Below are positions 1-64,000 of a stretch of DNA of 64,000 nucleotides, one piece after another. The DNA lies in contig CAWDXE010000007.1 of the NCBI GenBank assembly GCA_963806185.1, positions 928,001 to 992,000 on the forward strand, read 5' to 3'. Made by a program: the position numbers and the translations under genes. This stretch comes from an uncultured candidate division Zixibacteria bacterium. GTDB lineage: Bacteria; Zixibacteria; MSB-5A5; GN15; FEB-12. The notes under the pieces are model-generated. The model saw only the letters and a list, made by a program, of their open reading frames with translations, had not been told where the DNA came from and ran no database searches. Position 1 is the stretch's first letter; the number at the start of each line of letters is the position of its first letter.

Positions 1-1363
1 CGTAGAAGATGCCCTGTTCATAGCTGGACTTGGACTGGACGATACGGCCCTTCTTGGTATCGATGGAATACTCCAGATAATCGCCGTAGAGGTTTTCCGA
101 CTTGTCCTTGAGAATCACGGGCACGGGGTTGGGCTGGAGGCGGGTGGTGAAAATGCCGCCCTCGGTGGTGGAGTCGAGGCGAACATCGGCAGAGAAGGCC
201 TCCACGATGCGACGGCGGGTGTCCAGTTGAATGCGATACGCCTCGAGCTCAGTTTGATCGGACGAGAGTTTGCTCTGGCGAGTGAGGACGAAGGTTGAAT
301 CCTTGATGGCGTAGTCGATGCGCTGGGCGCTGTAGTCAATGGTGTCCGGTTTGACTTTGGCGGTGTCGCCGGGGATGAGTTTTGTTTCGATGTAGGAACC
401 AACAGCGCCGCCGATGACCTCGACTCGGCGCAGGCTTTCATCTTCAACATACAGTTTGATGGTATCGCCGGAGGCAGTGTTTTCCTGCGTTTCGGCCTCT
501 CCCCTGGCGGACGGATAGTACCAGGAGTAGGCCTGTCCGTAACAGGTGATGCGAAAGAGTTCGCCCTGCTCGAAATCGAACAGGATGCGCCGGCCGCGCA
601 GAAGCGAGCGGTCGTATTCCTCGTCGCGACCCTTGACCTGTTCCACAAATTCGCCCTGGGCGGAATCGACAACGTCGATCTGGCTGATCTTGCGATCTAC
701 GGAATAGACGGAAATGAGCTTACCGGAGATTTGAGATTTATTGCGAGTGGCGACGGGATTATCGAACAGGTCGACAAAGCGGGTTTTGGGATTCATGACC
801 GCGCAGCCGGAGCGGGAGGAGAATTCCTTCGAGGTGATAATGACGTCACCGCGGGCCTCGGCACGACTGCGAGATCCGTCGTGATCGAACCGATCGGCCA
901 CGACCTCGATCATGTTAGCCGTATCGGGGTAGCCAATGTAGACAGTGGGGCGCTGACGCATGGCGGCCACGCGAGTATTGCGATTGTACCAGGCGTGGGT
1001 GCCGATGGCCAGAAGGGAGTCGTCTTTTGAGAACAGCTCAACGTCAGACCCGAGCGCGAGCGCTTCGCCGGTGCGGAGGTCGTAGTCGACGGAATCAGCG
1101 ATGACGCGGTACTTTTCGTCGTCGATACGAACCGAGGAGCGGAGACGGACGCGCTTACCCTTGACCCAGACGGCAGAGTCGCAGTAGATCATGCCGTTGT
1201 CAGTTTCAAAGATGACGGAGCCGTTGACGTGGACGATGTCGTCGTCGCCCTGCAGAAGGACTTCGAATTTGTCGGCGTGATGCAAATTCAGGCGCTGTTG
1301 AGCAGCGACCGGAGTAGTCAGCCAACAAACCAGAAATGAAGCAGCGACAAGCCAACGTATCAC
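1..1363 (-). CDS. lptD: LPS-assembly protein LptD-like with N-terminal OstA domains (3' end runs off the window)
   Basis: Not in the ORF track. Manual translation from GTG at 1363 gives a signal peptide MIRWLVAASFLVCWLTTPVAAQ, then OstA-like ...VHVNGSVIFETDNGMIYCDSAVW...IADSVDYDL. The same frame at the window edge reads PVILKDKSENLYGDYLEYSIDTKKGRIVQSKSSYEQGIFY, typical of FCB-group LptD. The middle of the frame was not fully checked. Confidence 0.75.
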   Translation of the reverse strand, partial: MIRWLVAASFLVCWLTTPVAAQQRLNLHHADKFEVLLQGDDDIVHVNGSVIFETDNGMIYCDSAVWVKGKRVRLRSSVRIDDEKYRVIADSVDYDLRTGEALALGSDVELFSKDDSLLAIGTHAWYNRNTRVAAMRQRPTVYIGYPDTANMIEVVADRFDHDGSRSRAEARGDVIITSKEFSSRSGCAVMNPKTRFVDLFDNPVATRNKSQISGKLISVYSVDRKISQIDVVDSAQGEFVEQVKGRDEEYDRSLLRGRRILFDFEQGELFRITCYGQAYSWYYPSARGEAETQENTASGDTIKLYVEDESLRRVEVIGGAVGSYIETKLIPGDTAKVKPDTIDYSAQRIDYAIKDSTFVLTRQSKLSSDQTELEAYRIQLDTRRRIVEAFSADVRLDSTTEGGIFTTRLQPNPVPVILKDKSENLYGDYLEYSIDTKKGRIVQSKSSYEQGIFY

Positions 1364-1378
1364 GACACGACTTCCATA

Positions 1379-2563
1379 TCAGACCAGTAGTTTCTCCAGC
1401 GCGGAGCGGTAGGTTTCGAGTGCGTCGGCTGAAGCGCCCCCTGCCTGCGCCAGACGCGGGCTGCCGCCGCCCCGGAGTCCGATCGCGGCAGACAGTTTTT
1501 TCATCACATCGCCGGCATTTAGACTGATTGATGAGCCGGTGGCCAGATAAAGTTTATTTTCGACGACCAGAAGAGATACGCCGCCGATCTTTTCGGCTAC
1601 TTGCTGAGCGAGGGGGCCGGCGATTTCGGCCTGGATGTCGGTCGGGGCGGCGCAGACAAACGGATGTGGGCCGAGCCTGGCGACCTGCGCAGCCAGTCGT
1701 TCCGCAAAGACGGGCAGGAGTTCTTTCTGAAGTCCGGCCGCCTGTCTGTGGAGGGATTTCGATTCGTCAACCAACTTCGCATACCGTCCCTCCAAATCGT
1801 TGATATTGCAGGTGAGTTGTTTGGAGAGGCGGTCGGTGATGGCGAAACGGGTGCGGTAGTCTTCCCATGCCTGACGGCCGGCGAGGAAAGTGACGAGAGC
1901 GCGGCCACGGAGGCGTTCAATGCCGGTGATTTTGATGAGGCCGATCTCCGACGTGTTGGCGCAGTGCGTGCCGCCGCAGGCCGAGTAATCGAACTCGCCG
2001 ACTTTGATGACGCGGATAACACCCTCGCGATCGGGGATCTTACGCAGAGGAAGGTTAGCGGCGTCTGAGGCGTCAACAAAGAGAATGCTGACGGGCAGAC
2101 TGCGCCAAATGATCTGGTTGGCCAAAAGCTCAGCGTCGGCCGATTGCTCAGGGCTGACCGAATCGGAATTCAATTCAACGGCACCGTATTCCTCACCGAG
2201 GTGAACGGAGACGGTTTCATAATTAGACCTCTGGATGAATGATTGACTGAGGATATGCTGGGCCGAGTGAAGTTGACGATTGCGATGGCGGCGGTCGGTG
2301 TCGACGAGACCGGTGGCGGTTGAACCTACCGATCCGATCGGCTGGCGACTGATGTGGAGGACTTCGCCGGCCTCAGATTCGCGCACGTCAATAACGTCGA
2401 CGCCATTCAATTGACCAGTGTCAAAGAGCTGTCCGCCGGAAGTTGGATAAAAGGCAGACCGGTCGAGAGTAGTGAGATAAACCTCTCCCTCATTCGTCAC
2501 GACCGTGATGGTGGCGGTGAACTCGAGGAGGGCGGGATCATGGTAGTAGAGTCGTTCGGTCAT
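1379..2563 (-). CDS. Alanyl-tRNA editing protein (AlaX family, DHHA1 C-terminus)
   Basis: TERLYY start, FYPTSGGQLFDTG, Zn-binding HSAQH and CGGTH motifs, C-terminal GGGS..LAQAGG. Confidence 0.9.
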   Translation of the reverse strand: MTERLYYHDPALLEFTATITVVTNEGEVYLTTLDRSAFYPTSGGQLFDTGQLNGVDVIDVRESEAGEVLHISRQPIGSVGSTATGLVDTDRRHRNRQLHSAQHILSQSFIQRSNYETVSVHLGEEYGAVELNSDSVSPEQSADAELLANQIIWRSLPVSILFVDASDAANLPLRKIPDREGVIRVIKVGEFDYSACGGTHCANTSEIGLIKITGIERLRGRALVTFLAGRQAWEDYRTRFAITDRLSKQLTCNINDLEGRYAKLVDESKSLHRQAAGLQKELLPVFAERLAAQVARLGPHPFVCAAPTDIQAEIAGPLAQQVAEKIGGVSLLVVENKLYLATGSSISLNAGDVMKKLSAAIGLRGGGSPRLAQAGGASADALETYRSALEKLLV

Positions 2564-2567
2564 ATGA

Positions 2568-3467
2568 TCAGACGACCTCGACTGGTTCCAGGGGTGGCGA
2601 AGTGTGGCCGGTTTGCACCAGCGCTGTCAGAGCAGCAGTGCCAAGGAGCGATTGCCCCGAACGGGCAAACGAGCACAGCTGAAAGAGAATGAGTTCCAAG
2701 ATGACTCCCAAACCGTTCGGCAGAGCGCCGGTTACCTGCACGGCAATGATCTCAATCAGGATCCAGAAGATCACAAACGGCAGGTAGAACGCAGCATAGG
2801 CTCCGATAGATTGTACACCAATCCGGCGCGACAGGCTCATGGCTGTTCGCCAATAGGCGGCGACCGGCCGGCTGGGCGTGAGCGTGAGGCTGAGGCGCAT
2901 GAAATCAGAGAAGATGGAGCCGAGGATCAGGATGGTCCAGAGAATGGCCTCGCGTACGCCGAGCGAAAGCATGCCCCCTGTTCCCTGCGGGCCGAAGAGG
3001 TCGGGTGGACAGATGCGGGTTGCAAACGAAGCGAGCAAACCCAGCCCGGCGTAGAGCGGAAGCATCACCAGCGTGACACGCAAGTGGGGGTCGAAATCGC
3101 GCGCACACTGCGTGAAGAATTCCTGACTGGGCAGAGTGCGACCCGCGACCAGCGAGTGGTAGATGCCGCCATTGAGAAACTGCTTGACGATCAGTGCAGC
3201 AGCGCCCAGGAAGATTAATAGAAATACGAAGTAGGTGACCATGCCGGGGTGAGCGAGGACGAGTTCGGTCAGGATGTCGAGCGACCAGGTGCCGGCGAGA
3301 AGTTGACCGAAGATGGAACGATCAAGATCGGAGGAAACGACGGCCAGTACGGGCAAGGTGGCGATTAAGGCGAGGCTCAGGCGACCGAGGTAGAGCCAGA
3401 ACCAAAGGCGGGTCAGGCCGTGAAACTTTTGGAGCGCGCGGGCAACGGCGTGCAGCATCGTTACCAT
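2568..3467 (-). CDS. Multi-pass membrane protein of unknown function
   Basis: About 6 hydrophobic segments; overlaps the stop of the upstream M1 peptidase gene. Confidence 0.7.
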   Translation of the reverse strand: MVTMLHAVARALQKFHGLTRLWFWLYLGRLSLALIATLPVLAVVSSDLDRSIFGQLLAGTWSLDILTELVLAHPGMVTYFVFLLIFLGAAALIVKQFLNGGIYHSLVAGRTLPSQEFFTQCARDFDPHLRVTLVMLPLYAGLGLLASFATRICPPDLFGPQGTGGMLSLGVREAILWTILILGSIFSDFMRLSLTLTPSRPVAAYWRTAMSLSRRIGVQSIGAYAAFYLPFVIFWILIEIIAVQVTGALPNGLGVILELILFQLCSFARSGQSLLGTAALTALVQTGHTSPPLEPVEVV

Positions 3468-5236
3468 CCCCAGATCGTGCTAAAGAGTGACTGGACGAGG
3501 AAAGTGAGGCCGGAAAAGAGTCGCATGGAGGCGGCACGGGTGTCCTCAACGGTTCTGCCGTTGTTGAGATAGGCGATATCGGTGCAGAAGATGTGGTCAG
3601 GATCAAGCGTGGCCGCGCGTAGCGGTTTGTCGGCGGTGAGGGTCAATTTGTGTCTTCCCGTCGAGGCGGTGAGGGTGGTGTCAATGACGGTGCCATCGGC
3701 GTACCAACGTCTCAACGGGATGGGCAGGTCGAAGTGGTTTTGGAGAGTATAATCTATGGTGTTTGTGAACCGGCTCGTGGAAGGCAGGGAATCGTGGCCG
3801 GCGGAATCGGCCGGGTCAAATGGGACAGAGGTTACGTCGTTGACGGCCAGATCGAGACGGCTGGTGGATTCGATAATTCGGCCGGCCAAGCCGGGGTGAC
3901 CCTTGGGAAGGAACTGTTCAGCCAAGGTCAGGAAGTCATCGGACGAGGGCATCCGGTTCGAGTAGCGCGCCACCCAGTCCTGCCATAATTTGCGCTCGTT
4001 ATCTTTCCCCATGATACCGCAGAGGAAAGCGACGGTGGGAGCGCCCTTGTAGTAGACGGCGGCGTAGTATTCGAATATGTCGAAGTAGTCACCGGCCGGA
4101 CGATTGATGGGCACGAGCTCGAGAGAGGTGCGATTGGAGAATCGCTCGCCGGACTCATAAGATGCGGTGAAGCCGAATTGATCGAGCAAGGAGTTGGCGC
4201 CGAATTTTGAGCGCATGATCCGCTGGGAGAAGTATTCCGTAATGGACTCGTCGAGCCAGGGGTCAGCGGCCTGATCGGAGTTGATCAAGCCGTAGAACCA
4301 TTGATGCACGGTCTCGTGAATGATCGTTTCGTCGTAGTTGTAGCTGATGTTGGGGCGGTAGGGGGGCATGATGACGGTCATGTGCGGAAGTTCCAGACCG
4401 CCGCCCATATTGAGCCCGCCCAGGACCAACACCAATTCCGGGAACGGATATGGCAGCCCCTCCCCTGCCATGAAAGAGAAGCTGGCGGCGACGTCAGCTC
4501 TGGCCGAAGGCAGAATCCACGAGTCTTCCTCACGGGTCCAAACACTGACACTCACACCCTCAATGATACTGGAGTCGAGCAGAAAGCCGGTGGCGATGAC
4601 GGCGCCGATATCGTCGACGCCGCTAAGTTGAGTTTGATACGTACTAGCGCCGCCAAAAGTGTCGAGAACCTGCGTCGAGGGGGCGAGGTATTGCAGAGAA
4701 TCGGGAAGGCGAAGGGTGGCGGTGATATCAAAGAGGTCGGCGGTCGGTTCAGCTTGCTCGGAATAGCCCGTGGTCACCCAGTTCGAATCGCGCCAGAGAG
4801 CGGGCATGGGGAACCAGGCTTCGAGAAGGTACTGCCCTCGTTTGAAGCCGGTGCGATAACCCGGCCTGGACATGTTCAGCGTGAATTTGAGGCGCACCTT
4901 TGTGGTATCATGCTTGCGCAAAGTGGAAGGACAAGTCACACTGACGTACACGCCAGTGTGCTGGAGAGTTGAAGTGACGTCGACGCTGTCGATCCAGGCA
5001 GAGTCGACCTCCAGGCCGCAGGTTGAGTCCTTGGCGGTGCACTTCACGTTCGGATAGAGGCGGAATAGGTATAGGCTCGCGCCCGGGGCGTAATCGACAA
5101 AGCGCACCTCGACGCTGCCACTGACCGTTTTGGCACTGTCGTTCAGCACGGCGTCGATGAAAATGTCATCGTAGGCTGAAACCGTCATGGGCAGGATCAG
5201 CAAGAGACGACTAAGCCATCTGATTTTCCAGCTCAC
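3461..5236 (-). CDS. Secreted M1-family (gluzincin) metallopeptidase
   Basis: Signal peptide; GGLEL (GAMEN variant); HETVHQWF followed by WLDESITEY; YYKGA. Confidence 0.85.
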   Translation of the reverse strand: MSWKIRWLSRLLLILPMTVSAYDDIFIDAVLNDSAKTVSGSVEVRFVDYAPGASLYLFRLYPNVKCTAKDSTCGLEVDSAWIDSVDVTSTLQHTGVYVSVTCPSTLRKHDTTKVRLKFTLNMSRPGYRTGFKRGQYLLEAWFPMPALWRDSNWVTTGYSEQAEPTADLFDITATLRLPDSLQYLAPSTQVLDTFGGASTYQTQLSGVDDIGAVIATGFLLDSSIIEGVSVSVWTREEDSWILPSARADVAASFSFMAGEGLPYPFPELVLVLGGLNMGGGLELPHMTVIMPPYRPNISYNYDETIIHETVHQWFYGLINSDQAADPWLDESITEYFSQRIMRSKFGANSLLDQFGFTASYESGERFSNRTSLELVPINRPAGDYFDIFEYYAAVYYKGAPTVAFLCGIMGKDNERKLWQDWVARYSNRMPSSDDFLTLAEQFLPKGHPGLAGRIIESTSRLDLAVNDVTSVPFDPADSAGHDSLPSTSRFTNTIDYTLQNHFDLPIPLRRWYADGTVIDTTLTASTGRHKLTLTADKPLRAATLDPDHIFCTDIAYLNNGRTVEDTRAASMRLFSGLTFLVQSLFSTIWGW

Positions 5237-5978
5237 CTATTCCCTCGATGCGGACGACGATTTTGTCACCCGGTTTCATTGGCGCAATACCGGACGGCGT
5301 GCCGGTTGCGACCAGATCGCCCGGCAGGAGTGTCATGGCGGCGGTGATATAGTGAATCAGGTACGGAATCTCGAAGATCATCATCGATGTCCGGCCCGAT
5401 TGTTTGATTTCACCGTTATGAATTCCCTCGACCAGGACGTCTCGCCAGTTCAATTCATTGACAATCCAGGGACCGACCGGGCAAAACGTGTCGAAGCCTT
5501 TGGCACGCGACCATTGGCCGTCCTTCTTCTGAAGATCGCGCGCGGTAACGTCGTTGACGCAGGTGAAGCCGAAGATGTGCTCGGTGGCTCGTTCAACCGG
5601 AACGTTTTTGGCGGTCTTCCCTATCACCACACCAAGTTCCGCCTCGTAATCGACCCGTTCCGACTGCGGCGGGTGAATGATGTTGTCGCCCGGGCTGATA
5701 ATCGCGGACGGCGGTTTGAAGAAGATCAGGGGATTCTCCGGCGGTTTGTCGGCGGAAAAGGAGGCTTGCACGTGGGCATGGTAGTTGAGGCCGATGCAGA
5801 CAATCTTGGACGGCGTGACCGGAGCCAGCAGTTTTACATCCTGCAATGGGTGGATCTTGCCGGTCCGGCCGGCGTCGAGCCAAGGAGCGCCGGTGAGTTC
5901 GTCGACTGATTCATTTTCGAGTATGCCAAACCGGGGAGTATCGCCCGTCTTTTGAAAGCGTACGTATCGAGAGGTCAT
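5211..5978 (-). CDS. Fumarylacetoacetate hydrolase family protein
   Basis: SKIVCIGLNY, FFKPPSA, VDYEAEL, NDVTARD, AKGFDTFCPVGP, ATGTPSG. Confidence 0.93.
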   Translation of the reverse strand: MTSRYVRFQKTGDTPRFGILENESVDELTGAPWLDAGRTGKIHPLQDVKLLAPVTPSKIVCIGLNYHAHVQASFSADKPPENPLIFFKPPSAIISPGDNIIHPPQSERVDYEAELGVVIGKTAKNVPVERATEHIFGFTCVNDVTARDLQKKDGQWSRAKGFDTFCPVGPWIVNELNWRDVLVEGIHNGEIKQSGRTSMMIFEIPYLIHYITAAMTLLPGDLVATGTPSGIAPMKPGDKIVVRIEGIGELENQMA

Positions 5979-6916
5979 TTGTCGGTCAATCCTTCTATAT
6001 AGTGATGAATCGAATCAGCCAGAGCCGCAGGGTTATAACCACCCTCGAGCACCGAGATCATCCGGCCATCGCAGCAGCGGAAAGCAACGTCGCGCAAGAC
6101 GCGTCCAATTTTCTCGTAAGCGGCAGAACTCCAGTCGAGCCCGGCCAAGGGATCGAGGCGATGGGCGTCGAAGCCGGCCGAGACAAGAAGAAGCTGGGGG
6201 TTGTATGACAGCAGAGCGTCGCGGATTTCCTTTTCGAAAAGGGGCAGGGCGTGGGCATCGCCGGTATGGACCCACAAGGGGAAATTCAAAGTGAAACCGA
6301 GGCCGGGGCCACCCCCCCGTTCACCGGCGCTGCCACTGCCGGGGTAGAACGGGAATTGGTGAGTCGATATGAAGATGACATCGGCGCGATCATAGAACAT
6401 ATGCTGACTGCCGTTGCCGTGATGAACGTCAAAATCGACGATCGCGACGCGCGCGAGTTGAAAAGTGTCGATCGCATACTGGGCGGCGACACCGACCGTG
6501 TTAAAGAGGCAGAATCCCCTGGCGTGATCGGCTTCGGCATGGTGACCGGGCGGGCGACCAAGTATGAGGGATTGCGCCATGCCGCCGTTCATGGCGGCAT
6601 CGACGGCAGACAGGGTGGCGCTCACCACGGAGGTCGCGGCCAGGAATGATTTCGGCGTGACAAAGGTATCCAGGTCAGGGCGGCCGCCTCCGGCGGCAGC
6701 AAGTTCGGCGATTTGGCGGACGTATTCCGGCTTGTGGACCCGTTCGATCGGCGCTTGATCGTGGTCCTGCAACTCGATATCTACGACGACGTTGGCGGCC
6801 CGCAAGGCGTCGATCACGGTGATGGTTTCGGACAATCGTCCGGCGTTTTCGGGATGGCCGGGTGGAGCGGCATGCTCCTGACCGTGAACTAATAGTGCGA
6901 CACCGACTTGGGGCAT
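5975..6916 (-). CDS. Histone deacetylase-family (AcuC/AphA-like) amidohydrolase
   Basis: HPE, RPPGHHA, GFC, DFDVHHGNG, SAGFD, LEGGY. Start moved to ATG 6916, which follows a promoter-like motif. Confidence 0.92.
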   Translation of the reverse strand: MPQVGVALLVHGQEHAAPPGHPENAGRLSETITVIDALRAANVVVDIELQDHDQAPIERVHKPEYVRQIAELAAAGGGRPDLDTFVTPKSFLAATSVVSATLSAVDAAMNGGMAQSLILGRPPGHHAEADHARGFCLFNTVGVAAQYAIDTFQLARVAIVDFDVHHGNGSQHMFYDRADVIFISTHQFPFYPGSGSAGERGGGPGLGFTLNFPLWVHTGDAHALPLFEKEIRDALLSYNPQLLLVSAGFDAHRLDPLAGLDWSSAAYEKIGRVLRDVAFRCCDGRMISVLEGGYNPAALADSIHHYIEGLTDK

Positions 6917-6922
6917 GGCGAG

Positions 6923-6951
6923 AAGGTACGGCAAGCGATTCGGCGGGTCAA
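6923..6951 (-). promoter_or_regulatory. Sigma70-type promoter candidate, probably giving a leaderless transcript of the HDAC gene
   Basis: TTGACC-N17-TACCTT, with ATG 6 nt after the -10 and no SD sequence. Confidence 0.5.
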
Positions 6952-6958
6952 CTACAAG

Positions 6959-8308
6959 CTATACCTTCTTCAGTTTCCATTTGCCGCGCCGGAACCATAA
7001 GGCGATACAGGCGGCTTTGATGGTAGTTGTAATTGTGAGGGTCCACCAAACGCCGTTGACTCCCAGACCGCAGTCGAAGGCAAGATAATAGGCCAGTGGA
7101 ATACGGGCGATGGCACCGGGAAGCAAGACCAGCATGGGTGGGATGGTGTCACCGGCACCGCTGAAGGCGCCTTCGATGACGATTTCGATAGCCATGGTGA
7201 ATTGAGAAAGGGCGAGGATAATCATGTAGTCCTGAGCGATTTGTTGCACCGCCGCATCCGGTGAGAAGATGGCGGCCAGGGGCTGATTGAAAAGGAGCAG
7301 GAGGATCGAGTTAATGGCGGTGACGCCGATGGCAAGGGCGGCGGCAACCCACGCACCCTTGGCGGCGCGATCAGGATTACCGGCACCCAGGTTTTGGCCA
7401 ACCATGGTGGCCGCGGCAATCGAAAAGCCCTGGCAGGTGAGATAGGACAGGGCTTCCATCCGGTTGCCTATTCCCATGGCGGCACCGGCGGAGGGGCCGA
7501 ACCGATGAACGATATCGATCAGAAACCAGTAGACACCAACAAAGACGAGTTGCTGGCTGGCCATGGGGAGGCCGATGCGGCCAATTCTCAAGATGTCGGT
7601 GAAGTTCACTTTGCTACGGAAGATACCGTCGACCGGGTAGCCGAGCTTGCCGGAGTGGAGTCGCCAGAGGAAGACGGAGAGAGCGACGGTAATTGAGATT
7701 CCCGTGGCCAGGCTGGCACCGGGAACGCCCAGTTTCGGGAAGGGCCCGATCCCGAATATGAGGAGGGGATCCAGAATCATGTTGAGGCCGATAGCGATGC
7801 CACCGATCCAGAGCGGTGTGCGGGTGTCACCGGAAGCGCTGAAGGCGGAGTAAATGGTGTCGTAGATCATGAAGACATAGGCGCTCACGAAGAAGATGTG
7901 CATGTAGGGAACGGCCATTTCGAGAGATTCCTTGCCGGCGCCCATGAGAGCGAGGAGGTCGCGAGCGAAGATGAATCCGGGGATGGCAACCAGTGTCGCG
8001 AGTCCAAGGGCAAACCAGAGCGCCTGTCGGATGTAGCCGGCCGCCTGGGGGGTCTCACCGGAACCGACATATCGAGAAACGAGGGCCCGGACGCCGATGG
8101 TAATGGTCGAGGTGGTGGCAAAGATAGTCCAGATGATGACCATTGAAGAGGTCACGGCATCTTGTGCGGCAGCACCGAGCCGGCCAACCCAATACAGGTT
8201 TACCACGTGCATGGCAAACTCGAGCAGCATGCCCACGACAACCGGAACCGCCAACCAGATGACGGTATGGACGAGGGGGCCGGAAGTAACTTGGTCTGCT
8301 TGTTTCAT
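6959..8308 (-). CDS. MATE family efflux transporter
   Basis: About 12 TM; LAVPVVVGML, SGDTRTPL, NMILDPLLIFG, GQNLGAG, GAGDT. Confidence 0.92.
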   Translation of the reverse strand: MKQADQVTSGPLVHTVIWLAVPVVVGMLLEFAMHVVNLYWVGRLGAAAQDAVTSSMVIIWTIFATTSTITIGVRALVSRYVGSGETPQAAGYIRQALWFALGLATLVAIPGFIFARDLLALMGAGKESLEMAVPYMHIFFVSAYVFMIYDTIYSAFSASGDTRTPLWIGGIAIGLNMILDPLLIFGIGPFPKLGVPGASLATGISITVALSVFLWRLHSGKLGYPVDGIFRSKVNFTDILRIGRIGLPMASQQLVFVGVYWFLIDIVHRFGPSAGAAMGIGNRMEALSYLTCQGFSIAAATMVGQNLGAGNPDRAAKGAWVAAALAIGVTAINSILLLLFNQPLAAIFSPDAAVQQIAQDYMIILALSQFTMAIEIVIEGAFSGAGDTIPPMLVLLPGAIARIPLAYYLAFDCGLGVNGVWWTLTITTTIKAACIALWFRRGKWKLKKV

Positions 8309-8421
8309 GGGCCAGCCTGCCCTTTAAGGAGATACTTCTCCCCTATCGGGTAGGGGGAGATAGTACGGAGAATAGCGAGCCGGCACAAGACGGAAATACA
8401 GGATGTGAGCGGGCGGGTGAG

Positions 8422-8856
8422 CTAATGAGCCAGCTGCTTATGGAGAGATTCCAGGGCGCGCGTATAGCTGTCGAAGCCGAGGCCGGAAATCTGACTGATA
8501 CAGACCGGCGCGACGACTGATATGCGGCGAAATTCCTCGCGGCCATGAATATTGGTCAAGTGAACCTCGACCGTTGGAAGGTTGACTGCCGAGATGGCCT
8601 CCCGAAGGGCGTAGCTGTAATGAGTCAGCGCGCCGGGATTGATGATGATTCCCTGGGCGTCGAAGCCGTATTCGTGAATGAAATCAAGGAGGCCGCCCTC
8701 GTGATTGCTCTGAAAGAAATGCACTTCGACACCGAGTTCGTCGGCTTTGCGGCGGACGTACTGCTCGAGATCGGACAGGGATCTGGTGCCGTAGACTTCC
8801 GGTTCGCGCTTTCCCAGCAGATTCAAGTTGGGACCGTTGATGACAAGAATCTTCAT
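8422..8856 (-). CDS. aroQ: Type II 3-dehydroquinate dehydratase
   Basis: INGPNLNLLGKREPEVYG, QSNHEG, NPGALTHYS, EVHLTNIHGRE. Confidence 0.97.
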   Translation of the reverse strand: MKILVINGPNLNLLGKREPEVYGTRSLSDLEQYVRRKADELGVEVHFFQSNHEGGLLDFIHEYGFDAQGIIINPGALTHYSYALREAISAVNLPTVEVHLTNIHGREEFRRISVVAPVCISQISGLGFDSYTRALESLHKQLAH

Positions 8857-8865
8857 CGCATCCTC

Positions 8866-9999
8866 TCATCGGCCATAGGTACTGAGGACTCGTTCGAGCG
8901 CCTCGCGGGCCTGCTCGTTGCTGACGCTGCTGGTAATATGCACAGAGCCGAGCGGTGCAGCCAGTACAAAAGCAAGGCCTTCGGCAACGCGTTTCTTGTC
9001 GGCGCTCATGGCTCCGATGACGGCGTCGAGGTCAAGTGAGTGCTTTGGCACGCGGGTGAGGAGCCGCTCGAGGAGGAGCTGGTAGCGAGACAGAGTTTCA
9101 GCGCCGGGCAAAGCGACAATCTGGGCCAGGTGGACGGCGGCCAACAGGCCGACAATTACCGCTTCACCATGAAGCAAAGTGCCGTAGCCGAGAGTCGTCT
9201 CAATCGCATGAGCAAAAGTGTGGCCGTAGTTGAGGTGGCGGCGGAGATCACGTTCGTCGGGGTCGCGGGAGACGAGGTCGGCTTTGAAGGCGACCGACTG
9301 ATGCACAAGCTCCAGGAATTCATCGGTGTCGGCCGGCGAACCGCTGTCAAACCATCGTTCGAAGGGATCGGCAAATGCCGAGCCTATGAGGCCGGCGTAC
9401 TTGGCCATCTCCCCCACGCCGGCGTTGAATTCGCGGGGCGGAAGAGTGGAAAGAAAGGAGAGATCGGTGAAGACGAAAGTCGGGTGCCAGAAGGCGCCTA
9501 TCAGGTTTTTCCCGACGGAGTGATTCACCCCCGTTTTGCCGCCGATGGCGGCGTCGATCATACCGAGCAAGGTGGTTGGGATGGCGGCCCAGCGGACACC
9601 TCGCAGTACAGTTGAGGCGGTGAAACCGCCGACATCGGTAGCGACGCCGCCGCCAATGACAACGATGAAATCGCGGCGCCCGACAAGATTGACGAGGAAG
9701 AAGTCGTAGAGGGCCTGAACGGTGTCAAGGTCCTTCGTGCCTTCTCCCGACGGGATGACGCCGACGGTGGCCAGGGGGAAGTCGGAAAATGGCTGATACA
9801 GACGATCGCCGTAAAGCTCGTGCACGTTTTCGTCGACGAGCAGGAAGAGCCGGTTTTCGCCGACGGCAGTGCGGGTCAGCTCGGAGAGACGGGCGAAATC
9901 GTTGTGGGTGATGATTACGGGATATGATTGTTCCCCGGCGCGAACGATGATGGGGGCCGAATGTCCGTCAGAGCCGGCCAAGTCGTCGGAGAATTTCAT
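8866..9999 (-). CDS. aroB: 3-dehydroquinate synthase
   Basis: GEGTK, GGGVATDVGGF, PTTLLGMIDAAIGGKTGVN, LNYGHTFAHAIE, LLHGEAV. Confidence 0.96.
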   Translation of the reverse strand: MKFSDDLAGSDGHSAPIIVRAGEQSYPVIITHNDFARLSELTRTAVGENRLFLLVDENVHELYGDRLYQPFSDFPLATVGVIPSGEGTKDLDTVQALYDFFLVNLVGRRDFIVVIGGGVATDVGGFTASTVLRGVRWAAIPTTLLGMIDAAIGGKTGVNHSVGKNLIGAFWHPTFVFTDLSFLSTLPPREFNAGVGEMAKYAGLIGSAFADPFERWFDSGSPADTDEFLELVHQSVAFKADLVSRDPDERDLRRHLNYGHTFAHAIETTLGYGTLLHGEAVIVGLLAAVHLAQIVALPGAETLSRYQLLLERLLTRVPKHSLDLDAVIGAMSADKKRVAEGLAFVLAAPLGSVHITSSVSNEQAREALERVLSTYGR

Positions 10000-10501
10000 C
10001 GACTACCTCTTTGGGCGACTTATTGGTTGTGACGATGGTGAGGTCAGCGGCGGCTTCGTAGCCGGGGCGGCGAAGCGCAAGCATTTCACGTATCCGCGCG
10101 TGTTGGGGCCTACCCGTCGACGGGTGCAGCAGCGGGCGATTGCCATGTTCGGCGAGTCGCTTGTGAATGACTCCGGCGGAGCAGCGCAAATAGATAACCG
10201 TCCCGGTAGCTGTGATGGCGGTGCGGTTCTGTCGGTTCAGCAGAGCCCCGCCGCCGAGTGCGATAACCAGCGGATCGCGGCTTCGGGCTAGTTTGTCCAC
10301 AGTTTTCAACTCGAACAGGCGAAAGGCGGCCTCGCCTTTGCCGGCAAAGATTGAAGTGATCGAGCAACCCGATTTTTCTTCGACCAGCGTGTCAGAATCG
10401 GCGTGTCCGAGGCCGAGCCGTCGCGCGAGCACCGGGGCAACCGTGGACTTGCCGCTGCCGGAGAACCCGACCAAATAGATATGCCGTTTCGCCTTTTTCA
10501 T
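9968..10501 (-). CDS. aroK: Shikimate kinase
   Basis: LVGFSGSGKST, GEAAFR, LGGGA, RPLL. Start at ATG 10501 gives an ATGA overlap with aroE. Confidence 0.95.
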   Translation of the reverse strand: MKKAKRHIYLVGFSGSGKSTVAPVLARRLGLGHADSDTLVEEKSGCSITSIFAGKGEAAFRLFELKTVDKLARSRDPLVIALGGGALLNRQNRTAITATGTVIYLRCSAGVIHKRLAEHGNRPLLHPSTGRPQHARIREMLALRRPGYEAAADLTIVTTNKSPKEVVDEILRRLGRL

Positions 10502-11337
10502 GTGCGGCCGAAGATCTTTTCGTATATCGGTTTCGGGTCGACCTCGAGGCCGGACCATATTTTAAATGATCGCACCGCCTGGGCGATCAACATCCGGCGT
10601 CCGTCGATCACGACGGAGGCATGCTTGCGCGCGGCCTGAACCGACGCGTTGTCATCATTGTAATTGAGATCATAGTAAATGGCATCGGAAGGCCAGGGAA
10701 AGCCGGTGGGAATGGCCTGCTGGCGCGGGTGAAGCGGTCCACCGAGCGGAGTGCAGTTCACGATCAAACTCACTTTGCCGATGACCGGCCAGTGTTTGTC
10801 GGCACGATTCAGGCAGGTGACTTTGGCCTCGGGGGCAAAATCTGCAATAGAGCCGCACAAGCCGGCGGGATCGGCGACACTCTGACTCATGACGGCGAAT
10901 TCGCGGAGGCCATAGGTCCAATAAAGGGTGTGCATGACGGACCGGGAAGCGCCGCCACTGCCAAGAATAAGTGCCTTCGTGCCGGCCAGTTTTTTGGCAT
11001 GCGGAACGAGAGTTGCGGAGAACCCGTCGCCGTCGGTGTTGTAGCCAATCGCCCCGTTCTCATTGAAGTGCACGGAATTGACCGCACCGATCATTTTAGC
11101 AGATTGATCGAGCTCTGAAAGGAGCGGGATAATTGCGGATTTAAAAGGAATCGTGACACTGAGGCCGGTGACGCCGTCGTCGACGATCTGTTTCACGCGC
11201 TGGGGCAACGCGGGGGGCATGGTCGGGAAAAGGTCGAATCGCCCCCTAATCCCGCTTTGGGCGAAGATGACCTCAAAGATCGCGGGGGATTTCGAGTAGT
11301 CGATTGTACCGCCGAGCAGGCCAAAATGGAAGGCCAT
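10498..11337 (-). CDS. aroE: Shikimate dehydrogenase
   Basis: SKSPAI, SVTIPFK, GAVNS, GYNTDGDG, LGSGGAS, VNCTPLG, YDLNY, QAVRSF. Start placed at MAFHFG. Confidence 0.93.
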   Translation of the reverse strand: MAFHFGLLGGTIDYSKSPAIFEVIFAQSGIRGRFDLFPTMPPALPQRVKQIVDDGVTGLSVTIPFKSAIIPLLSELDQSAKMIGAVNSVHFNENGAIGYNTDGDGFSATLVPHAKKLAGTKALILGSGGASRSVMHTLYWTYGLREFAVMSQSVADPAGLCGSIADFAPEAKVTCLNRADKHWPVIGKVSLIVNCTPLGGPLHPRQQAIPTGFPWPSDAIYYDLNYNDDNASVQAARKHASVVIDGRRMLIAQAVRSFKIWSGLEVDPKPIYEKIFGRT

Positions 11338-11357
11338 GGCGTTCCCTTCAGGAATAG

Positions 11358-12701
11358 CTAATGTGATACTTGCTGCAACAGGTCCCAAAAGACCGGACAT
11401 GAAATCGCCACACAGGCGGCATCATCGATAGTAGAAGGACCGGTGGCCAGTCGAGCCGCAATGGCGAAGGCCATGGCGATGCGGTGGTCGCCGAATGATT
11501 TCAGATCGGCACCCTGCAATTCGCGCTGGCCCTCGATCGCCAAGCCGTCCTCGAGCAGGCCAACTTTGACGCCCATGGCACGAAGATTCTCGACGATAGC
11601 GGCGAGGCGGTCGCTCTCTTTCACCTTCAATTCGGCAGCGTCGCGGATGACGGTTGTCCCCTGAGCGTAGGCGCCGATAACGGCGACCATGGGTAGTTCA
11701 TCGATCATGGCGGCGGCGGTCTCACCGTGTACCTTGACGGCCTTGAGCGCTTCACCGGTGACAGTGACATTGCCGCGTGGTTCGCCGGAGACTATCGTCT
11801 TATTCTCGATGATCAGCTTACAACCGGCAGCCTTGAGGTGATTGAGGAATTCAGTGCGGGTCGGGTTAAGGCCGACGTGCTCGACCGTTATGGATTTGCC
11901 TGAGATCGCGGCGAGGCCGAAGAAGAAGGCGGCGGTGGAGAAATCGCCGGGGATATCAATCGAGCCGCCGGCTACCCGAGCACGGGCCGGGAGGATGGAT
12001 TCGCGTTTGAAATCCTCGGGCATCACCATTTTTTTGCGGCGGGGATCGTTGGGATCCTCAGTGAGCACCGGTTTGATATCACGAACGCTGATACCGGTGC
12101 CAAGATAACCGAGCATGATTTCGGTATGATCGCGGCTGAGTTGTTTTTCGCGAATGAGTATGCGGCATCCCGAGGCGAGGCCGGCAAACAAGACGGCCGA
12201 TTTGACCTGCGCGGACGGAATGGGCATGGTGTATTCAAACGGGAGCAGTTTTTTCCCCTGTATACGCATGGGAAGATGGCCGTCAGTAGCATAGCACTCG
12301 GCGCCCATAGCAGTGAGCGGGTCGACGATGCGCTTCATCGGGCGACGCGAGAGTGATTCATCCCCGGCCAGAGTGGCGGATAGTTCGCTGCCGGCGATGA
12401 GGCCGGCCAGGAGTCGCGCGGTCGTGCCGGAGTTGCCGCAATCCACAATCAGGTCGGAAGGGATGTTGAGCGATGCTGGAGGAGTAAGGCGGAGACCTTC
12501 CTCGGTAGTCTCAACGGTCACGCCGAATTGCTGAGCCGCTTTGATGGCGGAATTGGCGTCGGCGGCGTGGGGCGCGTTGGCAACATGTATGGGCCCCGTG
12601 GCCAGGATGGAGAGCAATGCTGCGCGCTGGGCGATTGATTTGTCACCCGGGACGCGCAGAGTTCCGCCGATGCGCCGGGCTGGGGTTATATCGCGACTCA
12701 C
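11358..12701 (-). CDS. aroA: 3-phosphoshikimate 1-carboxyvinyltransferase (EPSP synthase, class II)
   Basis: PGDKSI, DCGNSGTT, RPMKRI, SAQVKSA, RDHTE, NPTR, KESDR, DHRIAM. Confidence 0.96.
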   Translation of the reverse strand: MSRDITPARRIGGTLRVPGDKSIAQRAALLSILATGPIHVANAPHAADANSAIKAAQQFGVTVETTEEGLRLTPPASLNIPSDLIVDCGNSGTTARLLAGLIAGSELSATLAGDESLSRRPMKRIVDPLTAMGAECYATDGHLPMRIQGKKLLPFEYTMPIPSAQVKSAVLFAGLASGCRILIREKQLSRDHTEIMLGYLGTGISVRDIKPVLTEDPNDPRRKKMVMPEDFKRESILPARARVAGGSIDIPGDFSTAAFFFGLAAISGKSITVEHVGLNPTRTEFLNHLKAAGCKLIIENKTIVSGEPRGNVTVTGEALKAVKVHGETAAAMIDELPMVAVIGAYAQGTTVIRDAAELKVKESDRLAAIVENLRAMGVKVGLLEDGLAIEGQRELQGADLKSFGDHRIAMAFAIAARLATGPSTIDDAACVAISCPVFWDLLQQVSH

Positions 12702-13714
12702 ACGACCGTCCTGTTGAGGGCCTTCGCCATGTTGCGAAGGTCAACGATCATATCGTCGTAGGCGTCGGGCGTGATGGACTGCAGGCCGTCAGAGAGGGCG
12801 GATTCCGGATCAGAGTGTACCTCGACCATAAGGCCGTGAGCGCCGACAGCCAGCGAAGCAAGTGACATGGGGAGCACTTTGTCTTTGCGGCCGGTGCCGT
12901 GGCTGGGGTCGGCAATGATCGGCAGGTGGCTCATCTTCTTAATGAAGGGAATGGCGGCCAGATCAAGCGTGTTACGGGTGTGATCGGCCAGGGTGCGAAT
13001 ACCGCGCTCGCAAAGGATGACCTGTTTGTTGCCTTCGACCATGATGTATTCGGCGGCCATCAGTAATTCTTCGAGTGTCGCACTCATGCCGCGTTTGAGC
13101 AGGACGGGTCGTTTCTGGCGTCCGGCACGGCGAAGCAGGGAATAATTCTGCATGTTGCGGGCACCGATTTGAATGATATCGGCGTAATCGGCAACCATGT
13201 CGATGGTTTCCGTATCAATCGCTTCGGTGACGATTTTGAGTCCGAATTTCTCCCGAACCTCGGCGAGAATTTTCAGCCCCTCCTCCCCCAGCCCCTGAAA
13301 AGTGTATGGCGACGTGCGCGGTTTGAAGGCGCCGCCCCGGAAGATTTTCGTACCGGCTCGGGCAACTCGCTCGGCAACCCGGAAGGTTTGCTCGCGTGAT
13401 TCCACCGAGCAGGGGCCGGCCATGATGATGAATTCCGAGCCACCGATTTTGACACCGTCGATATCGACGATGGTATCGTTTTGACTGAATTCCCGGTTGG
13501 CCAGTTTGTAGGGCTGGGTGACCTGAATGATGTTGCGGACGCCGGGCAGACCAAGAATGTGGTCAGCGTCAATCTGAGCCTTGTTACCGGTGATCCCGAT
13601 GGCGGTGCGCTGAGCGCCGGGCATGGGGTGAGCAGTGAGACCCATTCGTTCTATTTCGCGACAGACCCGGTCGACCATATCGACCGAGGCATTGGCTTCC
13701 ATGACAATGAGCAT
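12698..13714 (-). CDS. aroF: DAHP synthase type I-beta with N-terminal regulatory domain
   Basis: MLIVM start, AGPCSVES, GGAFKPRTSPYTFQG, QIGARNMQN, CERGIRT, DPSHGTG, EVH. Confidence 0.95.
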   Translation of the reverse strand: MLIVMEANASVDMVDRVCREIERMGLTAHPMPGAQRTAIGITGNKAQIDADHILGLPGVRNIIQVTQPYKLANREFSQNDTIVDIDGVKIGGSEFIIMAGPCSVESREQTFRVAERVARAGTKIFRGGAFKPRTSPYTFQGLGEEGLKILAEVREKFGLKIVTEAIDTETIDMVADYADIIQIGARNMQNYSLLRRAGRQKRPVLLKRGMSATLEELLMAAEYIMVEGNKQVILCERGIRTLADHTRNTLDLAAIPFIKKMSHLPIIADPSHGTGRKDKVLPMSLASLAVGAHGLMVEVHSDPESALSDGLQSITPDAYDDMIVDLRNMAKALNRTVV

Positions 13715-13789
13715 CGAAAACTCCTGACCAATCAGGCGGTTGAAAATTTCCTGGTCTTCCCGCCTGTCAGTTGTGTGACCGAGCAATCG

Positions 13790-15601
13790 CTACATCTCCT
13801 CCGGCGCCTGAAGTCCGAGCAGATATAGGCCTTCCTTCAGCACGATGCGAACGGACTCGACCAGCGCAATACGCGCGGCTGAGAGTTCAGCGTTATCGGA
13901 AATAATTTTGTCAATGCGACCCGCGGCATCCTTGCGCTGGTACACCTTGTTAAACGCGCCGGACAGTCGAATCAGATACGTGACCAGCGGGTACGGGTCG
14001 TATTGGGAGGCGGCGTCGTCGACAGCGGCCGGAAAATCGGCCAGCAGTTCGACGACGCGCTGTTCTTCCTCGAAATCGAGCAAAGCGTAATTGACATTCG
14101 CTTTGACCGGCTGCCCGTAATTGCGAATGAGCGCGCAAAGACGGGCATGAGTGTACTGCAGGTAGGGGCCGGTTTCGCCCTCGAAATTGAGGACATCGTC
14201 CCAGACGAAGTTGACGTCTTTCAGGCGACGCACGGAGAGTTGGGAATACGTGACCGCGCCGACGCCGACCATACGAGCGACGCTCGTCGATGTTGGCCAG
14301 CCCGGGGTTCTTCTCCTTGATGCGGGCCTTGACCAGCGAGATGGCCTCGCCGAGCAGATTATCAAGCAGAATGATATTGCCACGGCGGGTGGACATTGAC
14401 TTGTCGCCGAATTTCACCCAGCCGAATTCGATATGTTTCACACGACCGGTCATCCGCTTGTCCGGCGGCTGGTGTCTCGGCTTCTTCAAGCATGGCGATC
14501 ACTTTGAGACACTGGCGGAAGTGATCGGCTTGGGACGAACCCACGACGTAAAGTGATTCGTTGAAGTGATACTGTTTCCCAACGCCAGATGAGGCCGGCG
14601 AGATCGCGGGTCAGGTAGAGTGTGGCGCCATCGGCCCGCTTGAGCAATGCGGGCGGAAGGTTCGGATCTTTCAGATCAACAATGAGCGCACCGCGTGAGA
14701 CGGAGGTGAGGCCGACTTTTTCGAGCCGTTTGACGACTGCTTCCATCTTGTCGTTCAGGAAGGATTCGCCGTAGACGAGATCGAATTCAACGCCGAGCAT
14801 GGTGTAGACGCGGTCAAATTCTTCATGCGAGATGCGTTTGAGTTCCTCCCAGAGACGAGTGGCGTCGGGATCGCCATCCTCAAGATTCTTGAAGGCCGTG
14901 CGCGCCTGATCGTCAAGCGTAGGATCCTTCTCGGCCTCGACATGAAAGCGGACATAGAGGGCGAGCAGTTTCTGGACGGCGTTACCCTGCAGAGTGTCAG
15001 GCGTCCCCCATTTATTAAAGGCGACGATCATTTTGCCGAACTGAGTGCCCCAGTCGCCGGGGTAGTTGATGCCGACGACGGTGTAGCCGAGTTTGCGGAA
15101 AATACGTCGGAGCGAGTTGCCGATGACGGTCGTGCGGAGGTGTCCGACGCCGAACGGCTTGGCGATGTTGGGAGAAGAGTACTCCACCAGGTTTGTCTTC
15201 CCGGCGCCGACAGTGGAGTTACCGTAGCTGGATTGCTCGGTGAGAATTCGGGTGATGGTTTCGGCGGTCAGTTTGGTGGCGTTGACTTCCGCGTTGAGAA
15301 AGCCAGAGACGCCGCGACAAAGGATGGTCGAGTGGCCGGAGGCGCTCAGGAGCCGATTGGCTTCATCTGCGACTTTAATGGCAATGTCCATCGGCTTGTC
15401 GTTAAGTAACTTAACGAACTTGAAAACTGGAAAGGCAAAACGGCCCAAGCGGGGGTCTTTGGGCTTTTCGAGACCCTCATAGATACTGTCGGGCGTTAGC
15501 ATACCGCTCGCACCGTTAGCAAAAGCGTCGGGATATACAGCCCGAAACGCTGTGGCGAGGGCGTTGGCAAACTCAACTCTGTATTTATCTTTTGCTTCCA
15601 T
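13790..15601 (-). CDS. argS: Arginine--tRNA ligase, broken by three apparent +1 frameshifts (about 14575, 14476, 14283; probable sequencing errors)
   Basis: EYSSPNIAKPFGVGHLR, GDWGTQFG, DGATLYLTRD, then YVVGSSQADHF, SMSTRRG, FEGETGPYLQYTHARL and the C-terminal LGLQAPEEM across successive frames. Confidence 0.92.
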
Positions 15602-15651
15602 AATGCTCTTGGAATGGGCAAATATCGGCCCATCTGTTCCACTTGGCAATG

Positions 15652-16460
15652 TCAATCTTCGCTCCCGGCCGGATGGTCAATGGCCCGACGGAGATCGGTT
15701 AGAAATGCACCAACACGCGTGAGATTCCCTTTGCCCGTCGCGTCTTTGGGGTCAATCTGGCGAACAATTGCCGAGCCTACGACGACACCGTCGGCGGACT
15801 GACATAGCCGGCGGGCACCGACGGCATCAGAGACGCCGAAACCAGCAACAAACGGCTTGGTCAGTTGCCGTTTAAGGCGAGCGAGATATTCGTCGGTCGA
15901 ATCGTCAAACTGTGCAGCTCGGCCGGTGACGCCGGTGACGGTGACGGCGTAAACAAAATCGGTGGAGTGTTTGTCGATCATCCGCATGCGAGCCGGCGTC
16001 GAGGTGGGCGATACGAGAAAGATCGAAGCCAGGCAACTGGTCGCGAGAAGCGAGCGAAGTTCGGCGGATTCGTCAACCGGAAGATCCGGGATGATGAACC
16101 CGTCGACACCGTGACGGGCGGCGTCCAGCACAAACCGTTCGAGGCCGTAGGCGAGGAGCGGGTTGAAGTAGCCCATCAAAACTATGGGGATATTGCTCCC
16201 GGTGCGCACGTGACTCGCTACTTCCAACGAGTGCCTCAGAGTTACACCGTTCTGCAAGGCGACGTGCGAGGACAACTGGATATCGGGACCGTCGGCCAAC
16301 GGGTCGGAGAAGGGCATGCCAAGTTCAAGCATATCCGCTCCGGAGGCGATGGCAATCTCGGCCAATCGCCTTGACTGATCGATGGTCGGGTAGCCGACGG
16401 TGAGAAACGGCACGAGCAGTTTCCGGTTGCCTCGAGATGAGAGGGTGTGCGCGATGCGGC

Positions 16461-16464
<4 letters not shown>
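15652..16464 (-). CDS. trpA: Tryptophan synthase alpha chain
   Basis: [45 protein letters not shown]. Confidence 0.97.
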
Positions 16465-17649
<1,185 letters not shown>

Positions 17650-17660
<11 letters not shown>

Positions 17661-18273
17661 AGCGAATCCTGTCGCAAACTCGCATGAAGCGAGTGAGTTT
17701 GACTTTCGATTTGATTCCGGGTGCCGACTCGACGCTGGAGTTGACATCAACGATGAGCGGCCGGAAGAGGCGCACGCCTTCCTCGACATTCTGAGCATTG
17801 ATCCCACCGGCCAGCATCAAGTTGGGCGTGGCTTTGCGTGGGCGAGCGGGCCAATCAAATTGCCGGCCAGTGCCACCGAGTTCGCCTTCGGACTGGTTAT
17901 CGAACATGACAATGTCGGCCGCAGTCCGAGGAGTCCGCGTGGTATTACCATCGAACGCCTTGATCACTTTGAAGCCCGCGGCGCGGACGGCGCGAATATC
18001 GGACTCAGTTTGAGCGCCGTGGAGTTGAACGAAGTCCAGGTGCAGCAGTGAAGCACGTTTGATGATGCTGTTTGCAGTGTCGTGTACAAAGACACCAACA
18101 CGGTGGACCATCGGCGGCAACGGGTCGAGAATTGCCTTCGCCTGTTGCATCGTTACAACGCGTGGAGAGCCGGTGTAGAATATCACGCCAATGAGGTCGA
18201 CGCCGAGAGTGGCGGCGAGAACGGCGTCTTGTGGGCGGGTGACGCCGCAGATTTTGATGCGGAATCGGTTCAT
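17650..18273 (-). CDS. trpF: Phosphoribosylanthranilate isomerase
   Basis: IKICGVT, SPR, VQLHG, GGTG..FDW, LAGGI, DVNSSVE. Confidence 0.96.
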
Positions 18274-19043
18274 GCGCCCCTCAGAAATTTCAAGTGCGCG
18301 ACTGGATCGGGGGCAGTCATGAGAGCCTCGCCGATGAGAAACGCGTCAAAGCCGGCGGACCGGAGCCGGGAAATGTCGGCTCGTGTGGTGATGCCGGATT
18401 CGGCAACTTTGAGTGTGTGTTTGGGAATCAGCGCCGCCAGCCGCTCGGCTGTGTCGAGCGAAACGGTGAAATCATCGAGATTGCGGCTGTTTACACCGAT
18501 AATTGCGCAGCCGGAGTTCACGGCGATCTCCAATTCCTTTTCATTGTGAACTTCCACCAAGCAATCAAGACCGATCTCACCCGCGGCAAGCAAGTAATCC
18601 GTCAGTTGTGCCGGTGTGAGCAGGCGCACAATCAGTAGAACGGCATCGGCCCGCATAAGGCGGGCATAATACACCTGGTATTCGTCGACGACGAAATCTT
18701 TGCAGAGCACGGGCAAGCCGGAGATATCAGCGACAAGCTGCAGGTATTCAGGGCGGCCCATGAAATGGCGTTGCTCAGTGAGAACGGAGATGGCTGCCGC
18801 ACCGCCATCATGGTAGTGCTTAGCGATTGCCGCGGGGTCGAATGTGTGTGCGAGAAGGCCCTTCGAAGGCGAAGCCTGTTTGATTTCGGCGATTATGCGG
18901 GTACCGTCACCGACCAGGGACTTTCGAAAGGAGTGGCTCGCAGGGGTCGGCAAATCATTTACGAAAGTGGTGAGCGGGCGAGTCCGCTTGAGGGCGTCGA
19001 CCTCTTCGCGACGGTGGTTGGCTATGGTTTCCAGAATGTTCAT
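18270..19043 (-). CDS. trpC: Indole-3-glycerol phosphate synthase
   Basis: IAEIKQASPSKG, SVLTE, LCKDF, LVEVH, GVNSRNL, AESGI, LIGEALM. Confidence 0.97.
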   Translation of the reverse strand: MNILETIANHRREEVDALKRTRPLTTFVNDLPTPASHSFRKSLVGDGTRIIAEIKQASPSKGLLAHTFDPAAIAKHYHDGGAAAISVLTEQRHFMGRPEYLQLVADISGLPVLCKDFVVDEYQVYYARLMRADAVLLIVRLLTPAQLTDYLLAAGEIGLDCLVEVHNEKELEIAVNSGCAIIGVNSRNLDDFTVSLDTAERLAALIPKHTLKVAESGITTRADISRLRSAGFDAFLIGEALMTAPDPVAHLKFLRGA

Positions 19044-19044
19044 C

Positions 19045-20367
19045 TCAACCCTCACGCTCCGGAATGTACCAACCACTTCCCTTTTCCCGGCGCTGTTCGA
19101 TCGACCTGAAGAACGAGAAGTAGAGAAGTGAGGCGAGCAGGTATAGACCACTGGCGATATTCAGGGTGAGTGAGTAGCCGTACGTCTCAATCAAGTGGCC
19201 GCCGACAGCAACGGCGATCATCCAGGAGCCGGTCCAGGCGACAGTCAGGAGGGCGTTGACGAAGCCCTGTTCGGACTCGTCCGCGATTTCCATCGCAAGA
19301 TTGGTGGAGAGCGGCCCGGCGAGATTCATAAGGGCGCCGCGAAGGATGAAGGCGAAGACAACCAGTGGCAGGAAATAGCTGTACGCAAGGGTGAGCATGA
19401 ACGGAATCGATGCGACCTGCGTGTATACGACGGTTCGGACCAGGCCGAGTCGTTTCACCAGGAGCGGGCCGGCGAGTGTCCCGATCAGCATGGCCGCTGA
19501 CACGGAAAGGTATACCAGCCCGATGCGGTCGGGCGGAAGGTGAAAGCGGTCCCGGAAGAAGAGGCTGAGAAATGGTATGATCAGACCGGCGCCCAGGCCG
19601 ATCAGGAAATTGATGCTGGTCAATTTCAGATAGAAGCCGCCGCGATGGCGAAAAGTGGCGAGTCGGATTTTGAGCGGGCGGTCGTTAACTTCCGGACCGA
19701 AGGGTTTGATCATCGAAAACGGTATGAGCGCAAGGATACCGACAGCGATACCGAAGTAGAGGGCAATTTGATATCCGAGAATGCTGCTGCCAGTGGCCGA
19801 GGTGATGATCGTGACCAGCTTGCCCGATCCGGCTGATCCAAGCATCCCGGACAAGAGAAGGACGGCAAAGGAGCACGAGAACAGGTGAGTGCGTTCGACT
19901 GGCGTAGAGTTGCGAATGTAGAACGGTCCGCCGGCGACGCGGAAAAATGACCACGAGATACCGGCCAGCAGGGAGAAAGTCACGAGCATGCCCATTTTGG
20001 TGCTGGTAGTTATGAGAAAGCTGGCGACGGCGAACATTACGACAGCGGTGATCAGGAACGGCTTCAGCTTTAAGCGTGAAAAGAGTACGGCCGACGGGAC
20101 AGCCATCAGGGCAATGCCCAATGCGCGGAACGAATTGACAAAGCCAATGTCACCCTCGCCGAATCTCAGTTCCTTGAGGTAGAGATTGAGCAGGAACTGG
20201 TAGACTTCGAAGTTCACCCCCATGAGGAAGGCGCCGATGAGATACAATCGCGCATTCCGCGAAAAGAGGCTGAGGTGGGCCAGGTATTCACGAAGATGGC
20301 CCAGCGGGCCGGAGGGCGGTCGGGACTGGACCGGAATCCGGTCAATGTCGACGGGGAGTGCTATCAT
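19045..20367 (-). CDS. MFS transporter inside the trp operon
   Basis: About 12 TM in two halves; spaced only 1-3 nt from trpD and trpC. Confidence 0.85.
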   Translation of the reverse strand: MIALPVDIDRIPVQSRPPSGPLGHLREYLAHLSLFSRNARLYLIGAFLMGVNFEVYQFLLNLYLKELRFGEGDIGFVNSFRALGIALMAVPSAVLFSRLKLKPFLITAVVMFAVASFLITTSTKMGMLVTFSLLAGISWSFFRVAGGPFYIRNSTPVERTHLFSCSFAVLLLSGMLGSAGSGKLVTIITSATGSSILGYQIALYFGIAVGILALIPFSMIKPFGPEVNDRPLKIRLATFRHRGGFYLKLTSINFLIGLGAGLIIPFLSLFFRDRFHLPPDRIGLVYLSVSAAMLIGTLAGPLLVKRLGLVRTVVYTQVASIPFMLTLAYSYFLPLVVFAFILRGALMNLAGPLSTNLAMEIADESEQGFVNALLTVAWTGSWMIAVAVGGHLIETYGYSLTLNIASGLYLLASLLYFSFFRSIEQRREKGSGWYIPEREG

Positions 20368-20370
20368 GGC

Positions 20371-21381
20371 CTACGCTGTGGTGAGTTGAATCCACGCCTG
20401 AAGTTTATGTTTGGCGGCTTCGCTGTCAATCGATTCCAGGGCGATTTTGACGCCATCGCGAATATCCCCTGCTTTTGCTCCGACATAGATCATCGCACCG
20501 GCATTGAAGGCGACGGCGTCGCGATAGGCCGATTTCCGGCCGTCGAGCACGTCGTTGAGAATGCGGGCGTTGGTCGGCGCATCGCCGCCCTCCAGGCTTC
20601 CCGCGGGATGGCGGGTGAGACCGACATCCTCAGGAGCAATGCGCCTGAGCGCCTGACCGTACGGCGAGACCTCGATGTATTCGGTCATGTCAGTGACGGA
20701 GAATTCGTCCAGACCGTCGGTCGAATGCACGACGAGAGCGTGTTTGCAGCCGAGCAGCCGGACGACATCAGCGAGAAGAACCATGAGTGAGCGGTCATAG
20801 ACGCCGATAACCTGACGCTGGACGCCGGCCGGATTGGTGAGCGGTCCGAGCACGTTGAACACGGTGCGAATACCCAGTTCCTTGCGCACCGGTGCGGCGT
20901 GGCGCATCGCCGGATGGAAGCGAGGGGCAAACATGAAGCCAAAGCCGAGTTTCGAAAGGGTTAGCTCTACCTTCATGGGGCCCGGATCGATGTTGCCACC
21001 GGTGCTTTCGAGCAGATCGGCGGAGCCGCACAGAGAGCTAACGGAGCGGTTGCCATGCTTGGCAACGTTGACGCCGGCGGCAGATGCGACAATCGAGGCG
21101 GCGGTCGAGATATTGAACGTGTGAGCGGAATCGCCGCCCGTCCCGCAGCCGTCGACAGCATGGTCCTCGAACATATGAATCCTGACCGCATGGCGTCGCA
21201 TGGAAAGGGCAAAGCCGGCGATCTCCTCGGCCTTCTCCCCTCTTTGTCGGAGAGCGACGAGCAGTCCGGCAATTTGCGCCGGGGTGGCCTGGCCGGTCAT
21301 GATCTGGTCCATGACAATAGCGGCCTCTTCGGTCGACAAAGTGGCGCCACTGAGCACCTGTTTGAGAGCATCTTGTATCAT
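20371..21381 (-). CDS. trpD: Anthranilate phosphoribosyltransferase
   Basis: DGCGTGGD, FNIST, KHGNRSVSS, GSADLLE, RTVFNVLGPL, DGLDE. Confidence 0.97.
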   Translation of the reverse strand: MIQDALKQVLSGATLSTEEAAIVMDQIMTGQATPAQIAGLLVALRQRGEKAEEIAGFALSMRRHAVRIHMFEDHAVDGCGTGGDSAHTFNISTAASIVASAAGVNVAKHGNRSVSSLCGSADLLESTGGNIDPGPMKVELTLSKLGFGFMFAPRFHPAMRHAAPVRKELGIRTVFNVLGPLTNPAGVQRQVIGVYDRSLMVLLADVVRLLGCKHALVVHSTDGLDEFSVTDMTEYIEVSPYGQALRRIAPEDVGLTRHPAGSLEGGDAPTNARILNDVLDGRKSAYRDAVAFNAGAMIYVGAKAGDIRDGVKIALESIDSEAAKHKLQAWIQLTTA

Positions 21382-21384
21382 AGA

Positions 21385-21951
21385 CTACAGGCTTCTCAGG
21401 AAATTTCGCAGGATCGTCTTGCCGTGGGTGGTCAGGATCGACTCGGGGTGAAACTGCACGCCGACAATCGGAAGCGCGCGGTGCTGCACGCCCATGATGA
21501 CACCGTCGGCCGTGCGCGCAGTCACTGCCAACTCGGCCGGAAGGGTCGCCGGGTCGATGACGAGGGAATGGTAGCGGGTGGCGGTAAACGGTGACGGAAC
21601 GTCACGATAAAGAAACGATTCATCGTGCAGAACTTCGGACGTCTTCCCGTGCATGAGAGTCGGTGCATAAGTGATCCGGGCGCCAAAGACCTGACCGATC
21701 GCCTGGTGCCCGAGACAGATGCCCAAGATGGGTATGCGACCAGCGGCTTTTTCGATCAGCACGGGCATGATGCCCGCGTTCTCGGGACGGCCGGGGCCGG
21801 GTGACAGTACGATGCCGGTCGGATGCTCGTCGAGCAGCGACGCGGCCGTGGCGGCGTCATTGCGGACTACTTTCAGTTCGGCGCCCAATTCGCCGAGGTA
21901 TTGCACGACGTTGTAGGTGAACGAGTCGTAGTTGTCCAGCAGGAGGATCAA
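21385..21951 (-). CDS. trpG: Anthranilate synthase component II (glutamine amidotransferase)
   Basis: LLDNYDSFTYN, SPGPG, GICLGHQ, RYHSL, QFHPES. The TTG start overlaps the trpE stop (TTGA). Confidence 0.95.
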   Translation of the reverse strand: MILLLDNYDSFTYNVVQYLGELGAELKVVRNDAATAASLLDEHPTGIVLSPGPGRPENAGIMPVLIEKAAGRIPILGICLGHQAIGQVFGARITYAPTLMHGKTSEVLHDESFLYRDVPSPFTATRYHSLVIDPATLPAELAVTARTADGVIMGVQHRALPIVGVQFHPESILTTHGKTILRNFLRSL

Positions 21952-23408
21952 ATGTCGACCCCCCGGATAGCGGCAACAGCCGCTTTGGCTTTGTCGATGG
22001 TTTCCTGGTATTCCCGTGTGGGGTTGGAATCGGCAACGATACCGGCACCGGCCTGAACGAAATAGGACTGACTTTTCTTGACGATGGTGCGGATCGCAAT
22101 ACACGAGTCGAGATTGCCCCAGAAATCGAGGTAGGCGATGGAGCCGGCGTAAACACCGCGCCGGGTTGGTTCGAGTTCGTCGATAATTTCCATAGCCCGA
22201 ATCTTCGGGGCACCGGAAACAGTCCCCGCGGGGAAACAGGCAAAGTAGGCGTCGAGGGCACTGATGTCCTTCTTCAAGGTACCCTTGACCGAACTGACGA
22301 GGTGGATGACATGCGAGTATTTCTCAACCTTCATGTTGTCGTGCACACCCACGGAGCCGGGAACGCTGACGCGGCCGATGTCATTGCGGCCAAGGTCGAG
22401 CAGCATGGTATGTTCGGCGATTTCCTTTTCGTCGTTGCGAAGATCAACAATCAGGTGTTCGTCTTCCGCATCAGTTTTGCCGCGCGGCCGCGTTCCGGCG
22501 ATCGGGCGTCCTTCGATCGTGCCATCCTCGATACGAACGAGCATCTCGGGCGACGAGCCGATGACGGCATTGTCGCCAAAATTGAGCAGAAACATATACG
22601 GCGACGGGTTTAGTCGGCGCAGGTTTCGATACACTGACAGAGGGTCGCTTTTGGAGTTGAGACGCCATCTCTGCGACAGGACTACTTGAAGGATGTCGCC
22701 TTCTTTGATATGGTGTTCAGCGCGGCGGACCATGGTCTCGAAGTCGGGGCGGGTTTGCTCGGCGATCATGCGCACCTTTTGCTTTTTGGGTGGCGGCTTC
22801 GGGATACGGAGGGGACGCTGCAGAGCGGAGATGGTCTCTTTCAGGAGACGCTGAGCGCGGGTAATTTTGGCCGCCAGGCCCTTTTGACCTGAGTCGTGAA
22901 GCACGTTGACAATAACGATAATCTCCTGGCGGAGGTGGTCAAAGACGACAATTCGGCTATACAGGCCAAACTGGCATTCGGGCAAGCCGATGGGATCGGG
23001 GCGGGTATCGGGGACTCGTTCAATCCATCGGATCGCATCATAGGAAAAATAGCCGACACCGCCGCCGGTAAATCGAGGCAGACCCTCAATCCGCACGGGC
23101 TGATACACCGAGAAGAGTTCCTTGAGAAATTCGAGCGGGCTGGCGGCGATATGTCGTTCCTTTTTCCCCTGGCGGACGATGACTTGTTTCCAGCGTCCCT
23201 CGATAACGAGAAAGGGATCGACGCCGATGAAGGAGTAGCGGGCCAACTTCTCCCCTCCTTCGACGGATTCAAGCAAGAACGAGTAGGGTCGACCGGACGC
23301 CAGTTTGATATAGGCACCCACCGGGGTTTCGAGATCAGATGGAATACGCGCGAAGACGGGGATCACGTTCCCTTGTTTCGCCAGAGCAGCAATGGCTTTT
23401 GCGGTCAT
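21948..23408 (-). CDS. trpE: Anthranilate synthase component I
   Basis: LLESVEGGE..ARYS, NPSPYM, SSPEML, PIAGTRPRG, EHTMLLDLGRND, FPAGTVSGAPK, QAGAGIVADS. ATGA overlap with the dapF-like gene. Confidence 0.97.
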   Translation of the reverse strand: MTAKAIAALAKQGNVIPVFARIPSDLETPVGAYIKLASGRPYSFLLESVEGGEKLARYSFIGVDPFLVIEGRWKQVIVRQGKKERHIAASPLEFLKELFSVYQPVRIEGLPRFTGGGVGYFSYDAIRWIERVPDTRPDPIGLPECQFGLYSRIVVFDHLRQEIIVIVNVLHDSGQKGLAAKITRAQRLLKETISALQRPLRIPKPPPKKQKVRMIAEQTRPDFETMVRRAEHHIKEGDILQVVLSQRWRLNSKSDPLSVYRNLRRLNPSPYMFLLNFGDNAVIGSSPEMLVRIEDGTIEGRPIAGTRPRGKTDAEDEHLIVDLRNDEKEIAEHTMLLDLGRNDIGRVSVPGSVGVHDNMKVEKYSHVIHLVSSVKGTLKKDISALDAYFACFPAGTVSGAPKIRAMEIIDELEPTRRGVYAGSIAYLDFWGNLDSCIAIRTIVKKSQSYFVQAGAGIVADSNPTREYQETIDKAKAAVAAIRGVDI

Positions 23409-24253
23409 CGGGTCCACAGGAATTCTCCTTCGCCGATGAATTCGGCCGGTCCGGTGAGTTCGATGATATTCGTTTTGGCGTTCCAGTGCACATGAAGCGA
23501 TCCGGGTCGAAAGACAACTTCGCAGCGGCGATCGACCAGTCCGAGCATGACACCGGCGGCGACGGCGGCCGCCGCTCCCGTACCGGATGAGCCGGTGGGG
23601 CCTGCGCCCCGCTCCCATTCGGCAACTTCCATTTTCTTGCGGCTGACAACACGGACGAATTCGACGTTGGTGGCATTCGGAAACACGGGCGCCTTTTCGA
23701 TTCTGGCTCCCAGTTCCTGCCAGGCAAATTTGAAGGTGTCTACGAGGATGATGGCGTGAGGATTGCCGACGGAGAGGCAAGTCATGCGATGGCGCCGGCC
23801 ATCGACGACGACGGGCGAATTGATGATGGTATAGAGCCGGGACTTCACCGGGATGCGTTTGGCGACGAAATCCGGGGCGCCGATTTCAGCCGTAAACTGG
23901 GGCAATTTTCGTCGTTCTGAAGGGCGAACGGCGTTGATGGTGCCGGCGACCTCGAAGCTGACGGGAGCGGGGCGTTTGGAGAGCCGGGCGAGATGAAGGG
24001 CGGCAATGCGGAGGCCGTTGCCCGACTTTTCGGCCCAGGAGCCGTCGGCGTTGAAAATATCCATTTTCCGGTCGGCTTTTCGGCTTTTCGAGAGGACGAG
24101 GATTCCGTCAGCGCCAATACCCCGGTTGGGGTGACAGATGGCGACGGCAAGTTTTGACCACTGTGCCCGACTGAGGCGCAGACGATCGGCCGGGATCACG
24201 AGAAACGTGTTTTCCAAGCCATGGTATTTAGCAAAAGATATGTTCATAGTCAT
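23405..24253 (-). CDS. Diaminopimelate epimerase-like protein with both catalytic Cys positions as Ser
   Basis: FAKYHGLENTF, GIGADG, FNADGS.AEKSGNG, SVGNPH, NVEF, WERGAGPTGSSGTGA. Confidence 0.85.
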   Translation of the reverse strand: MTMNISFAKYHGLENTFLVIPADRLRLSRAQWSKLAVAICHPNRGIGADGILVLSKSRKADRKMDIFNADGSWAEKSGNGLRIAALHLARLSKRPAPVSFEVAGTINAVRPSERRKLPQFTAEIGAPDFVAKRIPVKSRLYTIINSPVVVDGRRHRMTCLSVGNPHAIILVDTFKFAWQELGARIEKAPVFPNATNVEFVRVVSRKKMEVAEWERGAGPTGSSGTGAAAAVAAGVMLGLVDRRCEVVFRPGSLHVHWNAKTNIIELTGPAEFIGEGEFLWTR

Positions 24254-24284
24254 TGAATGTTCAATCTTGCCGCTTGCAGGGCAA

Positions 24285-24311
24285 TAAAAAAACCCGCCGA
24301 AGAGGCGGGTT
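24285..24311 (-). terminator. Intrinsic terminator of the candidate trp attenuator
   Basis: Minus strand AACCCGCC-TCTTC-GGCGGGTT followed by a run of T, about 30 nt before the dapF-like start. Confidence 0.9.
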
Positions 24312-24343
24312 GAATGTACGATTTGCTCTGCAATGAGGGCAAT

Positions 24344-24475
24344 TTACCGATCGCGCCGCCTCCGAACCGGGACAAAGCTATACCGACGCCACTGCCACAT
24401 CGCCCAAACAACGGCAACATTAAGCAGAAGTGCCGCAACGGCTCCGATCTCTATGGTAATATACGCGTTCATCAT
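24344..24475 (-). CDS. Candidate Trp leader peptide (43 aa)
   Basis: Manual translation MMNAYITIEIGAVAALLLNVAVVWAMWQWRRYSFVPVRRRRDR*; GAGG upstream; 3 Trp in 6 codons; ends just before the terminator. Confidence 0.7.
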   Translation of the reverse strand: MMNAYITIEIGAVAALLLNVAVVWAMWQWRRYSFVPVRRRRDR

Positions 24476-24497
24476 TGACCTCAGATATCAATATATG

Positions 24498-25715
24498 TCA
24501 TTTCACGTATTTAGCAAACAAATTCGCGAGTCGGGCGACGCCTTCATCGATTTGCGCCGGCAGAGCGTTGGAGAAATTGAGCCGGAGCGTGTTTTCACCG
24601 CCGCCGTTGGCAAAAAACGGGGCACCGGGAACGTAGGCCACTTTCAGGTCGACCGCCTGCTGGAAGAGCGCCTGCGCCGAACAATGTTCGGGAAGGGTCA
24701 GCCAGAGGAACAGTCCGCCTTCCGGGCGGGTCCAGGTGATCCCCTTGGGGAAGCGATCCTCAAGAAGTTTCAGCATGAGATTTCGCTTCATGAGGTAATC
24801 GTCACGAATTCGCTGGACGTGCGGTTCAAAGCGGCCGGACTTCATGTACTCAAAGATCATGTACTGGTTGAAGGTGCTGCTGTGCAGATCGGTGAATTGT
24901 TTCACTTTTTCAAGAATGGCCATAAGCTTGCCGGGGCCGACAATCCATCCGACCCGAAGTCCGGGAGTGACGGTTTTGGAGAAGGTTCGGAGAGCGATGA
25001 CTCCGTCTCCGCCCAGACTTTTGAGGCTGGGCAGAGGAGTACCGGCGAATCGGATATAGGCATACGGGTTGTCATCGACGATCGGGACGTGATAGCGCGC
25101 AGCCACAGCGACCAATGCTTTGCGGCGTTCGAGCGACATGGTAATTCCAGTGGGATTCTGGAAATCGGAGATTACGTAGATGAACTTGGGACGATATTGG
25201 CGAAGCCGATCTTCCACCTGATCGACGATCATCCCGTCCTCGTCCATATCCACTGTACAATAGCGGGCCTGGTAGTAGCCGAAGACCTGGAGGGCACCGA
25301 CGTAGGTGGGGTTTTCGGTCAGAATGTAATCGCCGGGATTCAGAAAGGTCCGAGCAAGCATCTCGATACCCTGCTGGGCGCCGGTGGTAATCATGATATT
25401 GTCAGCGGTGGCGTGCCCGCCCTCGGAGGTCTCTCGCTGGGCCAGCAGCTCGCGCAGAGGCGTGATGCCTCGCGTGAGCGTGTACTGCAGAGCGGGGGCA
25501 CCGTAGGAATCGAGCACCTGCGAGCACACAGCTTTGAGATCTTCGAGGGGAAAGAGTTCCGGGGCAGGGAGACCGCCGGCAAACGAAATAACGCCCGGCT
25601 GAGAGGCGAATTTAAGGATTTCGCGAATGACGGAGGGCTTCAAGTCGACCACGCCCTGGGTGATCGCCCAACCGTCGATACTCGCGTTTTGTTGAGTCGA
25701 ATCTACGGGATTCAT
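24498..25715 (-). CDS. PLP-dependent aminotransferase class I/II (LysN/aromatic aminotransferase-like)
   Basis: ISFAGGLPAPELFP, TGAQQG, ENPTYVGA, FQNPTG, DDNPY, TFSKTVTPGLRVGW, GGLFLW, LRLNFS. Confidence 0.92.
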   Translation of the reverse strand: MNPVDSTQQNASIDGWAITQGVVDLKPSVIREILKFASQPGVISFAGGLPAPELFPLEDLKAVCSQVLDSYGAPALQYTLTRGITPLRELLAQRETSEGGHATADNIMITTGAQQGIEMLARTFLNPGDYILTENPTYVGALQVFGYYQARYCTVDMDEDGMIVDQVEDRLRQYRPKFIYVISDFQNPTGITMSLERRKALVAVAARYHVPIVDDNPYAYIRFAGTPLPSLKSLGGDGVIALRTFSKTVTPGLRVGWIVGPGKLMAILEKVKQFTDLHSSTFNQYMIFEYMKSGRFEPHVQRIRDDYLMKRNLMLKLLEDRFPKGITWTRPEGGLFLWLTLPEHCSAQALFQQAVDLKVAYVPGAPFFANGGGENTLRLNFSNALPAQIDEGVARLANLFAKYVK

Positions 25716-25843
25716 AATTCTCAATGGTTCCTGTCTGCTTCACAATTGTCTAATATGGTGGAGATCATACGCGGGCAATATAGCCACTTTGACGGTGAGA
25801 GCAACCGCTTCCGGAGAGTGCTATTTCGAGTGGCAGTTTAGTC

Positions 25844-25873
25844 TTGCCAGCCTTGGGTTGTGTTGCCTACCTT
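25844..25873 (+). promoter_or_regulatory. Sigma70-type promoter candidate for the kinase operon
   Basis: TTGCCA-N18-TACCTT, 8 nt before ATG 25882. Confidence 0.4.
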
Positions 25874-25881
25874 TGAGGTTT

Positions 25882-27315
25882 ATGCAGCAAGATATTATAG
25901 GAAATTACCGGGTAGTTCAGAAGATTGGCGCCGGCGGTATGGCCAAAGTGTACCTGGCCGTGCATGTTGATATTCCCAATCTGAAGGTGATTCTCAAAAT
26001 ACTCGAAGATCCGCAGTTGGTGGATCGTTTTCGCCAGGAAGCGGACAAGCTGGCGTTGCTCGACGGCAACTCGAAGATCTGTCAGATCAAGCACTTCTTC
26101 GCCCATGGTGACGAATTTGTCATCGCGATGGAATATATCGACGGGGTTTCGCTGGATCAGACGGTGAAGGAGCTGGGGCGGCTGCCGTTGGGCGAGGCGG
26201 TACGGATCATGTGCGAAGTGCTGGATGTGCTTGATTTCGCCCACAGCAAGGAGATTTATCATCGCGATATCAAACCGTCGAATATCATGATCGACAAGCG
26301 CGGGATGGTAAAGGTGATCGATTTCGGGATTGCCAAGGGGAAATCCGATCCCGATTTGACGATTGCCGGCACGGCCTGCGGTACACCGTCGTATATGGCG
26401 CCGGAGCAATTTACGCCGACGCCGAGCACGAATTACGGTGTAATTGACATCTACGCGGCGGGAACGACACTCTTCAACCTGGTGACCGGTGATCTGCCAT
26501 TTAAGGCCGACAACGAGTTCCTGCTGCGCGACGCGAAGCTGTTTAATGAGCCGGTATCGCCGCGGTCGCTGAATCCGGAAATACCCAAGGCGCTGGAGGA
26601 AGTCATCCTCAAGTCGCTGAAGCGTACGCCGACGGAACGGTATATGACGGCAGCTGCCATGAAGAAGGCGCTGGAGGCAGTGCCTCTCCCTCGCGATTCC
26701 GGATCGCATCACGAGAAGACGGTGGCAATTGGCACGTCGACGGAAAAAAAGACGGACTCCAGATCACGGGCGGGGATGTTCGTTGGAATTGCGGCCGCAA
26801 TCGTGATTGTGGGAGTGGGAGCCTACTGGATGCTGGGTGGGAAAAGTGAACCCGCAGGAAATGTCCCAAGTTCAATTCCATCCGGAGATAGCTTACACAC
26901 CGCACAAGCGACCGATACCCAGAAGCAGGTGACGGAGCCGGCACAAGTTGCGCAGGACCAACCTCGCACGGCGACCACCGCTGAGCAGAATTCGAATAGA
27001 CAGACTGTCGAAAACTCACGGCCCCAAACCACGACGACAGGTGAGTCACCCAAGCCGGTGACGGTCGAGCCGGTCAAACAGCAACCGGTGGGATCGGCCG
27101 AAGTGCGTATCGGATCCGGCAGTTACCCGGGAGCGCGAATCTATATTAATGGGAAGCTTCAGGACGAAGTCACGCCGTATGCGTTCAAGCTGACGCCGGG
27201 TGAATATCGGATAGAAGTAAAGACGGAAATCGACGGGCAGGCGGCAAGTCGTGATACGACGCTGACAATAGCGGCGGGAGACGCAGTGAGAGTGAATCTG
27301 AAATTCGATCAATAA
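25882..27315 (+). CDS. Membrane Hanks-type Ser/Thr kinase with C-terminal PEGA domain
   Basis: IGAGGMAKVY, HRDIKPSN, DFG, GTPSYMAPE; TM FVGIAAAIVIVGVGAYWML; Pro/Thr/Gln linker; GARIYING...TP...LTPGEY. Confidence 0.92.
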   Translation: MQQDIIGNYRVVQKIGAGGMAKVYLAVHVDIPNLKVILKILEDPQLVDRFRQEADKLALLDGNSKICQIKHFFAHGDEFVIAMEYIDGVSLDQTVKELGRLPLGEAVRIMCEVLDVLDFAHSKEIYHRDIKPSNIMIDKRGMVKVIDFGIAKGKSDPDLTIAGTACGTPSYMAPEQFTPTPSTNYGVIDIYAAGTTLFNLVTGDLPFKADNEFLLRDAKLFNEPVSPRSLNPEIPKALEEVILKSLKRTPTERYMTAAAMKKALEAVPLPRDSGSHHEKTVAIGTSTEKKTDSRSRAGMFVGIAAAIVIVGVGAYWMLGGKSEPAGNVPSSIPSGDSLHTAQATDTQKQVTEPAQVAQDQPRTATTAEQNSNRQTVENSRPQTTTTGESPKPVTVEPVKQQPVGSAEVRIGSGSYPGARIYINGKLQDEVTPYAFKLTPGEYRIEVKTEIDGQAASRDTTLTIAAGDAVRVNLKFDQ

Positions 27316-27404
27316 GAGTTGCGCGAGCAGAATTGTGGTTTCTATATTGATGCTGTCCCGACAATTTTTTGAAAAACAATGCATATCAATATGAGGGTAC
27401 CAGT

Positions 27405-28454
27405 ATGGTGAGCACTTCGCACATGGCAAGGCGAGCAGGTCTTGCGGTCGGCATCGCGGTCCTCTGCGTGACCGCGGCATTTGCGCAGGTCCAGAAGAGC
27501 AGCACGGTTCCGGAACAGTTGGCCGAGGCCGTCCGGCTGTACAGTGACCTGGAGTTTGAAAAGGCGTTGGGAGTAGCTAATGACGTGTTGGCTCGCCCGG
27601 GATTGACGACGCAGGACAGCGTGGCCATTCTGGAGGTGTTGAGCATCGTCAACTACGCCAAGGGGGCGGAATTCCAGCGCAAAGCGTTCAGCTATCTGGA
27701 GCAGATTTCGAAAATCGGCCCCTGTGTCCTGCAATTGCCTCGCGACATCTGGCCTCAGGAGCTGCGGACCAAGTGGTTCAGATTGACCAACGCGAAGGAC
27801 TCGCTGTTGTGTCATGTAAATTCGGAACCGGGGCAGAAGACGGTGGCAATCCTGCCCTTTGACAATTACTCGGTGGGAAAGTACCAGCAGGAGCTAGGCA
27901 TGTTGAGCCGGGCGCTCTCTGAATTCATGGTGCTCGACTTCATGAAACTGGGCAATATGAAAGTGGTTGAGCGCGATAAGATCGAATTCATTCTGAAGGA
28001 ACTGGAACTGCAGAAGTCGGGGGCGGTTGACCAGTCCACGGCATCCAAGGTCGGCAAGATCGTCGGGGCGCAGTACATGGTTTTCGGCAGTATTACGCAG
28101 CTCGACGACAAGACGGCGGCGATGATGGCCCGGGTGGTCAAGGTTGAGACGTCGGAAATTGTCGCCTCGGCGGATATCCAGGGTAAGCCGGAATATCTGA
28201 AGATGCAGAAGGATCTGGTGGCGGACCTGGCGAAGAAACTGGATGAGACGCTGGGCAGCAATGTTCGTCAACTCATTCAGGAAGCCTCGACCGAGACGAT
28301 GGACGCGGCGAAGTACTACTCGCAAGGTCTGGAATTTGTCGATCAGTACGAATACAAGAAGGCGTATGACGCCTTCAAGAAAGCGTACGATATGGACAAG
28401 ACGTTTGCTGAAGCGAAGAAGAAAATGGATGTCTACCGACCGTTGGCCGGTTAA
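27405..28454 (+). CDS. Secreted CsgG/FlgO-like domain protein with TPR-like helices
   Basis: Signal peptide; TVAILPFDN, VVERDKIEFILKELEL, ASKVGKIVGAQYMVFGSI, ARVVKVETSEI. Confidence 0.75.
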   Translation: MVSTSHMARRAGLAVGIAVLCVTAAFAQVQKSSTVPEQLAEAVRLYSDLEFEKALGVANDVLARPGLTTQDSVAILEVLSIVNYAKGAEFQRKAFSYLEQISKIGPCVLQLPRDIWPQELRTKWFRLTNAKDSLLCHVNSEPGQKTVAILPFDNYSVGKYQQELGMLSRALSEFMVLDFMKLGNMKVVERDKIEFILKELELQKSGAVDQSTASKVGKIVGAQYMVFGSITQLDDKTAAMMARVVKVETSEIVASADIQGKPEYLKMQKDLVADLAKKLDETLGSNVRQLIQEASTETMDAAKYYSQGLEFVDQYEYKKAYDAFKKAYDMDKTFAEAKKKMDVYRPLAG

Positions 28455-28475
28455 GCGCAAAGGAAAGCGGAATTC

Positions 28476-29777
28476 ATGAATCGCCACATACCTCATATCG
28501 CGATTGGCCTTCTCATCTGCGCCCTCGGCGGCTCGCCAAGAGCGCAATCGCCGACGATTGATCCGGTCGCGCTGGACAAGGCCATTGCGAACAGCTACAA
28601 GATGATTGACGCGCACCCGAAGGATCAGAAGCCGTGGCAGGATCTCGGCCTAGCCATGTATCAGAAGGGTGATTTGTCGGGAGCCGAGGAATCGTTGAAG
28701 CGAGCGTTGCAGCTCAAGCCGGATGACCCCAAGACACATCTCTACATGGGCATGGTGCTGGAGAAGCAAAACCAGTCGGACAACGCGCTGAAGGCGTATG
28801 CAGCCGGTCTCCGGAGCAACCCAAAAGGCAAGACCGGTTCAGCGATACGGGCACGCCTGTCGTTTTTGAGCGAACAACGGCTCAAGGCGCAGGCGAGCGA
28901 CGTCGTTCAGAAGGAGAAATCAATTAACGTAGAGTCGTTTCCAGAGAAATCAATCGCCGTTGTGAATTTCGACGGCTCGACTCTCCCCCCTGACCTGGCG
29001 CCGCTCAGCCTGGGGCTGGCGGAAATGACTTCGAATGACCTCAGCAAGGTGCATGAATTGACGGTGATAGAACGATCGAAGCTCGATTTCATCATGCAGG
29101 AACTGAAGCTGTCGGAAAATGGCATGGTCGATCAGGCAACGGCTCCGAGAATGGGCAAGCTGCTTGGCTCGAAGCAGGTCGTGACCGGATCGCTGGTGGG
29201 AGCCGGTCCTGAGCGAATCCACCTGGACGGCGGCATCGTATCGACTGGTGACGGCGAATTCACGCCGACCGGGGCCAATGAAGGCGAGCTCAAATCGTTT
29301 TTCAAGGTACAGAAGGAATTCGTGTTTGGCGTGCTGGATAAGGCCGGCGTGAAGCCGACGCCGGAGGAGCGCACCGAAATTGAAAAGGTTCCTACTGAAT
29401 CGTATGTTGCATTCCTGGCATACAGCCGGGGTCTGGATTTCCAGCGTCGCGGCATGCCGAATGAGGCGCTGGGTGCGTTTCAGAGCGCCGTTAAGGCGGA
29501 CGGATCTTTCAAGGAAGCAGCATCACAGTCAGACATGCTGGGTGCTCGACTGGCGCCGGGAAATGCGTACGCATCGGACTTCGGTTCCTTTGAGGAGCAG
29601 ATACTGGATGATGCATCGTCGACGGGCAAACTAGGCGATGTGGATTATCGCCTCTTTGAGATCGTCATAGATAACGGGATGATTCCACACAATACTCCGG
29701 TTCCACCGATCAAGCCGCCGTTTGTGGCGGGTAAGACGACGGTCATTGTTCACGGGGGCGCACATGGAGACAAATAA
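28476..29777 (+). CDS. Secreted TPR plus CsgG/FlgO-like protein
   Basis: Signal peptide; TPR (WQDLGLAMYQKGDLSGAEESLKRALQLKP); IAVVNF, VIERSKLDFIMQELKL, APRMGKLLGSKQVVTGS. Confidence 0.75.
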   Translation: MNRHIPHIAIGLLICALGGSPRAQSPTIDPVALDKAIANSYKMIDAHPKDQKPWQDLGLAMYQKGDLSGAEESLKRALQLKPDDPKTHLYMGMVLEKQNQSDNALKAYAAGLRSNPKGKTGSAIRARLSFLSEQRLKAQASDVVQKEKSINVESFPEKSIAVVNFDGSTLPPDLAPLSLGLAEMTSNDLSKVHELTVIERSKLDFIMQELKLSENGMVDQATAPRMGKLLGSKQVVTGSLVGAGPERIHLDGGIVSTGDGEFTPTGANEGELKSFFKVQKEFVFGVLDKAGVKPTPEERTEIEKVPTESYVAFLAYSRGLDFQRRGMPNEALGAFQSAVKADGSFKEAASQSDMLGARLAPGNAYASDFGSFEEQILDDASSTGKLGDVDYRLFEIVIDNGMIPHNTPVPPIKPPFVAGKTTVIVHGGAHGDK

Positions 29778-30885
29778 GATGCGTACCCTTTTGGCGGCGG
29801 CAGTCCTGGTGCTCGGAACGGTCGTAAGCTCACAAGCACAAATAGTCTATGGGCAGCCCGCCTCGGGATCTTTGTCGTTTACCTATACGCATTGGTCGCT
29901 GGAGAGCGGCGACGCCAAGACGACGATCGGACAGGTTTCGTTGCCAGTGAGTGGGTTTCTTCCGCTCGGCGAAAATATGGACGCGCAATTCTATTTGGGC
30001 GGGACGTCCAACTCACTCAAAACCGACGTCAACGACTATTCGATGTCGGGGCTGGAGGATCTGCGACTGCAGATCAATCGCTCTCTGTCCAATGACCATC
30101 TTCTGTTGAGTCTGGGCGCGAGTCTTCCGACGGGTAAGAAGGAATTGAATCTTACCGAGGAGTGGCGGCTGGTGCAGGCGCTGTCGCAGGATTTTCTCAA
30201 CTTTCCCGTTCGTCGGCTGGGCGAAGGTCTGGGGCTGAATTTCCTGGTGGGCGGTGTGACCATGCTCGGGCAGATAAGAGCGGGTGCAGGGATTGGATAT
30301 TCCCTGCTGGGAAGTTACACGCCGTATGAAGGGGGGGACGACTACAATCCGGGCGACATACTAACGGCAAATCTCGGCTTTGACACCAAACGGGAGAACA
30401 CTCGCTGGGCTCTGCAGATGCTTCACACGTACTATGCCACCGACAAGTTCAAGGAGCTTAAGTCGTTTCGGCAGGGGCCGGTGACGCAATTCATTTTGTC
30501 GGGCGAGCGGATGTCGGACCGTTTCTCGGTAGGCGGCCAAGCGTCATATATTCTACGCGGACGGAATCAGCGGTACGCCTATCCGGCGGAGACGCTGGTT
30601 GATCAATTGAAGCTGTTCGGCAACGAGTTTTCGCTCGGGGCGAACTGCGGGTTCACCACCGGTCCGCAATGGACGATTGCGCCGTTTGCGTCGGCGCGGT
30701 TCATTCAGGCCAATGAGGAGACGCTCGACAATTCGCATATATATGGAATCGGTTCGGGGATTGTCCGAGCAATCGGTCAGGGGAATATTGAAGCACGCTT
30801 TGGATGGTACACCGGGCAGGCAGACGGCGGCACGATTGATCTGTCCGGAATTCAAGTGTCCTGCGGTGCACGCGTAACGTTTTAG
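29764..30885 (+). CDS. Putative outer-membrane beta-barrel protein
   Basis: Signal peptide, alternating amphipathic strands, SLPTGK motif, C-terminal Phe (GARVTF). Confidence 0.7.
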   Translation: METNKMRTLLAAAVLVLGTVVSSQAQIVYGQPASGSLSFTYTHWSLESGDAKTTIGQVSLPVSGFLPLGENMDAQFYLGGTSNSLKTDVNDYSMSGLEDLRLQINRSLSNDHLLLSLGASLPTGKKELNLTEEWRLVQALSQDFLNFPVRRLGEGLGLNFLVGGVTMLGQIRAGAGIGYSLLGSYTPYEGGDDYNPGDILTANLGFDTKRENTRWALQMLHTYYATDKFKELKSFRQGPVTQFILSGERMSDRFSVGGQASYILRGRNQRYAYPAETLVDQLKLFGNEFSLGANCGFTTGPQWTIAPFASARFIQANEETLDNSHIYGIGSGIVRAIGQGNIEARFGWYTGQADGGTIDLSGIQVSCGARVTF

Positions 30886-30894
30886 GGGAATGAC

Positions 30895-31752
30895 ATGGTA
30901 AAATACAATGTTCTCTATATCGCGGTGACAGTGGTACTGGCGGGACTGGCGATGTTCGGTTGTTCGGAGCGGATTGTCGACCAGGGGAGTTCTCTCAACA
31001 GTGCTGTGGTGCGAATTGACGCACCGGCGGCGCTGTCGACCGGGATTGCACCGTACGCTCATATCAGGATCAGCGGCCCGGACATGCCGTCGATGCTTGT
31101 GCCGTTGTCGCTCGACAGTGTGACCAATCGGTGGAGCGGCGAGCTCTCGGTGCCGTCAGGCATCGATCGCGAGTTCGTGCTTGAGGCAATTGACACGATG
31201 TACGGCGAAGGATCGTTTCCGGACAGCGAAATTGTACTTTATCGGGCGTCCGACACGGCCGACCTGATCGCCAATCAAACGGTCACGATTGATTTCACCC
31301 TCTTCCCTACTGTGCCATTGCTGACAACTACGCCGTCCGAGGTAAGATGCGCTATCGGAGATACCTTCTCGGTGATCCTGGCGCTGTATCACGGTCCGCA
31401 CAACTTGTACGGGATGGCTTGCCAGGTCTATTACCCGACGACATTTGTTATTGCCGATAGTGTGCAATTTTTCTCGGCGGCGGCCGATAGCATCATCGAG
31501 TTCGCGTCCGTAGACAGGGCGAACCCATATGTCTCAATTTCGGTTACGGAAACGAATACGACACAAACGCTCTGGCCCGGAACCAGCTATGCGAAGGTGG
31601 CGAAGATATTCTTCCGCACTACCGTGGGTAATGCAGGCAGCGGGTTGATCTGGGTGTCGAGTACTTCGATGCAGGACGCCAACCAGCAGTCGATCTATCC
31701 GAGTAATTTTTATACGGGATACACCAACGTGTTCACCACGGCCGCGCAGTAA
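30895..31752 (+). CDS. Lipoprotein with C-terminal cohesin-like domain
   Basis: Lipobox-like LAMFGC; GDTFSV.L....NLYGM..QVYY...KVAKIFFR pattern. Confidence 0.6.
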   Translation: MVKYNVLYIAVTVVLAGLAMFGCSERIVDQGSSLNSAVVRIDAPAALSTGIAPYAHIRISGPDMPSMLVPLSLDSVTNRWSGELSVPSGIDREFVLEAIDTMYGEGSFPDSEIVLYRASDTADLIANQTVTIDFTLFPTVPLLTTTPSEVRCAIGDTFSVILALYHGPHNLYGMACQVYYPTTFVIADSVQFFSAAADSIIEFASVDRANPYVSISVTETNTTQTLWPGTSYAKVAKIFFRTTVGNAGSGLIWVSSTSMQDANQQSIYPSNFYTGYTNVFTTAAQ

Positions 31753-31771
31753 TGCCGGCCGTGGCGATCAC

Positions 31772-34033
31772 TTACTTCAGCAAGAGCATGCTTCGAGATT
31801 CGTGCACGTCTCCCGCTTCAAAGCGGTAGAAATAGATGCCGCTGGCGACGGCGGCTCCAAATTGGTCGCGCCCATCCCACTCCACTTCAGCACTGCCGGC
31901 CGGGCGGAATTCATCAACCAGTACCCGTACATTCTGCCCCAGTACGTTGAACAAAATCAAGCGAACGTGCGCCGGGGCGGCAAGCTGGAAGGCGATGGTG
32001 GTGGTCGGATTGAACGGGTTCGGGTAGTTGGCAAAAACCTCGGTGGTGGCGGGCAGCGAAAGGTCGGTTGCTGAGCCGGAGCCACTCAGAGCGGCCAACA
32101 GTGCCTGCTTCCCGGCCGACTCGGGGCAATTGACGAGAGCCGATAGCATTTGTCCCACGCGAATCTGGTTATTCATTCCGGCGGTGGAATCACCGGCAAG
32201 AGGATCCGATCCCGGGTTGTCACTCCGTCTCCATCCAAAATGCTCACTGATAGGGCAGATGTCGTCGAGGTCAATCGTTCCCGACCCGTCAGCGTCGGCA
32301 TACGTCATTGCCACTTTTCCCCAGCGATGGGCCGGTTCTGCGGCCGGGTCTGCCCCGCCCAGAGTCTGGCGAGCAGGGCCATCCTTCCCAAAATAAGCGC
32401 CGATGGGCAGGATGTCGCGCTCGTCGACGACACCGTTGTCATCCAAATCACCCGGATAGACGATCGGGCCGGTGAATACGGTGCCGACGTAACTGGTGGT
32501 CAGGATTTCCTCTGTGTGGCTTGTTAGTCCGGCTGAGACGAGGATATTGATCGTATCGTTGGGAAAGTGCCTGCCGTGCGCCTGTGTCACAATGAGCGAC
32601 CGGCTTGCGGGATCGTAGGCGTATAGCATCTGGCCAATGCGACGGCTCGTGATCAGCACATGGGAGGCGAGGCTCTGCTCATTAAGCGCATGGCTAAAGG
32701 TGAGGATAATTGGATCGGTAACGAGTATGTCGCCGAACGGGCTGGGCGGGGAGCAGGCGGCGCACGAGGTAACAGACATCGGCGTGGCGGGATCGACAGA
32801 AACTGTGAACATGGTCCCAACCACCGCGAAGCCGTCGGTCGCGGTTACCACGATTCTGTGGTCACCCGCCTGGCCGGCTGTCGGAGAGAATGAAAATGAG
32901 CCAGTGCCGTTTTCGTGATCCTCGAAAGAAGCATTGGCGGGCAGGTTGGCCATAGTAATGATCACCAGGTCACCATCGGGATCGGATGTGGTCACATCAA
33001 AGGCAAGGGTCTTGAGAGCAGAGACGTAGCGTTGAGTGACTCCTACGAGTTCCGGAGGACGATTGGTATTGGTGACCGTAATGGTGATCGTGGTCTCACT
33101 CTGGAGCAGGCCATCGCTCGCATGAAAAGTGGTATGGTATGTTCGCGCGGCGGCATAGCCGATTTCCCACTGAAAGAGGGCGGTCCCGTTGCCATAGTCA
33201 ACAAAGGTGGCTCCTGGTGGCATGTCAGTGACGCCCAGCGTCGGAATAGTCCCGTCCGGATCGGTAGCGTAGACCGAAAAGATAAGCGAGCTGCCTTCGG
33301 CGGCCGACTGACTGTCGACATGAGCGAGCTGCGGCGGGCGGTTGTCGGAGCGGACGGCTGTATTGATGGCGACGGCTGTCGTTTCCGTCGCGGCGTTGTA
33401 GGCGAATTGAATCGACGCCTCGAGCTGAGCGTCGGAGACGAAGACCCCTCCCTTGTTGATTACCACCGGGAAGTGAAGTGAATCGCCGGGCCAGATCAGG
33501 GCCAGCGACGGAGGGTCGACGGCGAGCCAGTCGGTTTGTGGGTAAGTCGATTTGGTGACTCGGGACGAATTTAACAGCACCAGTGCTTCACCCGTGTTGA
33601 AAAGCCACACGTCGACAGCGCGCTCCTGACCATAGAGGGCGAAATGATCAGTCGAATCGATTGTCGCGGGTCGAATGGTGAGCACACCGGCAAGGAATGA
33701 GAACCGATCAGAAACATCGGTGGCGGATCCGGATACGTCCGAGACGCGCACCCGGCAGGCAGGCGCGGTGATATACGGAATGAGACACGAGTACTGCCCG
33801 TCGTTGTACAGAAGGGTAGCGAGTCGACGCCAGGTCGCACCGTCGTCTGAAGAGAGGTCGACATTGACAAAAGGGATTTCCCCATCGGAAGTCCAGGTGA
33901 TGTACAGAGGTGTGCCCGCCTTGATGACGGTTCCGGCAGCCGGAGATTCAATGGCGATAGAGTTGGCCGAAGCCAATCCGGGAACGCTCAAACAGAGCGC
34001 AAGAAGCAGGAGCAATTTAGATAACAGATTCAT
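31772..34033 (-). CDS. Secreted multi-Ig protein with dockerin and FlgD/T9SS type-A-like C-terminal domain
   Basis: Signal peptide; NRPP...ATDPDG repeats; dockerin pair PGDLDDNGVVDERD / ADADGSGTIDLDD; NYPNPFNPTT...WDGRD...VASGIYFYR. Confidence 0.85.
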   Translation of the reverse strand: MNLLSKLLLLLALCLSVPGLASANSIAIESPAAGTVIKAGTPLYITWTSDGEIPFVNVDLSSDDGATWRRLATLLYNDGQYSCLIPYITAPACRVRVSDVSGSATDVSDRFSFLAGVLTIRPATIDSTDHFALYGQERAVDVWLFNTGEALVLLNSSRVTKSTYPQTDWLAVDPPSLALIWPGDSLHFPVVINKGGVFVSDAQLEASIQFAYNAATETTAVAINTAVRSDNRPPQLAHVDSQSAAEGSSLIFSVYATDPDGTIPTLGVTDMPPGATFVDYGNGTALFQWEIGYAAARTYHTTFHASDGLLQSETTITITVTNTNRPPELVGVTQRYVSALKTLAFDVTTSDPDGDLVIITMANLPANASFEDHENGTGSFSFSPTAGQAGDHRIVVTATDGFAVVGTMFTVSVDPATPMSVTSCAACSPPSPFGDILVTDPIILTFSHALNEQSLASHVLITSRRIGQMLYAYDPASRSLIVTQAHGRHFPNDTINILVSAGLTSHTEEILTTSYVGTVFTGPIVYPGDLDDNGVVDERDILPIGAYFGKDGPARQTLGGADPAAEPAHRWGKVAMTYADADGSGTIDLDDICPISEHFGWRRSDNPGSDPLAGDSTAGMNNQIRVGQMLSALVNCPESAGKQALLAALSGSGSATDLSLPATTEVFANYPNPFNPTTTIAFQLAAPAHVRLILFNVLGQNVRVLVDEFRPAGSAEVEWDGRDQFGAAVASGIYFYRFEAGDVHESRSMLLLK

Positions 34034-34122
34034 GCAGTCACCTCATCCCCCGTCCTCCTCGGTTGCGACATGACCATGATCTGCTCAACGCGACAGATGT
34101 ACATCGAATATACCTAATAAAG

Positions 34123-34158
34123 AAGCTCTGTCAATCCGTAGATTGGATGACAGAGCTT
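34123..34158 (-). terminator. Hairpin closing the T6SS operon
   Basis: AAGCTCTGTCA...TGACAGAGCTT 11-bp inverted repeat followed by CTTTATT on the minus strand, 40 nt after the 34199 stop. Confidence 0.6.
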
Positions 34159-34198
34159 GTGAGTTCATAAATCGGAGACCTATTTTTGCACAGTCAGA

Positions 34199-34717
34199 TC
34201 ACGGCATGAGCAGGATAGTTTCTTTGACCTGGGCGTCCATCGGTTGGTTGGCCGGGATAACCCCTTGCCCCCCTTTGATGAGCAAACCAAAGCCGAGAAT
34301 GAAGGAAATAATCTTCTTGTTGCCGCCCTTGGCCACGAGTGGACCGTCGGGTCCGGCCAGCGCAAGCTTACGGTTGTCGGGGGAGTTGTAGAAACCCTTC
34401 GCGTCGAGTTCACCGAGTTCGACCTCGATAGAGCCGGGCTTGCCGGGCTTGCCCGCGGGCTGGACCTTTTTCACCGTAGCCGTGCCGGTGGCTCCTGCCT
34501 TGACGACCGAAATGCCGCCGACAACGATAGAATCAACCAATTTGATCGGGACCTTGTCGCCGACCTTGGCACTGCCGGATGAGACCTTTTCTGTGAAGGC
34601 GACGCGGACCTTGGTGCCGGCGGGCACTTGCACCTGAGCGAAGCCAAGCGCAGTCAGCGCGAATAGCGCAACCAAGATCAGGATGAACATCTGTGCGGAG
34701 CGATAACGTATAGCCAT
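34199..34717 (-). CDS. Secreted TrbI/VirB10-like beta-domain protein, last gene of the T6SS operon
   Basis: Signal peptide; VPAGTKVRVAFTEKVSS..AKVGD...VVKAGATGTATV...G..GKPGSIEV; hydrophobic IISFILGFGLLIKGG; VIPANQ. Confidence 0.55.
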   Translation of the reverse strand: MAIRYRSAQMFILILVALFALTALGFAQVQVPAGTKVRVAFTEKVSSGSAKVGDKVPIKLVDSIVVGGISVVKAGATGTATVKKVQPAGKPGKPGSIEVELGELDAKGFYNSPDNRKLALAGPDGPLVAKGGNKKIISFILGFGLLIKGGQGVIPANQPMDAQVKETILLMP

Positions 34718-34737
34718 GTCGTGACCTCCTGTCGGAA

Positions 34738-36972
34738 CTATTGAATAACGGGCAGAATATCAATCAATTTCTTGTCGAATACGATGGTAACGGACTGCGA
34801 ACCTATGGTCAGCGTTCCTTCCATTTCGAAGAGAGCGAAATCACTATTCAGGATTCTTTTGACTTCGCTTCGCTCGCCCCAGTATTCGTCTTTGCCGTCG
34901 TGATTGTCAGGGTCGAGAGCAATGTGAATCTCATCCCCCGCCTTCCACTTGAGGACGTACGGCTTAGGGAACGTGGAAGTGACAGTCTGCCCCCTGACCC
35001 AGGCGTCGGGTCGCCCCGGTTCTTTCACCATGATGTGCAAGTGGTGACCGGCCGGAATGTTGGTGGCGCGGTAGGCATAGTCGCCGCGCTTTGAGAAAGC
35101 TTCAATTCCCTGGACGTAACGATCAATCTTGGAAATCGCGTTGGCATTATTGGCTGGGTCGACACTCAGCGTCTGACGGGCCTCTTTCAGTTCCCGGACA
35201 GCGCCTTTGACGCGGTACATGAGATCAGTGCTGGCGTTGATGCGGTCGAACAAGCCGCCGATTTCAGAGCCAAGCTGACCGGCTTCCTTGCGCGTCTGCT
35301 GGACGACGGTTTTGGCTTGTACAACCTGTCCCAGGCCGCTGAAAGCCTCGACCAGAGCCGGACCCATTTGCGCCTTGTCCTGAGCGACGCGGTCGCGCAT
35401 CTGCTTGAGCAGTTCGGGATCATCGGGGGCGAAGATCATGCTGCGGAATTTCTGCCACATCCAGACGGCGCGGTCGGCGTCGGTCTTAAGTGTGGAATTC
35501 TCCGGGGCCGCTGAAGCAATGGACTGGAAATTGTCGCCCACTTTGACAAATTCGGAAGCGTCGAGATCGTCGACAAACAACGAATCGCCGCCATCTACTT
35601 TCCGAGACGGCCAGAGGGCGGTGTCGCGAACGATGCCGGTGAATTTGTCGAGCGAGACCTTCAGTTCGCGTTCGAGATCATCCACAGAGGCGGAGGTGTA
35701 TTTGCGATAGATGTCCTGCGCCACGAGGGCGTAGCCGGGGAAGAACTGCTTAACAACGAACGATTTTGAGTACCGTTCGTAGGCATTCCGAATTTGATTG
35801 CGCGGCTCTTTCGGCATGGTAAAGTAATTCGCGCTCGGATAATGTTCCCGGGCCGTGTCCTCCACCCGGGTGGTGAAGGGCAATTGATACCAGAAATGGA
35901 ACATGAAGGGAATCGAGTAGACGATGATCCAGATGGCGGCGACGATCGAGGTCCATTTGGCGACCGTGCGAAACCGGCTGATCGATTTGTTGCGGGCGAT
36001 AGCCTGGAGAATCCAATAGAACGGGGCTTTCACGCCGATGGGCGTAAGTTTGTCCGGCGGACGGTACTTGGAATGACCGACGTCGGAGCCAATTTTGATC
36101 GGCGGCTGGCCGGTGGCCGAGACGAAGAAGATCTGGAAATCCAGGGTCCGTCCCAGCACGACGCGCAGGAGTTCGCGCGATTTTACGAGGATGTCGCGGA
36201 CTTCACCCGCCCAGGTCTGGTTGCGCGTGAGCGCGGGTTCGGTCATGACCTTGGCGACGAAGGTGTCAAAGTCTTCCGAGATGGCGTGCTCATTTTCCGG
36301 AGTAAGCAGAGTGATCTGCGCCTCGTCGCCAAAGCCGGCGAGCGTGTCGGATTTGGTGACCATCAGAGCGATCGGGATAGGAATTCGTCCCTGATGCGGG
36401 GCGATGCGCTCAAGGATGGTGACGAAGGTCTCCACGCGCGAGCGGCAGCCCAGTTCATCGAAGCGCAGTTTGGGATCGAAGACAAAGATCAGGGCGTCAC
36501 AATTGCAGAAGAAGTCGATAGCCTTTTCGCGCTGTTCCGGATTGCCGCCGAGCGACAGGATTTCGCCGGGGAAATCATAGCAGACGACCGGCACCTTGGC
36601 GCTGCCGTTGAGAATCGCCGTGAAGCGCAGGATCAGATCATGCATGGTGGCGTCCGGGAACGATTTATCACCCATGCGTTCAAAGCGAGTGCCGGGACCC
36701 TCGCTGACGGCCCGGCCGGTGATGGCGCGGGTGTTCTTGACCAGTTCGTTGGAAGTGGCCGTGTCGGAAACAGACAGTTGCAGTTCGCCGGCGAAGCGAG
36801 ACTCCTCGTACAGCACGGTGTAGAGAACGGTCTTACCGGTATAGCCGTGGCCGACGATGCCGATCTTGATGCCGGAGGGCCACTGCGTGGTAACCGCTGG
36901 TTTGCCGCCCTTCTTCCCTGAAGCGGCAAGCTTTGCTTTCTTTGAACCTAAGATCAGACTCGAAATATCCAC
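34738..36972 (-). CDS. Membrane-anchored TRAFAC-like GTPase domain protein (candidate TssM analogue)
   Basis: G1 GHGYTGKT, G3 DFPG, G4 TKSD, G5-like VSATG; single TM WTSIVAAIWIIVYSIPFMF; large helical then beta C-terminal region. Confidence 0.75.
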   Translation of the reverse strand: MDISSLILGSKKAKLAASGKKGGKPAVTTQWPSGIKIGIVGHGYTGKTVLYTVLYEESRFAGELQLSVSDTATSNELVKNTRAITGRAVSEGPGTRFERMGDKSFPDATMHDLILRFTAILNGSAKVPVVCYDFPGEILSLGGNPEQREKAIDFFCNCDALIFVFDPKLRFDELGCRSRVETFVTILERIAPHQGRIPIPIALMVTKSDTLAGFGDEAQITLLTPENEHAISEDFDTFVAKVMTEPALTRNQTWAGEVRDILVKSRELLRVVLGRTLDFQIFFVSATGQPPIKIGSDVGHSKYRPPDKLTPIGVKAPFYWILQAIARNKSISRFRTVAKWTSIVAAIWIIVYSIPFMFHFWYQLPFTTRVEDTAREHYPSANYFTMPKEPRNQIRNAYERYSKSFVVKQFFPGYALVAQDIYRKYTSASVDDLERELKVSLDKFTGIVRDTALWPSRKVDGGDSLFVDDLDASEFVKVGDNFQSIASAAPENSTLKTDADRAVWMWQKFRSMIFAPDDPELLKQMRDRVAQDKAQMGPALVEAFSGLGQVVQAKTVVQQTRKEAGQLGSEIGGLFDRINASTDLMYRVKGAVRELKEARQTLSVDPANNANAISKIDRYVQGIEAFSKRGDYAYRATNIPAGHHLHIMVKEPGRPDAWVRGQTVTSTFPKPYVLKWKAGDEIHIALDPDNHDGKDEYWGERSEVKRILNSDFALFEMEGTLTIGSQSVTIVFDKKLIDILPVIQ

Positions 36973-37006
36973 TGATGTATCCTACTAAGTTGCCCGGAAT
37001 CGATGG

Positions 37007-37957
37007 TCAGCGCGAGCCGGCATCGGTCTTAACCGCAGGTGAATTATTCGCGGGCGACGTTACGTACTCTTCCTGAAATTCCTGCAATTTGTGTTGCGTG
37101 TGTGACGACCAGAGTTTGGGCACCAGAATTGCCAGCGCTATGCTGACAATGATGATCCCGGCATACAACCCGTAAGCCGCTTTGCGCTGGGTCATGGTTA
37201 GCCAGAAATACCGATTACTCGAGAACGAACCCCGGAATTTGCGGCCCATTCCCGAAAATGAGGCTTTGACGCGGTCCCAGAATCCTATCTCAGTGACATA
37301 TCCCCATTCGCCAAAGTACAGGGCGGCCAGTTTGTCGATCTTGCTTTGCTTGTCGAAATACCCCAATTTCTGCAGAGTATACTCGAGAGAATTGCGGTCG
37401 CGCAGCAATTCGTTGCCGAATTCGAGCCGACGCCTGCCGAGTTCGAGTAACTGGTGTGGAAGCGACATCGCCTGCAAGGCCTCGGGCGACAGTCCGGCGT
37501 CAATTGGTGAGCCAAACTTGCTGGCGAAACGGGCGATTTCTCCCAGAAAGAAGACGTGCAGTCGGAAGTTGCCGTTCAGGGAGCCGGTCTGGAACAACTT
37601 CGGCACAAGGTGGTTGGCCATGTACGCAATGTCCTGCTTAATGGGACGGACACCACGACAATATGGGTACGCACGGTTATTCTGACCTTCGACTACAGCT
37701 ACGGACTCGAAATAGGAGACCAGAATCTGAACGGATAACTCACGCAGATCGGACGAATTCAGCGGTTGGGTCTTGATCTTTTCAAACAAGAGCGAGTCGA
37801 CCTCGACCGCCTTCTCCTTCTGGTGCCGCAGGGTGCCGAAAACGGCATAGATGCCATTATATGTTTGAAGAAAAGCCTCGGTCTCGAACTGAGCGTACTT
37901 GGTTTCGTACGTCTCGAGATAGGCGAAGAGGTCATTGATATAGTTCAGTGCGTCCAT
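37007..37957 (-). CDS. C-terminally anchored membrane protein (candidate TssL analogue)
   Basis: Helical soluble N-terminus with one TM near the C-terminus (YGLYAGIIIVSIALAILVP); lies directly after tssK. Confidence 0.6.
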   Translation of the reverse strand: MDALNYINDLFAYLETYETKYAQFETEAFLQTYNGIYAVFGTLRHQKEKAVEVDSLLFEKIKTQPLNSSDLRELSVQILVSYFESVAVVEGQNNRAYPYCRGVRPIKQDIAYMANHLVPKLFQTGSLNGNFRLHVFFLGEIARFASKFGSPIDAGLSPEALQAMSLPHQLLELGRRRLEFGNELLRDRNSLEYTLQKLGYFDKQSKIDKLAALYFGEWGYVTEIGFWDRVKASFSGMGRKFRGSFSSNRYFWLTMTQRKAAYGLYAGIIIVSIALAILVPKLWSSHTQHKLQEFQEEYVTSPANNSPAVKTDAGSR

Positions 37958-37981
37958 GCCAGCTGGTCCTTAACTATCAAC

Positions 37982-39419
37982 TCACACCGTGTAAACCGAG
38001 AGATCCGACTTGCGCATAGCCGACAATTTATCGGCAATAGCGGCGCCGGAAACAATCAACGTGAAGCGCCGAGCCGACGGGTGGCGATCCATACCGTCGG
38101 GCCTGAGCACAACTTTGCTGCCATACGAGACCGAGTCGATGACCACCGGGTCGACTTGCCCGAGGCCGGTGGACTTCGTTGATACCGAACTTGGCGCGCA
38201 TGCCGGACCACTCTCCAGCCGAGAGCAGTTCCTTGGCTACAAATACCAGTGCATCGGATACGGCCATCGGTTGGGCGAGATTGATCGATAAGTAGGTCAA
38301 TTCGCCGATCCGTTCCACTTTGTGCTCGCCGAACGCGGCCAGACGATAGGTGCGACCGTTGTAGGTGAGCGTTTCTTCGACAACGGCCCCGCGGTCGAGC
38401 TTGACCGGATCTTCCTGAGCCAGGAAACCGAGCACGCCGCGTAGTCGAGCCAGGATGTCGTCGATAGCTGCGAGCCCTAATGCTATTTGACGATGATCAT
38501 AGTCGGCCAACAGGAAAGTGTCGACGGCGGCCTCGAACGTGCGAACGTCGCCTTCCCCCTGCCGCGAGAAAAACTTCTCGTTGAGGTGGTCGCGCAATCT
38601 GGGCTGGAGCAAGAGGGCAGTGCGATAGAGACGGAAGAGCCTCTTGAGGAGAGCGACCATTTCGGCCGGATGCCCGGCGTTGCGCGTGGTGATCAAGCTG
38701 TCGGCGAACGCGGCGGTATGAGTGGCGCAGGCGAACAGCGCCTCGCGGACGGCCATTTGCAACTCGGAATCGGCAGGAGCCGCCGCAACCTTCTGATAGC
38801 CGGTGGCCGCTAATTTGAGAAGATTCTCTATGCGATTGCGGAATTCCTGAGCCTTGGCCATGAGTCGGGCGTCAGCCGACAAGGAGAGGCACGGAGGAAT
38901 ATAGCGATCTGAAATAGCTACCGAACCGCCGGCGACATTGATCTCGGCGACTTGCAGATAGTGTCCAACCGGAAGATCGGGTGGCTGACTCAAATGAAGT
39001 CGGTAATCAAAGGCGCGATACGGCGGCCTTGGAATATCTTCTCCGGGATCCGGCTGGCCCGCCTCACGTTTCGCCTGAGGCGACAGGCTGATATAGACCG
39101 GTACAGCGGCGTCGGACACTCGAGTATCGGCCTTCACCACGGGTTCGGTGGCGGGGTTGATTTCAACCACGCAGTAATCGGATGTAAGGGCCTGACAGCG
39201 CACTACCTGAACGGCCAGCGTAGAGCCGCTGAGGCTCAAGTGGAGGCTGAGCGAGGGCTCGCCGGAGGACGATTTGGCCGCCAGACCGTAATAGTCCCCT
39301 CCGCGCAGCGCATACCAGCGCACGAGGTTCTCAAAGTAAGCTTCCTGGTCGCGAAGGTGCTGCTCGCTCATGAGCATACCATCCTGCCAGTTTACAGAAA
39401 GAAGTCGAAATTCACTCAT
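37982..39419 (-). CDS. tssK: T6SS baseplate subunit TssK (apparent +1 frameshift near 38170)
   Basis: VNWQDGMLMSEQHL..QE, YGL, CQALT, GQPDPGEDIPRPPY, YIPPCL. The +1 frame continues ...GQVDPVVIDSVSYG...LSVYTV* to 37982. Confidence 0.8.
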
Positions 39420-39479
39420 CGGAAACGTCACATGCGTTAAATGTTCAGTCCGCAATCTACGGACAGTTTATGGTCGGTG

Positions 39480-40433
39480 TCAAGACACCTTTGCCCGCAT
39501 CTGTCTATCGTTCTTTGTTTTGGCCAAACGGGCAGTATAGCCCAGACGATTGAGTCGATTTGGACCGGCGAGCCGACCGGCCGTAGGTAGACTGGCCACC
39601 CGCACGCGGCAGTTCATCCCCGCAGGCAGACAGACAGACAGCACCTCGTCCACCTTCCTCCGCAGGGGGTGGTTTGGCAGGAGGTCGGCAACCTGGTTCG
39701 GTGGGACATCGTGCACCGTCACCTCAAGAGAGGTATCGCACTCTGAGAAACTATTGCCCAGCACAGATTCGTGCCCCAGCGTATTCTGGTTCTGACCGAG
39801 TCTCCAGCGGAGTGCCTCAGGAGTCTCATGTCGGCTTTCAACGTTTTCCTGTATGGTAAAGCGAAAGCCAAAAAGGGCCTGGAGAAATCGTTCGACAAAG
39901 CGGGGGTTACCGCCCCAGTGGTAGAAGCCGGGCATAGACTCGGCCCAGACGCGCAGAGCATTGAGATCGGATTCCCCGACAGCGGATTGGTCAAACAACT
40001 GCAAGTAACGGGTCAAGTGGTGCTCGGACAGGATGCTGAAATTATAGGCCAGCGGCACGAGGACTGCCATCGCCTCAGCGTGCATAACCGCGGCGTCGAA
40101 GGGCGCCATGAAGCGGCGGGCATTATCTTCCCACTCGCCGGTACGATCGATATTGCCGGCCAGACCGTAGAAAAATTGGTACGGGAGAATATCAACGGCA
40201 CTGGCGAAGCCAACGTTTAGCGTAATGATCGAACTCGGGTAAAGCTCGGCACCCGGCGGTGGGTCCTGTTCCTGGATTTCACCACGGTAGTTGCCGGAGC
40301 TGCCCACAGCCAGGAATTGCATCTGGTGTGCCTCGACACCCAGTCGCTCCAGGATGATCAAGGCGACGGGTAGCGTGACAGGAGCACGTCGGTTTGAAAG
40401 ATTGGGCATGAGTTGCAGGCTCACCGGGCTCAT
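39480..40433 (-). CDS. tssG: T6SS baseplate subunit TssG with N-terminal PASTA-like domain
   Basis: DILPYQFF, EDNARRFMAPFD, WRLGQ..LG...LG, as in Bacteroidota-type TssG; ATGA overlap with tssF. Confidence 0.75.
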   Translation of the reverse strand: MSPVSLQLMPNLSNRRAPVTLPVALIILERLGVEAHQMQFLAVGSSGNYRGEIQEQDPPPGAELYPSSIITLNVGFASAVDILPYQFFYGLAGNIDRTGEWEDNARRFMAPFDAAVMHAEAMAVLVPLAYNFSILSEHHLTRYLQLFDQSAVGESDLNALRVWAESMPGFYHWGGNPRFVERFLQALFGFRFTIQENVESRHETPEALRWRLGQNQNTLGHESVLGNSFSECDTSLEVTVHDVPPNQVADLLPNHPLRRKVDEVLSVCLPAGMNCRVRVASLPTAGRLAGPNRLNRLGYTARLAKTKNDRQMRAKVS

Positions 40434-42079
40434 CGAGTTATCACTTCCACCTTGTATCGAGTATTGACGGCGGATCGAGCGGTGAGGAATCTCATCAGAC
40501 GATCGCGCGTCAGTTCAAGTTCCACTTCGGAGAGAAAATCATCCGCCTTGACATGGGCCTCCACCACAAGACACCGGCGCATACCGCGCTCGCCGCGTTC
40601 CACTCCCGGCCGGCAGTTGACTCTGGAGATTCGGGGATCAAAAGACGCGGTCCAGCGCTGAATGTCGGCGAAGGAGAGGGCGCGATCGCGCCCGCGCAGG
40701 CGAGCGGCAACTTCGGCCATCAATTGTTCTTCGTTGCGAGCCGGGACGGCTCCTTTAGACGGAAGCAGATTGGCCACGCTGGTGATACCGGGGTGAGGTG
40801 TGAACATCTCGTTTATTTTGCCGGGATCGATACCGTTGGCTTTGGGGCCAAGGGTCACACCGTAGAAGACGGTCAGTGATTCAGGGATGACATCGGCGGT
40901 CGGCGGAATCTCAATCCAGACGACGATGTGGTCTCTCCGTTCCTCCGTTGAGTACGTGTACATCTCCGGAAGAGACGAGTAGTGGCTACGCGTGCCGTAT
41001 TCGGTGCCTCGGGAGTCGACGACCCGGGAGATGCCGAGGACCTGTTCTGAGGGCTCAGGAAGTTCCATCTCAATGACGCGATTGGTGCCGGTGTGCTTGA
41101 ACAACGAGAGTTCATCCTTGTTGACGACGACGCAGCAATCAGTAAGCAATCGAGGCGTTTCGGCCAGGGCGCGGCGGTCGCCGCCAGCCGGCAGGTCAAT
41201 GCGCAGCCAGAAGAGCTTCTCGGCATCGTAGGGCATGGCAATACCTCTACGGGCGAGTTCTTCGCGAGTGTCTTCAGATATTTGGGATGGATCCCATTTT
41301 TCCACAAAGGATTCCGGGAGCCCGAGAAACTGTTCCTGCAGAATAGCGAACAGGTCATTGGTCGAGCGGAAGCCGCCCCACTGGCGGTCGATCAGCTCGT
41401 CCTTCAATTCTGCATTGCGAGAACCCGGACAGAAGCCGAATTCCTCGCGGAACCGCCCGGTGGCATCCGCGGGCAACCAGTTTCCCCAGATGATCTGTTT
41501 GGTGGCTTGAGGTTGGCCGTGAACAAACATCTGCGCTCCGGCCAACTGATGCGGGCGGCCATCGAAAGCCAGCCCAACCAGCAGGAAGCCCTGTCCCCGT
41601 CCGGGGATTTTGGCAGCCGTGGTCGAAGAAGCCAGCAGGTCGACTGCGACCTGATCGACGACGGCAAACATCTGGCGAACGGTCGTCTTGCAGAGACGTT
41701 CCGGCTTGAAAGCGGAGAAGTAGAAGGTATTCCCCCCGCGCCGCTTTTCCTGGTAGGAGAACTTGGTATTGACGTCGATCTCAACTACCGGGTCCAGGAG
41801 TTGACACTGCAGTACGGAGAAGGCGGGAACCGGCCAGCGGCTGATTTCGGGATACATCGACTGGATGAGCGCCTTGGTGGCGCGATCCCAGACCTCTTCA
41901 ACTCGTTTCTCGATTGTGGAAAGCTGATAGGCGTAGAGCTGCATCAGCATGCGCAGGACCGGGTCCAGTCGTTCGGCCGATTCCGGTGTTTCCGGATTCA
42001 TTCGCCGAAGCTGCCGGTGCATTTCGCGGAAGATTTCGTCGTGGGCTCTCGCCCGTCCTTCAATAGGTGTGCCCGCCAT
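40430..42079 (-). CDS. tssF: T6SS baseplate subunit TssF
   Basis: RLDPVLRMLM, P....PVPAFSVL, T.G..ANGI, LRGRDRALSFADI; position between tssE and tssG. Confidence 0.8.
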   Translation of the reverse strand: MAGTPIEGRARAHDEIFREMHRQLRRMNPETPESAERLDPVLRMLMQLYAYQLSTIEKRVEEVWDRATKALIQSMYPEISRWPVPAFSVLQCQLLDPVVEIDVNTKFSYQEKRRGGNTFYFSAFKPERLCKTTVRQMFAVVDQVAVDLLASSTTAAKIPGRGQGFLLVGLAFDGRPHQLAGAQMFVHGQPQATKQIIWGNWLPADATGRFREEFGFCPGSRNAELKDELIDRQWGGFRSTNDLFAILQEQFLGLPESFVEKWDPSQISEDTREELARRGIAMPYDAEKLFWLRIDLPAGGDRRALAETPRLLTDCCVVVNKDELSLFKHTGTNRVIEMELPEPSEQVLGISRVVDSRGTEYGTRSHYSSLPEMYTYSTEERRDHIVVWIEIPPTADVIPESLTVFYGVTLGPKANGIDPGKINEMFTPHPGITSVANLLPSKGAVPARNEEQLMAEVAARLRGRDRALSFADIQRWTASFDPRISRVNCRPGVERGERGMRRCLVVEAHVKADDFLSEVELELTRDRLMRFLTARSAVNTRYKVEVITR

Positions 42080-42082
42080 AGT

Positions 42083-42457
42083 TTAACCCAGATTGTAGAA
42101 GGCTTCAAACGGACGCAAGTGGCCGCCATCAGTGTATTCGCCGGTAACCTTGACGGCTACACCAATGCTGCGCGTCCCCACCGAAGTCGGTTGTTCGAAG
42201 GAGACAACGACGCTGGAAAGGCGGCGTTCGTACTTCTGAATAGCGTCACGGAGTCCGGAGCGAAGTTCAGATTTATTAGATGCCTGAATGTCGGCGTATT
42301 CGCGATCCCAGATGACCGAGCCGTATTCAGGATCGAACGGCAGTTGGCCCTTGCGAGTGGAGAGAATCAGACCAATCGAATACATGATTGACTCCTGCAG
42401 CGAAACGGACGGAAGATAGCCGTCGCGCAGGACGAGTGGAAGACCGAGGTAACGCAT
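42083..42457 (-). CDS. tssE: T6SS baseplate gp25-like TssE
   Basis: SIMYSIGLILSTRKGQLPFDPEYGSVIWD, AIQKYERRL. Confidence 0.88.
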   Translation of the reverse strand: MRYLGLPLVLRDGYLPSVSLQESIMYSIGLILSTRKGQLPFDPEYGSVIWDREYADIQASNKSELRSGLRDAIQKYERRLSSVVVSFEQPTSVGTRSIGVAVKVTGEYTDGGHLRPFEAFYNLG

Positions 42458-44319
42458 TAGTTAATCTTCACCGGCATACCCTGCACGGTGAGCGGGCCGT
42501 TGGCCTTGACCGTTCCAGTAGCGGCGCCCTCGACCGACAGAGTCGTGCCCTTCACGGTACACGAGGCGGTAGCCTCGAGATTGGCGTTGCCGGTGGCGGT
42601 TAGTTTCATGTCAGCCGTGGCCTTGGCCGTAAAATTGGCTTTTGCGGTTTCTTCGATATTGCCGCCGGCGGAGACTTTGACATCCTTGCTGGTTGCCTCA
42701 ATCGTGACCGACTCCTGAGCCTTTAGCGTGATGTTCTTCGCAACCAGGTTGATGTCTTCTTCACTCTCGATGGTAATTGAGATGCCGCCACTGACGGCAT
42801 CGAGAATTATGCAATTCTTGGCCTTGGTCTGGCGGATAATGACTTTTTCGTTGCCCGGCGAATCGACGAAGAGGATTTCGTTGCCGGAGACGGTTCGCAA
42901 GATCTTGATCACGTCAGAACCGCTCTCGGAGGCCGCCACCTCGCTTCCATCGACTATGCCCTTTGGCGGCAAATCCTTGCCGTTGTGCATGACGCCGAGT
43001 ATAACCGGCCGATCGGGGTCGCCGTTTTCGAAGCCGACGAGCACTTCATCGCCGACGTCCGGAAACGAAAACCAGCCGCGATCATTGCCGGCATCAGGCC
43101 GGGCCATGCGGCACCAGAAGAGCGACTCGTTCGCCATCCACGGGAGCGTGACCCGTATCCGGCCCATCTTCTCGGGATCGTTATTGTCAGCCACCAACCC
43201 GTACTGCAAATGCGTGGACCGATTCGTTGGGTCGTTGACCGGCGCAAAGGCAAGATCGAGAGGAACAGCCTGGAAACGGTTATGATACTGACCGCTATCG
43301 TTGATCACATGCGTTATTTCCGTGAGCCAGTACATGCCTCCGACGTTGCCGAGTTTGGCAATTTCGACACAACCGCCGAGGCCGATCGAGAGATCAATCG
43401 ATTGACCAATGGCCGTGACCAGTCGTCCCGCAGCACCGGAGCTCTGATTCTGCACAACTGCCTGCACATGGCTGGGAGAAGCTACTGAAGGGACATAAGA
43501 GAAATTGGCGGCGCTGTTGTAGATGGTTTTGGAGGCGTCGACGGAGGCCTTGATCAATCCGGACACCGCGATGGAAGGGAATTTCTGGGTATGCGACACC
43601 CATTCTTTCTTCTTGGGGTCCATCAGTTGAGCGTCGAAACCCAGCGATGTCGTGCCGAGATCGAGCATAAAGCTTCCCAGCGTTTCCTCAAAAGGCAGTC
43701 GCACCGACGTGGAAGACGAAGCCTTGCCGACGATGAATTCCTTGCCGGTGTAATAGGCATACAGACCATTACGAGCAGCCAGCCGGCAGATGTACTCATA
43801 ATCGGTTTCGTTGAACTGATGCAGTTGTTCGCTTTGTTCTGACGTGGAGGTTATCACCCCCTTGGTGATATCGTATTCGCCGAGGATAGTATCAATGGCC
43901 TGAGAATCCGTCTGATTGAACAGAAGACGGTTGTGCCTGACACTGTCGAGCAAGCAGGTGGGGCTTTGGGCCTCGATCAAGATCCAGTTGGCACCATCGA
44001 CGGAATTCTCTAAAGCGACACGAGTAATGAGACCGATGAAAGTCAGGCTTTTGTCACTTCCGGTGAGATTATCGAATGGCTTGATGGTAACCGTGATTTT
44101 TTCGCCGAGACCGTTGGTGTACGGCGTCGGGTCGATCGGGTCATTTGGGCCGAGTGCACCGACCTCCTTGACGCGCACGTTCAGGACGTGATGACCATCG
44201 ATGCGCTGGATCAGTTCCACGCCGGAGACGGATGCCTCGAGGGTCGTTTGACCGATGCGCACGTCGCAGAAGACGGAGATTTCGATCTTGGGCGTATACG
44301 GCGAATTGGATTGCTTCAT
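42457..44319 (-). CDS. vgrG: T6SS spike protein VgrG with gp5 OB-fold and no effector extension
   Basis: QRIDGHH, QFNETDYEYICRLA, VADNNDPEKMGRIRV, PDVGDEVLVGFENGDPDRP, beta-helical repeats ending VKIN. Confidence 0.93.
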   Translation of the reverse strand: MKQSNSPYTPKIEISVFCDVRIGQTTLEASVSGVELIQRIDGHHVLNVRVKEVGALGPNDPIDPTPYTNGLGEKITVTIKPFDNLTGSDKSLTFIGLITRVALENSVDGANWILIEAQSPTCLLDSVRHNRLLFNQTDSQAIDTILGEYDITKGVITSTSEQSEQLHQFNETDYEYICRLAARNGLYAYYTGKEFIVGKASSSTSVRLPFEETLGSFMLDLGTTSLGFDAQLMDPKKKEWVSHTQKFPSIAVSGLIKASVDASKTIYNSAANFSYVPSVASPSHVQAVVQNQSSGAAGRLVTAIGQSIDLSIGLGGCVEIAKLGNVGGMYWLTEITHVINDSGQYHNRFQAVPLDLAFAPVNDPTNRSTHLQYGLVADNNDPEKMGRIRVTLPWMANESLFWCRMARPDAGNDRGWFSFPDVGDEVLVGFENGDPDRPVILGVMHNGKDLPPKGIVDGSEVAASESGSDVIKILRTVSGNEILFVDSPGNEKVIIRQTKAKNCIILDAVSGGISITIESEEDINLVAKNITLKAQESVTIEATSKDVKVSAGGNIEETAKANFTAKATADMKLTATGNANLEATASCTVKGTTLSVEGAATGTVKANGPLTVQGMPVKIN

Positions 44320-44330
44320 CAATAGTCAAA

Positions 44331-44357
44331 GAGGGCGGCGGAATACCACCGCCCCTC
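44331..44357 (-). terminator. GC-rich hairpin between hcp and vgrG (weak terminator or mRNA stabiliser)
   Basis: Minus strand GAGGGGCGGTGG-TATT-CCGCCGCCCTC followed by TTTG. Confidence 0.55.
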
Positions 44358-44371
44358 CATAGTCGGTAAGG

Positions 44372-44776
44372 TTATTCCTGCCACCGGTTATCGATGCTGG
44401 CGTCAGCAATGCTGAGCGTCTGGCACGAAATCTGAAACTCCTCGTAGACCTGCTGGTCGGGACTCTCTTTGACGTGCGGAATAGTCTCCTTGTACGACGT
44501 AATGAAACCGTCGGTCCAGGTCAACTCTTTCATGACCGAGTCGTCGGGGTTGCGGAAGATGACCTTGCCGCCCTTCCAGTTCGGCTTTGCCGAGTTCATG
44601 GCCCAGGAAGCCATGGTGGTGTCAGCCGTCGATTCGCGGATGACGGTAATCACGCCGGCGTGGGCGCGGTCCGAGGGGCGACCGGTTTCGTCTTTCGCGG
44701 TATAAAGTACGTACGTGACCGAGTAGACGTTCGGATACGCGACTCCCTCAACTTCCAAAGTAGGCCGTCTTGCCAT
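44372..44776 (-). CDS. tssD: T6SS tube protein TssD/Hcp, Bacteroidota type
   Basis: 134 aa; DETGRPS...GVITVIRES...W......GGKVIF....MKEL.W..G.I.SY.E. Confidence 0.88.
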   Translation of the reverse strand: MARRPTLEVEGVAYPNVYSVTYVLYTAKDETGRPSDRAHAGVITVIRESTADTTMASWAMNSAKPNWKGGKVIFRNPDDSVMKELTWTDGFITSYKETIPHVKESPDQQVYEEFQISCQTLSIADASIDNRWQE

Positions 44777-44853
44777 TTCCTTACTCCTTCTTCAGTGTAT
44801 AAATACCTGTCATTCTGTTGTCGTAAACAGTCGACCATGCTTCCGGCGGTCGT

Positions 44854-46281
44854 TCAGCTCTTGTCTTTGACGCCGGTCTTGCCGTCCTCGTTCCACGCCG
44901 CGAATTCGATAAAGAAGGTGCGGGCGGGATATTTCGGATTGAGCATGACCTTGATGTCGATTTCCTGACGCTTGCGCATTTCCTGGTCGGCGAAGATTTC
45001 GATTTTGTAATCTTCCAGGATCGAATCGGGGCCGGATATCGCCTTCATGAATTTCTCGATGTCGGTGCGCAGGGTGACGAGGAACTTCTCGTCGATTACG
45101 GTAAACGTCTGCTTATTGAGATAATTGCGGAGCGTCTTGTAGACGTAATCATAAGTCCGCCGGATCGAATAGACATTGAATGTCTCCTTGGTAAACAGGG
45201 TAGCGGCGCCCATCGCAACGGCAGAACCCTCGAAGTTTACCATGGGGTTGACGCCCTTTTCGTTGATCTTGCCGGCGTCGACCTGATTTACCTTGAAACG
45301 AAGGTACTTGGCGTCGCTGATCTTGCCGTGCTTGTAACCGGCCATCGGCTGCTGCATACCGGCCGTGGTGTCGCCCTGATACATCTTACCGGCGACGGAG
45401 GCTGACGGCGGCACCCACATGTCGTCATCTTCGTACTGATTAGCCGTGCGGGCAAGCACGTAGTTGGCGAAGATGGCCACATATTGCTTGTAATTGTCGA
45501 CGCCGGGCAGGTTGGCATAGTTCGGATCGTCAAGCATCTCCATGACCTCTTCGAACTTCTCGAAGTTTGGCAGATCGGTGAGCACCTGACACTTGTTGGC
45601 GAAGCCCAACTGCCGGGCGAAGTTGTCGACATTCTCGACACTGCCAAGATAGCCGGGAACAACGGCCATACCGAAGGCCTCCTTGATGCTGAATTCCCGA
45701 TAGAGGTCGGCGACGGCCTTGCAGAGTTGTTCGAACTTCTCTTTGTCGTTCGGGTCGGTCAGTTCTTCGGCCGACACATTGGCGAACCAGACGTTCACTT
45801 TTTCGTCAGGTTCCTGCTGGGCGTTGGCGAAGAACTTGTCGACGGCCCGGTAGGCGAGTTCGAGCTCGCGAGCAGTGCGATGGACGGTCTTCATGTTTTT
45901 GGAAAGGTTGGTCTCGAGTTTGGCCGCGGCCTCGGCGAGGCCCTTGCGCACGTCGTCGGGCGACTTGCTCGTGGACAGATGCTCCATCCAGAGTTTCATA
46001 CGATGGGCGAGAGTCTTCCGGCGGGCGGCAAATTCGGGTTTGTTGAGAAACTCCTTACGTTGAAACTCCTTTTTGGGGTCGAGCCATTCGACGCCGCTGA
46101 CCAGATCGTTGTCGGGAGTTTTGAACGACGGCATCAGAGCAGCCAGCTTGCTGTAGTCGCCGAACGAATCGGACAACAACGCCGCAAACTGGGCATCTGA
46201 AAGTCGGGCTTCAGTTTTCGCCGGAGCCTCGGCAAACGCCGGCTGTTCACCAGCCGATTCTTTTTTGACTTCATCAGACAT
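44854..46281 (-). CDS. tssC: T6SS sheath large subunit TssC, Bacteroidota type
   Basis: RELELAYRAVDKFFAN, VVPGYLGS, N.VLAR, VPPSA.VAGKMY, Q..AGYKHG, YSIRR.YDYV. Confidence 0.88.
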   Translation of the reverse strand: MSDEVKKESAGEQPAFAEAPAKTEARLSDAQFAALLSDSFGDYSKLAALMPSFKTPDNDLVSGVEWLDPKKEFQRKEFLNKPEFAARRKTLAHRMKLWMEHLSTSKSPDDVRKGLAEAAAKLETNLSKNMKTVHRTARELELAYRAVDKFFANAQQEPDEKVNVWFANVSAEELTDPNDKEKFEQLCKAVADLYREFSIKEAFGMAVVPGYLGSVENVDNFARQLGFANKCQVLTDLPNFEKFEEVMEMLDDPNYANLPGVDNYKQYVAIFANYVLARTANQYEDDDMWVPPSASVAGKMYQGDTTAGMQQPMAGYKHGKISDAKYLRFKVNQVDAGKINEKGVNPMVNFEGSAVAMGAATLFTKETFNVYSIRRTYDYVYKTLRNYLNKQTFTVIDEKFLVTLRTDIEKFMKAISGPDSILEDYKIEIFADQEMRKRQEIDIKVMLNPKYPARTFFIEFAAWNEDGKTGVKDKS

Positions 46282-46296
46282 ATTGTGTCACCTCGG

Positions 46297-46737
46297 TTAT
46301 TCGCTCAACAGATCCACATAGTGCTGCATGATCTTCAGCAGCGCTTCTTTTTTTGCCTTATCCTCAAGCGTCTTGAGCAGCGCCTTGTTCTTTTTGAGCT
46401 GCTGTTCGAGATCATTGAGGATTTCCTTACCGTAGTACGTGTCACGCAGGTAGTCGTTCTTCTCAATCAGCTCTTTGGAGGTGAAATCCTTCATCGATTT
46501 GACATCGAAGTGGGCGTTGACCTGCTGGCCGTCGGTCGTTTCCAGTTGAGCTTCGAAGTTCGGCTGGAATTTTTCGAAGACCTCTTTCATGTTGGAGCAA
46601 CGGACCGGCGTGACGTCCGGGTTGTCTTCGGTATTCAACCGTGCCGCATAGAGCGTCTTGTTTGACTGCAACAACTCGACCGGAATCGAATCATCCTTTT
46701 TCACTTTCTCGGTGGCCCCGAGAACAAATTTGGCCAT
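46297..46737 (-). CDS. tssB: T6SS sheath small subunit TssB, Bacteroidota type
   Basis: NKTLYAARL, VFEKFQP, F..MKDF, QLKKNKALLKTL; lies just before tssC. Confidence 0.85.
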   Translation of the reverse strand: MAKFVLGATEKVKKDDSIPVELLQSNKTLYAARLNTEDNPDVTPVRCSNMKEVFEKFQPNFEAQLETTDGQQVNAHFDVKSMKDFTSKELIEKNDYLRDTYYGKEILNDLEQQLKKNKALLKTLEDKAKKEALLKIMQHYVDLLSE

Positions 46738-46757
46738 ATCCAGCCTCCAGGTCGTTA

Positions 46758-47876
46758 CTAGGCGTCTGCCCGTTTTTCTGTCGTAAAAATGTAGGCGTCA
46801 TTCTGCACATCGACCAGGACCCGGTCTCCTGACGCGATGGCGCCGGTGATGATGTCAACAGAAAGACGGTTTATTATATCGCGTTCAATTGTGCGTTGCA
46901 TGGGGCGCGCCCCAAGGTCGGGGACGTAGCCGTCGTGAGAGAGCTTGGTTTTCGCAGCCGGCGTCAGGACGGCCGTGATGTTCTGCTCTTTCAACATGTT
47001 GTTTACGGTCTCGAATTCCAGGACGGCGATCTTTTCGATCTGCTGCTGCGTGAAGGAGTGATACACGATGATATCGTTGAGCCGGTTGAGGAATTCGGGG
47101 CGGAACTTGCCGAAGAGGAAGCTGCGGACTTCTTCCATGTCGACCTCGCGTCCTTCGCGATCGGCCTCGAGAATGCGATCGGCGGCGTAGTTTGATGTCA
47201 GTACGACCATGCAGTTGGAGAAGTTGACCGTTCGCCCCTGACCGTCGGTAAGACGGCCATCGTCAAGCAACTGCAAAAGGACGTTGAACACGTCGGGGTG
47301 CGCCTTCTCGACTTCGTCGAAGAGGATAACCGAAAACGGTTTCCGTTTGACGGCTTCGGTCAGAAGGCCACCCGCCTCATAACCGACATAGCCGGGCGGC
47401 GCGCCGATCAACTTGGCGACGGAGTGGGGTTCCATGAACTCGGACATATCCATGCGGACCATGGCATTCTTATCGTCGAAGAGAAACTCGGCGAGCAGTT
47501 TCGGGAGGTAGGTCTTCCCCGTTCCGGTAGGGCCGAGGAAGAGAAAAGAGCCGATCGGGCGATTGGCCAGCTTAAGACCGGCGCGCGCTTTCCGCACGGC
47601 GTTGCAGATCGCCTTGATGGCGTTTTCCTGCCCGATGATCTTCTTCTGCAGGAACCCCTCCATGTTGACCAGACGGTCCTTTTCGGCGGTCATCATCTTG
47701 GAGAGCGGAATGCCTGTCCTCCGCGCCACGACCGCGGCAATATCTGACGCGTCGATGGTCTGATCGAGCTTGCCGACGACTGACTGCAACAACTCAAAGC
47801 GAGCCCGCTTGGCGTCAAAGGACGCCTTCAGCTGTTCGACGCGAACCGGTGTGGGCTTGATCTTCTTTTCGCTCAT
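46758..47876 (-). CDS. ClpV/TssH C-terminal half (second AAA+ module)
   Basis: TGIP, IIGQ, FLFLGPTGTGKT, RMDMSEF, GAPPGYVGY, FDEVEKAH, FRPEFLNR, GARP; has its own AGGAG RBS and an ATGA overlap. Confidence 0.9.
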   Translation of the reverse strand: MSEKKIKPTPVRVEQLKASFDAKRARFELLQSVVGKLDQTIDASDIAAVVARRTGIPLSKMMTAEKDRLVNMEGFLQKKIIGQENAIKAICNAVRKARAGLKLANRPIGSFLFLGPTGTGKTYLPKLLAEFLFDDKNAMVRMDMSEFMEPHSVAKLIGAPPGYVGYEAGGLLTEAVKRKPFSVILFDEVEKAHPDVFNVLLQLLDDGRLTDGQGRTVNFSNCMVVLTSNYAADRILEADREGREVDMEEVRSFLFGKFRPEFLNRLNDIIVYHSFTQQQIEKIAVLEFETVNNMLKEQNITAVLTPAAKTKLSHDGYVPDLGARPMQRTIERDIINRLSVDIITGAIASGDRVLVDVQNDAYIFTTEKRADA

Positions 47877-49331
47877 ACGCCGGCTCCTGCTGCATCGATA
47901 CGATGCCCCCAGAGTTCATCGAGACGATTGACCGTGGCCTCGAATGTCTCGACGGCGGTTTTCAGTTTGCCGTACTCTTCGGATTCGGGATCAGGCTCTT
48001 TGCCGCCGAACGCAGCCAATTGCTTCTCGATCTCCTTCGCCTGCGCCTGCAGGGCGACGATCTTGTCCTTTCCGAATTCCTGCTTCACGGCATATTCCGA
48101 CGCGGCTTCGTCGATGATATCCAGCGCGATATCAGGGAGATTCCGTTCGGCCAGATAGCGGGTGGCGAACTTCACGGAGCCAACGATGGCGTCCTCAGTG
48201 TAGGTAATCTTGTGGTGCTCCTGGTACTTGGGAACGACGCCGCGGACAATGCGGATGGCTTCATCAGGAGAGGGTGGCTCAACCTTGACGCGTTCAAAGC
48301 GACGGTCCAGGGCCTTGTCTTTTTCAAGATGCTTGCTGTACTCTTCTTCCGTGGTCGCACCGACGAGGCGTATCTGACCGCGAGCCAGCGCCGGTTTAAG
48401 GAGATTGGCGGCATCCATGCCTCCGCCGGTTGAGCCGCCGCCACAAATCGTGTGGATTTCGTCGATGAAGAGCACAATGCGCCCGCCAGACTTGACGACG
48501 TCGCCCACGAGGGCCTTGAACCTCTCCTCAAATTCGCCTTTGTACTTGGCACCAGCGACGAGAGAACCCATGTCGACGCCCATGACTTTGACGCCGTGCA
48601 GGGAGCGCGGGACTTTTTCCTCAACTACGGCCTGAGCGAAGCCCTCGACGATGGCGGTTTTCCCTACACCGGCACCGCCGACGAGGACGGGACTGTTTTT
48701 GCGACGACGAAGCAGAATTTGAATGACTTGCTGGATTTCTTTGTCACGTCCGACGCAGATGTCAAATTGGCCGGCGGCCGCCTGATTGGTGAGATCTTCG
48801 CAATAACGGAGCGTCCCCGAGACCTCTTTGGAACCGGAATCAGAGTCACCGGATGACGGAGCGGTCGAACCGGCAGTCGCGATTTGCGCAACGGCCTTGG
48901 CCTCGGCGATCGCCTGGTAGATGTCTTCAGTGGTAACGCCGAGCCGATCACGCAGCACGCCGGGGAGCTTTGAGCGAACGTCGAAGGCGGCGATGAAAAT
49001 ATGCTCGGGCTCCACCAGCGCGTCGTATAGTTTGGCCTTCTCCTCAAGAGCCTGCGCCAAGGCATTCTGGGCCGCAGGGGACATTGTCAGGTTCTCTCTG
49101 ACGGAACTCTTCGACGGCTGTTCCTTCAGGAATTCTTCGACGATCGACTCAAGGTGGGCCCGGCTCTTCCCCAATTGCGAGAGGATGGACTCCAACCCTG
49201 ACCCTTCGTGGCGAATGGCAGCGACGAGGAGATGTGGCAAGTCAATTTCGGGGTGCCGGAAGGCGACGGCCACTTCCCTGGGCGGTGCGTATAACAGATC
49301 GAGAATCGGACGAATAATTGGCTATATCCAT
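47873..49331 (-). CDS. ClpV/TssH N-terminal half (Clp-N, first AAA+ module, coiled coil; apparent +1 frameshift near 49277)
   Basis: MDIANYSSDSRSVIRTAQ from ATG 49331 joins EVAVAFRHPEIDLPHLL after removing one G; VGRDKEI, GGAGVGKT, FIDEIH, LKPALARG, RRF, LPD.A.D. Confidence 0.88.
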
Positions 49332-49395
49332 GCTTGATAGCGCCTTACCGCGTATTTGGTCTTAGATCCCGGATGTGAGCATCAAAGTTTGCCAA

Positions 49396-49425
49396 AAGGT
49401 ACGAATTCACAAATAAGCTTGTCAA
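49396..49425 (-). promoter_or_regulatory. Sigma70-type promoter candidate of the T6SS structural operon
   Basis: TTGACA-N18-TACCTT, 65 nt upstream of ATG 49331. Confidence 0.55.
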
Positions 49426-49525
49426 GCGCAATTGGCCTGGAACGGCTTGCGCCGGCCTCAAACTTAGACCTCGTAGGTCTTTGAATAGGCATTGTACGCC
49501 GGGGATTCGCATTTCGACGCGAATT

Positions 49526-50215
49526 TCATCTGGCGTACAGGTCAAACCAGGAAAGATTCAACTCCTTTGCCCAGGACATAACGGCCCGACCAGGCGAAGC
49601 CTGCACTTTGAGAGTGACAAAACCGATCTGCCGGCCATCGCACCACCAATGCAGGTGGTCGATGTGATCCGAGTGATCGGGGGCGGTCGGGGGTTGCGTC
49701 TGAATCCCCAAAGTCAAACCGTCGTGGGTTTCCGTCTGCTGCGGTTCAAAACGAAGAGATTCCGTCAACACGGCCGCAGCTACTTTTTTGACGAATTCCA
49801 GGGTTGGTTGGTCGGGTGGCTTGGGCCAGTCCAGGGTGATGCTGATGAGACAGAAAGTCTGACCGATGTCGATCTGCTTTCCCGCCCATTGGTACCGGAC
49901 TCGCACGATATCGCACCGGTTTTGACGATCTCCGGCAAATGCAATATAGCGGGCATCGCCGGGTGGCTGGGCGGAATCGACCATGATTTGGTCAATCCAG
50001 GAAGTGGCAATCTCGACGGCTTCTTTCTGGCCAGGTGCGCGACCGGGTGTGGTACCAGCGGTCAGCGCATCCTCCTCCGTTTTGGTCAAGGAGACAAGTT
50101 GGGCACTTACGTTGTCAAATGGCATAGCCGATTCCTTCCCTTTCTCGGTTGGATTTCCGCAAACGGCCAGGACAAAAGCAATGGCAGTCAGGGTGGCAGC
50201 CTGGCACGGCTTCAT
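49526..50215 (-). CDS. Putative lipoprotein, candidate immunity protein of the LysM effector
   Basis: MKPCQAATLTAIAFVLAVC lipobox-like; ATGA overlap with the upstream effector stop. Confidence 0.55.
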   Translation of the reverse strand: MKPCQAATLTAIAFVLAVCGNPTEKGKESAMPFDNVSAQLVSLTKTEEDALTAGTTPGRAPGQKEAVEIATSWIDQIMVDSAQPPGDARYIAFAGDRQNRCDIVRVRYQWAGKQIDIGQTFCLISITLDWPKPPDQPTLEFVKKVAAAVLTESLRFEPQQTETHDGLTLGIQTQPPTAPDHSDHIDHLHWWCDGRQIGFVTLKVQASPGRAVMSWAKELNLSWFDLYAR

Positions 50216-51549
50216 AGCGGCGGCATATGCGACCACGCCTCGGGATCCCATATTGCCTCCGGACAGGGGCCTGGATTCTTGCAGAAGCCGGCGGCGTTAC
50301 TCACCCAGACCGTGGCCACAACCATGGCCTCCATGGCCGCGGCCGGGGAATCATAACAGCTTTCGCCGATGCAGTAGTATTTCTCGCCGTATTTCACCGT
50401 TCCTTCAAAATTGTTCCACCCCTGGTAGGCCGTCTTGCGTTTCGAGTGATCGCGAAAGATAAGCTTCTCGCTCGCTCCGTGCGGAGGATCAGGATTTGGG
50501 TGGGTAGCCGCCACACCGCGCGACTCGTTGGCTTTGCCTGAGCGGTCGAATTTACCGCTTCCCTTCAGCATGCCGGGATACAGATGCCCGAGCACAAATT
50601 TGTCCGGCAGGCCGAGCATTTGACAACTCTTTTGGAAGAGGTCGGCCAGGGCGTTGCATTCGGCACGTACTCCGCCGAAGATCTTCCAGACAGGATTGGG
50701 ATACGGTGCGCCCAGAAAGTAGTGGCCGATCTCCTGGCCGGAAATTACTTTGAAGACGGCATCAACATACCCCTGTTCATCGCGGGGAGACTCGGGATTA
50801 TCCGTGAAATATTTATCCACCCATGTTGTGAGCGCATACAGCCGCTTGACGGTCGGGGCGCTGCCGTACGGCTTGTCGTAGGTCAGCATGATATGGTGAG
50901 GGCCGGTGGGTCCGAGGTCAAACTTACGCTTGCCGATGTCGACCTCCCAGGACAACTGGACCTTCCAAGTCGCGATTTCATCCCACAATGGGGCTTCAGC
51001 TTCGAGGGTGGCCTCACCCCGGCCGTTTTCAATCTTAAATTCCTGGTCAACGAAAGACACTTTGAGCTGGTCACCCTTGACTCGGACGATGGCCTGCTCG
51101 GTGACGTGGTCGGCAGGCAGTGCTTCCACTTCGACAGTGATCTTGAGTTTCTGATGCTTGGTGTGTGAGATAGGGGAGTTGAGACGAGGGGTCCACTCCG
51201 GTTTGGGGAAGCGGTTTCCCGTATCGGTCCAGTCACGTTTGTTGTCGAGGAGCAGGTCGTGATCGGAGACGAACTTCAGGCCCTTAATGGAGAGGGATTC
51301 TATCTTGCGTGGGGCACGCCGGAAGAAACGAAAGATGCCGCCCGTGTGACTTCGGGCGCGATTGGGAGTGGCAGGAATCCAGACACGCTCGCCAACCGAG
51401 AGTTCGTTATGGTCAGGGTGTTTCTTTCGAAAGCTCTCGTTCCGGTCGTGGTAGTAGATCACTTTCCAGTCGGCCAGACCGTAGGTTCGGGCCAGGCGTG
51501 AGAGCGACTCTCCACGCTCGACAACATGATAGAATCCACCGTTGCTCAT
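50212..51549 (-). CDS. LysM-domain protein with transglutaminase/papain-like C-terminus, candidate T6SS effector
   Basis: HVVERGESLSRLARTYG...ELSVGERVWIP; AECNALADLF...CQMLGL helix. Confidence 0.6.
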   Translation of the reverse strand: MSNGGFYHVVERGESLSRLARTYGLADWKVIYYHDRNESFRKKHPDHNELSVGERVWIPATPNRARSHTGGIFRFFRRAPRKIESLSIKGLKFVSDHDLLLDNKRDWTDTGNRFPKPEWTPRLNSPISHTKHQKLKITVEVEALPADHVTEQAIVRVKGDQLKVSFVDQEFKIENGRGEATLEAEAPLWDEIATWKVQLSWEVDIGKRKFDLGPTGPHHIMLTYDKPYGSAPTVKRLYALTTWVDKYFTDNPESPRDEQGYVDAVFKVISGQEIGHYFLGAPYPNPVWKIFGGVRAECNALADLFQKSCQMLGLPDKFVLGHLYPGMLKGSGKFDRSGKANESRGVAATHPNPDPPHGASEKLIFRDHSKRKTAYQGWNNFEGTVKYGEKYYCIGESCYDSPAAAMEAMVVATVWVSNAAGFCKNPGPCPEAIWDPEAWSHMPPL

Positions 51550-52448
51550 GACTTGTCTTCGCGGCCGACGATCTGGTCAAGACTCGGCCATTCGATCACC
51601 ACTTCACCGGGCGGGAGGTCCTCTTCCTTCAAGTTGCCGTCGGCGTCGAGCTTTCCCTTCCGCTCTGAACCATCAGCCAGATGCAGGACATAATCCTCGT
51701 TGGCGACGGGGTTGCCGCTTTCATCAAGCACCTGCAGTTGGAGCCAGTCCTTAAACCGCAGGAGCCCGCTCGCCTGATCGACGCCATATTCGGTGCCGTC
51801 GACGCGGACGGTGAAGAAATACTCCGGATGGGCATAACTGCCGCCGTGCTCGGCCAGCTCATCGTTGGTGGGGATTTCGTCGACGTCCTCGTAATACTCG
51901 TACTCCCATTTCAGGTCGAACTTGCCGTCGTTGACCTGAACCGGCAGCTCCACTATCGGGTCGTGACACCCGTCGGCGTCGAATTCGTACACCACAAGTG
52001 TGACTTCCCAGCCGCTCGGCACACCTTTAACTTTACCCGAGAGTCCTACGATATCACCGCGTGTGGCCCGGTCCGCGCTCCATTTGAGTTCGCTGACTAC
52101 GACAGGCGGGCGGGCGGGAATGTGGTCGGATTCTCCCTTCACGCCGTTTTTGGACAGCTCAACTTCAAAATATACGGAGTCGCCGGATTCGATATCATCA
52201 GGAATGGGAATGGCACCCAGGAATCGGTTGCCCCGAACCTCACCCTCGATCTTACCCAGTTTCTTCCCCTTGTCGCTTTTGCCGGTCAATTTTATGGGGG
52301 CACCGTGTCCGACAAAGGCAGTCAGCACTTCACAGCGAGCGTCCTGGCCGCCGAAGGCAACCGAAGAGAGCCAATGGGCGGAGACAAGCGACGGATCGAG
52401 CTTGATCTTTTCTTTTTTGTCGGTGCTGACGGTGTGGGTTTCCGACAT
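51546..52448 (-). CDS. T6SS-associated acidic beta protein with transthyretin-like C-terminal module (candidate adaptor)
   Basis: C-terminal about 180 aa visibly similar to the C-terminus of the PAAR protein (VLDESGNPVANEDYVLHLADGSERKGKLDADG). Confidence 0.6.
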   Translation of the reverse strand: MSETHTVSTDKKEKIKLDPSLVSAHWLSSVAFGGQDARCEVLTAFVGHGAPIKLTGKSDKGKKLGKIEGEVRGNRFLGAIPIPDDIESGDSVYFEVELSKNGVKGESDHIPARPPVVVSELKWSADRATRGDIVGLSGKVKGVPSGWEVTLVVYEFDADGCHDPIVELPVQVNDGKFDLKWEYEYYEDVDEIPTNDELAEHGGSYAHPEYFFTVRVDGTEYGVDQASGLLRFKDWLQLQVLDESGNPVANEDYVLHLADGSERKGKLDADGNLKEEDLPPGEVVIEWPSLDQIVGREDKS

Positions 52449-52459
52449 GACTGCCGCAA

Positions 52460-52891
52460 CTAATCTATGGGTGTAAAACTCTCTAAGATTTTCTCTACCT
52501 GACGACCGATGGTCTTGGCCGTTTTCTTGGAGAAATTGGCCGTGATGGTATAGGCGATACCGCCCGTAATAATGAAGATCAGTTTGCGGATTTCCGCCTG
52601 TTGGGGAGCCGGCGTGGTGGCATAGGCGAATTCATAGGCGGTAAGGCCATTTCCCAATTCCCGTTCTTCGGATTTCAGTGTCCTGGCATCGGGACGGGAC
52701 GCGAGCGTCTGGTCAATGTGCGAACGCGCGTATTCGCGAAGGGACTGCTTTCCGGCCTCGCGATCGAGTGTAATGACGAGGGTATGGTACACGCCTGACT
52801 CCTGGGGACCGCTGAAGGTGTACACGGTCTGCTCGTGCCAGTCGGATGGGAGTTTGAGATCGAAGCCGGGGTGTCGTCCTGATTTCGCCAT
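52460..52891 (-). CDS. DcrB/PsbP-like (DUF1795/Eag-like) candidate effector chaperone
   Basis: LKLPSDWHEQTVYTF, LVITLD, SLREYA, AYTIT, ILESF; 143 aa. Confidence 0.7.
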   Translation of the reverse strand: MAKSGRHPGFDLKLPSDWHEQTVYTFSGPQESGVYHTLVITLDREAGKQSLREYARSHIDQTLASRPDARTLKSEERELGNGLTAYEFAYATTPAPQQAEIRKLIFIITGGIAYTITANFSKKTAKTIGRQVEKILESFTPID

Positions 52892-52893
52892 GA

Positions 52894-53673
52894 CTATTCG
52901 CCTGTTGAAGTCCAATCGCCAAGTTCGCGCACCAACTGGCCGTTTCTCCAGATAAGATAATACGTCCTGTTCCGAAGGGAAGTGCCGGTGCTGTCGATTT
53001 CGCCCTCGACGCCCTCGACCACGGTCTTCCCGTCGCCGAGATGGGACGAGGGTTCCGTGGCAATAGCAGAATCAAGAATGGGTACGAGCATCTCGTGGAC
53101 ATGGGTTTGATCGGTGCCAAATGACCAGGTCGCTGTGCCGACGCCCGGCGTGTTGATCGAGGTAGAGTCGAAGATCACGAAGCGCCAGGTAAGGAGACCA
53201 TCCTCGGCACAGCGCTGAGCCAATACCACGGGACTGGCAACCGAATCGCTCAAACGGGCCATAACAACTGATTGGCAACTGATTTCCTCCCATACGTCGC
53301 TCGTGTCGCCGGCTGATCTGAGCAGTTGATGACCGACAATCTCGGACGGAGGAATAGCATTGAAGTAGAGGATTTTGGTTTCCCAATCGGGCCCGTAAGG
53401 AGTGTATGGGTGCACTCTTTGATCGAGGGGCACGGAGACAATCAGCAGCGGCGTTTGAGCGCCACCGAACGAGATTGCCGTGTCCAACTCCACGAAAGAG
53501 TCCTTTCGCTGGGTCTGGGTTACCCAGTTGCGGGCGTCATCGCGTGTGGGTTGGTGGCTCGTTTGGGCAACTTCACGAGCGCAGCCAATCATCGTCAGAA
53601 GGGCCGCTGCGGCAAGGCAGGTCAAGAGCGATATTCTCGGGAAAGTACTCGACAGATTCATCGTGGGTTCCAT
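52894..53673 (-). CDS. Lipoprotein, candidate immunity protein
   Basis: Lipobox-like LLTMIGC; starts 1 nt after the 777-aa gene. Confidence 0.6.
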   Translation of the reverse strand: MEPTMNLSSTFPRISLLTCLAAAALLTMIGCAREVAQTSHQPTRDDARNWVTQTQRKDSFVELDTAISFGGAQTPLLIVSVPLDQRVHPYTPYGPDWETKILYFNAIPPSEIVGHQLLRSAGDTSDVWEEISCQSVVMARLSDSVASPVVLAQRCAEDGLLTWRFVIFDSTSINTPGVGTATWSFGTDQTHVHEMLVPILDSAIATEPSSHLGDGKTVVEGVEGEIDSTGTSLRNRTYYLIWRNGQLVRELGDWTSTGE

Positions 53674-53674
53674 T

Positions 53675-56008
53675 CTATGCGGTCAAATAGCAATACAGCC
53701 ACTGTTTCGCAATCGGTGGTTGGGGTTTTGGATCGCCGTCCATTATTTCAACCCTGGTCAGAAGTTTCTGGCTCACCAGTTTGTCTGCGATCGCCTTCAC
53801 TTGCTGCAACGCCTTGTTTTGTTCCTGCTCCAGAGCCGACAATGCCTGTGCCTTCGCCGAATCTCCTTTGGCGGCCGACTTCTCATACTGCTCCGCCAGT
53901 TTTCCGTAATTGAGCGGCAGGACCTCCAGCGCCAAACCGTCGCCGCCGGCCACTATTGCTCGCGGCACCACTGAATTCTTGATCCGATAGCGCAGGAGTT
54001 GGACATACTTGAGTAGATTTACGCTACAACGCATGGGAGACGCCAGTTTTTTTATATCGGCGTAGGTGAAATGGGCCGATAGCTGAGGATTCGAGTTGGG
54101 ATTGCTGGCGCCGGTGAGGTACTTGCGATCGGGCGTAAAGGCGAGTTCGTCGGCCATGGCGCCCGGCGTGCCTCCGGCAAGGGCGGCCAGTTCGTCATAG
54201 ATCAGGTCGACCTGGCGTTTCAGTTCGGGGTTGTAACCGGGGGTTGATTCGTCCGCGTCCTTTCTCCCCTGCCACTCCCACGGCAGGTACTTGCCGCTCA
54301 CTTGACACATAGTGCGAATGAGATTACCAGCGTGCAGCCTTTTCGAATAAAGAGCGGCATTGGCGGCCGAATATTGGGGCAGGGCAAATTGTTTGAGGAA
54401 TTCCCGGCGGCCAGCCTCGGTAAAGCGAGGTTGCCTGAGGAGGAGGCCAATAAAATCGGCGGTCCCGAAGGCTGAGAAGACTCGCAGCCACGGGTTGCGC
54501 GTGGTGTGACCGGCGGTGGCGTGTGCCCAGACGGTCGCCTGATTAATACCGTTAGCCAGAAGTCCGCGCATCAATATCCACCCCAGTGATTCGGCGCCGA
54601 TTTCTTCACCGGGATCCGGCTTGCCGTACGTTTTTTCCGAGAAGCGATCGACGCCTCCAGTGATCGAACGGCCGCAGTTGCAGGCGTAGAGCGGGATGAC
54701 CAAATCCGAGGTTACATCGTTCTTGATCATACTTACGAAGTCATCGGCAGAGGTGACGGTGAGACAGCCGGGGTCACTCCAATTATCCATCTTCAGTTCT
54801 GTCTTCTGCCGGATACCGTGAGAGTAGATGGCGAGCATGGATACTTTTACCGGATCGGGCAGCGCGGGGTCGGTGATGCCTTTGAGTTTAGACTTTAGTG
54901 TGGTGAGGCTTGAGCCGATTTTCTTGTAACTGTCGATTTGATAGAAGCCGAACCGGATCTTGCTCTTGTCTTCGTCGTAGAAGATCGTCGGCAGAGTGCT
55001 GATCATTTCCTCGGCCTGGTTCTGAAATTCCTTATTATTCAGCCCCTTCTTGATTCCAGCCTCGGCTGCGGCGATCTTGTTGTTGGCAAGGCCAATCTGC
55101 TTCTTGGCTTCTTTCAGTTTTTGGCCATTGTCTGTATCCAGATATTTTTTGTAATCAGGAGAAGTGAGGGGATCGAGGCCGGCCGGTGGCGTCGCGCCGG
55201 CTGGAACCGGGTCGTTTCCGTACGTCTTCTGCTTCCAGAGCGCGTCGGCGGCCGATTTGAAATCGGCCTTTGCCTTCTCCAGTTCTTTCTGGCCCTCAGC
55301 CTTCTTCTGCGCATTGTCTGCATTGGCTTCATCAGAAAACGCCGCGCGGTAATCGGCCACGAAGGCGACAGCGATTCCTTTGCGTTCATCCAACTGTCGA
55401 CGGATTGTTGCCTCAACATTGCGGACGACATAGGGCCGGGCGATTTTGGATTCACCGAAAGTGCGATCCAGAGACGTCGTTGTAAGGGTAGCAGCGAGTT
55501 CGAGAATACCTTCGTATTCCGGAAGGGGGATGACAAACTGGGAAGGGGATGATTCACCGGCACGGGTCAATTCAAAGGTGACCTTGCCGTAGAGCACGTT
55601 GACGTCGCTTTCGACCAGAGACGGCGACGAGGTGGGGCGGAATTGGTATCCGCCGGCAGTCCGCACAACCACGCCGGGAAAGGTTGCCAACCACTGATTC
55701 TTCCGTTCATTGAGGTCGGTCTCTTCATTGGTGAGAACGCGATTGATCGGGAAGAAATCCAATTCCCAGAGCTGGAGGTAGCAGTCGGCCGAGGTGGAGT
55801 CGGAGACGGTATCGGGCGTGTGAAAGGGAACGACGGGGATCTTGCCGGGCAGTTTGTGAGGTCCGGTCAGCGATACAGAATGCTTGTACGCCTCGACAGG
55901 ACCCGGCAGAGCATCACCAGTCTTGAGTGCGACGGTGAAAGCGGCTTCCAGTTTTGCCGGCTGCCTGGCGGCAGATTTCTTTTTCGCTTTCGCTGGTGGC
56001 GCGGCCAT
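53675..56008 (-). CDS. 777-aa candidate T6SS effector with putative clan-CD-like His/Cys dyad
   Basis: No signal peptide; coiled coil; LAIYSHG...IPLYACNCG; lies in the PAAR operon and is followed by a lipoprotein. Confidence 0.55.
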   Translation of the reverse strand: MAAPPAKAKKKSAARQPAKLEAAFTVALKTGDALPGPVEAYKHSVSLTGPHKLPGKIPVVPFHTPDTVSDSTSADCYLQLWELDFFPINRVLTNEETDLNERKNQWLATFPGVVVRTAGGYQFRPTSSPSLVESDVNVLYGKVTFELTRAGESSPSQFVIPLPEYEGILELAATLTTTSLDRTFGESKIARPYVVRNVEATIRRQLDERKGIAVAFVADYRAAFSDEANADNAQKKAEGQKELEKAKADFKSAADALWKQKTYGNDPVPAGATPPAGLDPLTSPDYKKYLDTDNGQKLKEAKKQIGLANNKIAAAEAGIKKGLNNKEFQNQAEEMISTLPTIFYDEDKSKIRFGFYQIDSYKKIGSSLTTLKSKLKGITDPALPDPVKVSMLAIYSHGIRQKTELKMDNWSDPGCLTVTSADDFVSMIKNDVTSDLVIPLYACNCGRSITGGVDRFSEKTYGKPDPGEEIGAESLGWILMRGLLANGINQATVWAHATAGHTTRNPWLRVFSAFGTADFIGLLLRQPRFTEAGRREFLKQFALPQYSAANAALYSKRLHAGNLIRTMCQVSGKYLPWEWQGRKDADESTPGYNPELKRQVDLIYDELAALAGGTPGAMADELAFTPDRKYLTGASNPNSNPQLSAHFTYADIKKLASPMRCSVNLLKYVQLLRYRIKNSVVPRAIVAGGDGLALEVLPLNYGKLAEQYEKSAAKGDSAKAQALSALEQEQNKALQQVKAIADKLVSQKLLTRVEIMDGDPKPQPPIAKQWLYCYLTA

Positions 56009-56030
56009 AATTGCGTATGCGACGGTCGCC

Positions 56031-56468
56031 TTACTCCGGTTGGCTATCGAATTCAGCTTCCTGATCGTCTGCAGTCAATTCATTTCCGGTGGGACCCTGA
56101 AAGGCATCCCGCTGATCCTCGAGCGCCGTAAACGGCACGCTGACCTCGACCGGCGTTGCCTCCGGTGGAATCGCCGGAACGATGTAACTGGCGTCACCGA
56201 CATGAAGCTGATAGTCGCCAAAGTCGGCGGGTGAGTGCTGAAACTTTCCCTGATCGTCAGTCTGGTCCTTGATTGACAGGCCGTGCCCTTCAAGCGTGAA
56301 GGCCCGTTGGGGCCACGGTTCGCCGCCGGCCTCACTCTGCAAAACGAAGGAAATTGCGCCAACACCATCGGGGAGAATCGTGAAGCTGTTCGTACGACCG
56401 GGAACAAGGCTGATCTTCTTCCCTTCGAAGGCGCTGCCATAGACATATCGGTGGTACGGGTCGCTCAT
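56031..56468 (-). CDS. Small T6SS-associated protein with transthyretin-like module
   Basis: FVLQSEAGGEPWPQRAFTL...QTDDQG...GDYQLHV; 3 nt after the PAAR gene. Confidence 0.55.
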   Translation of the reverse strand: MSDPYHRYVYGSAFEGKKISLVPGRTNSFTILPDGVGAISFVLQSEAGGEPWPQRAFTLEGHGLSIKDQTDDQGKFQHSPADFGDYQLHVGDASYIVPAIPPEATPVEVSVPFTALEDQRDAFQGPTGNELTADDQEAEFDSQPE

Positions 56469-56471
56469 GAA

Positions 56472-57620
56472 TCACTCCGGCGCGGATTCCGGTTCGGGAC
56501 GCGGAAAGTTGGGAAAACGCAGCCAGTGGATGGCGGCCGGTACCGGATCGAGGGTCGCTTTCCCGGACGAATCAAGTTTCCCGTCGCGCACTTCCCCGTT
56601 GGAGAGGAAAACCACGTAGGGTTCGTCTTTCAGGGCGTTGCCGTCTTCATCCTTGGCTTCGATTACTATCTTGTCAGTAAACGTAATCAGGGCCGAGCGC
56701 GCCTCAAGGGCTCCGATGCGGACCTTGAAGAAGTACTGCGGCAAGCTGTACGCCGAGCGGCCGTCGGAGAGGGTCGGAATCGAAGCGAAGGAAGGGTATT
56801 CGAACGCCCATTCTCTTTCGATGCCGTCGCTCTTGACGGTAACATCGGGAATGACGGTGACCATCTGATCCGGCTGTTTGATATCGCGCAGCCAGACTTC
56901 GAGCTGAGCAGGTGTGCCGTCCTCGACACCGACCGTGCTCACGGTCACCTTCACCTTGTCGCCGGCTTTGGCCTTGTCGGTCGACCACCGGGCTTGCGTG
57001 ATCGCCTTAAAAGCAACATCGTAATCACCTTCATCGGCCGCATTACGCTGGATGACGCCGGTGGACAGCTCACCGGACGACTTGCCGTCGGGATGAGTAA
57101 TTTCATGGACGACGCCCGTTATCGGGAAACCGCCCTTGTCGACTATTTGAACGTCGAGGAAGTGACCCTCAACGTCGTCTTCTTCGCTATCGCTGGAGTC
57201 TGACTCGCTTTCGGAACTTGCGTCGGTGTGACCACCTTCTTCGGCGGCGGCAGTTTCGCGATCGCCTTCTTTAGCACCGCCGCTTCCCCCTCCGCCGCCG
57301 GCTCCGCCCCCTCCCCCGCCGCTATCGCCAATCAACACGGTAGGGCATCCGCCGACGATTGAATCCGGTGGGCCGGCGCAAGTGGCCATGTCGCCCATTC
57401 TGGCAGCAGGCATTCCGCCGATAAGCACGGTTGCACTACCTTTCATAATGGGACCGCCGACGTGTGGTGGCGGCGGGACGCCGGGGTTGAGCATCGGACA
57501 GACGTGCATGTCACCCATGCGGGCGGCCGGCTGACCACCGATGAGAACCATCGGAAAGCCGACGACGATTGCTCCGCCGTGAGCGGTACTGTCACCAAGT
57601 CGAGCTGCTGGTTGGCCCAT
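56472..57620 (-). CDS. PAAR spike-tip protein with Gly/acidic linker and C-terminal extension
   Basis: Three PAAR motifs (PAARLGD, PAARMGD x2) with His/Cys ligands. Confidence 0.93.
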   Translation of the reverse strand: MGQPAARLGDSTAHGGAIVVGFPMVLIGGQPAARMGDMHVCPMLNPGVPPPPHVGGPIMKGSATVLIGGMPAARMGDMATCAGPPDSIVGGCPTVLIGDSGGGGGGAGGGGGSGGAKEGDRETAAAEEGGHTDASSESESDSSDSEEDDVEGHFLDVQIVDKGGFPITGVVHEITHPDGKSSGELSTGVIQRNAADEGDYDVAFKAITQARWSTDKAKAGDKVKVTVSTVGVEDGTPAQLEVWLRDIKQPDQMVTVIPDVTVKSDGIEREWAFEYPSFASIPTLSDGRSAYSLPQYFFKVRIGALEARSALITFTDKIVIEAKDEDGNALKDEPYVVFLSNGEVRDGKLDSSGKATLDPVPAAIHWLRFPNFPRPEPESAPE

Positions 57621-57660
57621 ATAATCGTGCGAATTCGAGCTATCGGATTTCTGTCATCAC

Positions 57661-57689
57661 AGTCTACCGGTTTTTCAAAAACCGGTCAA
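57661..57689 (-). promoter_or_regulatory. Promoter of the PAAR/effector operon with a palindrome in the spacer
   Basis: TTGACC-N17-TAGACT; ACCGGTTTTT-N-AAAAACCGGT at 57666-57686. Confidence 0.65.
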
Positions 57690-57726
57690 GTATTTGTAAC
57701 GCCTGATTATCTCCGTATGCGTGATA

Positions 57727-59046
57727 TCAAAAGCTGGCCTGAATGCCAATAGTAGGCACCCATTCCGCACGCATGCCGCCGCTATTGGTAGGCAGCAGAA
57801 CATCGGCCATAAACAGGACGCTCGACGAGGCGGCGTACTTCAGGCCGAACGAGGCGTTGTTAATGTTATCACTCTTGTAGTTCGGGATATTCGTCGGCGA
57901 CACTGTTCGCGAGACAACGGGGTTGCCGGTTGGAGAACTAATCGTCGAAATGGAGACCGCTCCCGGGAACTGGTAGGCCTTGATTTCTTCGCCAACTTCG
58001 AGATTGCCAAGCCACTCTGCCACGAGGGTGAATTTCTGACCCAGGCGGTAATCGTAGCCAAGGCCGATGTTGACTTGATCACGCTGGAACGCGCTGGAGT
58101 GAATATTATAGGTCAGATTCATGTGGGGAATGTATCCCTCCTCGGAACCCGAGACCAGCACACCGAACTTGTAACTGGCGTCGCCGGTGCCGAGGAAGTT
58201 CTTCTCGTCGCCGGTGGCCAGGCGGGCTTCGAACAAGCCGCTCACAACCGTCTTTTCAGATTTGGCCAGCATATACTTTGCGCGAAGGGCGATATCACCG
58301 ATGCCGGTAGCGGATTCATCGATGGCCGGCGGGGTCAGGGTCAGAATCGGATCACCCAGAGCTGTCGTATCATAGAAGTGGTTGGCATAACCGAACATCT
58401 CGAGCGTGTGGCTGTTGATACGAGAGGTAGGGTTGGCCTTCATGTTGATCGAGATGAACGGGACAGCCAAGCCGACGTCGAGCTTATCAGACACGCCGTA
58501 CGTGGCATACATGGCGGCGACATTGGCGGTGATATCCATCTTCATTTGCAGTTCAATGGTGTCGAATTCGTTGGGGTCGTCGCCCATGCCGTTGCCCAGT
58601 TCATCCTCGTGAAGGAAGGTGAATTTGATATCCTGCGTCTTGATACCGCGGATGCGTGTCAGCGGCATGTGAGTGAAATTCATGCCAACGTTCAGGACTT
58701 TCTTACCGAGGGTTTGCGCTCGTTCGGTGAAGATTGGTCCGGCACTGGTAGTGGCCGCGACCGGGACGCCGGAGGAGAAGTCGAAAGTCAGGCCGGCGCC
58801 GGTGGAACTGAGCGGGAACGAGGAGAGATTGCCGGAGATGTAGCTGGTGAGGGCGTCGCGAATCTGTTTGTTGACGGCTGAATTATCCGTCTTGAAGTGG
58901 TTGCCGTGCGAGCCGGGCGACAAATGAAGGTCGAGAACGGTCTTGAAAATGCCGTCCAATTGATCGCGTAGGTCGGCGGCGGCGGTGATGCCAGTCAAGG
59001 CAACACCGATGAACCCAACGTAAAGAAGTAAGCGCAGTTTTGTCAC
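57727..59046 (-). CDS. Putative outer-membrane beta-barrel protein
   Basis: Signal peptide, GIGDIALRAKY, RLATGDE..LGTG, C-terminal Phe (GIQASF). Confidence 0.7.
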   Translation of the reverse strand: MTKLRLLLYVGFIGVALTGITAAADLRDQLDGIFKTVLDLHLSPGSHGNHFKTDNSAVNKQIRDALTSYISGNLSSFPLSSTGAGLTFDFSSGVPVAATTSAGPIFTERAQTLGKKVLNVGMNFTHMPLTRIRGIKTQDIKFTFLHEDELGNGMGDDPNEFDTIELQMKMDITANVAAMYATYGVSDKLDVGLAVPFISINMKANPTSRINSHTLEMFGYANHFYDTTALGDPILTLTPPAIDESATGIGDIALRAKYMLAKSEKTVVSGLFEARLATGDEKNFLGTGDASYKFGVLVSGSEEGYIPHMNLTYNIHSSAFQRDQVNIGLGYDYRLGQKFTLVAEWLGNLEVGEEIKAYQFPGAVSISTISSPTGNPVVSRTVSPTNIPNYKSDNINNASFGLKYAASSSVLFMADVLLPTNSGGMRAEWVPTIGIQASF

Positions 59047-59071
59047 GATTAGACCTCCTATGTCCAGTTAG

Positions 59072-61243
59072 TTACTTGATTGCAGTTACTTTGCTGATCA
59101 GCCAATTGTCACCGCTTCGCACGAGAACGAACTGAAATTTGACCGGCGAAGAGCGTGAACCTTTGGTTTTCGGTCTGGCCGTACCGGCCAACTGAGCTGT
59201 GGCTTCGGCTCCCGAGATTTCGATGTCTGAGACTTTTCCCGACAATTCCATCCCGCCCGTAGTTGCAAACGAGTTGTTGTACGCGTCCCGGTCTTTGGAT
59301 GAGATCGATGGCCAGACCGCCTTCAGCTGGTCGACGCTGGCATTTTGCAGGGCCTGTTGGAAGCGGGAGATGGTCTGCTTGATGACCTTTTCGTTATCGA
59401 TTGAAGAGATGGCGACGTTGGACGGAGGGGCGGCCGGTGGCTGAAAGACGAAGATAAGGACGCACTCTTTGCCGCCGATCACTTTGACAGTGGAGTCCTG
59501 CTTCTGCTTGCCGTCGAGGCTGGTAACGGCAATCTGGTATGTCCCGGGCTCGACGGTGGCTGAATATGGTGTTTTTCCCTCGGCGGAAGTTGGTCCGGTA
59601 ATCTGGACGTGGGCTCCGCTTGGACCGCTGGTGATCTTCAGCAATCCGCCGGCGACGGCAGGAACCATGAAGGAACGGCTGGTGGTGCGACCCTTCACGA
59701 CAGTAAGCGATTCATTGAGCCACTGGCGCTGGTCGGGGCCATGCTGAATCCGGATTGCATAGGTCCCTACCGGGAGTGACTCCTGCCAGGTGGTACCGTT
59801 ATCGCGGCGGAGCTGATTATTGATGTAGATGTCACTCGGTTGATCAACAGTGAGGCTAAGCAGACCCTGTTCGACTACCGGCGAAGCTGATATTGCCGTA
59901 TCGGGCGATTCGAGGACGATCGAACGAGTCTCGGAATACGGCCCCGGCTGATTGTCGGCATTCATCCCTACGACGCGCCAATAATATGTAGCTCCGGATT
60001 TGAGGTCAGAGATAGTGAGACGCCCCTGGCGAAGGCCAGAATATTTCTTGGAGTCTACAAACGCACTTGATGAACTGATCTCGAGCGAATAGGTGCCCTG
60101 GTCGCCGATATCGCCGCGCCACGCAAACTCCACCGGCGCGGCCGAGCGGAAACGGCTCCCGTCTGAAGGTGAGACAAGCACGGGGGTCGAGGGAGGCGCC
60201 GCGGATTCAGGCGTTGCTTTCTGAACCGTTGTGGCGGTGGTTTCGGTGGGTGGCACAGTCTGCTGAGACGAGCCTGGTCCCTGCGGTGATTGTGCGGCGG
60301 AGGTTGGCTTGTGACCAAGGACCAGTGGATACAGGAGGTATCCGGCGACAGCCACGACAATCACCCCTGCCACGGCGATGCCGATTTTCGAATACCCTCC
60401 GCCGAGATATACGGAATCAACCTCTTTCAGAGCGGCGGCCAGTTCGTCGACCGACGGATATCTCTTCTTCGGATCGGGATGAGTCGCTCGCTTGAGGACG
60501 TTGCGCAAGCCGGGAGCGAGTTTTTTGCCGGCGCTGTCCTTCCATTCATCCACCAACGGGGCGGCAGGATTGCGATACGGGAAGCTGTTGGTGGCGAGGT
60601 TGAAGAGCGTGATGCCGAGTTCGTAGACGTCACTCAGATACGGGTTGTAATCCAGTCGCCCACCCTGCCGTTCGGGCGCGGCAAAATTCACTGACAGCGC
60701 CGCATAGCCAGTGCGTGTGCGCGAGGCGTCGGTTCCCTCTTTGGCGATGCCGAAGTCGATCAGATAGACGTGACCGTTCTTATCAATCAGGATATTGCCG
60801 GGTTTGAGATCGCGGTGGGCCACGCCTTGTTTGTGGGCATAGGCGACGGCATCGGCAACGTGACGCGCGACTTTCAGGAGGAGTTCGGATTCGAGCGGTC
60901 CCTTGTCATGCAGGATTTGGTCGGCGTTCCGGCCGTCGATGTACTGCATCACCAGGGCGTTTTCATCCGGAAAATAGTCCATCACCCGGGAGATGTTGGG
61001 GTGATCGAGGCGACAGAGAATCTGGGCTTCGCGATCGAAGCGTTCGCGGAAGGCCACTTCCTTGAAGAACTTAAGGACGAGCCTCTGCTGGGGGAGGTTG
61101 CTGTTGAAGCCTTCGTAGACCTCACCGAAACCACCGCCGCCGATATACGAGCGGACCTTGTATTTCCCGCCGATAGTCCAGCCGACTACACCAAGCGGAT
61201 CAGGGCCGTGTTGTTCGAGATCGTCGCCGAAAGTGCTAATCAT
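59072..61243 (-). CDS. Membrane Ser/Thr kinase with FN3-like, PEGA x2 and NTF2-like extracytoplasmic domains
   Basis: IGGGGFGEVY, HRDLKPGN, DFG, APE; TM IAVAGVIVVAVAGYLLY; YYWRV; ITSGPSGAHV...GKTP; ...GDNWLI. Confidence 0.9.
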   Translation of the reverse strand: MISTFGDDLEQHGPDPLGVVGWTIGGKYKVRSYIGGGGFGEVYEGFNSNLPQQRLVLKFFKEVAFRERFDREAQILCRLDHPNISRVMDYFPDENALVMQYIDGRNADQILHDKGPLESELLLKVARHVADAVAYAHKQGVAHRDLKPGNILIDKNGHVYLIDFGIAKEGTDASRTRTGYAALSVNFAAPERQGGRLDYNPYLSDVYELGITLFNLATNSFPYRNPAAPLVDEWKDSAGKKLAPGLRNVLKRATHPDPKKRYPSVDELAAALKEVDSVYLGGGYSKIGIAVAGVIVVAVAGYLLYPLVLGHKPTSAAQSPQGPGSSQQTVPPTETTATTVQKATPESAAPPSTPVLVSPSDGSRFRSAAPVEFAWRGDIGDQGTYSLEISSSSAFVDSKKYSGLRQGRLTISDLKSGATYYWRVVGMNADNQPGPYSETRSIVLESPDTAISASPVVEQGLLSLTVDQPSDIYINNQLRRDNGTTWQESLPVGTYAIRIQHGPDQRQWLNESLTVVKGRTTSRSFMVPAVAGGLLKITSGPSGAHVQITGPTSAEGKTPYSATVEPGTYQIAVTSLDGKQKQDSTVKVIGGKECVLIFVFQPPAAPPSNVAISSIDNEKVIKQTISRFQQALQNASVDQLKAVWPSISSKDRDAYNNSFATTGGMELSGKVSDIEISGAEATAQLAGTARPKTKGSRSSPVKFQFVLVRSGDNWLISKVTAIK

Positions 61244-61340
61244 GGTAACCCGGTGAATACATACGGGGCGACCCGACCGGGGCAGCGGGCACCGGCAGTC
61301 GCCGCATTTAATCGATTATATTGATCCAATTTATCGATCC

Positions 61341-61369
61341 AGTATAGAGGCTGCCTTACGGCTTGTCAA
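61341..61369 (-). promoter_or_regulatory. Near-consensus sigma70 promoter for the kinase-barrel operon
   Basis: TTGACA-N17-TATACT. Confidence 0.7.
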
Positions 61370-61389
61370 TGAACAGTTTCCGACAGTCC

Positions 61390-61419
61390 TTGACAAGTCC
61401 GACCGCAAGAGTCTACCTT
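61390..61419 (+). promoter_or_regulatory. Divergent promoter, probably giving a leaderless transcript
   Basis: TTGACA-N18-TACCTT, with ATG 5 nt downstream and no SD sequence. Confidence 0.55.
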
Positions 61420-61424
61420 GTCTC

Positions 61425-61877
61425 ATGCCCTGCTCCGATATAACCGAAGTTCTGCAGATAGAGATCGACGCTGAGGATCGGCTGGTGACCTATTCGCTCC
61501 TGAAACAGACGTGCGGGGGGTCGCTGGGAAAAGAGTCCCTGCTGTTGAAGTGGGCCGGAAACCGATCGGTAGCGGAGATTCTCGAGACCGACTTTGATCG
61601 GTTCCGGGCGCTGTTTCCGACTGATGATCCGGTGGTGGAGTTTGTGCGCCTGAAGCACTTCGTCGCCCTGCAGAAAGGGCTCGCGGCGTTACTCGGCACC
61701 CAGTCGGCTCAGCCGACCGACGCTTGCGCGGTCGACACGATCACCTATCTCCCTGACGGCGGGGTGCGCATGCTGGCGGAACTCAAAGTTGATGTATTGA
61801 CTGACGAAATAAAAGCCTGTGGCGGCTGCGGAAGCTGCGCCACAGGCTCAATCCCTACCAAACGACAGTGCCGGTAA
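61425..61877 (+). CDS. Small Cys-rich hypothetical protein, possibly metal or Fe-S binding
   Basis: MPC..., TCGG, CAVD, CGGCGSC; fills the gap between two minus-strand genes. Confidence 0.7.
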   Translation: MPCSDITEVLQIEIDAEDRLVTYSLLKQTCGGSLGKESLLLKWAGNRSVAEILETDFDRFRALFPTDDPVVEFVRLKHFVALQKGLAALLGTQSAQPTDACAVDTITYLPDGGVRMLAELKVDVLTDEIKACGGCGSCATGSIPTKRQCR

Positions 61878-61913
61878 TTCAGGCGGCTTCTGTCGTATCT
61901 TCCTTCTCCCTCA

Positions 61914-64000
61914 TCATTGCGGACAGGCCGGCGGCGGCGCGAAGGTCACGAAGAGGGTCGAGATCATTTGCGTCAGGTCGCCAATATCAATACCGGGCGT
62001 GCCGCTGAACTCCGCCTCATTGGCACAACAGAGCGGCGTGAAGGTGATGAACAGGTTGTTGATCAGCGCCGTCAAATCGCCGATGTCAACTGTCCCCTGT
62101 GCGTCGCAATCCACGTTGCCAACGGTCCCGACGCAGCAGCAGGCGTCGCCGATGCCATCTTGATTGGCGTCTTCCTGCAAAGGATTGAAGAAGATCGGGC
62201 AATTGTCCAGGAGGCCGCAGATGCCGTCGTTGTCAGCGTCATTGGTCGGATCCTGCGGGCAGGCGTCGCAGACGTCACCGATGCCGTCACTGTCGGCATC
62301 CGCCTGACCCGGATTGAACACCGCGGGACAGTTGTCAGTGGGACAGGTGTTTTCCGGATGGCCGGGATCGCCGAAACCGTCAATGTCGGTGTCGACGCAG
62401 GCAAATTGGCCGGCGACAACGGTCATGTCCGGCTGTGAGAAGCGGCTCCACTGCCCCTGCGCATCCTGACCACGGACGCGATAGTAGAACGTCCCGTTGA
62501 TATGATTCGTGAAGCTATAGGTAGTGTCGGTGAGCGTGGAAGAGACCACCGTCTTGAGACCGAACTTCTGGACCGGTGAGATGTCGTCGAAATAAACCCC
62601 CTCTTCGTAGAGAGCCTGGTCAGTGTACATCGACAGTCGGACGTACACGTCCTGTCCGACATAGGCGCCGAGGGAGAACTTGGCCAGCACACCCGATGAA
62701 CTTCCGGTGAAACCGAAGCCGCGATTGTTGCCGTTCGGATTGGACAGGCTGGAGATATTTCCCCTTATGGGCGTGAACGTCACACCGTCAGTTGAAATCT
62801 CGACATACGCGTAGTCCCAGTCGGACTCGAGGCCATATGCTGTCCAGAGTCTGAGTGAGTCGCCCGAAACGACGTGATATGGAAAATCGGAATCAATAAA
62901 GCGGGTCAGATTGTTGCCGGTGCCGGTAAAGAAGCTGTTGGGGAGGGATTGACGACGAACGGTTGACAGCGTCATGCCGGTTGAGGTCCAGTTGTTGAAG
63001 TTGTTGGCAGAGTCTGCACCCAACGAGCGGCTGCCGTATTCCGTCAATTCATACGCGATGGCCGGGTTGAGCGTGTCGTGCAACGACCAGGCCACCGGGA
63101 AGCTCGCACCATCGACGGAATCAGCGACGGCTACGGTCGGTTGTGCGGGTGCGCGCAGCTCATACGGGTTGCCGGCGACTCTGGTCAGAAATAAGGCAGG
63201 GCTGAAGATTTTCGGAAACGAGTTGCGCTTTGCGCGAGAGTGCGGGCCAGAAACCATCGCCGTCACTTCCAACCTCAATCGTCATGGCAAAGACCTTGTT
63301 CTTGGTTGTCTGTTCGCCGTACTCCCAGTCATCGCTGTCGCCATTGGTGACGTACAGTCCCCAGCCGGGAATAGGCGTATAGCCGTTAAACGCGGCGCAG
63401 GAATCGGCCATTTGCGAGAAGATGTCATTGTCGGGCGTCAGAAGCTGATCGTACCCCCAGGGATACAGGACAAGGTTGGAGTAGGAGTGGAAATTCATCG
63501 CGACACTAAAATTGTGTGCGGTCATGAAATCGCGAACGTGTTGTGTCTCCGGTTCGGAGAAAGCCGCCGTTCCCCGATATGTTTCGTTCGCGGGTGTCGG
63601 TGAGGAGCCGGCGTTGTCCCAGCCCCAGTGGTATCCGAAATTGCGATTGAGATCGACGCCATAGCTGAGATCAGCGTTTTCGCGGCGATTCTTTCGCCAC
63701 ATGCCAAGGCCGGTTGGCGCAATGACTTGGTTATAGTAGTAGCCGTCGGGATTGACATTGAGGAGAAACCAGATTTCGCGGCTATTGACCAGATTGGTGA
63801 TATCAGCGTCCACACCGTAGTTGGTCAACAGGTGATCCATGAAGTAAAAGAGCACTTCGGGGGTGATCACTTCCCGGGCATGAATGGCAGCCGTAAAGAA
63901 TATCTCCGGTTCGTCCTCATCGACATTCGGATTGTCGGACAATTTGACCACCCACATCGGCCGCCCCTCGATCGTGTTGCCAATCGATTGCTTGGCGGAG
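61914..64000 (-). CDS. M14 zinc carboxypeptidase with beta-sandwich, TSP3 repeats and dockerin (5' end outside the window; apparent +1 frameshift near 63192)
   Basis: IHARE, NPDG, WRKNR, GVDLNRN, FSEPET, FHSYS, TIEVG; LESDWDYAYVEIS; DNCP..FNP.Q.D.D repeats; GNVDCD..GTVDIGDLT. Confidence 0.88.

Follow-up and report, generated by a model that had tools for sequence, protein, structure and literature searches.

Type VI secretion systems (T6SS) of subtype iii, such as that of B. fragilis GA3, have been reported in Bacteroidota alone and in none of more than 20,000 other genomes (Bongiovanni 2024, PMC10781749). For the two T6SS membrane complexes, the same study left three histories open. In Acinetobacter, TssLM dispenses with TssJ and recruits other proteins of the envelope, according to the abstract of Kandolo 2023 (PMC10564176). 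DO-GTPases, known from ternary conflict systems, often bear transmembrane (TM) segments according to the sections of Kaur 2020 (PMC7159879) that were available. In the literature surveyed, mostly main texts of open-access papers, neither a Zixibacteria T6SS nor the architecture presented below was described.

In this study, we describe a T6SS locus in a stretch of 64,000 nucleotides (the window) from an uncultured Zixibacteria bacterium, whose genome (G000) is 82% complete and assembled in 8 contigs. All features lie on the minus strand.

Gene content and distribution of the locus

Every gene named in a sequence-only reading of the window was confirmed, on the same strand and with the same coordinates. 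The genes form a run in the order clpV-N, clpV-C, tssB, tssC, tssD, vgrG, tssE, tssF, tssG and tssK, followed by three extra genes. Family profiles recognised the TssB/TssC sheath, the Hcp tube and the VgrG/PAAR spike; the baseplate TssEFG, the connector TssK and a Clp-type (ClpV) ATPase in two pieces are likewise present. By profile matches, the N-half of ClpV/TssH (47873..49331) carries Clp_N and AAA-1 and the C-half (46758..47876) AAA-2. The halves overlap by 4 bases, and the split is conserved, with two genes in 51/60 loci and a fused gene in 9/60. The T6SS-iii-like small and large sheath subunits, TssB (46297..46737; PF05591, 3e-7) and TssC (44854..46281; PF17541, 2e-73), are followed by TssD/Hcp (44372..44776; PF17642, 5e-21), the VgrG spike (42457..44322; TIGR01646, 7e-42), TssE (42083..42457; PF04965, 6e-13), TssF (40430..42079; PF05947 only 1e-3, family profile against T6SS-iii TssF 5e-31), TssG (39480..40433; PF06996, 5e-16, plus a weak PASTA-like match at the N-terminus) and TssK (37985..39455; TIGR03353, 6e-16, under the cut-off of that model). 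TssK measures about 480 aa in relatives and has a T6SS-iii-like core with an extra C-terminal region.

By profile comparison, TssB, C, E, F and K are closer to T6SS-iii than to T6SS-i. TssD, VgrG, TssG and ClpV match T6SS-iii, no T6SS-i reference having been included for VgrG, TssG and ClpV. TssC, TssD and TssK of T6SS-iii type are all present, and the proposal of a Bacteroidota-type tail in an FCB-group lineage outside Bacteroidota agrees with both the core parts and the assignment to Zixibacteria, which is based on how homologues are named. Of 285 Zixibacteria genomes, 145 have this TssC type, which suggests a contact weapon in about half of the genomes of the phylum; the type is also present in Eisenbacteria and Krumholzibacteriota. 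A metagenome scan with a single-protein query yielded 14 loci only. FastTree single-gene trees place the new systems as a clade sister to Bacteroidota T6SS-iii (TssK 0.995, TssB 0.82), whereas an IQ-TREE analysis of TssB+TssK with 21 rows, from which 5 redundant rows and rows without either gene had been removed beforehand, did not recover that clade. There, T6SS-i joined the distant lineage f5 (55/56) and T6SS-iii an Eisenbacteria-type group (69/60). Monophyly of the new systems was not retained, and these trees, with just 3-4 plasmid-borne T6SS-iii sequences, do not fix the root.

Profiles of TssN, TssO and TssR matched in none of five genomes (four of them at least 93% complete) and were positive on Bacteroidota plasmids as a control. 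One TssQ query gave no tblastn match, and one of two TssP queries matched contig C1 at 9e-5, outside the locus. TssJ (PF12790; E. coli control positive) and TssA (PF06812; a local profile likewise without match) were found in 0/5 genomes, and a TssJ-profile match in contig C3 of G000 (E 1e-3) was rejected as TssJ, falling on an unlinked lipoprotein-like ORF. TssL (PF09850) has no match in the genome, and TssM (PF14331) none above cut-off. The observation that neither canonical membrane complex is recognisable held for the TssN/O/R and TssJ/L/M/A profiles in this 82%-complete genome.

Each proposed boundary of the operon corresponds to a likely signal. A likely sigma70-type promoter (49396..49425) is predicted from its boxes (TTGACA at 49425-49420, TACCTT at 49401-49396) and from relatives, since a -35/-10 pattern stands at most 143 nt upstream of clpV in 32/38 related loci vs 107/2000 background windows, but a consensus scan did not call it. 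At the other end (34123..34158), a hairpin followed by a U-rich stretch, judged by folding a likely terminator, is stable (z -4.15; 0/200 shuffles equally stable), but a terminator scan did not list it.

In the PAAR/effector operon proposed upstream, the PAAR assignment was confirmed (4e-24). The PAAR protein (56472..57620) shares its C-terminal domain with a 300-aa protein (51546..52448), whose gene is conserved upstream of clpV in many loci. Between them lie genes for a 145-aa protein (56031..56468; no family match), a 777-aa protein in a variable slot (53675..56008; no family match), a 259-aa exported protein with an N-terminal hydrophobic segment (52894..53673) and a DcrB/PsbP-like protein (52460..52915), conserved beside the system and a likely effector adaptor. 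A 445-aa protein with a weak LysM-like N-terminus (50212..51549; E 0.08) and a 241-aa possible lipoprotein with a lipobox-like motif (49526..50251) complete the set. The 777-aa and 445-aa proteins are candidate effectors, for which PDB sequence searches returned nothing meaningful; the 259-aa and 241-aa proteins are candidate immunity proteins.

The three genes after tssK

The three genes show no Pfam or NCBIfam match above cut-off, PDB sequence searches with their family profiles gave nothing meaningful, and no other conserved membrane gene was found in the operon. The synteny check suggested by the sequence-only reading placed the complete trio after tssK in 38 of 40 close loci. The first gene accompanies tssK in 40/40 near and 18/20 distant loci and adjoins the second in 39/40 near and 13/20 distant ones; the second adjoins the third in 38/40 near loci.

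The first gene (37007..37957) encodes a 316-aa tail-anchored membrane protein with a helical N-terminal domain and a TM segment at 261-279; a single C-terminal TM is seen in 56/58 family members. When its AF2 model (pLDDT 89.6) was compared with 48,161 structures, the TssL/DotU chains 4acl, 4v3i, 3u66 and 7thw ranked within the top 50, each aligning with one and the same region of the model over 134-137 of its 153-168 residues. Foldseek gave nothing at E<=0.001, and hhalign of the family against TssL gave E 0.085. Judged by the model, the protein is likely a remote TssL/DotU. Identity with TssO was rejected, the weak matches (E 0.0075, 0.038) lying on different regions of two TssO sequences.

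The second gene (34738..36972) encodes a 744-aa GTPase with a Ras-like domain (33-330), a TM segment (about 336-354), a helical region (388-627) and a beta domain (630-740). Motif residues G41, G46, K47, K207 and D209 are found in 52/52 sequences, and from motifs and fold the domain is predicted to be an intact GTPase. The nearest family is DO-GTPase2 (Atlas 0.94 for DO-GTPase): PF19993 scores 23.1 bits in the window and 28.5 bits in L081, against a cut-off of 27. Against TssM, hhalign aligned the family collinearly over 204 columns through the TM segment (E 7e-4), a result that ranked first in its row of a 6x7 grid. Global alignment of the N-domain gave E 6e-6, the exported part aligned weakly (E 0.13), and 0/30 block shuffles attained the score. 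Both families share the motifs P-x-x-L-V-x-T-K-x-D-x-L-x-G-F and F-x-S-x-T. While PF14331 does not match above cut-off at this gene, 18 of 20 sub-cut-off matches in the phylum fall on one profile stretch, in frames of GTPase size (5 checked by coordinate). Canonical TssM occurs in 23/285 Zixibacteria genomes, just one of which also has the present system. From these alignments, the GTPase is likely a remote TssM. In the distant lineages f5 and f16 the next gene matches GAP1-N2 below cut-off (E 5e-4 to 8e-3; 3/3 proteins scanned) and aligns with TagF at E 1.2e-3, the best of its row, a weak resemblance; a GAP1-like gene is absent from the near clade and from G000. In this grid TssC failed against T6SS-i TssC (E 0.12), so that its negatives are weak.

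The third gene (34199..34717) encodes a 172-aa protein with a signal peptide, a second hydrophobic patch at 136-154 and no lipobox (present in 2/38 family members), a candidate outer-membrane-side partner. Orthologues occur in 108/115 near-clade genomes. In L083, L121, L122 and L123 the gene adjoins the GTPase gene convergently, and in L123 this pair lies away from the tail genes. The sequence-only reading had called the protein TrbI-like. PF03743 matched 0/38 family members and none of these genes across 285 genomes, yet two small proteins with weak PF03743 matches align with the family (hhalign probability 88 and 73), leaving an indirect link; TrbI is among the closest Atlas clusters that bear a name (0.79), a lead only. 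A 23-column hhalign match to TssJ (E 2.6e-3) was judged too short. A predicted complex of this protein with the exported GTPase part (366-744) scored 0.00, evidence in neither direction.

Candidate anchor and alternative readings

Four lines of evidence (fold, topology, profile-profile alignments and the order of the genes), weak but concordant, link the first two trio genes to remote TssL and TssM and, in distant lineages, the next gene to TagF. No such link reaches a curated cut-off, and the trio, conserved beside tssK, may formally still be called a different anchor; its supposed unrelatedness to known anchors was not borne out. We favour, with some reserve, a T6SS-iii-type tail on a trio anchor made of a strongly diverged TssL–TssM pair and a secreted barrel protein replacing TssJ. 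By analogy with known T6SS biology, the 316-aa and 744-aa proteins would offer their cytoplasmic domains as the site where TssK docks the VgrG-PAAR/TssEFG baseplate. The nucleotide cycle of the TssM-like GTPase, predicted from motifs and fold, may gate assembly or firing; ATP hydrolysis plays such a part in Agrobacterium TssM. Least certain, the 380-aa exported GTPase part and the TrbI-like protein could form a channel towards and through the outer membrane. On contraction of the sheath, the tube and the PAAR-bound effectors encoded in the variable operon upstream would be fired into adjacent cells; the two-piece ClpV would recycle the sheath.

That the trio is the anchor but has no kinship with TssL/TssM is rather unlikely; in this reading, close to the sequence-only one, a conflict module of the DO-GTPase/GAP1 kind was recruited independently and came to resemble TssLM by convergence. 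DO-GTPase2 as best family, the GAP1-N2 matches in f5/f16, the TM segments of DO-GTPases (in the sections of PMC7159879 available) and the weakness of every TssL/M link speak for it. Yet the match for L (from the fold) and those for M and TagF (from profiles) each point to the gene that occupies the corresponding position in T6SS-i, and just 14/52 sequences have the Walker B glutamate by which DO-GTPases are said to be defined (E at position 137, our reading of the position meant). If DO-GTPase/GAP1 and TssM/TagF are related to each other, the two readings become one.

Decay of the operon in this genome, whatever the family does elsewhere, is rather unlikely. Two one-base frameshifts, overlooked in the sequence-only reading, lie within about 15 kb: one in tssK (about 38175-38179), whose ORF (38028-39455) consequently ends off-frame, and one near the clpV-N start (about 49276-49278), across which homology begins at ATG 49331, the ORF being 47873-49273. 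TssK is full length in most relatives. One of 32 sampled gene matches in G000 was frame-changed, namely tssK; this sample thus gives no sign of a high error rate across the genome. Against decay, both frameshifts sit in short homopolymer runs, where long-read sequencing errors typically fall, the 8-contig, 82%-complete assembly is compatible with indel errors, and scattered breaks occur in other assemblies too (L034, L038, L039, L066, L071).

It is unlikely that the trio is a membrane GTPase switch or inner-membrane tether, with an unrecognised pore elsewhere or action at the inner membrane only. GTPase motifs intact in 52/52, a short exported part, no lipoprotein and a GTPase gene away from the tail genes in f17 would suit this idea; but the operon has no other conserved membrane gene, the trio stands at the end of every near-clade locus, the gene for the exported 172-aa protein co-occurs with the system, and TssK and ClpV are kept. 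eCIS lack TssK and a membrane anchor and have an Afp15-type ATPase; TssK and the Clp-type ATPase speak against this identity, in line with the initial assignment to cell-type T6SS.

Comparison with known systems

Under the diverged TssL–TssM reading, the finding of a TssK-L-M-TagF-like block behind an iii-type tail speaks for the first of the three histories, in which a TssLM-type complex was ancestral and Bacteroidota exchanged it for another; structure and phylogeny could then put this history to the test. A wider joint reading is possible but tentative: a distinct T6SS subtype with an ancestral TssL-TssM(-TagF) anchor, GTP-gated and with a VirB10-type exit, TssM/TagF and DO-GTPase/GAP1 forming one family. 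In it, Bacteroidota later swapped the anchor for TssNOPQR, the present GTPase bridges the families and the barrel replaces TssJ. Besides a compact candidate anchor of three proteins, none of them a lipoprotein, the locus offers a conserved ClpV in two pieces and may connect TssM/TagF with DO-GTPase/GAP1 systems. Such systems could escape scans that require TssJLM or TssNOPQR.

With T6SS-iii (B. fragilis GA3; PMC10781749) the system shares the TssB, C, D, E, F, G, K, VgrG and ClpV families and the lack of a TssA or TssJ profile match. It differs in lacking TssN, O and R and in occurring outside Bacteroidota; its TssK is longer by about 100 aa, its genes keep a single fixed order and its ClpV is usually split. 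The T6SS-i loci of the same phylum read K-L-M-tagF, and the present loci resemble this module in the order after tssK, in a tail-anchored helical protein, in the NTPase-TM-exported architecture and in weak fold and profile links, all under cut-offs. In contrast to T6SS-i, the TssM-like protein is shorter (620-740 aa, against about 1130) and lacks an N-terminal TM, a TssJ lipoprotein and TssA are absent, and the tail is not of subtype i. The TssJ-less Acinetobacter complex, in the abstract of PMC10564176, belongs to an ordinary subtype i system in which TssL and TssM can be recognised. No FNIII or GASH component was seen in the operon. The likeness to DO-GTPase/GAP1-N2 ternary conflict systems, as far as the available sections of PMC7159879 describe them, lies in a GTPase closest to DO-GTPase2, the TM after it and the GAP1-N2-like gene directly downstream in f5/f16; the present GTPase differs in being single copy, in not conserving the Walker B glutamate and in being embedded in a T6SS, a context not encountered in those sections. 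From the TrbI/VirB10 barrel of type IV secretion, the 172-aa family is set apart by having no direct match to PF03743 or true TrbI and no other T4SS genes nearby.

Architecture of the locus and type of the tail

The sequence-only reading had placed the open reading frames correctly, all on the minus strand. Its promoter motif is present in the window and its closing hairpin folds with a z of -4.15. The promoter pattern occurs upstream of clpV in 32/38 relatives against 107/2000 background windows; a generic promoter scan of the window missed the site. An 11/12 sigma70 match (34107-34134) lies over the 3' arm of the terminator hairpin, facing the next gene (31772-34033). Two one-base frameshifts, in tssK and in clpV-N, are probably assembly errors.

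Pfam and NCBIfam profiles matched the Clp N and C halves, TssB, TssC (PF17541), TssD (PF17642), VgrG, TssE, TssG and PAAR in the window. TssF matched weakly, TssK under its cut-off (6e-16), and the three genes after tssK, encoding proteins of 316, 744 and 172 aa, gave nothing over a cut-off. The tail had been read as T6SS-iii-like, and the core family profiles do score proteins from Bacteroidota plasmids well above those of Zixibacteria T6SS-i: TssB 1e-22 to 2e-25 versus 2e-9 at best, TssC about 1e-80 versus 0.02, and TssK 1e-31 to 2e-40 versus 4e-8, with the same preference for TssE and TssF. In line with that reading, which recognised neither membrane complex at the locus, profiles found no canonical anchor: in the genome carrying the window (assembly 82% complete) and four more, TssN, TssO and TssR were without match in searches positive on Bacteroidota plasmids, as were DotU, IcmF-N, SciN and ImpA-N in searches controlled with E. 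coli.

The two-piece Clp ATPase is a conserved feature. ClpV is cut between its two AAA modules in 51/60 loci (46758-49331 in the window), the pieces overlapping by 4 bases in 21 loci and by 1 base in 10; it is fused in 9/60, including all seven loci of the distant families f16 and f17. The TssG N-terminus carries a PASTA-like match (39480-40433 in the window; L031:6686-7600, E 1.6e-6; L081:6601-7527), which is unusual in a cytoplasmic baseplate protein. Residues about 345-482 of TssK form a C-terminal region with no counterpart in T6SS-iii TssK and no match to the T6SS-i head (E 0.34); this region is a candidate docking domain for the products of the three downstream genes.

Upstream of clpV, conserved PAAR, DcrB-like and 300-aa genes surround large genes that vary between loci, and a small gene for an exported protein comes after each of these, the usual effector-immunity pattern. 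Candidate effectors in the variable slot include a protein-arginine deiminase domain protein (L082:16825-19461, E 3e-43) and a large LysM protein (L037:16706-19867). Just upstream of PAAR the window encodes a membrane Ser/Thr kinase (PEGA, Ig-like) and a MetA-pathway-like barrel (57727-61243); at 61914-63957 the ORFs of an M14 peptidase and a MAM/TSP3 protein overlap and probably belong to a single gene broken by a further frameshift.

Conservation and distribution

TssC matches were found in 151/285 genomes of the phylum. The near clade accounts for 115 and three distant families for 30; the other 6, all weak (E about 1e-6), were left out, giving 145. The f9 genomes G190-G195 each hold two weak sheath-like matches (E about 1e-6), possibly eCIS or prophage. 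We fetched 60 loci, picked for long contigs and hence not a random sample, from genomes that are related and not independent. Whether the three genes stay beside tssK had been set as a check, and in the near clade they do: the order clpV-B-C-D-vgrG-E-F-G-K-316 holds, bar scattered breaks, in 40/40 near loci, followed by the GTPase gene in 39/40 and the 172-aa gene in 38/40. In 18/20 distant loci tssK and the 316-aa gene occur together, and in 13/20 a GTPase gene adjoins; a 270-aa TagF/GAP1-N2-like gene comes next. The 172-aa homologue is convergent in the distant loci where it was seen (L083, L121, L122); in one f17 genome (L123) the GTPase and 172-aa genes are paired elsewhere, apart from the tail genes.

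The named homologues are Zixibacteria, in line with the lineage proposed, and the set of 80 named loci, in part shared with the same genome collection, also includes Eisenbacteria (L140) and Krumholzibacteriota (L208, L215). In this set 58 of the 60 loci having tssK carry the 316-aa gene, and T6SS-i J, L, M, A or TagF occurs in none. Searching 1.84 billion representatives with a profile yielded 51 clusters of the 316-aa family; of 20 looked up, both with taxon names were Eisenbacteria. An Eisenbacteria/Krumholzibacteriota-type group (L131, L134, L136, L138-L143) has a tandem tssD pair, ClpV fused where seen and a more variable gene order; the L139 record is labelled Saccharimonadales and may be mis-binned.

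Canonical T6SS-i with full TssM is present in 23/285 genomes (f7, f19, f20 and four others; L104-L120), in the order tssJ-K-L-M-tagF-A-B-C, where J, L, A and tagF were recognised by their size, their place in the locus and known motifs, without family scan. It co-occurs with the new system in only one of the 23 (G179); the two are nearly mutually exclusive.

The proteins encoded after tssK

The topology of the three proteins and the GTPase fold are predicted. The model of the 744-aa protein (pLDDT 89.4) comprises a Ras-like domain, a long helix with a transmembrane segment, a helical region and a C-terminal beta domain; among 52 homologues, one segment is predicted in 44, two in 3 and none in 5. 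GTP binding is predicted from P-loop and T-K-x-D residues invariant in 52/52. The best pairings in a 6x7 comparison of profiles with T6SS-i proteins were GTPase–TssM (E 7e-4, 204 columns through the transmembrane segment), 270-aa gene–TagF (1.2e-3), 172-aa gene–TssJ (2.6e-3, limited to 23 columns) and TssK–TssK. No other cell scored better than 0.027, and the grid misses true TssC homologues. A global alignment joins the N-domains of GTPase and TssM (E 6e-6) but fails for the exported parts (E 0.13). Block shuffles reached the observed scores in 0/30 per pair, a lenient null since even the non-significant TssL pair passes it. Sub-cut-off PF14331 matches span profile positions 25-83 in 18/20 complete rows in the phylum, in GTPase-sized frames, five verified by coordinate and the others assigned by adjacency or by frame length. 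Against a relationship with TssM, the GTPase of the window is not singled out by a local TssM profile.

The nearest family of the 744-aa protein is DO-GTPase2. The 270-aa gene weakly matches GAP1-N2, described as the partner of DO-GTPases in Kaur 2020 (PMC7159879), which suggests that DO-GTPase/GAP1 and TssM/TagF may be related. In loci of the distant family f5 (L071-L080; L090:16675-18256), a gene for a Ser/Thr kinase lies upstream of clpV and a TagF/GAP1-like gene is present; L090 also has an FHA gene. We take this set to echo the PpkA/Fha/TagF control of T6SS-i.

The 172-aa protein has a signal peptide and a conserved hydrophobic patch close to its C-terminus, with a lipobox in only 2/38 members. 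Strong orthologues occur in 108/115 near-clade genomes and in two without TssC. Its earlier label, TrbI-like, survives only indirectly: the family matches neither PF03743 nor a true TrbI, and the putative likeness rests on two aligning small proteins that match PF03743 weakly (probability 88 and 73).

Proposed assembly and relation to known systems

By analogy with T6SS-i, TssK would dock on the cytoplasmic domains of the 316-aa and GTPase proteins, and nucleotide hydrolysis would gate assembly, as reported for TssM (PMC3346141). The exported parts may form a channel in which a co-opted protein takes the place of TssJ, as in Acinetobacter (PMC10564176); least certain is the assignment of the 172-aa protein as the outer-membrane component. 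Effectors would be carried on PAAR/VgrG, again as in T6SS-i.

In FastTree trees of single genes the new systems form one clade, sister to Bacteroidota iii; IQ-TREE on TssB+TssK did not recover a single clade, with weak support. In both topologies the L/M-like block is present in the closest lineages to subtype iii, which would favour the first of the three scenarios in Bongiovanni 2024 (PMC10781749). The block may instead have been gained horizontally. No description of the system was found in the literature searched, subscription papers being largely outside the search. As to the proposed candidate new subtype, the system is a T6SS, yet neither subtype i nor subtype iii by their defining anchors; it is a new T6SS variant, arguably a subtype of its own.

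Follow-up and report, generated by a model that had tools for sequence, protein, structure and literature searches.

What does a membrane-anchored GTPase do at the place in a type VI secretion system (T6SS) operon where tssM would be expected? The question is raised by a gene from an uncultured candidate division Zixibacteria bacterium (assembly GCA_963806185.1), which lies in the window analysed here, a stretch of 64,000 nucleotides from contig CAWDXE010000007.1 (positions 928,001 to 992,000). The first-pass annotation of this DNA had read the product as an analogue or remote homologue of TssM and had offered double-GTPase families as a further lead.

The GTPase gene is part of a T6SS operon

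The gene is the twelfth in a run of 13, the order being split clpV (two ORFs), tssB, tssC, hcp, vgrG, tssE, tssF, tssG, tssK, X316, the GTPase gene and X172, where X316 and X172 denote its two neighbours. The features are as follows.

46758..49273, minus strand: clpV/tssH as two adjacent ORFs (47873-49273 and 46758-47876)
46297..46737, minus strand: tssB
44854..46281, minus strand: tssC (PF17541)
44372..44776, minus strand: hcp, TssD family (PF17642)
42457..44322, minus strand: vgrG
42083..42457, minus strand: tssE
40430..42079, minus strand: tssF, divergent (PF05947, E 0.0013; TIGR02243, E 8.8e-8)
39480..40433, minus strand: tssG (PF06996)
37982..39419, minus strand: tssK, with a frameshift near 38177
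37007..37957, minus strand: X316, cytoplasmic and all-alpha, C-terminal TM at residues 261-279, in the TssL slot, predicted fold weakly TssL-like
34738..36972, minus strand: the GTPase studied here, a bitopic TRAFAC GTPase of 744 aa in the TssM slot
35983..36876, minus strand: its cytoplasmic GTPase domain (residues 33-330), similar to Pfam DO-GTPase2, with a TssM-type G4 extension (TKxDxLxGF)
35893..35949, minus strand: its single TM helix (residues 342-360), with a basic stretch ahead
35092..35889, minus strand: its predicted periplasmic helical region (residues 362-627), from the structure model
34741..35091, minus strand: its C-terminal beta domain (residues 628-744), whose reciprocal-best match, a weak one, is the corresponding TssM domain
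34199..34717, minus strand: X172, small exported protein with another hydrophobic segment close to its C-terminus

Among plasmid sequences, TssC had 14 matches, ten of them Bacteroidota sheaths at 28-31%, and none was found for the GTPase. The two clpV ORFs correspond to separate D1 and D2 genes, an arrangement kept in 15 of 17 core-bearing loci, while clpV is fused in L035, L043, the f16/f17 loci, L180 and L181; as the split is conserved in relatives, an assembly error was rejected as its cause. The frame of tssK changes after about residue 419, and the gene is intact in most relatives. A small check of 12 other genes of the same genome found one further frame change. Scattered breaks also affect operon genes of relatives (G158, G008 and G004 among them), which makes an assembly error plausible for tssK.

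The surroundings of the operon were recorded as well. Upstream of clpV lies a cargo-like run (49526-57620, minus strand) encoding a PAAR protein (56472-57620), a DcrB-like protein (52460-52915) and further unknown ORFs of 445, 300, 259, 777, 145 and 241 aa, and the PAAR and DcrB genes and the 300-aa ORF recur near T6SS genes in relatives. X172 is followed by a gene (31772-34033, minus strand) whose 753-aa product is exported and combines Ig/cadherin repeats with a FlgD-Ig domain at the C-terminus; several relatives have a similar gene there. A protein-kinase match is found on the opposite strand at most 9 kb downstream of the GTPase gene in many loci, a kinase-like gene precedes clpV in the loci of family f5, and the present window encodes a membrane kinase at 59072-61243.

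Domains and topology of the GTPase

The G motifs start at residues 41 (GHGYTGKT), 133 (DFPG), 206 (TKSD) and 284 (the G5-like VSA), and their catalytic positions are invariant or nearly so across 48 homologues, so that the motifs are indeed intact, as had been claimed. G1, G3 and G4, carried on a Ras-like P-loop fold, identify the domain as a TRAFAC GTPase. The conserved TKxD suggests GTP as the predicted ligand, a motif being an indication rather than a proof. The ORF contains one hydrophobic segment (residues 342-360); basic residues precede the TM in 47 of the 48 homologues, and an N-terminal hydrophobic stretch occurs in none of them. The side of the membrane occupied by the GTPase domain was a check fixed beforehand, and the domain is predicted to be cytoplasmic. 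The structure model (pLDDT 86.3, pTM 0.53) comprises the GTPase domain, a long TM helix, helices up to residue 627 and a beta domain, in agreement with the earlier description of one TM followed by about 380 aa of predicted periplasmic sequence, first helical and then beta. Members of the main group are 727-744 aa long. A basic amphipathic N-terminal helix, pronounced in relatives (median moment 0.76, n=112) and weak in the studied protein (0.35), may be a replacement for the N-terminal TMs of TssM.

The fold search proposed in the first-pass annotation returned, with the full-length model, only TRAFAC GTPases, aligned only over residues 32-332, and no TssM structure was listed. Since the GTPase domain dominated the full-length model in both fold searches, the missing TssM structures are no evidence either way. 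The top Foldseek rows included GBP1, atlastin and Sey1 (E about 1e-4); with rmsd >20, a dynamin/atlastin identity was rejected. In the PDB, neither the protein nor the family profile had sequence relatives, and the named homologues were mostly from Zixibacteria.

Distribution and gene order

The gene was then placed against 285 genomes of the phylum Zixibacteria, including the genome studied here (G000, 82% complete). As kin are not independent, the counts are descriptive and carry no statistical test: the GTPase was found in 145 genomes, TssC in 151 (six of them weak matches, E about 1e-6), and the GTPase together with a Bacteroidota-type TssC in 143, the four one-sided genomes being 58-77% complete. 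Of the 145 genomes whose TssC match is strong, 143 have the GTPase, whereas a GAP1-like gene (see below) accompanies it in only 24 of the 145 genomes that encode it; this is how a core component, rather than an accessory, would be distributed. Canonical TssM (PF14331) occurs in 23 of the 285 genomes, of which only G179 also has the GTPase; within the phylum the two are nearly mutually exclusive.

The genome collection yielded 134 loci, and gene order was compared in the best 80 of them, a set that overlaps the 285 genomes. tssK and X316 stand directly before the GTPase gene in 68 of the 69 loci with at least 3.5 kb upstream, and X172 stands after it in 58 of 63; the order tssK-X316-GTPase is also seen in 17 of 20 hand-picked diverse loci. 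Linkage of the homologues to T6SS genes, likewise a check set in advance, is thus borne out both by genome content and by gene order. In four genomes (G170, G245, G252 and G253) the GTPase gene lies apart from the T6SS core, which there ends at X316. In a second phylum, Krumholzibacteriota, 21 of 208 genomes encode the GTPase, one with an extra weak match, and the four T6SS loci examined keep the tssK-X316-GTPase order.

Two side observations concern other contractile systems in the phylum. In each of the genomes G190-G195 (family f9) the GTPase is missing and TssC is matched twice, weakly (E about 1e-6); these matches may be phage-like or extracellular contractile sheaths. A canonical cluster of T6SS-i type (tssJ-K-L-M-tagF-tssA; L061-L071) is present in other Zixibacteria, 23 of the 285; G179 has both kinds, and L069 contains a 1353-aa ORF of the length of a TssL-TssM fusion.

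Neighbouring genes and known anchor components

X316 has 316 aa, of which only about 35 follow its TM, and it therefore cannot span the periplasm. When its model was compared with 48,161 chains, three TssL/DotU structures came at ranks 12, 25 and 26, with 83-88% of each aligned, so that the modelled fold weakly resembles TssL; there was no match to TssL by sequence, none in Foldseek and no usable one in the ESM Atlas.

X172 carries a signal peptide, judged by eye, and no lipobox, and a lipobox-like motif was seen in 2 of 100 relatives. In most loci where the GTPase gene has left the core (G170, G241 and G252), X172 stays beside it. By analogy with TssJLM, it is probably a candidate outer-membrane partner in place of TssJ. 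A VirB10/TrbI likeness is conceivable. In the Atlas, the closest cluster with a Pfam assignment is TrbI (16% of members, score 0.78), which is no more than a lead. Pfam and PDB searches lent the likeness no support: TrbI is not among 25 of the 28 Pfam families listed for 72 X172 members, and there was no PDB match. In a weak test, no longer homologues were found. In f5, f16 and f17 an X172 relative lies on the opposite strand and converges on the GTPase or its GAP1-like neighbour (L045, L046, L078, L048 and L080), followed in f16/f17 by a PAAR gene, and the studied genome has a weak second match to the X172 profile (G000:C1:450778-451425, E 7e-4).

Known anchor components were sought in four genomes (G000, G071, G188 and G010): TssL, TssJ and TssA were not found, with G284 as positive control, nor was TssN, with Hymenobacter plasmid W01 as positive control. 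TssR gave no match in five genomes, in a search without positive control, and the operon encodes no five-TM protein or lipoprotein.

Similarity to TssM and to DO-GTPases

Pfam IcmF-related_N gave no match for the studied protein, which stays far below the cut-off, and matched 24 of 48 family members at E <=1 (best 3.8e-4). The extension of G4, K.D...G[FY], is present in 25 of 28 family sequences and 11 of 12 TssMs, as against 2 of 33 DO-like GTPases (5 of 38 rows, without a clean G4, having been dropped) and 1 of 60 HflX/YsxC/EngA sequences. The region from G4 to the TM matched TssM in a profile comparison (probability 81.6, E 1.1e-5), while the helical regions showed no detectable likeness (hhalign E 0.45). 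With the C-terminal beta domain of the family as query, the best of 32 windows was the TssM C-terminus (score 26.1, next 18.7); in the opposite direction the TssM beta domain ranked the family domain first of 12 (30.0, next 17.7). The likeness is thus reciprocal-best but weak. The raw profile probability between family and TssM, 96.7, was dropped as evidence because controls scored as high. A quick tree, which took in 16 of 28 family rows, set three housekeeping GTPases apart from a group made up of the family, TssM and the DO-like GTPases (SH-aLRT 95) and contained no resolved grouping of family and TssM alone. Intact G motifs do not set the protein apart from TssM, as the first-pass annotation had implied, since all ten aligned canonical TssMs keep GK, DTAG and KCD; according to Ma 2012 (PMC3346141), TssM has the same G motifs and was assayed as an ATPase.

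The double-GTPase lead proved right: DO-GTPase2 is the best Pfam family for 48 of 48 members. The studied GTPase scores 23.1 bits, under the cut-off of 27, and deep relatives pass it (28.5-32.4 bits). Searching 1.84 billion proteins with the domain profile gave 49 matches below 1e-30, 146 below 1e-10 and 1083 below 1e-3; among 74 of 150 matches listed, 60 match DO-GTPase1/2, one also weakly matches IcmF-related_N, and canonical TssMs are absent from them. The DO-like set scores close to the family (283), but in part this is circular, since the family's own profile had been used to gather the set. The residue after Walker B is K in 21, R in 14, D in 5 and S in 3 of the 48 members; it is E in the studied protein, in f5 and in some f16 members, and this Glu is not conserved in the main group.

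The next gene weakly matches GAP1-N2 in six of six loci of families f5 and f16. Overall, 25 of 285 genomes had a GAP1-like gene, and 24 of these also encode the GTPase; the search found none in the studied genome (82% complete). In G309 and G318, within a T6SS, the GTPase scores 32 bits (cut-off 27) and the adjoining GAP1-N2, whose protein also has a TM and a long outer portion, scores 42.5 and 37.1 (cut-off 24). The GAP1-like profile had no sequence relatives in the PDB; compared with TagF it gave E values of 3.5e-4 and 1.9e-3, against at least 0.13 for 16 control pairs, and a DxxGR motif occurs in 21 of 21 and 11 of 11 sequences of the two sets, so that the GAP1-like partner appears weakly TagF-like. 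Two loci (L177:386-3430 and L178:108-3134) encode, immediately behind the GTPase and inside a T6SS, a fusion of GAP1-N2 with a TM and about 650 more residues that belong to no known family, and L178 carries two hcp genes.

Proposed role and alternative explanations

We consider it probable that the GTPase is a compact, remote homologue of TssM, which would form the inner-membrane core of the envelope anchor of this T6SS. The initial reading as a TssM analogue or remote homologue fits the layout, the gene slot, the G4 extension and the beta-domain match. By analogy with TssJLM, the GTPase would oligomerise in the inner membrane with X316 (in the TssL slot), and the TssK-bearing baseplate would dock on their cytoplasmic face. 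The helical rod would cross the periplasm and bring the C-terminal beta domain to the outer membrane, where X172 would probably replace TssJ. Nucleotide binding may switch the cytoplasmic domain, hydrolysis licensing docking or tube passage, much as nucleotide-cycle switching was proposed for Agrobacterium TssM (Ma 2012, PMC3346141); gating by GTP hydrolysis is something we only infer, by analogy. In deep lineages the GAP1-N2 protein encoded next door, likely the TagF counterpart, would tune this switch.

A bolder extension, which we regard as speculative and on balance unlikely, sees in this system a fifth T6SS subtype, with a three-gene anchor that survives as an intermediate: TssM and TagF would derive from a DO-GTPase/GAP1-N2 conflict switch, Zixibacteria and Krumholzibacteriota would have retained an early form, compact and gated by GTP, on a tail of Bacteroidota type, and X172 would be a VirB10-like outer-membrane pore in place of TssJ.

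It is rather unlikely that the protein is an analogue, a membrane-anchored DO-GTPase/GAP1-N2 module taken up independently to anchor a tail of Bacteroidota type, its TssM-like layout being convergence within one GTPase radiation. In favour of this, the GTPase core is not specifically TssM-like, its best Pfam family is DO-GTPase2 throughout, GTPase and GAP1-N2 pass curated cut-offs inside a T6SS in G309 and G318, and DO-GTPases that carry a TM at the C-terminus and a beta-sandwich on the outer side have been described (Kaur 2020, PMC7159879). Moreover, L179 (2918-7598) encodes an 810-aa DO-GTPase2 with a TM, then a 748-aa TM protein and two multi-TM proteins, without a T6SS gene on its 9.9-kb contig. 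However, DO-like GTPases nearly lack the G4 extension (2/33), the beta domain is reciprocal-best with that of TssM, and a TssL-like neighbour and a TagF-like partner stand in canonical order; the function would be the same whether the protein is homologue or analogue.

We think it improbable that the GTPase is a membrane sensor or switch regulating the T6SS, a threshold module of conflict-system type, with the load-bearing anchor formed by X316 alone or encoded elsewhere. Such a role would suit its departure from the core in four genomes while X316 stays with tssK, its periplasmic part of about 380 aa compared with about 670-740 in TssM, and the proposal that DO-GTPase/GAP1 pairs are switches (Kaur 2020, PMC7159879). 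Yet X316 is too short beyond its TM to span the periplasm, the four genomes searched yielded no other known anchor (TssL, TssJ, TssA or TssN), and the near-constant presence of the GTPase with TssC (143/145) contrasts with that of the GAP1-like gene (24/145).

An untethered or released contractile tail, with the GTPase as a linked but separate membrane-remodelling or release factor, is very improbable. In its favour, TssA and TssJ were not found and GBP1, atlastin and Sey1 are among the top Foldseek rows (but at rmsd >20 and E about 1e-4); against it, TssK, TssB/TssC and ClpV, the marks of a membrane-docked, recycled T6SS, are present, and T6SS-ii and -iii lack TssA as well (PMC13584744).

Comparison with known systems

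A 2026 review distinguishes, in its available text, four T6SS subtypes and two named membrane complexes, TssJLM and TssNOPQR (PMC13584744). The present system is apparently an undescribed variant with a conserved core GTPase gene; no description of it, or of a link between TssM and DO-GTPases, was found in the literature searched, which covered few subscription journals. Half of the Zixibacteria genomes sampled, and 21 of 208 in the other phylum, combine a Bacteroidota-type tail with a different three-gene anchor. If its GTPase is a compact TssM, this would be a third kind of T6SS envelope anchor, a TssM-like anchor probably existed in the ancestor of the Bacteroidota-type tail, and a link of TssM to double-GTPase conflict systems becomes likely. 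The parallel between TssM/TagF and DO-GTPase/GAP1 would explain the GTPase motifs of TssM. Ma 2012 (PMC3346141) reports a dispute over what role nucleotide plays in TssM and difficulty in purifying the full-length protein; one TM, a free N-terminal domain of 330 residues and near-invariant motifs should make this role easier to test here.

With the T6SS-iii of Bacteroidota the system shares a tail of TssC (PF17541) and TssD (PF17642) and the lack of TssA, which is also absent from T6SS-ii (PMC13584744). It differs from T6SS-iii (TssNQOPR) in that TssN was not found and in topology: the TMs of TssQ, TssO and TssP are N-terminal, but in X316 and the GTPase the N-terminal domain is cytoplasmic. 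The available text of Bongiovanni 2024 (PMC10781749) mentions no NTPase for the T6SS-iii complex and calls the origin of the Bacteroidota membrane complex hard to identify.

DO-GTPase/GAP1 systems are defined by the Walker B Glu and a downstream GAP1 (Kaur 2020, PMC7159879). The likeness lies in the best Pfam family, in the closest relatives among the 1.84 billion proteins searched, and in the GAP1-N2 gene that comes immediately after the GTPase gene in f5, in part of f16 and in G309 and G318. Unlike those systems, the GTPase is present in single copy, without zinc ribbon and without an FNIII or GASH partner in its loci, and is embedded in a T6SS, a link that does not appear in the main text and supplementary files searched of Kaur 2020 (PMC7159879). 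With Glu not conserved in the main group and no GAP1 found in the studied genome, the protein has a DO-GTPase-like core and falls outside DO-GTPase systems.

As to TssM, the GTPase differs in length (744 versus about 1130 aa), in its shorter periplasmic part and in lacking N-terminal TMs; canonical forms have 1106-1144 aa and N-terminal TMs, as had been stated at the outset. No TssJ lipoprotein was found, the tail is of Bacteroidota type, and the GTPase core is no closer to TssM than to HflX. Formally, then, the protein belongs neither to TssM nor to the DO-GTPase systems, but it probably works like TssM. The two have in common (i) the slot after tssK and a tail-anchored gene, tssK-X316-GTPase mirroring the canonical tssK-tssL-tssM-tagF, with a TagF-like gene downstream in deep lineages, (ii) Walker A, DxxG and TKxD, the last extended by LxGF, and (iii) a layout of cytoplasmic NTPase, TM, periplasmic helices and C-terminal beta domain.
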